Below, piece after piece: positions 1 through 33,268 of a DNA stretch of 33,268 nt. The translations under genes and the position numbers were made by a program. Under the pieces are notes generated by a model. That model saw only the letters and a list, made by a program, of their open reading frames with translations, did not search any database and had not been told where the DNA came from. The stretch lies in the sequence record SRR22947727_198. One strand, written 5' to 3'. Within the stretch, counting starts at the first letter, position 1. Each line of letters starts with the position of its first letter.

Positions 1-140
1 GCTTGATTTATGCACTGAAAAAAATTTTATATAACATTAAGATACAAGATATTATTTCTTTAAATCCAAGGTTTAATTACGAGCCTAATATTATCTGAAT
101 TAATGAATAGAAATATCACAACAAATGACAGATTTTTAAA

Positions 141-1313
141 ATGAATTTAAATAGTATTAACTTTAACTTTGATAAATTATTAAATAATTATGAGAGCGAG
201 TTAAACAACAAGCTTAGAGACTTCCAAAGTGAAAATTTAAAACTCTGGGTACCTGAAGAAAATTTACTTAAAAGCTTTTTTAATCTTGTAAGTGCTGCTA
301 ATATAGAAAGATCAAATGATTTTTCAATTGAAATTTCTAAAGAGCTTTTAAATAAAAAAAAATTAGAACCAGAAAAAATTATTGAATTATCTAAAAATTT
401 TTCAAAGATAAATTCCACCGTTAAACAAAAAAATATAATTTTTTTTTTTTCAAAAATTGATGGTAAAAAACTTAATAAATTATTAATTGAATTTTCAAGA
501 GAAAGAATTTTTAAAAATAAAAATAAAAATAAAATTTTAAAAATTGTAAAAAGAAAAGATTATTTAAATCATTCGGATATTAAAAAATTATATTATAAAA
601 AAACAAAGTCTTATTTGTTTATAAAAACAAAAAAAGAAATAATTGATAATAAGTATTATAATTATTGTGCTGAATATAAAAATTATGGATTAGCAATAAA
701 ATTAGATCCTCAAGAAAATTCAAAAATAATAGCAGTAAATTTTTATGGCACTAAGAATGTCCAGGAGATGTTTTTTTTAGACAGGTTTTGTGCAAAAATT
801 TTAAACATGCCATTTTTTGAGGTATTTGAACATGGAATTATTAAATTAGAAAAAGAATTGCGACCCAACAATATAACTAAAAAAATTAAAGGTATAATTT
901 CTCCAGTTGCAAGGTTTAAAATTTTTAATTTAATTCACCAGCTGATAAAAAAAATATGGTTTTTGCACTGCTCAAAACACGAGGTTCCTTTAAAAAATTT
1001 GTTTGATAGATATCCTTCTGATATTTGGGTTCAAATGCAATTGAATAAAAAAAATAAAATAATTGAAGAGATAATTAAAAAATTTGAAAATAAAATAAAG
1101 CTAAAAAATTTATTTTACTTTGATAGCATTAATAGTGATAATATTCGAATAACTATTGGTGTTAAACAAAAAATTGACCAAGCTAAATTAGCAAATTTAA
1201 TTTTAAGTTTTGAGAAATATATAAGACAACTTATTGATAAAAGAATTGAAGTGTTTTATAAAGAAACCCGAGATGAAAATAAACTTAGACAAAAAAATTT
1301 AATAAAGAAATAA
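141..1313 (+). CDS. Hypothetical protein with putative degenerate NifU-like architecture (IscU-like middle region, NifU C-terminal-like tail)
   Basis: 390-aa ORF with an ATG start, ending 3 bp before the radical SAM gene. LAIKLDPQENSKIIAVNFYG...FCAKILNMPFFEVFEH...LEKELR resembles the IscU/NifU-N pattern, and NIRITIGVK...SFEKYIRQLIDKRIEV resembles NifU-C. The canonical Cys ligands are absent. The CDS is secure; the function is tentative. Confidence 0.55.
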   Translation: MNLNSINFNFDKLLNNYESELNNKLRDFQSENLKLWVPEENLLKSFFNLVSAANIERSNDFSIEISKELLNKKKLEPEKIIELSKNFSKINSTVKQKNIIFFFSKIDGKKLNKLLIEFSRERIFKNKNKNKILKIVKRKDYLNHSDIKKLYYKKTKSYLFIKTKKEIIDNKYYNYCAEYKNYGLAIKLDPQENSKIIAVNFYGTKNVQEMFFLDRFCAKILNMPFFEVFEHGIIKLEKELRPNNITKKIKGIISPVARFKIFNLIHQLIKKIWFLHCSKHEVPLKNLFDRYPSDIWVQMQLNKKNKIIEEIIKKFENKIKLKNLFYFDSINSDNIRITIGVKQKIDQAKLANLILSFEKYIRQLIDKRIEVFYKETRDENKLRQKNLIKK

Positions 1314-1316
1314 AAT

Positions 1317-2453
1317 ATGTCCTCATTTGCTCAAGAACATCAAAAATTAATACTAGATGGCACAAAAATTGGTTGGCATCTTGAAAGGGTAAAAGCTTGG
1401 GAAAGAGGGGAGAGAATAGCGCCAATAACTATTGACATGGCACTTACTCGAACTTGTAATTATTCTTGTGGTTTTTGTTATGCAATGTTTCAAGAAAATT
1501 CAAGAAAGACTATCACAAAAGAAGTTATTTTTAATTTTCTAGAGGATTGTGCCGAAATAGGCGTAAAGGGAATAAGCTTTGTTTCAGACGGTGAGAGCAC
1601 TATTTCGCCAGTATTCATTGATGCATGCAAAAAGGGGCATGAACTTGGATTATCAATGGCTGTAGGAACAAATGCATTTGTTCTTACTGAAAATAAATTA
1701 GAAGAAGTTCTTCCTTATTTGACTTATCTGAGAGTTAATTTTTCTGCAGGTGAAAAAAAAAGATATGCTGAGATAATGGGATGTAAAGAATCTAGCTTTG
1801 ATCGTGTATGTGAAAATATTAAGTCAATGGTGAAGATAAAAAAAAGAGATAATTTAAAAGTCACCATAGGCATGCAAATGGTTTTAATGCCAAAAGATGC
1901 AGATCAAATCATGCCTTTAGCTCACTTAGGAAAAAAATTAAGACCTGATTATGCTATTATAAAACATTGTTCTGACAATGAAGATGGGCAATTGGGTATT
2001 GATTATAAAGAATATGAAAAGTTATTTTCTGAATTAAAAAAAGCAGAAGCACTATCAGATGAAACATATAAATGTGTCATCAAATGGTCTAAGTTAAAGG
2101 AAAATGAAGGTGGGGGTCAAATTAGATCTTACCAAAGATGCTTAGGTGCACCATTTCTTTTGCAATTGTCAGGTTCTGGTTTAGTGGCACCTTGCGGAAT
2201 GCTGTTTAATGAAAAATATAAAAAGTTTCATATTGGCAATATTGTAGAAAAAAGATTTAAAGATATTTGGAGCTCCGATCATTATTGGGAAGTCATGAAT
2301 TATCTTGCATCACCAGATTTTAATGCACAAAAAATGTGTGGAACTCTTTGTTTGCAGCACAAAGTTAATGAAGCTTTAGATGCACATTTGAAAGGAACAG
2401 CTGAAATTTCAAAACCTTCTAAAAAAGAACCCCAACACATTGATTTTATATAG
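1317..2453 (+). CDS. Radical SAM protein with C-terminal SPASM/Twitch domain
   Basis: CxxxCxxC motif (CNYSCGFC), SDGE in place of the GGE motif, and auxiliary-cluster pattern C-LGAPF...GLVAPC...IGN...F.DIW...CGTLC. Confidence 0.93.
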   Translation: MSSFAQEHQKLILDGTKIGWHLERVKAWERGERIAPITIDMALTRTCNYSCGFCYAMFQENSRKTITKEVIFNFLEDCAEIGVKGISFVSDGESTISPVFIDACKKGHELGLSMAVGTNAFVLTENKLEEVLPYLTYLRVNFSAGEKKRYAEIMGCKESSFDRVCENIKSMVKIKKRDNLKVTIGMQMVLMPKDADQIMPLAHLGKKLRPDYAIIKHCSDNEDGQLGIDYKEYEKLFSELKKAEALSDETYKCVIKWSKLKENEGGGQIRSYQRCLGAPFLLQLSGSGLVAPCGMLFNEKYKKFHIGNIVEKRFKDIWSSDHYWEVMNYLASPDFNAQKMCGTLCLQHKVNEALDAHLKGTAEISKPSKKEPQHIDFI

Positions 2454-2461
2454 ACTTTCAC

Positions 2462-3778
2462 ATGGGTCTTTTAAATTTTTTTAAAAAAAATTTTAACGAT
2501 ATAATTAGACTTGGTTCAAAAGAATTTCTTAGGAAATTAAAAATTTTTTTTAAAATATTTATAATTTCAATACCAATTTATCTAGCAAGTTTCTTTTTTG
2601 TTTTAGTTATAAGGATAATTAGCCCTGTTATTAAAATTAGGGTTCAAAGGATAATTTCACAAAGAATTGGACATTTTATTGCTGAGACAGAACTTCATTT
2701 ATGTGAAAAAAATTTAGAAAAAAAAAATAATAAAATTCAAATAGATTTTTTTTATTACGATTTATTTGTTTCAAATAAAAAAATTGATGAAATGATTAAA
2801 TCGGATCTGATTGTAGTTCCAAAAATAATTTTTAAACCTATTCATGATATAAATTTTTTAATAAACAAAATTTTAATTATTCTAGGAATAGAGAGGGATA
2901 TTAACAATTTCATAGTGCCACGACCGCAGTGTGCAGATAGAGATGTTAAAAATTTGTTAATAAAATGTTCACAGAAATTAAATTTAACTTCAGCTGATCA
3001 TATTGAGGGTGAAAAGTTTTTAAATAAACTTGGTATAATTAATAAAAAATTTGTATGTTTGGCTGTAAGAGATGATAATTATTTGAAAATTTCACAACCA
3101 AGAGGTGATTGGAAATATCATAATTTTAGAAATGGTAATATAAATGATTATTTATTAGCAGCCGAAGAACTGACAAATAGAGGCTATCATGTAATTAGAA
3201 TGGGCAAGTATGCAAAAGAAAAGTTAAAAACAAATAATCCTCTAATAATAGATTACTCATTTTCTAATTATAGAAATGATTTTTTAGATGTTTATCTTGG
3301 AGGAAATTGTAAATTTTGTATTTCAACAGGTTTTGGTTTTGATGCTATACCCTATGTGTTTAGAAAACCCATAGCTTATGTTTACACTCCTATAGGATAT
3401 CTTTTTTCATTTACGAAAAATTCAGTTGCTATATTTAAAAATTATTACAGTGAAAATAAAAAAAGATATCTTAACATTAATGAAATTTTTAATGAAGACT
3501 TAGCATTTGTATATAACGGTGAAATTTTAAAAAAAAAAAAAATCATACTAAAAGAAAATTCTCCTGAAGAGATAAAGGATTTAGCTATCGAAATGGATAA
3601 TAGACTAAATAATAATTTTAAATTGAGTATTAACGAAATAGAATTGCAAAATAAATTTTGGGCAAAATATAAATATTTAATTAAAGAAAAAAATGAAGAA
3701 CTCAAACATGGAAAAATTAATATGAAAATATGTAATAAATTTTTAAAAGATAATAAAAAAATTTTAATAGATGTCTAA
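2462..3778 (+). CDS. Putative glycosyltransferase, TIGR04372 family (copy 1)
   Basis: N-terminal hydrophobic helix, RIGHF, VCLAVRDDNYL, HNFRN, VIRMG, IIDY, DFLDVYL...CKFCISTGFG.D and ENSPEEI motifs, shared with the two paralogs at 14474 and 17724. Confidence 0.85.
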   Translation: MGLLNFFKKNFNDIIRLGSKEFLRKLKIFFKIFIISIPIYLASFFFVLVIRIISPVIKIRVQRIISQRIGHFIAETELHLCEKNLEKKNNKIQIDFFYYDLFVSNKKIDEMIKSDLIVVPKIIFKPIHDINFLINKILIILGIERDINNFIVPRPQCADRDVKNLLIKCSQKLNLTSADHIEGEKFLNKLGIINKKFVCLAVRDDNYLKISQPRGDWKYHNFRNGNINDYLLAAEELTNRGYHVIRMGKYAKEKLKTNNPLIIDYSFSNYRNDFLDVYLGGNCKFCISTGFGFDAIPYVFRKPIAYVYTPIGYLFSFTKNSVAIFKNYYSENKKRYLNINEIFNEDLAFVYNGEILKKKKIILKENSPEEIKDLAIEMDNRLNNNFKLSINEIELQNKFWAKYKYLIKEKNEELKHGKINMKICNKFLKDNKKILIDV

Positions 3779-4637
3779 AAAAAAAATATTAATAATTGGT
3801 CATTCTGGGGGACTTTCACAAGAAATAAATTATCAATTAAAAAATTTCTATAATTTAAAATTTTTAAGTAGACAACAAGTTGATGCTTTTAAAGCTTATA
3901 AAAAATATTTTAATGTAATAAAAAAGTTTAAACCAAGTTATGTTGTAAATACTGTAGCAGTTAATGGTATAAAATATTGTGAAGAAAATTCAGAAGAAGC
4001 AAACTTTGTTAATGGTTATTTGCCAAAAATAATTTACTCATATTCAAAAAAATTAGGATTTAAGTTTATACATTTTTCTTCAGACACAGTATTTAATGGA
4101 AAAGTTTTCAAAAAAAAATATCTAGATCAATCAAAACCTAAACCATTTACAGTACTTGGAAAATCTAAATACAAGTCTGAAGTTTTTTTATTAAATAAAA
4201 AAAATGTAATAATAATTAGATTACCGATGTTGTTTGGACCAAGACACAAGAAACATTTAGTTTATAAGCTTTTAATTAATTTAAAAAAAAATAAAAAGAC
4301 ATATGCTTCTACGGATGTTTATTCTACTCCAGTGTATACACCTAATTTAGTTTCATTTATTAATAAAAAAATATTTCAAAAAGATATTTTGTTTACAAAT
4401 AAATTAAAAAATAATTTAATTAATTTTTCATCGAATAAATATATATCAATATTTGGTCTGATGAAAATTTTTGCAAAATATTTAAAAAAAGAAAAATATC
4501 TGGTTTCTGTAAAAGATACATTTTTTGATGAATATTCAATAAAACCAAAATATTTAGGCTTGAAATCAAAAAATAAATATACTACACATGTGTCCTTAAA
4601 ATCATGTGTTAAAAATTTTTTAAACCAAATAAAATAA
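3771..4637 (+). CDS. RmlD-like (dTDP-4-dehydrorhamnose reductase family) extended SDR, catalytic Tyr apparently substituted
   Basis: ILIIGHSGGL Rossmann motif, CEEN.EEA..VN, IHFSSD.VF.G, IIIRLP.LFG and STPVY. The YGxSK motif reads LGKSK. Confidence 0.8.
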   Translation: MSKKKILIIGHSGGLSQEINYQLKNFYNLKFLSRQQVDAFKAYKKYFNVIKKFKPSYVVNTVAVNGIKYCEENSEEANFVNGYLPKIIYSYSKKLGFKFIHFSSDTVFNGKVFKKKYLDQSKPKPFTVLGKSKYKSEVFLLNKKNVIIIRLPMLFGPRHKKHLVYKLLINLKKNKKTYASTDVYSTPVYTPNLVSFINKKIFQKDILFTNKLKNNLINFSSNKYISIFGLMKIFAKYLKKEKYLVSVKDTFFDEYSIKPKYLGLKSKNKYTTHVSLKSCVKNFLNQIK

Positions 4638-5431
4638 TGAATATAGATGAAAAAAAAAAAATTTTAATTGAAGATGGAGTTGTTTTAACTAGAGATTTTT
4701 TTTTAGATGATGAAATTTCAAAGTTAAGAGAAGAATATGATAATTTAGATTCAAAATTAACAAATAGAGAAATATATAAAAATAAACCAATTATAGTATT
4801 CTGGAAGCACGTACAGGGAGAACAAAAGAGAATTGCAACTTTTGATGAAATTCCCTCTTTGTGGAATTTAATATTAAAAAAAATAGTTCCATTTGTTAAA
4901 GAAATTTCTGGTAAAGATCAAATACAATTGTTGGAAACAATTATTTTTAATAAACCTTATGAAAAAAGTAATACTTTACATTGGCACCAAGATGTAGCTT
5001 ATTTTCCATTGAAGCCAAATAATCAAGTAGCAGTTTGGTTTCCTCTAGAGCAAGTTAACAAACAAAGAGGAGCTTTAAACTATGCACTTAAATCACATTT
5101 AGAAGGTATAAAAGGTTCGACTGATTTACACACTAGAAAACCTTTTGATAATGAAGATAGAGAGCTTATACCAGATGACCCTTCCAAAGCTGGCTATGAA
5201 GTAAAATGTATGGAGATGTCTAATAAAGACATACTTTTGCATAATGGTTATACTTGGCATTATTCAGGGCCTAATAGTGAAGTAGGATATACAAGAAGAG
5301 GAATATCAGTACGATTTATTATCGAAAAAGCAGCATTTGACCCTAGGCCCGGGCAAGGAGCAGCATTTACAAAACAAATTACTTTGGAAGCCGGAGATGT
5401 TTTTAAAGGTGACCCATTTCCATATCTTTAA
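4637..5431 (+). CDS. Phytanoyl-CoA dioxygenase (PhyH) family 2OG-Fe(II) oxygenase
   Basis: IFNKP, LHWHQDVAYF (HxD), VAVWFPL, distal His in WHYSGPN, and RR 2OG-binding Arg. TAATG overlap with the upstream gene. Confidence 0.9.
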   Translation: MNIDEKKKILIEDGVVLTRDFFLDDEISKLREEYDNLDSKLTNREIYKNKPIIVFWKHVQGEQKRIATFDEIPSLWNLILKKIVPFVKEISGKDQIQLLETIIFNKPYEKSNTLHWHQDVAYFPLKPNNQVAVWFPLEQVNKQRGALNYALKSHLEGIKGSTDLHTRKPFDNEDRELIPDDPSKAGYEVKCMEMSNKDILLHNGYTWHYSGPNSEVGYTRRGISVRFIIEKAAFDPRPGQGAAFTKQITLEAGDVFKGDPFPYL

Positions 5432-5449
5432 ATTTTAAAAATAATTTTA

Positions 5450-5878
5450 ATGAAAAAATCTGTTGGAGCAATAATTTACTTCAAAGGTAAGTATTTGCTT
5501 CAAAAAAGAGACAATAAAAAAAATATTTTTTTCCCAGATTTTTGGGGAGTATTTGGTGGATCAGTTGATAAAAATGAAACAATTAAAAAAGCAGTTTTAA
5601 GAGAATTAAAAGAAGAAATAACTTTAGACATGAATATAGAAAAAAAAATTTTAACTAGCTTCTTTAAGTCTTATCATTTTACGAGTCAAAGAAAGAGAGT
5701 GTATTACGAATGTAGTTTTAAGACAAAAAAATTTAAGATAAAATTAAATGAAGGAGTGAGCTTTAAGTTTTTTAAAATAAATGAAGTAAAAAAACTAAAA
5801 ATAATCCCTTGGGACCTGCAAGCCTTGTTATATTTTGATTTGTTATATATAAAAAAAAAAAAACTTTTGCCACAATAA
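5450..5878 (+). CDS. Nudix hydrolase
   Basis: Nudix box G-x5-E-x7-RELKEE (GSVDKNETIKKAVLRELKEE), with YLLQKRD...W.VFGG upstream. Confidence 0.9.
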   Translation: MKKSVGAIIYFKGKYLLQKRDNKKNIFFPDFWGVFGGSVDKNETIKKAVLRELKEEITLDMNIEKKILTSFFKSYHFTSQRKRVYYECSFKTKKFKIKLNEGVSFKFFKINEVKKLKIIPWDLQALLYFDLLYIKKKKLLPQ

Positions 5879-5901
5879 ATATCAAGATATAAGGAAGTAA
5901 T

Positions 5902-6681
5902 ATGAATGTTGCTAATTTTTCAAAAAATGGGTTTATTGTTGTTAAACAAGCAATAAGCAAACTAATTTTAAAAGAACTTCAAAAAAACGCTTTTTATATT
6001 TTAAATAAACATTCACGAGTTGACTATAATTCATTTGTTAAGATAACAAAAAAAATTAATGATAATAATAAATTTAAAGTAGCCAAAAAAATACATGAAT
6101 ATTTTTTATACAAAAAAAATATTGAGAAAATTTTGCAAGAAAAGAAACTCTTAAACTGCTTGGTGAGTATTTTGGGATCAGATTTATGTTATGAGAATAA
6201 TTCTAATACAATTATTCTTAACACACCATTAAAAAATAATTTAAAAAAAAATTATATGTTTAAAGAATGGCATCAAGAAATTTGGTCTGGTGCTGATACA
6301 AATACTCTTCAGATATGGATACCACTATTTCAAAAAGATAACTCTGGAGGTCAGCTAGAGATAATAAAAGATTCGCATAGATGGGGTCATATACCTCATC
6401 ATAATAGAGAGCCGATTGATTTACCAAAAAGTTATAAAACTATTAAGACAAATTTAAAATTGGGTGATGCTTTAATTTTTTCAACAGTCTTGGTTCATCG
6501 AACGGTCTTATCTCAATTTCCTAGGTTAAGCTTACCTTTTCATGTAAGAAACTTTAAATATAAAAACATTTCATATGAGAACAACAAGAGTTGGACAATA
6601 TTTTCTCACTCCGAACTGACAAAAATTGAAAAATTTTTAGGTAATCACTATCTAAGTCCTTATAGATTAAAAAATATATAA
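5902..6681 (+). CDS. PhyH-like 2OG-Fe(II) oxygenase
   Basis: WHQEIWSG (HxE), IWIPL, GDALIF...LVHRT and RLSL motifs. AAGGA SD-like sequence at 5891. Confidence 0.85.
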   Translation: MNVANFSKNGFIVVKQAISKLILKELQKNAFYILNKHSRVDYNSFVKITKKINDNNKFKVAKKIHEYFLYKKNIEKILQEKKLLNCLVSILGSDLCYENNSNTIILNTPLKNNLKKNYMFKEWHQEIWSGADTNTLQIWIPLFQKDNSGGQLEIIKDSHRWGHIPHHNREPIDLPKSYKTIKTNLKLGDALIFSTVLVHRTVLSQFPRLSLPFHVRNFKYKNISYENNKSWTIFSHSELTKIEKFLGNHYLSPYRLKNI

Positions 6682-6719
6682 TTTATTTAAATTAATCTAA
6701 TATCTGTTATTAAATATTT

Positions 6720-7532
6720 ATGTTTCAAGATAAAAATGAAAAAAATTTATCAGAAAAATTTATAAAAGAAGGTTTTATAGTTGTAGATGTTTTAAATAAA
6801 AAATCTTTAGAATTTATAAAGAATAAAATAATTAAACTATCAGTTTTATTTTTAAAAAAAAATAAAATAAAACTATATAAAGATACCCAAAGAGATTTTT
6901 TTGATCAAATTCATAAATCGTTACCAAAAAATAAAATTAATGATTTTAGATTAAGTATTTTAAAAAATGTATTGCAAGATCAAAATATAAGAAAACATTA
7001 TTATCTGTTGGCAAAAGATTATCTTGATATTATTGTTGGTAATGAGCTTGCAATGCAACGAAGGATTAACTTAAGTGTTCAAACACCAAACGATCCAACT
7101 TCTATATTAAATATTCATACAGATGTTTGGTCTGGAGATTCACCATTTGAAGTAGTGCTGTGGATACCTCTTGTAGATTGTTTTAAGACGAAAAGGATGT
7201 TTATTGTCCCACCAAAAGATAATGAAAAAGTTTTTAGAAAAAAACTTTCTTATTTTGGAATTAAATCTACATCAGATCTTTTTAATTTTTATAAGAAAAA
7301 GATCAAATTTATAGACATTAAATATGGCCAACTATTAATTTTTAATCAAAATCTATTGCATGGCGGTGTAATTAATAAAGAAAAAACTACTAGATGGTCT
7401 TTAAATTGTAGATTTAAAAATATCTTTACTCCTTATGATGAAAAGAAATTGGGGGAGTTTTTTGAACCAATAACACTTAAACCAGCTTCTAGAGTTGGAA
7501 TTAAATATTATAACTTGTTACAAAATGACTAA
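6720..7532 (+). CDS. Sporadic carbohydrate cluster 2OG-Fe(II) oxygenase (TIGR04324-like)
   Basis: GNELAMQRRINLSVQ.P.D, IHTDVWSGDSPFEVVLWIPL, NLLHG and TRWSLNCRFK motifs. Lies directly next to a TIGR04323-like gene. Confidence 0.85.
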   Translation: MFQDKNEKNLSEKFIKEGFIVVDVLNKKSLEFIKNKIIKLSVLFLKKNKIKLYKDTQRDFFDQIHKSLPKNKINDFRLSILKNVLQDQNIRKHYYLLAKDYLDIIVGNELAMQRRINLSVQTPNDPTSILNIHTDVWSGDSPFEVVLWIPLVDCFKTKRMFIVPPKDNEKVFRKKLSYFGIKSTSDLFNFYKKKIKFIDIKYGQLLIFNQNLLHGGVINKEKTTRWSLNCRFKNIFTPYDEKKLGEFFEPITLKPASRVGIKYYNLLQND

Positions 7533-7953
7533 AATAAAAGCAAGAGGATATGTTTCAAGTTCTAAAATTAATGGTTCTTCAATTCCTCAACAAGTTCAAA
7601 ATATGGCCATAAGGGACTATTGTTTAAAAAAAGGATATGAATATATACTTAGTGCAGTTGAATATGCTACAAAAAATAGTATTTTATCTCTAACCGAAGC
7701 TTTGGAAGAAAGCTATAGTAATAGAATAATTTTTTATTCATTGCATCAACTCCCAAAAAATAAAGCTGATAGGGAAAAAATTTATAATTTAATTATTAAA
7801 AAAAAAAAAGTTGAATTTGCTATTGAAAATATTCAAATAAAAACAAAAAATAATATTAGTAATATAGAAGATATAATAAATATAGAACAAGTAATGATTG
7901 ATTATAAAAATTTTTATAAAATAAAAAGTTTAAATCAGCTTATAGATAAATGA
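7525..7953 (+). CDS. Sporadic carbohydrate cluster protein (TIGR04323/LIC12192-like), resolvase-catalytic-domain-like fold
   Basis: RGYVSS...PQQVQN..IRDYC...Y.LSAVEY motif. I prefer the ATG at 7525 (ATGACTAA overlap with the upstream stop) over the TTG at 7495. Confidence 0.8.
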   Translation: MTKIKARGYVSSSKINGSSIPQQVQNMAIRDYCLKKGYEYILSAVEYATKNSILSLTEALEESYSNRIIFYSLHQLPKNKADREKIYNLIIKKKKVEFAIENIQIKTKNNISNIEDIINIEQVMIDYKNFYKIKSLNQLIDK

Positions 7954-8612
7954 AAAAAATAAATTTTATTCAAAAAATTCACAATTCATCCAAAAGAGAT
8001 TGTCTGGGTAGAATGTTTGATGAAAAAGTGAAAAGCATGAAAACTGCAAGGAAATTTTCTAAAGATTTTTTTGATGGTGAAAGAAAATATGGATATGGTG
8101 GATATAAGTATATTCCAGGTTACTTAGAAAAAACTGCAAAAAAAATAATTAGCTATTATAAACTTAATAATAAATCTAATATTTTAGATATTGGATGTGG
8201 TAAGGGGTTCTTACTATTTGAAATAAAAAAGATACTACCTGGAATTAAAGTTAGTGGATTCGATATTTCAAAATATGCTATTAAAAATTCAAAAAAAGAA
8301 ATAAGAGAAAATCTTTTTGTTTACGATCTGAATAAAAAGTTAAATTTTGCTAAAAATAAAGAGTTTGATTTAGTTCTTTGTTTGGCAACACTTCATAATT
8401 TAAATATAAAAAGTGCATTTTCAGCGATTAAGGAAATTAATAGAGTCGGTAAAAAAAAGTATATTATGATTGATAGTTATTCAAATTTACAAGAATTATT
8501 TAATTTGCAATGTTGGGCCTTAACTGCAAATATATTTTTTTCTGATAAAGATTGGGAATGGTTTTTTAAATCAACAAATTATTCAGGAGAATATGAATTT
8601 ATTCATTTTTAA
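7950..8612 (+). CDS. Class I SAM-dependent methyltransferase
   Basis: ILDIGCGKG motif I, GFDISKYAI and FDLVLCLATLHNL. ATGA overlap with the upstream gene. Confidence 0.92.
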   Translation: MKKINFIQKIHNSSKRDCLGRMFDEKVKSMKTARKFSKDFFDGERKYGYGGYKYIPGYLEKTAKKIISYYKLNNKSNILDIGCGKGFLLFEIKKILPGIKVSGFDISKYAIKNSKKEIRENLFVYDLNKKLNFAKNKEFDLVLCLATLHNLNIKSAFSAIKEINRVGKKKYIMIDSYSNLQELFNLQCWALTANIFFSDKDWEWFFKSTNYSGEYEFIHF

Positions 8613-8617
8613 TTATT

Positions 8618-10123
8618 ATGATATTTGTTGACCCCAAGCTATTAGCAAAATATCTTAAGGAACATAGTATTAATAACATTGTTCTCTGTCATGGTGTATT
8701 TGATTTAGTTCATCTCGGACATATAAAGTATTTTAATGAAGCAAAGAAAAATGGAGAGTTTTTAGTCGTATCCATTACTTCAGATAAGTATATTAAAAAA
8801 GGGCCAGGAAGACCTTTATTTAATGAAAATTTTAGAATGGAATATATATCTAACATTAAAAGTGTTGATGCGGTTGTTCTAAGTGATAATGCATCTGCTG
8901 TAGAAGTAATAAAATCTATAAAACCAAAATTTTATATTAAAGGACCAGATTATAAAATAAACAAAAGTGACAAAACTAAAAAAATTTATCTTGAAAAAAA
9001 AGAAGTCGAGAAACATGGCGGCCAAATAAAATATACTTCTGATATCACTTTTAGCTCAACAAAATTAATAAATTCTCAAAATTTCATTTTTAACAGTAGA
9101 CAAACTAAATTTATTAAAAAAATAAAAAAAAAATATAGTTTAAATGATATCAAAAATTTACTTAAATCTATTAAGAAACTAAAGGCACTTGTTATAGGCG
9201 AAATAATAATAGATGAATATAATTTTGGTGATATTATAGGAAAATCGGGAAAAGAGCCTCATTTAGTTCTTAAAGAATCTTTTAATGAAAGTTATGCTGG
9301 AGGATCAGCTGCAGTTGCTAGGCATATTTCGAGTTTTGTTGACTCTGCAAAAGTTATTTCTTTTTTTGGAAATGAAAAAAAATATATTAAATTATTAAAA
9401 CAGCAATCTGATTTTAAAATAAAGTATGATTTATTTAAGCCTTATAATGAATTTAATACTATAGTAAAAAAAAGATTTATTGATTTAAAATCAAATTATA
9501 AACTCTTCGGCTCATATATTTTACCATATGTACATAAAACTTTTTTAAACAATAAATTAATAAATAAAATAAAAAAAAATCTTTCAAATTTAGATTTAAT
9601 GATTGTGTGTGATTATGGTCATGGTCTTTTAAGTGATGAAACAATAAGATATATGAATAAAGTTAATAAATTCAAAACCTTAAATGTTCAATTAAATTCA
9701 AGTAATATTGGAACACATACTTTAAAAAAATATAATAATATTGATTTATTAATAATAAATGAAAGTGAAATGAGATTTGAACTTAAGAATGAACACGAGG
9801 ATATAAAGATAATAGCCAAAAAATATTTTAAAAATCAAAAATTAAAGAATCTTGTTATTACTAGAGGGCTAAATGGAGCTCTACTTTTAGATAAAAAAAA
9901 AATATATGATTGCCCCGCATTTGCTTTTAAAAGTATTGATAAAGTTGGAGCTGGTGACGCAATGTTATCTATAATTTCATTATGTTTAAAAAATAATTTA
10001 GACAAAAATTTATCTTTATTTCTAGGTTCTCTTGCTGCTGCATTTTCTGTACAAAGTATTGGTAATAAAAAAATATTTAATTTTTCAGAGCTGGAAAATT
10101 ATTTAGAATATTCATTAAAATAA
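8618..10123 (+). CDS. Bifunctional nucleotidyltransferase (HxGH) / PfkB-family sugar kinase, HldE(RfaE)-like with reversed domain order
   Basis: N-terminal HGVFDLVHLGH, KGPGRP, KGPDY and FSST. C-terminal VIGEIIIDEY, AGGSAAVA, DYGHG, INESE and DKVGAGDA (PfkB signature). Confidence 0.9.
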   Translation: MIFVDPKLLAKYLKEHSINNIVLCHGVFDLVHLGHIKYFNEAKKNGEFLVVSITSDKYIKKGPGRPLFNENFRMEYISNIKSVDAVVLSDNASAVEVIKSIKPKFYIKGPDYKINKSDKTKKIYLEKKEVEKHGGQIKYTSDITFSSTKLINSQNFIFNSRQTKFIKKIKKKYSLNDIKNLLKSIKKLKALVIGEIIIDEYNFGDIIGKSGKEPHLVLKESFNESYAGGSAAVARHISSFVDSAKVISFFGNEKKYIKLLKQQSDFKIKYDLFKPYNEFNTIVKKRFIDLKSNYKLFGSYILPYVHKTFLNNKLINKIKKNLSNLDLMIVCDYGHGLLSDETIRYMNKVNKFKTLNVQLNSSNIGTHTLKKYNNIDLLIINESEMRFELKNEHEDIKIIAKKYFKNQKLKNLVITRGLNGALLLDKKKIYDCPAFAFKSIDKVGAGDAMLSIISLCLKNNLDKNLSLFLGSLAAAFSVQSIGNKKIFNFSELENYLEYSLK

Positions 10124-10143
10124 TCAACTAATGATAGATTCTT

Positions 10144-10172
10144 TTGACAAAAACTAATTAGATTGTTAAAAC
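10144..10172 (+). promoter_or_regulatory. Candidate sigma70 promoter upstream of the DegT-E1 block
   Basis: Perfect TTGACA (10144-10149), 17-bp spacer and extended -10 TG-n-TAAAAC (10164-10172), in one of the few intergenic gaps longer than 90 bp. Confidence 0.55.
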
Positions 10173-10218
10173 AAAATTTCAAATTCAAAAAAAAAATTAA
10201 TTTTTTTAAATTATAATT

Positions 10219-11319
10219 ATGAATGTTAGATACTCTTATTTGAGACAACAGTTTGGAAATGCTCCTGAGTTATGGGACAATCTAAAAAAATTTGTATTAA
10301 CTGGTGATTTTACCCTGGGAAAACCTTTACAAGATTTTGAAAAAAAATTTGCAAAACTAATTGGAACAAAATACGCTATAGGAGTAAATTCAGGAACTGA
10401 TGCTATTAAGTTAAGCCTAGTGGCCCTAGGAGTAAAAGCCGGTGACGAAGTTATAACTGCAGCAAATACATTTGTGGCAACAGTCGGAGCAATCTGTGAA
10501 ATAGGAGCGAAACCAGTCTTTATAGATTGTGATGATACATTTTGTATGAATGCAGATTTGATTGAGAGCAAAATTACAAAAAAAACGAAAGCAATTGTTC
10601 CGGTTCATTTTACCGGATACATGACTGATATGCGCAAAGTGATGAAAATTTCAAAGAAATATAAATTGCCAATTGTTGAAGATGCGTGCCAAAGTATATT
10701 AGCCTCGATTGACAATAAAAAAGCAGGTACTTGGGGAAATTTTGGTTGCTTTTCTTTACATCCTCTTAAAAATATAAATGTATGGTCTGATGGTGGTGTA
10801 ATAACTACTGATAATGTAAAATACTATAATAAATTACTGCTTTTAAGAAACCACGGATTAGCCTCAAGAGATGAAGTTGAAATCTGTGGATATAATTCAA
10901 GACTTGATACTTTCCAAGCTGTAGTTGGAAATTGGATCATGCCTAAGGCTATAGATATTTCTAATCAAAGAATTAAAAATGCAAAATTTTATGATGATAA
11001 TTTAAGTAAAATTGAGGGTATTAAAATTCCACCTAGGCCTAAAAATTTTAGGTTAGTTTATCATCTTTATATTGTTTTTGCAGAAAAAAGAGACGCCCTT
11101 TATAAATATTGCCAAAAGAAAGGAATTGAATGTAAAATTCATTATCCTATTCCAATGTATAGACAAAAAGCAATGTCAAAATATAAACTTAAAAAAAAAG
11201 ATTTTCCAATAACAGAGCAGCATGCTAAAAAAATTATTAGTTTTCCTTGTGATCAACATTTATCATTAAAAGAGATGAAATATGTTGTGAAGATAGTCAA
11301 AGAATTTTATAATTCTTAA
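10219..11319 (+). CDS. DegT/DnrJ/EryC1/StrS family NDP-sugar aminotransferase (copy 1)
   Basis: NSGTDA, GDEVIT, PVHFTG, IVEDACQ, FSLHPLKN (PLP Lys), GYNSRLD and IHYPIP. Confidence 0.95.
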   Translation: MNVRYSYLRQQFGNAPELWDNLKKFVLTGDFTLGKPLQDFEKKFAKLIGTKYAIGVNSGTDAIKLSLVALGVKAGDEVITAANTFVATVGAICEIGAKPVFIDCDDTFCMNADLIESKITKKTKAIVPVHFTGYMTDMRKVMKISKKYKLPIVEDACQSILASIDNKKAGTWGNFGCFSLHPLKNINVWSDGGVITTDNVKYYNKLLLLRNHGLASRDEVEICGYNSRLDTFQAVVGNWIMPKAIDISNQRIKNAKFYDDNLSKIEGIKIPPRPKNFRLVYHLYIVFAEKRDALYKYCQKKGIECKIHYPIPMYRQKAMSKYKLKKKDFPITEQHAKKIISFPCDQHLSLKEMKYVVKIVKEFYNS

Positions 11320-11324
11320 GTTAT

Positions 11325-12425
11325 ATGCGCATACCTTATGTTGATTTAAAAAAACAGTATAATTTCGAAAAAAAAAAGTTATTAAAAATAATTGACAATG
11401 TTTTGTCACAAGGCACCTATGTGGGTGGAAATGAAATTTTAAAGCTAGAGACACAGCTTGCAAAAATATGTAATTCAAAATATGCAGTGACCTTTAATAG
11501 TGGGACAGATGCGTTAACAATGGCATTAATTTTGTGTGGTGTAAAAAAGGGAGATGAGGTAATAACTCCTCCAAACTCTTTTGTAGCATCTACAGCAACT
11601 ATTGTACACATTGGAGCAAAACCTGTATTTGTTGATGTGGGTGATGATCAAAATATTGATCCTGATTTATTAGAAAAGAAAATTACAAAAAAAACTAAAG
11701 CTATAATGCCTGTTCACCTCACAGGTAGAGTTTGTAAAATGGATAAAATATTAAGGATTGCAAGTAAATTTAATTTAAAAGTTATTGAAGACTCAGCTCA
11801 ATCAATTGGTTCAAAATTTAAAAATAAATCTGCGGGATCATTTGGAGATATTGGTTGTTTTTCTACTCATCCTCTTAAAAATTTAAATGCAATGGGTGAT
11901 GGTGGCTTTTTTGTAACAAATAATAAAAGTTATTATCTTAAAGCTTTAAGTTTGAGATCTCATGGAATTTATAAAAGAAATATTATTAAAAATTTTGGTT
12001 ATGTTTCTAGAATGGATAATTTACAAGCTGCAATTTTGAATTTTAGGCTTAATAATTTAGATAATGTAATACAAAAAAGAAGAAACAATGCTAGCATATA
12101 TTTAAAACATCTTGACAAAAAAAATTATTTTTTTCCAAAAGAAAAATATGAAGAATTTAATACATACCATACTTTTGTAATCCAAGTTAAAAATAGAAAA
12201 AAATTAATAAAATTCTTAGAACAAAAAAAAATATCCACAGCAATTCATTATCCTATACCTATACATCTTCAACCTGCTGCAAAAAAACTAGGTTATAAAA
12301 GGGGAGATTTTCCAGTAACAGAAAAACAATCTTCCGAAATTATTACTTTACCTGTTAATCAATTTTTATCATCAAAGGAAATAATATATATATCTAACGC
12401 AATTAATAGTTTTTATGATAAATAA
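11325..12425 (+). CDS. DegT/DnrJ/EryC1/StrS family NDP-sugar aminotransferase (copy 2)
   Basis: NSGTDA, GDEVIT, PVHLTG, IEDSAQ, FSTHPLKNLNAMGDGG and IHYPIP. Confidence 0.95.
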   Translation: MRIPYVDLKKQYNFEKKKLLKIIDNVLSQGTYVGGNEILKLETQLAKICNSKYAVTFNSGTDALTMALILCGVKKGDEVITPPNSFVASTATIVHIGAKPVFVDVGDDQNIDPDLLEKKITKKTKAIMPVHLTGRVCKMDKILRIASKFNLKVIEDSAQSIGSKFKNKSAGSFGDIGCFSTHPLKNLNAMGDGGFFVTNNKSYYLKALSLRSHGIYKRNIIKNFGYVSRMDNLQAAILNFRLNNLDNVIQKRRNNASIYLKHLDKKNYFFPKEKYEEFNTYHTFVIQVKNRKKLIKFLEQKKISTAIHYPIPIHLQPAAKKLGYKRGDFPVTEKQSSEIITLPVNQFLSSKEIIYISNAINSFYDK

Positions 12426-12434
12426 TAAATATTT

Positions 12435-13415
12435 ATGGATATAGATAAAACTATTAAAAAAAAAACTTTTTTTAAGTTATTAAGAATACGAAGAATTGAA
12501 GAGTCGATTTCAAAAGAGTATGCCAAAGGAGAAATGCGATGTCCTGTACATTTGTCTATAGGTCAAGAATCAATCCCTGTTGCTATATGTGAAAACCTTA
12601 ATAGGAATGATGAAATTGTGACTGCTCATAGATCACATGCACACTATCTTGCAAAAGGTGGTGATTTAAAAAAAATGATTGCAGAAATTCATGGAAAAGT
12701 AACAGGATGTGCTAAAGGACTAGGTGGTTCGATGCACTTAATTGATTTGAAAAAAAATATAAAAGCTGCTGTACCAATAGTAGGAAGCACTATTCCTATT
12801 GGTGTTGGAGTTGCTTGGGCAAATAGATTAAAAAAAAATAATAATATAGTTGTAATTTTTTTTGGCGATGGGGCTTCTGAAGAAGGTGTATTTTTAGAAA
12901 GTTTAGATTTTGCGAGCTTGCATTCTCTAAACATACTTTTTGTATGTGAAAACAATAAATTTTCTGTTTACTCCAATATATCTAAGCGTCAAAACAAAAA
13001 TAGAAAAATTTTTAAAATAGCAAATTCTTTAGGTATTAAATCAAAAATGTTTAAAGATCATGATTTAATAAATTTATATAGTAAATCTAAAAAGATTATA
13101 GATAATATTAGAAAATATAATCAACCATTTTTAATTGAAATAGATACTTACAGATTATTAGAACATTGTGGACCTAATTATGATGACAATCTTAATTATC
13201 GAAATAAAAATGAGGTAAATTATTGGGATAGAAATTGTCAAATTAAAAAATATGAAAAAAAATTTCTTAAAGAAAAAATAATTACAGAAGAAGAGATAAG
13301 AGTAAAAGAAGACATTATAAACAAAGAGATTATGAATGCCTATACTTTTTCAAGAAAAAGCAAGTATCCCTCAAAAAATATGATGTTTAAATATACATTT
13401 AAAAAGGAGTTGTAA
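12435..13415 (+). CDS. TPP-dependent dehydrogenase E1 component alpha subunit-like
   Basis: HLSIGQE, HRSHAHYLAKG, GGSMH and the TPP-binding motif GDGA...ENN. Confidence 0.93.
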   Translation: MDIDKTIKKKTFFKLLRIRRIEESISKEYAKGEMRCPVHLSIGQESIPVAICENLNRNDEIVTAHRSHAHYLAKGGDLKKMIAEIHGKVTGCAKGLGGSMHLIDLKKNIKAAVPIVGSTIPIGVGVAWANRLKKNNNIVVIFFGDGASEEGVFLESLDFASLHSLNILFVCENNKFSVYSNISKRQNKNRKIFKIANSLGIKSKMFKDHDLINLYSKSKKIIDNIRKYNQPFLIEIDTYRLLEHCGPNYDDNLNYRNKNEVNYWDRNCQIKKYEKKFLKEKIITEEEIRVKEDIINKEIMNAYTFSRKSKYPSKNMMFKYTFKKEL

Positions 13416-13416
13416 T

Positions 13417-14469
13417 TTGAGAACTTTATATTTTAATGAGAGTATTAGAGAAACATTGGAACAATCAATTTCAAAAGATAAATCGGTTATAGTAATGGGT
13501 CTTGGTGTTGATGATCCTAAAGGAGTTTTTGGCACAACCTTAAATATTCATAAAAAGTATAAAAAAAATATTTATGATTTACCAACTGCAGAAAATTCTT
13601 TTACTGGAATAGCTTTAGGAATGTCGATATCTGGTTATAAGCCAGTTATTGTTCATCAAAGAGTTGAATTTTCTTTATTGTCAATTGAACAAATATTTAA
13701 TCAAATTTCTAAATGGTTTTTTATGAGTGGAGGTAAGGTAAGTGTTCCAATTGTCATAAGATTAATTATTGGTAAAGGATGGGGGCAGGGACCACAACAT
13801 TCTCAATCATTAGAGGCAATTTTTTCGCACATACCTGGTTTAAAAGTTGTTTGTCCCTCAAATGCATATGATGCTAAAGGCTTATTATATTCAAGCATTC
13901 AGGATCCTGATCCTGTAATTTTTTTTGAACATCGATGGTTACACTCGACCAAAGATTATGTACCCAAAAAACTATTTAAAGTTCCATTAAAAAAATGTAA
14001 AAAAATTAATAATGGGAGAGATTTAACTATCGTAAGTTTTTCTTATCCAGTTTTAGAGTGTATTAAAGCGGTAAAATTTTTAAAAGAAAATAATATAAAT
14101 TGTGATTTATTAGATTTAAGATCTTTAAAACCAATTGATTATCGTTCAATACTAAAATCAGTTAAAAAAACTAAAAAAGTTCTTATTGTCGATAATGGAT
14201 GGGTAACTAATGGTATTAGTGCTGAAATATTAGCCCATTTATCTGAAAATTTAGATTTAAATAAATCAAGGTATATTTTTAAAAGAATTGGTTTAAGTGA
14301 TGCTCCGATTGCAAGTTCTGTTTCGATTGCTAAGCACAGTTATCCTGAAGAACCTGTTATAATTAAAGAAGTATTAAAAATTTTAAATATCAAAAAAAAA
14401 ATAAAATTAATTCCAAAACTTAGAAAAAACCCAGATCAACCAGATATTAATTTTAAAGGACCTTTTTAA
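13417..14469 (+). CDS. TPP-dependent dehydrogenase E1 component beta subunit-like (transketolase Pyr/C-terminal domains)
   Basis: DLPTAENSFTG, GPQHSQSLE, IPGLKVV, DPVIFFEH and LDLRSLKP. TTG start preceded by AAGGAG (13404-13409) at 7-nt spacing. Confidence 0.93.
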   Translation: MRTLYFNESIRETLEQSISKDKSVIVMGLGVDDPKGVFGTTLNIHKKYKKNIYDLPTAENSFTGIALGMSISGYKPVIVHQRVEFSLLSIEQIFNQISKWFFMSGGKVSVPIVIRLIIGKGWGQGPQHSQSLEAIFSHIPGLKVVCPSNAYDAKGLLYSSIQDPDPVIFFEHRWLHSTKDYVPKKLFKVPLKKCKKINNGRDLTIVSFSYPVLECIKAVKFLKENNINCDLLDLRSLKPIDYRSILKSVKKTKKVLIVDNGWVTNGISAEILAHLSENLDLNKSRYIFKRIGLSDAPIASSVSIAKHSYPEEPVIIKEVLKILNIKKKIKLIPKLRKNPDQPDINFKGPF

Positions 14470-14473
14470 TTAA

Positions 14474-15688
14474 ATGTTTATTTTGAAAGTTTTTAAAATT
14501 ATCTATCGCTATTTTTTAATTAATCTTTTTTTTTCTCCAATAATAATTTTTTTAATTTTTTTTTCTCTTTTTAAAAAAATAAGATTTGGCAACATAAGAA
14601 CTGAGAGAGTAGGTCATTTATTAGCAAATACAGAATTATACTTATTAGAAAAAAGGCATAATAAAATTAATAATTTTTTAGATCTATTGTATGGATCAAG
14701 ATTTATATCCAACATCCAGGCTTATAAAATGATTAAAAAAAGAACATTTATATTTCCTTCTTTTATTGGACATATACATTCTTTTTTTAAACTATTAAAT
14801 AAAAATAAATATGAAATTTCTGTCTTACAAGGTGGTGGAGACAGAGATAAGTTAGGCTTTTTTAAATATAATAGTGAAATTGATTTTTCAGATAGAGAGT
14901 ACAATTTTGGAAAAGAACTATTATTACAAAAATTTAATTGTGATATCGATAAAGATAAAATTGTTTTTTTAGCCGTTAGAGACTCTGCATATCTTAAAAA
15001 AGAATTTCCAAATAATGATTGGAGTTATTTTAATTATAGAGATTGGAATATTAATAATTTTGTAATTGGATGTGAATATCTAAGTAGTGTGGGATATAAA
15101 GTTTTTAGGGTTGGAAAATTTACAAATCAAAAAATTATTTCTAATAAAAGAAATATTTATGATTATGCTAATTCAATTTATCGTTCAGATTTTATGGACC
15201 TTTTTTTAGCTAAAGTTTGTAAATTCGCAGTTTCAACTGGTCTAGGTATTGATAATGCTGCTTTAATATTTAGAAAACCGATAGCAATGATTCACTTACC
15301 TTTCGAATTTAGCTATTTTCATAGCTCAAACCTTGTAATGACTAAACATCATTATTCAGTAAAAAAAAAAAAAAATCTTTCAATTTCAGAGATATTTGAG
15401 GAAGGTAATAAAATAAATTTTAAATACACATCATCAGGTTATAAAAAAATTGGCATAACTTTAATTGAAAATAGTCCTGAGGAAATCAGAGATTTAATGA
15501 AAGAAATGCACTTAAAGGTAAATAATAAAACATTTCTTTTAGCACCCGAAGAAAAAGAAATAGTAAGTGAATTTTGGAACATTTTCAATTTTAATCTAAA
15601 AAAATATGGTTTTGAAAATTATCATGGGAATATCTCTGGTAATATTTCTGTATCTTTTTTAAAAAAAAACCCATATTTCTTAAGATAA
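14474..15688 (+). CDS. Putative glycosyltransferase, TIGR04372 family (copy 2)
   Basis: RVGHL, AVRDSAYL, NYRD, VFRVG, YDYA, RSDFMDLFL...CKFAVSTG.G.D and ENSPEEI motifs, plus an N-terminal TM helix. Confidence 0.85.
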   Translation: MFILKVFKIIYRYFLINLFFSPIIIFLIFFSLFKKIRFGNIRTERVGHLLANTELYLLEKRHNKINNFLDLLYGSRFISNIQAYKMIKKRTFIFPSFIGHIHSFFKLLNKNKYEISVLQGGGDRDKLGFFKYNSEIDFSDREYNFGKELLLQKFNCDIDKDKIVFLAVRDSAYLKKEFPNNDWSYFNYRDWNINNFVIGCEYLSSVGYKVFRVGKFTNQKIISNKRNIYDYANSIYRSDFMDLFLAKVCKFAVSTGLGIDNAALIFRKPIAMIHLPFEFSYFHSSNLVMTKHHYSVKKKKNLSISEIFEEGNKINFKYTSSGYKKIGITLIENSPEEIRDLMKEMHLKVNNKTFLLAPEEKEIVSEFWNIFNFNLKKYGFENYHGNISGNISVSFLKKNPYFLR

Positions 15689-15694
15689 AGTAAA

Positions 15695-16666
15695 ATGAAA
15701 ATTTTAATAACAGGTGGAGCGGGGTTTATTGGCAGTCATTTAGTTGAAAGGTTGTCAAAAAAAAATGAAATTATCGTACTTGATAATTTTTCAACAGGAA
15801 GAAAAAAAAACTTAGAAAATATAAAAGGAATAAAAATTATTGAATGCGATATTTCTAAAAAAGGTAATTGGGAAAAAAATTTTAAAAATGTGAAATGTGT
15901 ATTTCATTTAGCAGCTCTTGCTGACGTAGTTCCTAGTATTAACTTCCCAAATGACTATTACAAGTCTAACGTAACCGGCACCTTTAATGTGATGCAAGCG
16001 TGTAGAAAATATAAAATTAAGAAATTAATATATTCTGCATCATCATCTTGTTATGGGATTCCTAAAAATTATCCTACTAAAGAAACGGAAAAAATAGATA
16101 CACACTATCCTTATGCTTTAACTAAATATTTAGGAGAGCAAATTTGTTTACATTGGGGAAAATTATATTCTATAAATGTAATTTCCTTAAGATTATTTAA
16201 TGTTTATGGAACTAGATCAAGAACATCAGGAACTTATGGAGCAATGTTTGGAGTTTTTCTGGCACAAAAGTTAGCAAATAAACCATATACAGTTATAGGT
16301 GATGGCAAGCAAACAAGAGATTTTACATATGTTTCAGATGTGGTATCAGCAATGGTTGCTGCAAGTAAATCAAATATTAAAAATGAAATTTTCAACATAG
16401 GTAGCGGCAAAACTATTTCGGTAAATTCTATTGTAAAAATTTTAGGTGGAAAAAAAATTTTTATTCCTAAAAGACCAGGAGAGCCAGATTGTACTTTTGC
16501 AGATACAAAAAAAACAAAAAAACTTTTAGGATGGAAATCTAAAGTTGATATAAATAGTGGAATTAAAAAAATTTTGAATGAAATAGATTATTGGAAAGAA
16601 GCACCGGTGTGGACACCAAAAAAAATTAAAGGTGCTACAAAAGATTGGTTTAAATATATTAAATAG
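15695..16666 (+). CDS. NAD-dependent epimerase/dehydratase (NDP-sugar extended SDR)
   Basis: GGAGFIG, FHLAALAD, SASSSCYG, YALTK (YxxxK), RLFNVYG and GDGKQTRDF. Confidence 0.95.
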   Translation: MKILITGGAGFIGSHLVERLSKKNEIIVLDNFSTGRKKNLENIKGIKIIECDISKKGNWEKNFKNVKCVFHLAALADVVPSINFPNDYYKSNVTGTFNVMQACRKYKIKKLIYSASSSCYGIPKNYPTKETEKIDTHYPYALTKYLGEQICLHWGKLYSINVISLRLFNVYGTRSRTSGTYGAMFGVFLAQKLANKPYTVIGDGKQTRDFTYVSDVVSAMVAASKSNIKNEIFNIGSGKTISVNSIVKILGGKKIFIPKRPGEPDCTFADTKKTKKLLGWKSKVDINSGIKKILNEIDYWKEAPVWTPKKIKGATKDWFKYIK

Positions 16667-16738
16667 ATAATTTTGATATTTAAAATAACTTAATTTAAAT
16701 GTTATTGAATAAAAAAAAAAAATGAATAGGATAAATAT

Positions 16739-17716
16739 ATGAAAATTTTAGTTACTGGTGGCGGGGGATATGTAGGATGTGAATTAGTAAATAATCTACT
16801 ACATAATAATCATAAAGTTACATCGCTTGATCTTTATCTATATGGTGAAGATGTGATGCCAGTACATAAAAATTTTAAATTAATAAAAGGCGATATAAGA
16901 AATCAGAAATTATTAAGCGAAGCTTTCAAAGACCAAGATATTATAATTCATTTAGCATGCATATCTAATGATCCGAGTTTTGAGCTAAACCCGACTTTAG
17001 GGAAATCAATTAATCTAGATGCATTTGAACCAATGGTTAAAATTGCTAGAGACTCTAAGGTCAAACGATTTATTTATGCTTCATCTTCAAGTGTTTATGG
17101 GGTTAAACAAGAACAAAATGTACACGAAGATATGAGCTTAGAACCATTAACAGATTATTCGATATTTAAAGCTAATTGTGAAGAAATACTCTTAAGATAT
17201 AAATCTAATGAATTTGAAGTTGTAACAATTCGTCCAGCAACAGTTTGTGGTTATTCTAAAAGACAGAGGCTAGATTTAGTTGTAAATATACTTACTAATT
17301 TGGCTTATAATAAAGGTAAAATTACAGTTTTTGGAGGAAATCAGTTAAGACCTAACATTCATATTAAAGATATGATTGAAATTTATAATAAAGTAATAAA
17401 TGCTGAAAGCAAATTGGTTAATGGTCAAATTTTTAATGCCGGATATCAAAATCTTAAAGTAATTGAAATTGCAGAATTAGTTAAAAAAATTATAGGAAGT
17501 CATGTTGAAATTGAGATTAAGGAGTCAAACGATAATAGATCGTACCATATTTCTAGTGAAAAAATTAAAAATGTTTTGGATTTTTCATCCTCATTTACAG
17601 TGGAAGATTCCATTATTGATCTAAAAAAATGCTTTGACCAAAAACTATTAATAGACCCTTTAAATAATATTAAATATTACAATATAAAACTGATGAATAA
17701 CATACAATTAAATTAA
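16739..17716 (+). CDS. NAD-dependent epimerase/dehydratase (NDP-sugar extended SDR)
   Basis: GGGGYVG, HLACISNDPS, ASSSSVYG, YSIFK (YxxxK) and RPATVCG. AGGA SD-like sequence at 16728. Confidence 0.93.
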   Translation: MKILVTGGGGYVGCELVNNLLHNNHKVTSLDLYLYGEDVMPVHKNFKLIKGDIRNQKLLSEAFKDQDIIIHLACISNDPSFELNPTLGKSINLDAFEPMVKIARDSKVKRFIYASSSSVYGVKQEQNVHEDMSLEPLTDYSIFKANCEEILLRYKSNEFEVVTIRPATVCGYSKRQRLDLVVNILTNLAYNKGKITVFGGNQLRPNIHIKDMIEIYNKVINAESKLVNGQIFNAGYQNLKVIEIAELVKKIIGSHVEIEIKESNDNRSYHISSEKIKNVLDFSSSFTVEDSIIDLKKCFDQKLLIDPLNNIKYYNIKLMNNIQLN

Positions 17717-17723
17717 TATTGTA

Positions 17724-18962
17724 ATGTTTATATTATTAAGAAAATTTATAAGTTTTACAAAAAATTTGTTCTCTAAGCTTTTAATAGTATTTTTTTCTCC
17801 TTTGAGTTTATTAATAGTAATCATTAGCCCTTTTTATTTAATAAGATTGGGATTTATAAGCAGCTCTAGAGTTGGTACCTTTCTTTATGTTTCAGAAATT
17901 TTTTTAGCAGAAAAACTTGATAGAATTAATGAACGAAATAAAATTGGAATAGATATTTTTCATTTTGATAAAATTATATCTAATGAATTAATTGCTAAAA
18001 AAATAGAAGATGAATTGTTAATATTAAACAGAAAATTAATTAATCCTATCTATAAATTTTTTGTTTTTTTTTCATCATATTTTAAATTTTTAAAAAAACA
18101 TATAATTAAAAATCATAACTATTTTAGAGATTCAAAATATTTGATTGAAAAATACTCACCAATAATAAAACTTACCCAAGAAGAAATTAAATTAGCAAAA
18201 AAAATACTTGAGGAAAATAATATTTATCCAAATAAAATTGCAGTTTTCATGATTAGAGATAGTGCCTATCTAGATAAATTTTTACCAACAGGTAAATGGA
18301 TTAATGAGAACTTAAGAGATGATAATATAAATAGTTATTTAAAATCTATGAAATTTTTAACTAGCAAAAATTACACAGTTTTTAGAATGGGTAAATTTAT
18401 GAAAAATAAACTAGAAACTAATGATCCTAAGATTATAGATTATGCCTTTAAAAACTTTAGATCTGAGCTTTTAGATTTTTATTTAATGTCAAGTTGTGAT
18501 ATTTGCGTTACTACAGATACAGGAATAGATTGTATTTCAGATTTACATCACAGACCAATGGCAATGATCCAATACCCATTAAGTTGGGTAAAATCTCAAA
18601 GACCAAATGTTTTATTTATGCCAAAGAAAATTTATAATTTCAAAATTAAAAATTTTTTATCTTTACTTGAAATATTTGATTATAGGATAATAGGAGAGAG
18701 AAACTTTCAAAACTTATACAAAAAAAATTTAAAGGTATTGCCAAGTGATGAAGAAGAAATACTTAATCTTGTTAGCGAGTTATATTTTAGACTTGAGGGA
18801 GTTTTTTTAGAAAATAAAAAAGATTTTGAAAATCAAAAAAAATTTTGGTCAATTTTTTTTGATAGATTAAAAAATGATACAGAATTTGTTAATCATGATG
18901 GATCAAATAAGTCTAAAATATCATCAACATTTTTAAGATTAAATGAGTATTTTTTAAATTAA
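17724..18962 (+). CDS. Putative glycosyltransferase, TIGR04372 family (copy 3)
   Basis: RVGTF, IRDSAYL, NLRD, VFRMG, IIDYA, RSELLDFYL...C...TTDTG.D and SDEEEI motifs, plus an N-terminal TM helix. Confidence 0.82.
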   Translation: MFILLRKFISFTKNLFSKLLIVFFSPLSLLIVIISPFYLIRLGFISSSRVGTFLYVSEIFLAEKLDRINERNKIGIDIFHFDKIISNELIAKKIEDELLILNRKLINPIYKFFVFFSSYFKFLKKHIIKNHNYFRDSKYLIEKYSPIIKLTQEEIKLAKKILEENNIYPNKIAVFMIRDSAYLDKFLPTGKWINENLRDDNINSYLKSMKFLTSKNYTVFRMGKFMKNKLETNDPKIIDYAFKNFRSELLDFYLMSSCDICVTTDTGIDCISDLHHRPMAMIQYPLSWVKSQRPNVLFMPKKIYNFKIKNFLSLLEIFDYRIIGERNFQNLYKKNLKVLPSDEEEILNLVSELYFRLEGVFLENKKDFENQKKFWSIFFDRLKNDTEFVNHDGSNKSKISSTFLRLNEYFLN

Positions 18963-18975
18963 AAAAACTTAAATT

Positions 18976-19338
18976 ATGAAAAAAAAAATTTTTAAAAAAA
19001 TAATATGTTTTGATATTGATGGGGTGATTTGTGTTACAAGAAAAAATCAATACGAAAATTCTAAACCTAAAAAAAAAATAATAAGCTTAATAAATAAGCT
19101 ATATGACAATAATTTTTATATAAAATTATTTACAGCTAGATATATGGGAAGAAATCAAGAGAATTGTTTTAAAGCTAAAAAACAAGGCTTAAAACTTACA
19201 AAAAACCAATTGAATAATTGGAAAGTTAAATATCATGAATTGATAATGTGTAAACCTTCCTATGATTTATTTATAGATGATAAAAATCTAGGATTTAAAC
19301 AAGATTGGTACAAGGATATTAAAAAAAAATTATTATAA
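18976..19338 (+). CDS. Small capless HAD-superfamily phosphatase (capsule-biosynthesis phosphatase-like)
   Basis: FDIDG motif I, FTAR motif II and KP.YDLFIDDK motifs III/IV in 120 aa. Confidence 0.85.
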   Translation: MKKKIFKKIICFDIDGVICVTRKNQYENSKPKKKIISLINKLYDNNFYIKLFTARYMGRNQENCFKAKKQGLKLTKNQLNNWKVKYHELIMCKPSYDLFIDDKNLGFKQDWYKDIKKKLL

Positions 19339-19351
19339 AAATTTACTTAAA

Positions 19352-21127
19352 ATGTTTAAAAATTTAATTAAAATTAGCAGGATACTAATCTTAAAGTCTC
19401 CAAAAAATTTCATTTTAATGGTAATTTTATTATCATTTCAAATTTTAGTTATTTCTTCCTCTGTAGTGTCCATAATCCCATTAGCAGATTATATAATTGA
19501 TCCAAATTTAACAACTCCTTCAATTTTTACTAATAAATTTTTAGATGTAATATTTTTTTTTAACATAAAAATAAGTTTTTTTATATTTTCACTCTTTTTT
19601 ATAGTTACTCAATTTTTATCTGCAATTTTAACATCCTTAAATGCATATCTAATTTTACTAATTAAATATGACTTTATTAAAAAAATTAATGATGAGTCTC
19701 TTCATTGCCTTCTTTCTTCGCAATGGTCTTTTTTTGCAAATTCAAATTATGGAGATTTAACTAATACCTTTTTGAAGGAAACTGAAAAAATTGGACAAAC
19801 TGTAAGTCATATTGCAAATTCATTAGCATTAATTTTTCAGCTATTTATTTTTATTTTAGTTCCCCTTTTTATCAATTTTAGAGTGACACTAATAGTTATT
19901 ACAGCTTTTTTCTTATTTGCATTTTTAATATTAAAAATTGTAAACCCTATAAGCCAAAAATTTGGAAGAAAAAATGTTTATACATCAAATAAAATGCTTG
20001 GAAAATTTGTTGATATTTTAAATTCTATAAAAACTATCAAAATAAATTCAAAAGAAATTTTTTTCAAAAAAATTTATTTAGAAAAGTTTGATGACCATGT
20101 TAATGCTACATTAAAAAGTCAAATGATATCTCAAATAATCAATGCTTTTTATAGGCCATCAGGTATAATACTTATATTGTTTGTATTTAGTTTTTTTTCT
20201 ACAAAAGATGTTTTGTTATCTGAATTAGCTGCAATATTTTATAGTTTAATATCTATAGTTTCAATTTTAAACCAACTAGTAGGATTACAAGTTAATATAA
20301 ACAACTTCCTTCCAAGTTATAATCAATTAAATAAAATTTTAGAAGATGCTAAAAGTTTTAAAGAAAATTTTGGAGATAAAAAATTTATAAATTTATCAAA
20401 AAATATTATTTTTAAAAATTTAAATTTTAGTTATTCTAGAGATAAAAAAGTTTTAAAAAACATAAACATAACGATAAATAAAAGTGAAATTGTTGCATTA
20501 GTAGGTAAATCTGGTTCAGGTAAAACTACTATTGCAGATTTGTTATGCGGTATTTTAATCCCAACTAAGGGAGAAATTTTAGTTGATAATTATAATTTGA
20601 ATGAAATTGATATATCAGATTATAGAAGACAAATTGGATATGTTTCACAAGATGTCCACTTGTTTAATGATACAATAAAAAATAATTTAATATGGGCTTC
20701 TGATGAACATAAAAAAATTAATGACTCTGACATAATAAAAGCTTTGAAGTTATCGAATTCCTATGAATTTATAGAAAATATGGAATTTGGAATTAATACA
20801 CAAATAGGTGAAAATGGTATTCAGCTTTCTGGTGGTCAAAGACAAAGGCTATCTATGGCAAGGGTTTTTTTAAAAAATCCTCAAATTTTAATACTAGATG
20901 AGGCAACAAGTGCTTTAGATAGTTTATCTGAAATTGAAATTCAAAATTCAATTAGTAAGCTAAAATCTTATCAAAATATAACTATCATAGTTATTGCTCA
21001 TAGGCTATCAACAGTAAAAATGGCTGATAAGATTATTGTATTAAAAGATGGTGAAATTCAAGATCAAGGAAAGTATCAAGATTTAAAAGATAAAAAAAAT
21101 GAGTTATTTGATGCTATGATAAGTTAA
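19352..21127 (+). CDS. ABC transporter, fused permease + ATPase (MsbA/PglK-like putative glycan flippase)
   Basis: N-terminal multi-TM domain, Walker A GKSGSGKT, Q-loop VSQD, signature LSGGQRQR, Walker B ILILDEATSALD and H-loop IAHRLST. Confidence 0.93.
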   Translation: MFKNLIKISRILILKSPKNFILMVILLSFQILVISSSVVSIIPLADYIIDPNLTTPSIFTNKFLDVIFFFNIKISFFIFSLFFIVTQFLSAILTSLNAYLILLIKYDFIKKINDESLHCLLSSQWSFFANSNYGDLTNTFLKETEKIGQTVSHIANSLALIFQLFIFILVPLFINFRVTLIVITAFFLFAFLILKIVNPISQKFGRKNVYTSNKMLGKFVDILNSIKTIKINSKEIFFKKIYLEKFDDHVNATLKSQMISQIINAFYRPSGIILILFVFSFFSTKDVLLSELAAIFYSLISIVSILNQLVGLQVNINNFLPSYNQLNKILEDAKSFKENFGDKKFINLSKNIIFKNLNFSYSRDKKVLKNINITINKSEIVALVGKSGSGKTTIADLLCGILIPTKGEILVDNYNLNEIDISDYRRQIGYVSQDVHLFNDTIKNNLIWASDEHKKINDSDIIKALKLSNSYEFIENMEFGINTQIGENGIQLSGGQRQRLSMARVFLKNPQILILDEATSALDSLSEIEIQNSISKLKSYQNITIIVIAHRLSTVKMADKIIVLKDGEIQDQGKYQDLKDKKNELFDAMIS

Positions 21128-21228
21128 AATCTTATTATAAAAAAATTTTATTATAAACTACAATATAGAATAAATTTTTAATATAAAATAAATATAAAAA
21201 TTAAAATTAAAAAACTTTAAAATTATAG

Positions 21229-22374
21229 ATGGAAACTAGAATTTTTCTTCATCAACCCTTTTTTTTTAAAGATGAAATTAAATTTTTAAATAATTGTATA
21301 AAAACTAAATGGGTGTCAACCGGTGGAAGCTATGTTTCAAAATTAGAAAAAGAAATTTCAAAATTTACAAAAGCCAAATATTCAATAGCTTTAAATTCAG
21401 GAACAGCAGCTCTAGATCTTTCGCTTAAATTATTTGATGTTAAAAGAAATGATGAAGTAATTGTACCCTCAATAACATTTGTTTCACCTATAAATTGCGT
21501 TTTATATCAAAATGCCTCACCTATTTTTATGGACTGCGATGATAATTTTAACATTGATGTTAAAAAAACACTGGATTTTATCAAGAATGAAACCAGTTTT
21601 AATGGCAAAAATACAATTAATAAAAAAACAAAAAAAATTATTAAAGCATTAATTATTGTTCATGTTTTTGGTAATGTTGCGGACTTTTCAAAACTAATAA
21701 ATATTTGTAAAAAAAATAAAATTTATATAATAGAAGATGCATCAGAAAGTTTAGGATCATTTTCAAATAAAAAAATTCACACTGGTTTAATGGGTGATAT
21801 TGGCTGTTTATCTTTTAATGCAAATAAAATAATTACTACTGGTGCTGGTGGAATGATTTTAACAAATAAAAAAAATATTGCTTTAAGAGCAAAATATCTT
21901 TCAACACAGGCGAAAGATGATTCATTTTATTTTTTACACAACAATGTTGGATACAATTCTAGATTAAATAATGTAAATGCAGCAATAGGTTGCGGTCAAT
22001 TAAAATATATTAAACATATTTTATTAAAAAAAAAAAAAATACATAATCAATATAAAAAAAGAATTTCAAAATTGAATAATTTTCAACTTATATCCACTAA
22101 AAATTCAAATAATGAAAACCATTGGTTGAATGTTATATTATTTTCTAAAAACGTAGATAGAGAAAAATTAATATCTATATTTAAAAAAAATAAAGTTGAA
22201 ATAAGACCAGTGTGGTTTCCAAATCATTTACAAAATAAAATGAAAAAGTTTCAAAAATATAAAATAAGTAAAATTGGCAAAATAATTAATAATGCACTAT
22301 GTTTGCCTAGTGGATATAGTATTAATGAGAAAAAAGTTAAAAAAATTACTCAAATATTAAAAAATTTTGAATGA
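21229..22374 (+). CDS. legC: LegC-family NDP-4-keto-6-deoxy-GlcNAc aminotransferase
   Basis: LHQP.F...WVSTGG.YV, NSGTAAL, IIVHVFG, IEDASESLGS, SFNANKIITTGAGG and GYNSRL.N.NAA. Heads the nonulosonate block. Confidence 0.85.
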   Translation: METRIFLHQPFFFKDEIKFLNNCIKTKWVSTGGSYVSKLEKEISKFTKAKYSIALNSGTAALDLSLKLFDVKRNDEVIVPSITFVSPINCVLYQNASPIFMDCDDNFNIDVKKTLDFIKNETSFNGKNTINKKTKKIIKALIIVHVFGNVADFSKLINICKKNKIYIIEDASESLGSFSNKKIHTGLMGDIGCLSFNANKIITTGAGGMILTNKKNIALRAKYLSTQAKDDSFYFLHNNVGYNSRLNNVNAAIGCGQLKYIKHILLKKKKIHNQYKKRISKLNNFQLISTKNSNNENHWLNVILFSKNVDREKLISIFKKNKVEIRPVWFPNHLQNKMKKFQKYKISKIGKIINNALCLPSGYSINEKKVKKITQILKNFE

Positions 22375-22877
22375 AAGCTTTATTTATTGGCACTAGATTA
22401 GAGGCATTTAAAATATTAGAAAAAAATTCATTAATTCAATCTATTGTTACTACAAAAAAATCATATGTAGATAAGTATGTAGATAAAAGTCAGTATAAAT
22501 TTAGATATGTTAATCTCGAAAATAAAAAAAAAATTTTTGAATTTATAAAAGTATCCAATGTAGATTTGATTTTATCTAGTGGATTTCCATATATTATACC
22601 TGTTGAATATTTAAATAAAAACATAAAGATAATAAACTCCCACCCTTCTTTATTACCAAAGTACAAAGGATTTAGTCCTATTAAAGAGGCAATAATGAAT
22701 AATGAAACAGAAATTGGTGTAACGGTTCATTACATGAACGATAAAGTCGATGATGGAGAAATAATAGCTGTGAAAAAATTAAATATAAAAAAACTTAAAA
22801 ATATTGATCTTATATATCAAAAAATATTTTCTTACATAGAGCCACAAGCAATAAAAAAAGCACTTAAAAAAATATGA
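22371..22877 (+). CDS. N10-formyl-THF-dependent formyltransferase (N-terminal domain only)
   Basis: INSHPSLLPKYKG (N-x-H-P-S-L-L-P) and GVTVHYM...VDDGEII. ATGA overlap. Confidence 0.9.
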   Translation: MKALFIGTRLEAFKILEKNSLIQSIVTTKKSYVDKYVDKSQYKFRYVNLENKKKIFEFIKVSNVDLILSSGFPYIIPVEYLNKNIKIINSHPSLLPKYKGFSPIKEAIMNNETEIGVTVHYMNDKVDDGEIIAVKKLNIKKLKNIDLIYQKIFSYIEPQAIKKALKKI

Positions 22878-23869
22878 TTAAGCATCATTTAATTGGTGGT
22901 GAATTTTATGGGAATAAATTTTATCAGAATAATCCAATATTAAATAAATTTAAATATGGATCATGGACTTTAAGTGGACGAAGTGCTCTTGAATTAATTA
23001 TTCAAAATAACCCAAAATTATGGAAAAAAACAATTTATTTACCAGTATACAACTGTTCATCAATTTATAAAGTTGTAAATAAATTTTTTAAAAAAATAAT
23101 TTTTTATGATTTAAAAAATAATCTTGAGCCAAAAATAAAAAAATTTAAAAAAAATTCAGTTTTGATTTTAGTTAACTATTTTGGGCATAAATCTATTTCA
23201 TCATTTGATAAAAATTTAATTATAATAGAAGATTTATCACATTTATTATTAAACAATTTTAAATTTAAAAAAAATAGAATTTATTTTTCAAGTTTAAGAA
23301 AATTTGGAATATTTAACTTTGGTGGTTGGGCTAATTTAAAATTTAATAATATCTACAAAGAAGAAATTAATTTTTTAGAGTCTTTTAGGAAAAAAAAACT
23401 AGAATATGTATATAAAAAAAAAAAAAGTTTAAAAATTGAGTATCAATTATTAAATTTGCTTAAAAAAGAAGAAAAAAAAATATTTAAAAAAAATTTGTGT
23501 ATTCCTAAGAAACAAATTAAAGCTTTGATTAAAATTTCAGATAAAAAATTAATTTCTATTCGGAAATTAAATTTTAATTTTTTAAAGGAAAATATTAAAT
23601 TTGGTTTTTCAAATTTAATTTATAAAAAGAATGAGACACCCTTATTTTTTTTTATAAAATTTTTAGATAAAAAAAAAAGAGATGAGGCAAGAAATTTTTT
23701 TAGAAAAAAAAATATTTTTTGTCCGATACTTTGGGATTTAAGTGATTATAATTTAAATAAATATCCAAATACAAAAATGTTTTCAGAAAAAATGCTAGCG
23801 TTACCAATTGACCACAGATTAAATATTAAAAATATGAAATACATATTAAAAACTTTAAAAAAAATATGA
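22874..23869 (+). CDS. Divergent DegT-like PLP-dependent aminotransferase
   Basis: IGGEF, SGRSAL, YLP.YNC.S, VNYFG, IIEDLSH, SSLRKF...GG and LALPIDHR. ATGA overlap. Confidence 0.7.
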   Translation: MIKHHLIGGEFYGNKFYQNNPILNKFKYGSWTLSGRSALELIIQNNPKLWKKTIYLPVYNCSSIYKVVNKFFKKIIFYDLKNNLEPKIKKFKKNSVLILVNYFGHKSISSFDKNLIIIEDLSHLLLNNFKFKKNRIYFSSLRKFGIFNFGGWANLKFNNIYKEEINFLESFRKKKLEYVYKKKKSLKIEYQLLNLLKKEEKKIFKKNLCIPKKQIKALIKISDKKLISIRKLNFNFLKENIKFGFSNLIYKKNETPLFFFIKFLDKKKRDEARNFFRKKNIFCPILWDLSDYNLNKYPNTKMFSEKMLALPIDHRLNIKNMKYILKTLKKI

Positions 23870-24945
23870 TTTTAAGTGCTACTAAAGATAGATCTGAATG
23901 GCTTGATATTATTTCAAAATTTCCAGACAAATATCACGATATATATTTTCATCCAGATTATGTTTCATTAAATTGTAGAAAGACAAATTCAGAAGGTTTT
24001 TTATTCTATAATAAAAAAAATGATAAAATATGGATAAATCCATTTATTAAGATAAAATCACCTCAATTTGAATCTTTAAAAAATAATAATTACTACGATA
24101 TTGAAACTGCTTATGGTTATGGGGGGCCTATTGCAAATATAATAGATTTAGATTTTATTAGAGAAAGTAATAATAAATTTCATTCTTGGGTAGTGTCAAA
24201 TAATATTGTTTCTGAATTTGTAAGATTTCATCCTTTAATTGATGCCACAGCATACACCAGCTCGAATTATGAAATTTTAGAAAATCGTATTACATGTAGT
24301 CTAGATCTAAAGCTATTGAATGATAAAAATTTGTCACCATTTAGATCAAAAGTGAAGAATATGATTAGGAAAGCACAAAAATTATCGGAAACGTATATAA
24401 CTAATGATAAGAAAGATTTTGAAAAGTTTAAAAAAATTTATTTAAATTTAATGATTAATAAAGATGCAGAAAAAGAGAGTCTTTTTTCTTCATTATATTT
24501 TGAAAAATTATTTAAAATTATTAGTGATAATGGATTTATGTCTGTTGTAAAAAATAAAGACTCTGAAATTATTGCAGTAGCCATTTTTATTAATGGAAAA
24601 AAGTCTTGTCATTATCACTTATCAGCATCAAAAAATTATGACTATCCCGGTGTAAACAATTTGATTATTTATAATGCTGCACTATATGCTAAAAAAAAGC
24701 AATTGGATGTACTTCATTTGGGTGGTGGAAAATTTAACAGTGAGGAAGATAAACTATTTAAGTTTAAAAATTCAATGTCCACAAGTAATCATAAGTATTT
24801 TATTGGTAAGAGAATTAATAATTTAAAAATTTATAAAGAACTTAAAAATGCATGGAAAAAAAAATATCCTATTTTATATAAAAACTATTCAAATAGACTA
24901 CTTTGCTATCATCTTGATACTGAAATAGTAGATACTAACTTTTAA
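23866..24945 (+). CDS. FemAB-like GNAT family N-acyl/aminoacyl transferase
   Basis: DIYFHPDY, DIETAYGYGGP, IVSEFVRFHPL, IRKAQK, HYHLSAS and LHLGGG...L.KFK. Confidence 0.85.
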   Translation: MILSATKDRSEWLDIISKFPDKYHDIYFHPDYVSLNCRKTNSEGFLFYNKKNDKIWINPFIKIKSPQFESLKNNNYYDIETAYGYGGPIANIIDLDFIRESNNKFHSWVVSNNIVSEFVRFHPLIDATAYTSSNYEILENRITCSLDLKLLNDKNLSPFRSKVKNMIRKAQKLSETYITNDKKDFEKFKKIYLNLMINKDAEKESLFSSLYFEKLFKIISDNGFMSVVKNKDSEIIAVAIFINGKKSCHYHLSASKNYDYPGVNNLIIYNAALYAKKKQLDVLHLGGGKFNSEEDKLFKFKNSMSTSNHKYFIGKRINNLKIYKELKNAWKKKYPILYKNYSNRLLCYHLDTEIVDTNF

Positions 24946-24946
24946 A

Positions 24947-26101
24947 ATGAAAAAAATATTTACAGTAACTTCTTCTCGCTCTGAATTTGGAATTTTAAAA
25001 AATATAATTCTTAAGCTTTCAGCTCTTAAAAAGATAAATCACAAGTTAATAGTAACCGGAACTCATTTAGAAAAAAAATTTGGTTCGACTATTGATGAAA
25101 TTTATAAATTAAAAATTAAAAATATTATCAAAATTCAAATAAAAATGAGAGAAACATCTAGCGTTAATAGTTCCATCATAGCATCAAATTTGATTATAAG
25201 ATTTAATGATCTTTTTAAAAAAGAAAAACCTGATGCTATAATTTTGTTTGGGGATAGGTTTGAAATTTTATCGATTGCAAATGTTTGTTTTTTGCATAAA
25301 ATTCCTATTATTCATATTGGGGGAGGAGAAACCACAGAAGGTTCTAGTGATGAGTCTATTCGTCATGCAGTTTCTAAACTTTCAAGTTTTCATTTTGTAA
25401 CACACCAAACCCACAAAAATAGATTACAACAACTTGGTGAAAATAAAAATAGAATTTTTATCATTGGAAGTCCAGGTATCGAGAATATAAAAAAAACTAA
25501 AATATTATCAAAAAAAATTATTGAAAAAAAATTTAATTTTTTATTCTTTAAAAAAAATTTTGTAGTAAATTTTTATGCAATTACTAATAAAAAAAATGTA
25601 GACAAACAAAATATTTTACAACTTTTAAAGGCTTTAGAAAAATTTAAAGATGTTAGAATAATTTTTACTTTACCTGCTTTTGATATAGGATCAGATGTTA
25701 TTATAGATGAGATAAAAAAATTTGTAAAAAAAAATAAAAATTGTGTATTCTTCAAATCTCTTGGTTCACAAAATTATCTCTCAATTTTAAAGTATTCAGA
25801 TTTGATAATTGGAAACTCTTCAAGCGGACTTATAGAAGCTCCAATAGTAGGAATAAAAGTTATAAACATAGGAGAAAGACAAAAAGGTAGAATAAGACCC
25901 GAGGAAGTAATAAATATTAATTGTGAAAAAAGCATTATAGAAAAATCTATTAATAGAGCCCTTAAAATTAAAATTAAATTTAAGAATATTTATCCAAATA
26001 TCAAATCAAGCCAAAAATTTGCAAATATATTAAAAAAATTAAAAATCAAAAAAGCTTTAACAAAAAAATTTAATGATCTTGAAAGACTTGATGAAAAATA
26101 A
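24947..26101 (+). CDS. neuC: UDP/GDP-N,N'-diacetylbacillosamine 2-epimerase (hydrolysing), NeuC/LegG family
   Basis: TSSRSEFG, VTGTHL, GDRFE, HIGGGE...DESIRHAVSKLS, GNSSSG..EAP and NIGERQKGR. Confidence 0.93.
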   Translation: MKKIFTVTSSRSEFGILKNIILKLSALKKINHKLIVTGTHLEKKFGSTIDEIYKLKIKNIIKIQIKMRETSSVNSSIIASNLIIRFNDLFKKEKPDAIILFGDRFEILSIANVCFLHKIPIIHIGGGETTEGSSDESIRHAVSKLSSFHFVTHQTHKNRLQQLGENKNRIFIIGSPGIENIKKTKILSKKIIEKKFNFLFFKKNFVVNFYAITNKKNVDKQNILQLLKALEKFKDVRIIFTLPAFDIGSDVIIDEIKKFVKKNKNCVFFKSLGSQNYLSILKYSDLIIGNSSSGLIEAPIVGIKVINIGERQKGRIRPEEVININCEKSIIEKSINRALKIKIKFKNIYPNIKSSQKFANILKKLKIKKALTKKFNDLERLDEK

Positions 26102-26699
26102 AGTTCTAATTATTGGAGCTGGTGGACACGCAAGATCTTGTCTTGAGACTATTCAATTAGAAAATAAATTTGAAGTGTATGGGTTTTTTGATAATAATAG
26201 AAAAAATTTTAATGGTTATAAATTTTTAGGAACTGATAGAGATATACATAAATTTAGAAAAGTTTGTGTTAATTTATTTTTATGTTTAGGGAGTATTGAA
26301 AATATTCCTTTTAAATGGCTGATTTATCAAAGAGCAAAAAAATTAAAGTTTAAATTTCCAAAAATAATTTCACCACTATCATTTGTTTCAAAAAATACAA
26401 GTATAGGAGAGGGAACAATTATAATGAATCACTGTTTTATAAATTCAAATGTAAAAATTGGTAAAAACTCAATAATTAACAATAAAGCATTATTAGAACA
26501 TGATGTTCAAGTTGGAAATAATACACACATCTCAACTGGCGCTATATTAAATGGAGGAGTAAAAATCGGTGATAACGTTTTTGTAGGCAGTGGTGCAATC
26601 ATTAAAGAAAATGTTGCTATTAAATCTGGTTCAATAATTGGAATGGGCTCTATTGTGCTTAAGAATGTTAATGGCGGTATCTTTTATAATAAAATTTGA
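26091..26699 (+). CDS. neuD: NeuD/PglD-family hexapeptide-repeat sugar acetyltransferase
   Basis: IIGAGGHA, left-handed beta-helix repeats and EHD catalytic motif. The start at 26091 (MKNKVLII) is more plausible than 26073. Confidence 0.88.
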   Translation: MKNKVLIIGAGGHARSCLETIQLENKFEVYGFFDNNRKNFNGYKFLGTDRDIHKFRKVCVNLFLCLGSIENIPFKWLIYQRAKKLKFKFPKIISPLSFVSKNTSIGEGTIIMNHCFINSNVKIGKNSIINNKALLEHDVQVGNNTHISTGAILNGGVKIGDNVFVGSGAIIKENVAIKSGSIIGMGSIVLKNVNGGIFYNKI

Positions 26700-27709
26700 T
26701 GAATAAAACTCTTATAATCGCTGAGGCAGGTGTCAACCATAACGGTTCTATAAAACTTGCAAAAAAACTAATTGATCTTGCATCTAAAAGTGGAGCAGAT
26801 TATGTAAAATTTCAGTCTTTTAAAACTGAATTAGTGTTTTCAAAAAATACACCAAAGGCACCATACCAAAAAAAAAATACTTCAAATAAAACTAATGCAG
26901 TTGAAATGGGAAAAAAATTAGAGCTTTCAGAAAAAGAACACTTGATACTAAAAAATTATTGTAAAAAAAAAAAAATTAAATATTTAACAACTTTTCATGA
27001 TTTGCAAACTTTAAAAAGTCATAAGCTATTTAAGCTAGATTTTATTAAAATAGGTTCGGGTGATATAAATAACTTGCCCTATTTAGAAGAAGTTTCTAAA
27101 ATGAAAACAAAAGTTATATTATCTACAGGCCTTTCTTATCTGAAAGAAGTTCGACAGGCTATAAGTATCCTTACAAAATATAAATTAAAAAAGAAAGATA
27201 TTACAGTTCTTCACTGTAATACGGCATATCCAACGCCTATAGAAGATGCGAATTTAAATGCAATGAATACAATAAAAAAAGAACTAGGAGTTAAAGTTGG
27301 ATTTTCTGATCATACAGAGGGAATAGTTGCATCTTTAGCAGCAGTTTCTATGGGAGCTTTAGTAATTGAAAAACATTTTACATTGAGTAAAAGGTTATCT
27401 GGTCCAGACCATAAAGCGAGTTTATCCCCAAGTGAACTATGTGATTTAGTTTCTTTGATAAGACAAATTGAATTATCTATGGGTAACTCAATAAAAAAAC
27501 CCACAAAGAGTGAACTTAAAAATAAGAATATGGTTAGAAAGTCGATATTCTCTGTAAAAGAAATAAAAAAGGGAGAAAAATTTAGTAAGGAAAATATTTT
27601 TATTAAGAGACCTTCAACTGGAATGTCACCAATGTTAATAAATAAAATACTTGGTAGAAAAGCATCTAAAAAATATTTACCAGATCAATTTATAAAAGAA
27701 AAAATATGA
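26699..27709 (+). CDS. neuB: Nonulosonic acid synthase (NeuB/LegI family)
   Basis: IIAEAGVNHNG, ADYVKFQ, KIGSG, LHCNTAYP, GFSDHT, IEKHFT and a C-terminal SAF domain. ATG at 26699 (TGATG overlap). Confidence 0.95.
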   Translation: MNKTLIIAEAGVNHNGSIKLAKKLIDLASKSGADYVKFQSFKTELVFSKNTPKAPYQKKNTSNKTNAVEMGKKLELSEKEHLILKNYCKKKKIKYLTTFHDLQTLKSHKLFKLDFIKIGSGDINNLPYLEEVSKMKTKVILSTGLSYLKEVRQAISILTKYKLKKKDITVLHCNTAYPTPIEDANLNAMNTIKKELGVKVGFSDHTEGIVASLAAVSMGALVIEKHFTLSKRLSGPDHKASLSPSELCDLVSLIRQIELSMGNSIKKPTKSELKNKNMVRKSIFSVKEIKKGEKFSKENIFIKRPSTGMSPMLINKILGRKASKKYLPDQFIKEKI

Positions 27710-28746
27710 TTGAGAGAAAATTAGATAATTGTTTAGCCTTAGAGACAAATTCTATAAAAGAATGTATTTTGTATTTAGAGAAATCTACTAAACAAATCAT
27801 ATTTGTTGTTAACAAAAATAATAAACTTCTTGGTTCTATAACGGATGGAGATTTGAGAAGAGCAATATTAAAAAATTATAATTTAGATGCTAAAATTAAG
27901 AGTATTTATAAAAAAAACCCCATTAAGTGCCTGAAAAATATTTCATCTAATGAAGCTTTAGAAATAATGCAATTGCATAAAATTAATCACTTACCTATTG
28001 TTGATAAAAAAAACAAAATAATTGCTTTTTATTCAAGAAATTACATTAAAACTGATACAAAAAAGATCGAATGTGATTTTGTGATTATGGCAGGTGGTAA
28101 GGGAACGAGATTAAAGCCTTACACTAATAATCGACCTAAACCAATGTTAAAAATTTCAGGTAAGCCAATTTTAGAAATAATAGTAAATAATGCAAAAAAA
28201 CAAGGTTTTAAAAAATTTATTGTTTCAATTAATTATCTAGGCGAGGTTATAGAAAATTATTTTAAAAATGGTAAAAAAATTGGGGTAGAAATAAAATATA
28301 TAAAAGAAAAAAAACCTTTAGGTACACTAGGATCTTTAGCTAATTACAATAAAAAATTTTTGAAAAAAAATATTATAGTTTCAAATGGCGATATAATTTC
28401 TGAAATAAATTATAAAAGCCTTCTTGAATTTCATAAGTTGAACAAATCTGATGCAACTATGGCAGTATATCCATATAAACTGCAAAATCCGTATGGAGAA
28501 GTTGTAACAAATGAAGCTAATATAATCGACATTAATGAAAAACCAATTTCAATATCATATGTTAATGCTGGCGTATATGTATTTAATAAAAATGTTTTAA
28601 AATTTTTGAAAAAAAATAAAGAAATGGATGCTGTAACTTTTTTTAATACTCTAAGACTTAAGAAAAAAAAGACAATGGCATTTGCTGTACATGAAAATTG
28701 GAAAGATATTGGAATTAAAAATGATTTTTTGAATTTAAAAAAATGA
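27706..28746 (+). CDS. CBS-domain sugar-1-phosphate nucleotidyltransferase (PtmE/LegX-like)
   Basis: N-terminal CBS pair (GSITDGDLRR), then MAGGKGTRL.P.T..RPKPM, PLGTLGSL, NGD, VNAGVY and W.DIG. Confidence 0.9.
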   Translation: MIERKLDNCLALETNSIKECILYLEKSTKQIIFVVNKNNKLLGSITDGDLRRAILKNYNLDAKIKSIYKKNPIKCLKNISSNEALEIMQLHKINHLPIVDKKNKIIAFYSRNYIKTDTKKIECDFVIMAGGKGTRLKPYTNNRPKPMLKISGKPILEIIVNNAKKQGFKKFIVSINYLGEVIENYFKNGKKIGVEIKYIKEKKPLGTLGSLANYNKKFLKKNIIVSNGDIISEINYKSLLEFHKLNKSDATMAVYPYKLQNPYGEVVTNEANIIDINEKPISISYVNAGVYVFNKNVLKFLKKNKEMDAVTFFNTLRLKKKKTMAFAVHENWKDIGIKNDFLNLKK

Positions 28747-29393
28747 AAACTACAGATAATTTAGTAATAATTCCAGCAAGAAAAAATTCTCAAAGAATTA
28801 AAGATAAAAATTTATTAAGATTAGGAAAAAAAAGCCTTGTCGAAATGACTATAGAATTTGCTTTGAAAATATCAGATAAAAATTCTGTTTATCTTTCTAC
28901 AGACTCAAAAAAAATAAAAAAAATTGGCGAAAAATATGGCATTTTTTGTCCCAGTTTAAGGCCTTCGAGTTTATCTAAATCAAATTCAAATTCAGTAGAT
29001 GTTTGTCTACACGCTCTTAAAACTTTTGAAAGTTTAAAAGATTGTAAAGTAAAAAATATAATACTTTTACAACCAACATCCCCATTTAGATCAGTAAATA
29101 TTTATAATAAAGCTTTTAAAATATTCGATAAAAATAAAAAACCAACATTCACCGTATCTTATTTAACAGCGAATAAAATTATTCAAAATTATAAAGGATT
29201 AAAATTTGTATCAAATAGTTCAAAGAAATTTTATCAATTGAATGGAAATGTTTATATTATAAAAGTAAAAGATTTAAAAAAACAAAAAAGTTTTTTTGGT
29301 AAAAATTTTAATATATTAATTATTAAATCAAAAAAATTGTCAATAGATATTGATACAGTTTATGATGTTCAAAAAGCAAAAAAATTTTTATAA
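28743..29393 (+). CDS. neuA: CMP-nonulosonate synthetase (acylneuraminate cytidylyltransferase, NeuA/LegF)
   Basis: IIPARKNSQRIKDKN, LSTDS, LRP, LLQPTSPFR, NG.VY and SIDIDT. Confidence 0.9.
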   Translation: MKTTDNLVIIPARKNSQRIKDKNLLRLGKKSLVEMTIEFALKISDKNSVYLSTDSKKIKKIGEKYGIFCPSLRPSSLSKSNSNSVDVCLHALKTFESLKDCKVKNIILLQPTSPFRSVNIYNKAFKIFDKNKKPTFTVSYLTANKIIQNYKGLKFVSNSSKKFYQLNGNVYIIKVKDLKKQKSFFGKNFNILIIKSKKLSIDIDTVYDVQKAKKFL

Positions 29394-30520
29394 TGAAAAA
29401 AATTTTGAAATTATTTTTTTTGTTAAAAAATATAAAATTTACGTTTTATAGGGTTAATCAAAATAATATATTAATTTTTGATGAAAAGGGCTATGAAACC
29501 ATTAAACCTTTTTTTAAAGGAAAAAAACATTCGATTTTGAAATCTAGAGGTGAAGAAATTAACTTATATATAATTTTTAAAATTTTATTTGATTTAAAAT
29601 CAATTAATTATATTAGTTATATTAATAAATATATTGAAATAGTAAATCCAAAATATATCTTTCATCACTCTGTAAACCATAGATTTTTTTTTATTAAAAA
29701 AAATTTTCCGAGATTAAAAACAATTTTTATTCAAAGTGAATTTATACATAAAACTGAAATTATAAAATTTAAAAAAAGCGGATTTTGCGATTATGCTTTA
29801 TTATGGGGAAAACAAGATTTAACTAACTTTAAAAATATTTCAAGGAAAAGTATATTAATTGGATCAGTGCTAAACAACTATAATAATGAAAAAAAAATAG
29901 AAAAATATAAAAATTCAATTTTGTTTATTTCACAATTTAGAGAAAATAAAAATAATTATTTTCAAACTAATACAGGAAAAATATTTAAATATGAAAACTT
30001 TATGAAAGCAGATAGGTTTGGATTTGAAGTTTTTTTAAATTATTGCAAATTAAGAAAAAAAAAATTGTATGTGTTATTTGCTACTAGGACCAAAGCAAAA
30101 ATAAAAAAAGAAATTGAATTCTATAAAAATAAAAAAACAAATAATTTAATATTTTTAAAAAGCACCAAAAAACATTACGGATATAAAGTTACACAATATT
30201 TTAATAAAATTTTTTTTGTAAATTCAACTTTAGGTTTCGAATGTCTTGCAAGGAACAAAAAATGTTTTTTTTTAAATGTGAGAAATAGATTTTTAAGGTT
30301 TAAATATATAAATTTTTCAATACCTAAAAATGGACCAAATTGGTGTAATTCTCTAGATCAAAAAATAATTTTTAATAAAATTGATAAATTTATGGGACTT
30401 GAAGACTCACAAATTCCTAAAATTTATGAAAAATATTTTCCAAACATAATTTACTATGACAAAGATAACTTAAAATTAAAATTTTTTTTAAATAATATTT
30501 TTAAAGATATTTCTGAATAA
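29393..30520 (+). CDS. Putative surface-carbohydrate biosynthesis protein (LA_1612-like), possible GT-B nonulosonate transferase
   Basis: ILIFD, RGEEINL, WG, IGS..NN, ILFISQ and NSTLGFECLARNKK (ST..E GT-B-like motif). TAATG coupling to neuA. Confidence 0.6.
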   Translation: MKKILKLFFLLKNIKFTFYRVNQNNILIFDEKGYETIKPFFKGKKHSILKSRGEEINLYIIFKILFDLKSINYISYINKYIEIVNPKYIFHHSVNHRFFFIKKNFPRLKTIFIQSEFIHKTEIIKFKKSGFCDYALLWGKQDLTNFKNISRKSILIGSVLNNYNNEKKIEKYKNSILFISQFRENKNNYFQTNTGKIFKYENFMKADRFGFEVFLNYCKLRKKKLYVLFATRTKAKIKKEIEFYKNKKTNNLIFLKSTKKHYGYKVTQYFNKIFFVNSTLGFECLARNKKCFFLNVRNRFLRFKYINFSIPKNGPNWCNSLDQKIIFNKIDKFMGLEDSQIPKIYEKYFPNIIYYDKDNLKLKFFLNNIFKDISE

Positions 30521-30521
30521 A

Positions 30522-31652
30522 ATGGAAAGTTTAATTTTTATTTCTAGCAATATTATTTATAGAAAAGATCTTGAAAGATTTGGTGAAAAATTTTTATCTA
30601 AAAAATTTAACATTATAATCATTTCTTTTAAAAATTTTAAATTAGAAAATTATAAAATTAGTAAAAAAACATTACTTATAAAACAAAATGATACTTCAAA
30701 AATAAAAAAAATTTTAGAAAATATAAACTATAAAGTTTTTGGAATTATTGATCTAATGTTTCCTAGCTTAAAAAGCTTTCAAATCAAAAGATTTGCAGTA
30801 AAAAAAAAAATTAATATTATTAAACTTAATAACTCTAAATATCCCCAACCAAAGAAAAGAACTTTTATTGAAAAAATTAAAATGAATTTCAATTTTTTTA
30901 ATCCTTACAGAGAAAAAATATTCATAAAAATTTTAAATCATGTAAATATTTTTCTGAATTCTTTTATAGTATATGATTATGTATTAGTTTGTAGTGGTGT
31001 AGATAAAAAAGATATAAATAGTAAAACTAAATACATAGATTGCCATAATTTTGATTATGATATTTTTCTAAAAAGAAAAAATATTAACAATAAATTTAAA
31101 AATAAAATTGTATATATAGATACTGATTGGCTGTCACATCCAGATTTCAAGATACATAAAGCTAATGTAATGAAAATCAATAAAAATAATTATAAAAAAA
31201 AAATAAACCTTTTTTTTGATTTTATTGAAAAAAAACTTAAAAAAGAGCTGATTATTGCCGCTAATCCTAAATCAGACCTAAAAAAAATTAAATCTTTATT
31301 TAATAATAGAAAAATTTATAAAAATAAAACCTTTGATCTAATTAAAGATAGCAAATGCGTTATTGCATCAAAGACATCCGCTCTATCATTTCCGATATTA
31401 TTGTCGAAACCAATCATTACATTTATTTTTAATGATATAAAAAAAACTGTTCATGGACCTGATATAATAAACCAATCAGCACTTCTTGGAATTAAACCAA
31501 TTAATATTGATCACAATATAACTTTAAATAAAAAAATATTATTAAAAGTTAATAAAAAAAAATATAAGAAATATATAAAAAATTTCATTAAATATCCAAA
31601 AAGCGATGAGAAAAATACATGGGAAATTTTTCTGAATTTTATAAAGAAGTAA
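30522..31652 (+). CDS. Hypothetical glycan-biosynthesis protein, putative GT-B/polysialyltransferase-like
   Basis: RD..RFG, H.FDYD, IVYID, IAANPK and LIKDSKCVIASKTSAL.F..L..KP motifs. Located after the CMP-nonulosonate synthetase. Confidence 0.55.
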   Translation: MESLIFISSNIIYRKDLERFGEKFLSKKFNIIIISFKNFKLENYKISKKTLLIKQNDTSKIKKILENINYKVFGIIDLMFPSLKSFQIKRFAVKKKINIIKLNNSKYPQPKKRTFIEKIKMNFNFFNPYREKIFIKILNHVNIFLNSFIVYDYVLVCSGVDKKDINSKTKYIDCHNFDYDIFLKRKNINNKFKNKIVYIDTDWLSHPDFKIHKANVMKINKNNYKKKINLFFDFIEKKLKKELIIAANPKSDLKKIKSLFNNRKIYKNKTFDLIKDSKCVIASKTSALSFPILLSKPIITFIFNDIKKTVHGPDIINQSALLGIKPINIDHNITLNKKILLKVNKKKYKKYIKNFIKYPKSDEKNTWEIFLNFIKK

Positions 31653-31769
31653 TCATTGTTTCCACAAAATTTTGTTTATTAAACATAGACAAATATTTGG
31701 AATACTATAAAAAATAATAATGAATGTAACTTTTTTTAAATATTTATAAATTATAAAGCTAAGTATCAA

Positions 31770-32924
31770 ATGATAAATTATAAATTTTATGAAAAAAAAA
31801 TAATATCTAATAAAGATAGATTTAAATTATCTTTTAAAGATGAGAAAGAAATTAAAAAAGACTTCAATAATGCAAATGTTTTCATTTTAGGGGCAGCAGG
31901 ATCTATAGGAAGTGTTTTTTCTAAAAAAGTTTTAAAATTTAATTTTAAAACTTTATACTTAGTTGATAAAAATGAGAACGAATTAACGGAATTAAATAGA
32001 GAAATAATTCTATTAACATCACAAAATAAATTAAAAAAAATTAACTATATATGCACTGATTTAACAATTTTAAATTTAGATAATTTTATTAAAAATAAAA
32101 AAATTACACATTATTTAAATTTTTCTGCAATTAAACATGTTCGAAGTGAAGAGGAATTGATTTCATTAAAATATATGTTGGCCACTAATTCAAAATATTT
32201 TCTACCAAACAATAAACATAAATTAAAAAAAGTTTTTTCTATCTCTACTGACAAAACTGTTAACCCAAGTAGTTTATTAGGTATAAGTAAAACTATAATG
32301 GAAAAAAAATTAACAAAGTTTAAAAAAAAAAATAAAAAAGTATTTGTATCAAGTGCTAGATTTGCAAATGTAAGTTTTTCAAATGGAAGTATTTTAAAAT
32401 ACGTTGTAGACAGAATTAATAATAAGCAAATTTTTGGAGTGCCAAATAAAATCCGTAGATATTTTATAACTCATGAAGAAGCAAGTAGTTTATGTTTTAA
32501 ATCTCTTCTAAAAAAAAATGATAATAAGATTTTAACTCCAAATTATAATTATTTAAAAAAAGATTTTTTGATAAAAGATTTGATAAAAAAAATCTTAATA
32601 ATAAATAAATATAAGCCAAAATTTTTATCAAAAGTTAATAAAGAAATAAAAATTAATAAAAATTATCCAGTATTATTAACCAAACCTAATACTCATGGTC
32701 AAAAATATTTTGAAAAATTTTACGAAAAATCTGAAAAAGTTTATAATGATAAAAATGATAAAACTGTGTCCATGGTAAATTTGCCAGAAGAAAAAAATAT
32801 AGATAAAATTTTAAATTACATTTTAAAATTAAATAGTATTAATAAAATAAAAATTTTTTTAACGAAAAAATTTAAATCTTATAAACCTCCAACTAATGTT
32901 ATTAAAGTGAGCCAAAATTTATAA
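31770..32924 (+). CDS. Soluble NDP-GlcNAc 4,6-dehydratase-like protein (CapD/PglF catalytic domain, polysaccharide biosynthesis protein)
   Basis: GAAGSIG, VDKNENEL, FSAIKHVRSE, ISTDK.VNP..LLG.SK, ARFANV.FSNGS and RYFIT..EA. No N-terminal TM domain. Confidence 0.85.
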   Translation: MINYKFYEKKIISNKDRFKLSFKDEKEIKKDFNNANVFILGAAGSIGSVFSKKVLKFNFKTLYLVDKNENELTELNREIILLTSQNKLKKINYICTDLTILNLDNFIKNKKITHYLNFSAIKHVRSEEELISLKYMLATNSKYFLPNNKHKLKKVFSISTDKTVNPSSLLGISKTIMEKKLTKFKKKNKKVFVSSARFANVSFSNGSILKYVVDRINNKQIFGVPNKIRRYFITHEEASSLCFKSLLKKNDNKILTPNYNYLKKDFLIKDLIKKILIINKYKPKFLSKVNKEIKINKNYPVLLTKPNTHGQKYFEKFYEKSEKVYNDKNDKTVSMVNLPEEKNIDKILNYILKLNSINKIKIFLTKKFKSYKPPTNVIKVSQNL

Positions 32925-33268
32925 ATGACAAAAAAAAATAATTTATTTCTAGATCAAAATAAAAATATTAAAGCTGATTTTGGTTATGTTTTTAGATCTT
33001 CTGCTATTTTTTATATCCCACCTAAAGTCAAAACTACAATTTGTATTTCTAATTATTGGAAATTTAAAAATAATATTAAAGTAATATTATTAATGACAAT
33101 AAGAAACTTAAAAGGAAAATTGATTTTAAAACAAAAGCTAAATTTTAATAATGAAAATGTTTTATCAATTTCAAAGTTTGGAGTTAAAAAGGGTTCAATC
33201 GAGATTGAGGCATTTGGAAACACAAATTTAAGAATTCCATATGCTGCTATAATGGCAATTTATGAGAA
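32925..33268 (+). CDS. Hypothetical protein, 5' part (runs off window)
   Basis: ATG immediately after the TAA at 32922-32924. The frame is open to the window end: MTKKNNLFLDQNKNIKADFGYVFRSSAIFYIPPKVKTTICISNYWKFKNN...GSIEIEAFGNTNLRIPYAAIMAIYE. Not in the supplied ORF track. Confidence 0.8.
   Translation, partial: MTKKNNLFLDQNKNIKADFGYVFRSSAIFYIPPKVKTTICISNYWKFKNNIKVILLMTIRNLKGKLILKQKLNFNNENVLSISKFGVKKGSIEIEAFGNTNLRIPYAAIMAIYE

What the first reader, a model, noticed from the sequence alone, without database searches (positions are those of the whole stretch)
141..19338. Uncharacterised surface-sugar pathway with an orthosomycin/hygromycin-B-like enzyme inventory
Seen: one co-oriented block encodes a radical SAM/Twitch enzyme, three PhyH-type 2OG-Fe(II) oxygenases, an orphan E1 alpha/beta pair, a methyltransferase, two DegT aminotransferases, three SDRs, a kinase/nucleotidyltransferase fusion, a HAD phosphatase and a Nudix enzyme, interleaved with three glycosyltransferases. 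Known: avilamycin clusters use PhyH-type oxygenases (AviO1-3, linked to orthoester and methylenedioxy formation), a radical SAM epimerase (AviX12) and a PDH-E1-like pair (AviB1/B2, two-carbon branch). Hygromycin B uses the PhyH-type HygX, the Twitch radical SAM HygY and heptose-activating enzymes. Inference: this locus may build a branched, aminated, methylated, oxidatively tailored higher-carbon sugar, possibly with orthoester or cyclic acetal bonds, for a cell-surface glycan, for example to evade phage. I know of no defined product for this gene set.
Basis: partly seen in the sequence, partly recalled or inferred. Interest (0 to 1): 0.85.

Follow-up and report, generated by a model that had tools for sequence, protein, structure and literature searches.

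The report
Mosaic branched-sugar surface glycan pathway
These genes are real and probably build a carbon-branched, aminated seven-carbon-type sugar for the cell surface of a marine bacterium, using interchangeable parts shared with very different bacteria; the sugar is unidentified, and nothing points specifically to orthoester chemistry.

Summary
The enzyme inventory is confirmed, with two omissions (141-1313, 7525-7953). Closest named homologs are Ca. Pelagibacter. The block is a mosaic, not one conserved unit. It has a core (two SDRs, HldE-like fusion, DegT pair, thiamine enzyme), a radical SAM plus partner module, and the catalogued TIGR04324/TIGR04323/methyltransferase module. The two modules occur together in only 4 of 177 related loci. 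In 62 loci with the core, the thiamine slot holds a split transketolase (40), a YerE-like enzyme (15) or an E1 pair (6). These are the three ThDP superfamilies reported or proposed to branch keto sugars (PMC12247030), which supports a C-branched NDP-sugar, probably heptose-derived. ORF 141-1313 has IscU- and Nfu-like folds without cluster cysteines, accompanies the radical SAM in 67 of 80 loci, and is modelled to bind it (0.72 versus best control 0.26). No oxygenase groups specifically with EvdO/AviO/HygX, and the radical SAM could not be placed with HygY/AviX12. This scan already described both modules separately on other DNA. No paper on the cassette was found. Product unknown.

The parts
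141..1313 (+). ORF1: unnamed partner of the radical SAM; N-terminal small alpha/beta domain (weakly TusA/Alba-like), IscU-like middle, Nfu-like C-terminus; canonical cluster cysteines absent
   Evidence: No Pfam/NCBIfam hit. 667 representatives at E<=0.001. Model pLDDT 91. IscU Z 10.7, rmsd 3.7, 119 aligned; CnfU Z 8.9, rmsd 2.3, 72 aligned. TusA Z 5.6, tied with unrelated folds. Complex score 0.72 vs best control 0.26.
1317..2453 (+). Radical SAM enzyme with SPASM/Twitch-type auxiliary cluster
   Evidence: PF04055 + PF13186; Cys 47/51/54 and 275/293/341/345; best single-sequence PDB hit DesII E 4.5e-5
2462..3778 (+). TIGR04372 putative glycosyltransferase A
   Evidence: 209 bits vs cutoff 45; GT activity not independently supported
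3771..4637 (+). RmlD-like reductase; catalytic Tyr replaced by Leu in this copy
   Evidence: PF04321 E 1e-28; Leu129 vs Tyr in L088 and L202
4637..5431 (+). PhyH-type 2OG-Fe(II) oxygenase 1 (H117, D119, H208, R220)
   Evidence: PF05721 E 2e-21; motifs; seen in 3 of 13 E1-type loci and 0 of 135 TK/YerE-type loci
5450..5878 (+). Nudix hydrolase
   Evidence: PF00293; intact Nudix box
5902..6681 (+). PhyH-type oxygenase 2 (H-x-E...H)
   Evidence: PF05721 E 6e-11; motif; only 23-27% relatives in 7 of 80 radical SAM loci
6720..7532 (+). TIGR04324 'sporadic carbohydrate cluster' 2OG-Fe(II) oxygenase
   Evidence: 300 bits vs cutoff 150; H133, D135, H214, R225 invariant in 26 sequences
7525..7953 (+). 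TIGR04323 (LIC12192 family) small partner protein
   Evidence: 115 bits vs cutoff 55; present in 78 of 80 TIGR04324-anchored genome loci
7950..8612 (+). Class I SAM methyltransferase of the TIGR04324 module
   Evidence: present in 72 of 80 TIGR04324-anchored loci
8618..10123 (+). Nucleotidyltransferase-PfkB kinase fusion, HldE-like with reversed domain order
   Evidence: PF01467 + PF00294; best NCBIfam HldE E 6e-52, below cutoff; HLGH, FSST and GAGD motifs
10219..11319 (+). DegT aminotransferase 1
   Evidence: PF01041; Lys in SLHPLK; 73% identity to the Leptospira interrogans copy; best PDB 3uwc E 9e-109
11325..12425 (+). DegT aminotransferase 2
   Evidence: PF01041; present in 55 of 57 loci that hold DegT1
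12435..13415 (+). Orphan E1 alpha (ThDP binding)
   Evidence: PF00676; GDG motif; no E2-like motif in 13 of 13 E1 loci checked, 2 in the catabolic control
13417..14469 (+). Orphan E1 beta
   Evidence: PF02779 + PF02780
14474..15688 (+). TIGR04372 putative glycosyltransferase B
   Evidence: 165 bits
15695..16666 (+). SDR1, GalE-like epimerase/oxidoreductase of the core
   Evidence: YALTK motif
16739..17716 (+). SDR2, candidate NDP-heptose C4 dehydrogenase
   Evidence: best PDB 6vo6 E 2.7e-37, next 4.9e-25 (identity as Cj1427 is recalled); 60% identity to the Leptospira copy
17724..18962 (+). TIGR04372 putative glycosyltransferase C
   Evidence: 151 bits
18976..19338 (+). Small HAD phosphatase (EcbF-like, DIDG)
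   Evidence: TIGR01689 E 1.2e-10, below cutoff
19352..21127 (+).
   Evidence: 13 bp after the HAD gene; tblastn hits in 18 of 83 TIGR04324 loci, some partial

Best explanation
This is part of an O-chain (surface glycan) island of a Pelagibacter-like bacterium. It joins a widespread core pathway to two tailoring modules that usually occur apart. Proposed route, all inferred: (1) the HldE-like kinase, HAD phosphatase and nucleotidyltransferase activate a heptose-type sugar phosphate to an NDP-sugar (GmhA supplied from outside the window); (2) SDR2 and/or the radical SAM generate a ring ketone; (3) the orphan E1 alpha2beta2 decarboxylates pyruvate and adds the two-carbon unit to that ketone, giving a C-branched tertiary alcohol; (4) the DegT pair aminates a ring or branch ketone; (5) the 2OG oxygenases hydroxylate and the methyltransferase methylates; (6) TIGR04372 proteins transfer the sugar and the ABC exporter flips the unit. 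ORF1 is a bound accessory subunit of the radical SAM. Shown here: gene content, motifs, co-occurrence, interchange of the ThDP slot, folds of ORF1. Modelled: ORF1-radical SAM binding. Whether the modules act on one sugar or two is open.
For: ThDP slot: of 62 loci with SDR1+HldE+SDR2, 40 have a split transketolase, 15 a YerE/AHAS-like enzyme, 6 an E1 pair and 1 none (a cut contig); two types occur together in 2 of 177 loci. PMC12247030 names these three superfamilies as the ones using ketone acceptors in sugar branching. The radical SAM stays with a ThDP enzyme in 63 of 80 metagenome loci. Two of three viral contigs with the radical SAM also carry miniature E1 alpha and beta genes; the third has only a weak beta-like hit. 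Heptose: HldE best family, GmhA in 30 of 62 core loci, SDR2 best hit 6vo6. Azospirillum oryzae plasmid NZ_CP054615 carries SDR, SDR1, HldE-like, SIS, SDR2, E1a, E1b, DegT1, DegT2, ORF1 homolog, radical SAM (72%) and Nudix in one run. Surface role: ABC exporter and legionaminic-type genes follow. In Coxiella an HldE-like gene flanked by two SDRs and GmhA is needed for full-length LPS. ORF1: in 67 of 80 radical SAM loci; each of the other 13 has under 1.7 kb on one side. Complex score 0.72 vs best control 0.26; the mark was reached by 51 of 78 solved complexes and 2 of 108 mismatched pairs; runs agree in at least 48% of contacts; partner pLDDT at least 71. The interface falls on ORF1's most conserved residues (mean 0.55 vs 0.33).
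Against: No product is known from any carrier. Transketolase branching is only proposed, never shown in vitro. An orphan E1 pair 43% identical lies in a Streptomyces PKS/NRPS/butyrolactone region with no sugar genes, and my E1 tree did not separate sugar-locus from catabolic E1 with support. GmhA is absent from the window. The HldE-like protein scores below every cutoff and has FSST in place of the STT motif I recall for heptose nucleotidyltransferases. The Coxiella sugar linked to its HldE-like gene is virenose, a C-methyl hexose, not a two-carbon-branched heptose. The RmlD-like copy lacks its catalytic Tyr. The loci are phylogenetically clustered, so counts are not independent. For ORF1: 7 of 44 blind neighbouring genes also pass the complex mark, and five more distant radical SAM relatives keep all four auxiliary Cys with no ORF1 nearby.
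Confidence: 0.6

Rival explanations
1. Chain extension, not branching: the ThDP enzyme lengthens an aldose phosphate to an octulose/nonulose phosphate, which the SIS isomerase, kinase, HAD and nucleotidyltransferase then activate (lincosamide-like logic, recalled).
For: Fits ordinary transketolase chemistry. An extra APH-type kinase occurs in 60 of 74 TK-type loci and 0 of 74 E1/YerE-type loci, so TK-type loci differ in supply. HldE-like and SIS proteins are divergent.
Against: Pyruvate-using E1 and YerE-like enzymes would give a 1-deoxyketose that an SIS isomerase cannot turn into an aldose (established chemistry). All three types share the same core. This window has E1.
Confidence: 0.13
2. 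Orthoester or cyclic-acetal sugar: the oxygenases cyclise the branched sugar as AviO/EvdO/HygX do.
For: Three 2OG-Fe enzymes lie in one block. PhyH1 occurs only with E1-type loci (3 of 13 vs 0 of 135), echoing AviO2 with AviB1/B2 (PMC8234114). EvdO2 is among five PDB hits.
Against: EvdO2 ranks fourth, behind human PhyH and MysH; AviO1, EvdO1 and HygX are not among the hits at E<=0.1. TIGR04324 has no significant PDB match. PhyH1 and PhyH2 are rare add-ons. Hydroxylation is the default reaction of the family (established knowledge).
Confidence: 0.08
3. Desosamine/aldgarose-type deoxygenation: DegT aminates C4, the radical SAM deaminates it to a 3-keto-4-deoxy sugar as DesII does, E1 branches C3, and the second DegT re-aminates.
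For: DesII is the best single-sequence PDB hit and second by profile. DesII chemistry yields a 3-keto sugar (PMC11434129). Aldgamycin uses an E1-type enzyme for C3 branching. DegT is present in 20 of 29 long radical SAM loci.
Against: 9 of 29 long radical SAM loci and 3 of 3 viral loci lack these DegT genes. The DegT pair also occurs without this radical SAM (16 of 61 long TIGR04324 loci). The DesII match covers only the SAM barrel. This is a special case of the best explanation.
Confidence: 0.12
4. The product is not an O-chain sugar but decorates a protein or is an exported small molecule; or some genes here are decaying passengers.
For: In other hosts the cassette sits beside GT2/membrane-protein systems or on phage contigs. 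The RmlD copy looks inactive. The TIGR04372 transferase role is unverified.
Against: All 20 frames are intact and tightly packed, and lie next to a nonulosonic acid cluster and an ABC flippase. Pelagibacterales keep such genes in O-chain clusters (PMC11898729).
Confidence: 0.07

Closest known systems
NCBIfam 'sporadic carbohydrate cluster' (TIGR04324 oxygenase, TIGR04323 LIC12192 family) with TIGR04372 transferases
   Same: The window's genes pass all three family cutoffs; the same methyltransferase, SDRs, HldE-like and DegT genes are found in Leptospira interrogans.
   Different: The usual form has a split transketolase (68 of 80 loci) and an APH kinase; this copy has an E1 pair (2 of 80) and adds the radical SAM module (0 of 80). 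No function is published.
ThDP two-carbon sugar branching: YerE (yersiniose A), AviB1/B2 (eurekanate), Pau11/12 (paulomycose), aldgamycin and kibdelomycin E1-type enzymes, miharamycin/amipurimycin split transketolase
   Same: Orphan E1 pair without E2, among keto-sugar-forming enzymes; relatives of the cassette use all three superfamilies in the same slot.
   Different: Known acceptors are deoxy-keto hexoses or pentoses, and E1-type enzymes are described from secondary metabolites (PMC12247030). Here the context is a surface glycan with heptose-type activation and no recognisable 4,6-dehydratase.
Coxiella burnetii O-antigen region cbu0674-cbu0678 and onward
   Same: GmhA, two SDRs and an HldE-like fusion, probably acquired from Alphaproteobacteria and needed for full LPS. 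DegT1's best PDB hit 3uwc is, from recall, a Coxiella protein.
   Different: Orthology was not tested by sequence. The linked sugar is virenose. I have no evidence for the radical SAM or TIGR04324 modules there.
Orthosomycin and hygromycin B pathways (AviO1-3, EvdO1/2, HygX, AviX12, HygY)
   Same: Shared superfamilies: PhyH-type oxygenases, radical SAM, E1 pair, heptose-type activation.
   Different: No specific sequence relationship was found; the product is not an antibiotic oligosaccharide; no evidence for orthoesters.
NifU / IscU / NfuA Fe-S scaffolds and carriers
   Same: ORF1 has IscU-like and Nfu-like folds in NifU order.
   Different: The IscU ligand positions and the Nfu CxxC are absent (CxxC in 3 of 132 sequences); one other Cys (80%) and His231 (98%) are conserved. 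It is dedicated to one radical SAM subfamily.

Membership tests
Sporadic carbohydrate cluster (TIGR04323/04324) | Both families above cutoff and adjacent | tested here: met
   300/150 and 115/55 bits; genes overlap by 8 bp
Sporadic carbohydrate cluster (usual form) | Split transketolase beside TIGR04324 | tested here: not met
   Window has E1 alpha/beta instead, as in L028, L078 and L088
E1-type (alphaKADH2) sugar-branching enzymes | E1 alpha/beta with ThDP motif and no E2/E3 in the cluster | tested here: met
   GDG motif; no E2 in the window or in 13 E1 loci; control L201 positive
E1-type (alphaKADH2) sugar-branching enzymes | Clade with AviB1/Pau11/AlmD-type enzymes | tested here: inconclusive
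   No reference sequence obtained; 18-row tree did not resolve function
E1-type (alphaKADH2) sugar-branching enzymes | Adds pyruvate-derived C2 to a keto-NDP-sugar | not testable with these tools
   Needs an enzyme assay
Orthosomycin oxygenases (AviO/EvdO/HygX) | 2-His-1-carboxylate triad in a PhyH-type fold | tested here: met
   H117/D119/H208; H124/E126/H200; H133/D135/H214; shared by the whole superfamily
Orthosomycin oxygenases (AviO/EvdO/HygX) | Closer to these enzymes than to other PhyH members | tested here: not met
   PhyH1: human PhyH 5e-8, MysH 2e-5, EvdO2 2.3e-5. TIGR04324 profile: nothing significant. PhyH2 was not searched against PDB.
Twitch radical SAM sugar enzymes (BtrN, BlsE, HygY, AviX12) | CxxxCxxC plus a C-terminal auxiliary cluster | tested here: met
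   the auxiliary Cys are lost in one 6-member subclade
Twitch radical SAM sugar enzymes (HygY, AviX12) | Orthology to HygY or AviX12 | tested here: inconclusive
   Neither name appears among the 60 PDB hits shown; SkfB, DesII, MoaA, BtrN and BlsE span E 2e-19 to 6e-12
HldE (ADP-heptose synthase) | Kinase-then-adenylyltransferase fusion above equivalog cutoff | tested here: not met
   177 vs 521 bits, reversed order; may still work like HldE
NifU/IscU/NfuA carriers | IscU and Nfu folds | tested here: met
   Z 10.7 (rmsd 3.7, 119 aligned) and Z 8.9 (rmsd 2.3, 72 aligned)
NifU/IscU/NfuA carriers | Conserved cluster-ligating Cys set / CxxC | tested here: not met
   One Cys column at 80%; CxxC in 3 of 132
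TusA/SirA sulfur carriers (ORF1 N-terminal domain) | TusA fold | tested here: inconclusive
   Z 5.6, rmsd 2.6, 71 aligned; tied with gasdermin and Alba folds
GT9-like glycosyltransferases (TIGR04372 proteins) | Detectable homology to solved GT-B transferases | tested here: inconclusive
   1psw E 2.2; Atlas GT9 cluster 0.85; no Pfam GT hit in 33 members
RmlD reductases | Catalytic YxxxK | tested here: not met
   LGKSK in the window; YGKTK and YGKSK in the two nearest relatives

The most novel reading that the evidence does not exclude
One widespread, unrecognised pathway family makes C-branched heptose-derived amino sugars for surface glycans in SAR11, Leptospira, Azospirillum and others. It uses any of three unrelated ThDP superfamilies. 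In one branch it uses a two-subunit radical SAM enzyme whose second subunit is a repurposed, ligand-free chain of TusA-, IscU- and Nfu-like folds that docks beside the SAM cluster loop. In this window both tailoring modules act on the same sugar, possibly closing a ring onto the branch.
Probability: 0.22. Interest if true: 0.82.

Novelty: new variant of a known kind. Interest (0 to 1): 0.57.

Why it matters
The cassette is common. TIGR04324 relatives lie in at least 339 stretches of species-representative genomes, including pathogenic Leptospira, and the radical SAM in 11 of 301 sampled family genomes. Its sugar is still unknown. A natural three-way swap of ThDP superfamilies in one slot gives a direct test of the unproven idea that split transketolases branch keto sugars, and offers new ketone-accepting carboligases. 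A dedicated cysteine-poor NifU-like subunit would be a new kind of radical SAM accessory. A culturable soil bacterium carries a compact E1 version, so the question is testable.

Tried and rejected
Phage and plasmid records: TIGR04324 protein had no match in either; SDR2 had only 32-33% phage hits. Rfam: no match in the window. Promoter-like sites were at chance level, 142 vs 143 in shuffles. No whole genome is held, so GmhA or E2 elsewhere in the host could not be checked. Resolvase-like reading of TIGR04323: only the window copy hits, 1 of 25 members, rejected as unproven. TIGR04323 vs the ORF1 N-terminal domain: no similarity. 'ORF1 is needed for the auxiliary cluster': 6 of 6 radical SAMs that lost the four Cys keep only the C-terminal piece of ORF1, but they are one clade and five distant relatives have the Cys without ORF1, so only co-loss is claimed. 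Faster divergence of the modelled interface in that clade was not significant: 13 of 34 vs 177 of 326 consensus positions unchanged, p 0.10. The E1 tree was uninformative. One weak ORF1 hit (L086, E 2.7e-4) was not confirmed and was dropped. Print searches: TIGR04324/04323/04372/'sporadic carbohydrate cluster'/LIC12192 gave 0 papers; Leptospira+rfb+transketolase+heptose gave 1 unrelated paper; SAR11 O-chain, Azospirillum branched sugars, PDB codes and HENase gave nothing on this cassette. Three papers were not held. Sequencing-run tools were not used, so expression is untested.

Full report
Observation. The window holds 34 co-oriented + strand ORFs at GC 0.18-0.30. The 20 in 141-19338 are intact and separated by -8 to +95 bp. 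Three families are already catalogued without function: TIGR04324 (6720-7532), TIGR04323 (7525-7953) and TIGR04372 (three copies). The nearest named homologs of TIGR04324 and of the radical SAM are from Ca. Pelagibacter (80% and 78%). No genome is held. Downstream lie an ABC exporter and a legionaminic-type cluster, which fits an O-chain island. Passages of PMC11898729 describe such islands in Pelagibacterales but do not mention heptose, transketolase or dioxygenase, and argue that whole-cluster swapping is too slow for a phage arms race.

The block is a mosaic. With a TIGR04324 alignment, 339 of 356 pattern matches in species-representative genomes were relatives and the best 80 were fetched. 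They come from Alpha-, Beta- and Gammaproteobacteria, Leptospira, cyanobacteria, Actinomycetota, Bacteroidota and others. With the radical SAM, 324 of 421 metagenome matches were relatives and the best 80 were fetched. I added 3 viral loci and 14 wider cuts chosen because they held a match, 177 loci in all. Profile counts: in the 80 TIGR04324 loci, TIGR04323 78, methyltransferase 72, APH-type kinase 60, HldE-like 55, SDR2 53, SDR1 47, GmhA 36, DegT1 20, this radical SAM family 0, ORF1 0. In the 80 radical SAM loci, many short: DegT2 48, DegT1 34, SDR2 27, HldE-like 24, TIGR04324 4. Both modules lie together in 4 of 177 loci. The nearest whole-block relative, L088, ranges from 90% identity (radical SAM) to 37% (E1 alpha), so parts have different histories.

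The thiamine slot. Among 62 loci with SDR1, HldE-like and SDR2, 40 carry a split transketolase, 15 an acetolactate-synthase-like protein, 6 an E1 pair and 1 none (L123, cut; one search shows the start of the AHAS-like gene). Two types share a locus in 2 of 177. The AHAS-like protein's best PDB hits are 5ahk (E 7e-88) and 8rph (2e-81), ahead of true AHAS; I recall these as the YerE-like PpYerE and JanthE. The review PMC12247030 (passages, and sections 2.2 and 2.3 whole) states that only the decarboxylase (YerE-like), alphaKADH2 (E1) and transketolase superfamilies are known to use ketone acceptors. It says that E1-type enzymes add two-carbon branches that may later be reduced, oxidised or transaminated, and that the split-transketolase role is proposed but unproven. 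PMC4753412 (first 10,000 characters) gives the AviB1/B2, Pau11/12 and YerE precedents. The match between the three families that swap here and the three in that review is the strongest argument for branching. Against it: a 43%-identical orphan E1 pair lies in a non-sugar Streptomyces cluster, my 18-row E1 tree resolved nothing useful, the loci are related to each other, and the kinase that accompanies 60 of 74 TK-type and 0 of 74 other loci shows that the variants are not chemically identical.

Base sugar. The fusion at 8618-10123 is most like HldE but is reversed and below cutoff. GmhA is in 30 of 62 core loci but not in the window. SDR2's best PDB hit is 6vo6, twelve orders above the next. 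I recall 6vo6 as Cj1427, which passages of PMC10680097 describe as a GDP-heptose C4 dehydrogenase; the structure paper was not held. DegT1's best hit, 3uwc (E 9e-109), is from recall a Coxiella protein. Passages of PMC13252051, PMC5843353, PMC13552124 and PMC3539893 show that Coxiella has GmhA, two SDRs and an HldE-like gene in its O-antigen region, and that the HldE-like gene is needed for full LPS and virenose. That supports a surface role but not the branched-heptose product. Orthology was not tested.

Oxygenases and radical SAM. PhyH1 gives five PDB hits: human PhyH 5e-8, MysH 2e-5 (two entries), EvdO2 2.3e-5 and one other. PMC8234114 (passages) says structures exist for AviO1, EvdO1, EvdO2 and HygX; three of these are not among the hits. 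The TIGR04324 profile finds nothing significant. PhyH2 was not searched against PDB. The radical SAM profile ranks SkfB (2e-19), DesII (2e-15), MoaA, BtrN (2e-12) and BlsE (6e-12); this is superfamily-level similarity. DesII deaminates a 4-amino sugar to a 3-keto sugar and also dehydrogenates (PMC11434129, passages), and either reaction would supply a ketone to the ThDP enzyme. Since 9 of 29 long radical SAM loci and all 3 viral loci lack the DegT genes, oxidation or epimerisation is at least as likely as deamination.

ORF1. It has 667 representatives at E<=0.001, no Pfam or NCBIfam family and only unnamed Atlas clusters. The model (pLDDT 91) matches IscU over residues 148-287 (Z 10.7, rmsd 3.7, 119 aligned; Foldseek E 8e-4) and CnfU over 303-376 (Z 8.9, rmsd 2.3, 72 aligned). 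The N-terminal domain alone matches TusA/SirA at Z 5.6, tied with unrelated folds. One Cys (80%) and His231 (98%) are conserved; CxxC occurs in 3 of 132. ORF1 lies in 67 of 80 radical SAM loci, and the other 13 are cut within 1.7 kb on one side. The complex model scores 0.72 against a best control of 0.26; that mark was reached by 51 of 78 solved complexes, 2 of 108 mismatched pairs and 7 of 44 blind neighbours; runs agree in at least 48% of contacts and partner pLDDT is at least 71. The interface uses ORF1 residues 17-55, its best conserved, and the radical SAM segments 44-68 and 95-130. Of 93 radical SAMs, 87 keep four auxiliary Cys; the 6 that lost them form one clade and keep only the C-terminal piece of ORF1. 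Five distant relatives have the Cys and no ORF1, so ORF1 belongs to one subfamily and is not a general need of the cluster.

Mechanism, scored. Most likely (0.6): heptose-type activation, ring oxidation, E1-catalysed two-carbon branching, amination, hydroxylation and methylation, transfer by TIGR04372 proteins and ABC export to the O-chain. Every chemical step is inferred. The TIGR04372 transferase role is unverified, and the RmlD-like copy lacks its catalytic Tyr. Rivals: chain extension (0.13), a DesII-type route (0.12, a special case), orthoester or acetal formation (0.08), and another destination (0.07). Azospirillum oryzae KACC 14407 carries a compact E1-type version with ORF1 and the radical SAM at 72% and is the practical test system.

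Novelty. Ten full-text searches found no description of the cassette. Most subscription papers are not searched, I opened no supplements, and the in-silico survey of more than 200 YerE-like clusters cited in PMC12247030 could already list these loci. PMC7893128 was seen as passages only and PMC11573728 as a listing only. This scan has reported both modules before on other DNA, including the IscU-fold partner and the branched-heptose idea. I had reached those readings before looking, and they are not independent support. The oxidase reading of the radical SAM gained weight after I saw e1-6098001. In the listed lines of those notes I saw no account of both modules in one locus, of the three-way ThDP swap counted across both, or of the complex model and co-loss. 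Verdict: a real, uncharacterised pathway and a new variant of known ThDP sugar branching; the orthosomycin framing is a loose analogy. Interest 0.57.

Noticed in passing
window 21229-29393: Legionaminic-acid-type cluster: LegC (at cutoff), formyltransferase, two unassigned ORFs (one GNAT/FemAB-like), NeuC, NeuD, NeuB, CBS-nucleotidyltransferase, cytidylyltransferase; the formyltransferase suggests an N-formylated nonulosonic acid.
   Followed up: no
window 29393-33268: LA_1612-family O-antigen protein (TIGR04441 above cutoff), an unassigned 376-aa ORF, a Polysacc_synt_2 dehydratase-like protein and a cut ORF; GC about 0.18-0.19.
   Followed up: no
window 3771-4637: RmlD-like gene has Leu (CTT) at the catalytic Tyr; the two nearest relatives keep Tyr.
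   Followed up: partly
L084, L085, L174-L176, L178: A radical SAM subclade (47-50% identity) has lost all four auxiliary Cys and is paired with only a 107-116 aa Nfu-like fragment of ORF1.
   Followed up: yes
L172:489-1453, L173:513-1455: ORF1 is split into separate N-terminal and IscU+Nfu genes; L089, L093 and L137 also show two pieces.
   Followed up: partly
L194-L196 (viral contigs): Virus-like contigs carry the radical SAM. L195 and L196 also have miniature E1 alpha and beta genes (170-200 aa) and an HldE-type gene (plus GmhA in L196); L194 has only a weak beta-like hit. None has DegT or ORF1.
   Followed up: partly
L081-L083 (viral contigs): The transketolase-type TIGR04324 cassette also occurs on three IMG/VR contigs; viral origin not checked.
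   Followed up: no
L117, L133, L134, L154, L166, L170: A divergent paralogous TIGR04324/TIGR04323 pair, often with a FkbM methyltransferase and another PhyH enzyme, inserted in YerE-type radical SAM loci.
   Followed up: partly
L200 (Solidesulfovibrio magneticus pDMC1, 22514-35407): Another orphan E1 pair with kinase, nucleotidyltransferase, GDP-fucose-synthase-like SDR, DegT, radical SAM, Nudix, GT2s and a lipid-carrier glycosyltransferase.
   Followed up: no
L198 (Streptomyces griseofuscus pSGRIFU1): Orphan E1 pair 43% identical to the window's, among PKS/NRPS and butyrolactone genes.
   Followed up: no
L180:22530-27597 (Azospirillum oryzae plasmid): Lasso-peptide-like genes (PqqD, B2, asparagine synthetase) with a 2OG oxygenase near the cassette.
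   Followed up: no
TIGR04324-anchored loci L001-L080: Two other, distant radical SAM families (20-29% identity to the window's) occur in 7 and 13 of 80 loci; C-methyltransferases and a WbuC cupin are frequent add-ons.
   Followed up: partly
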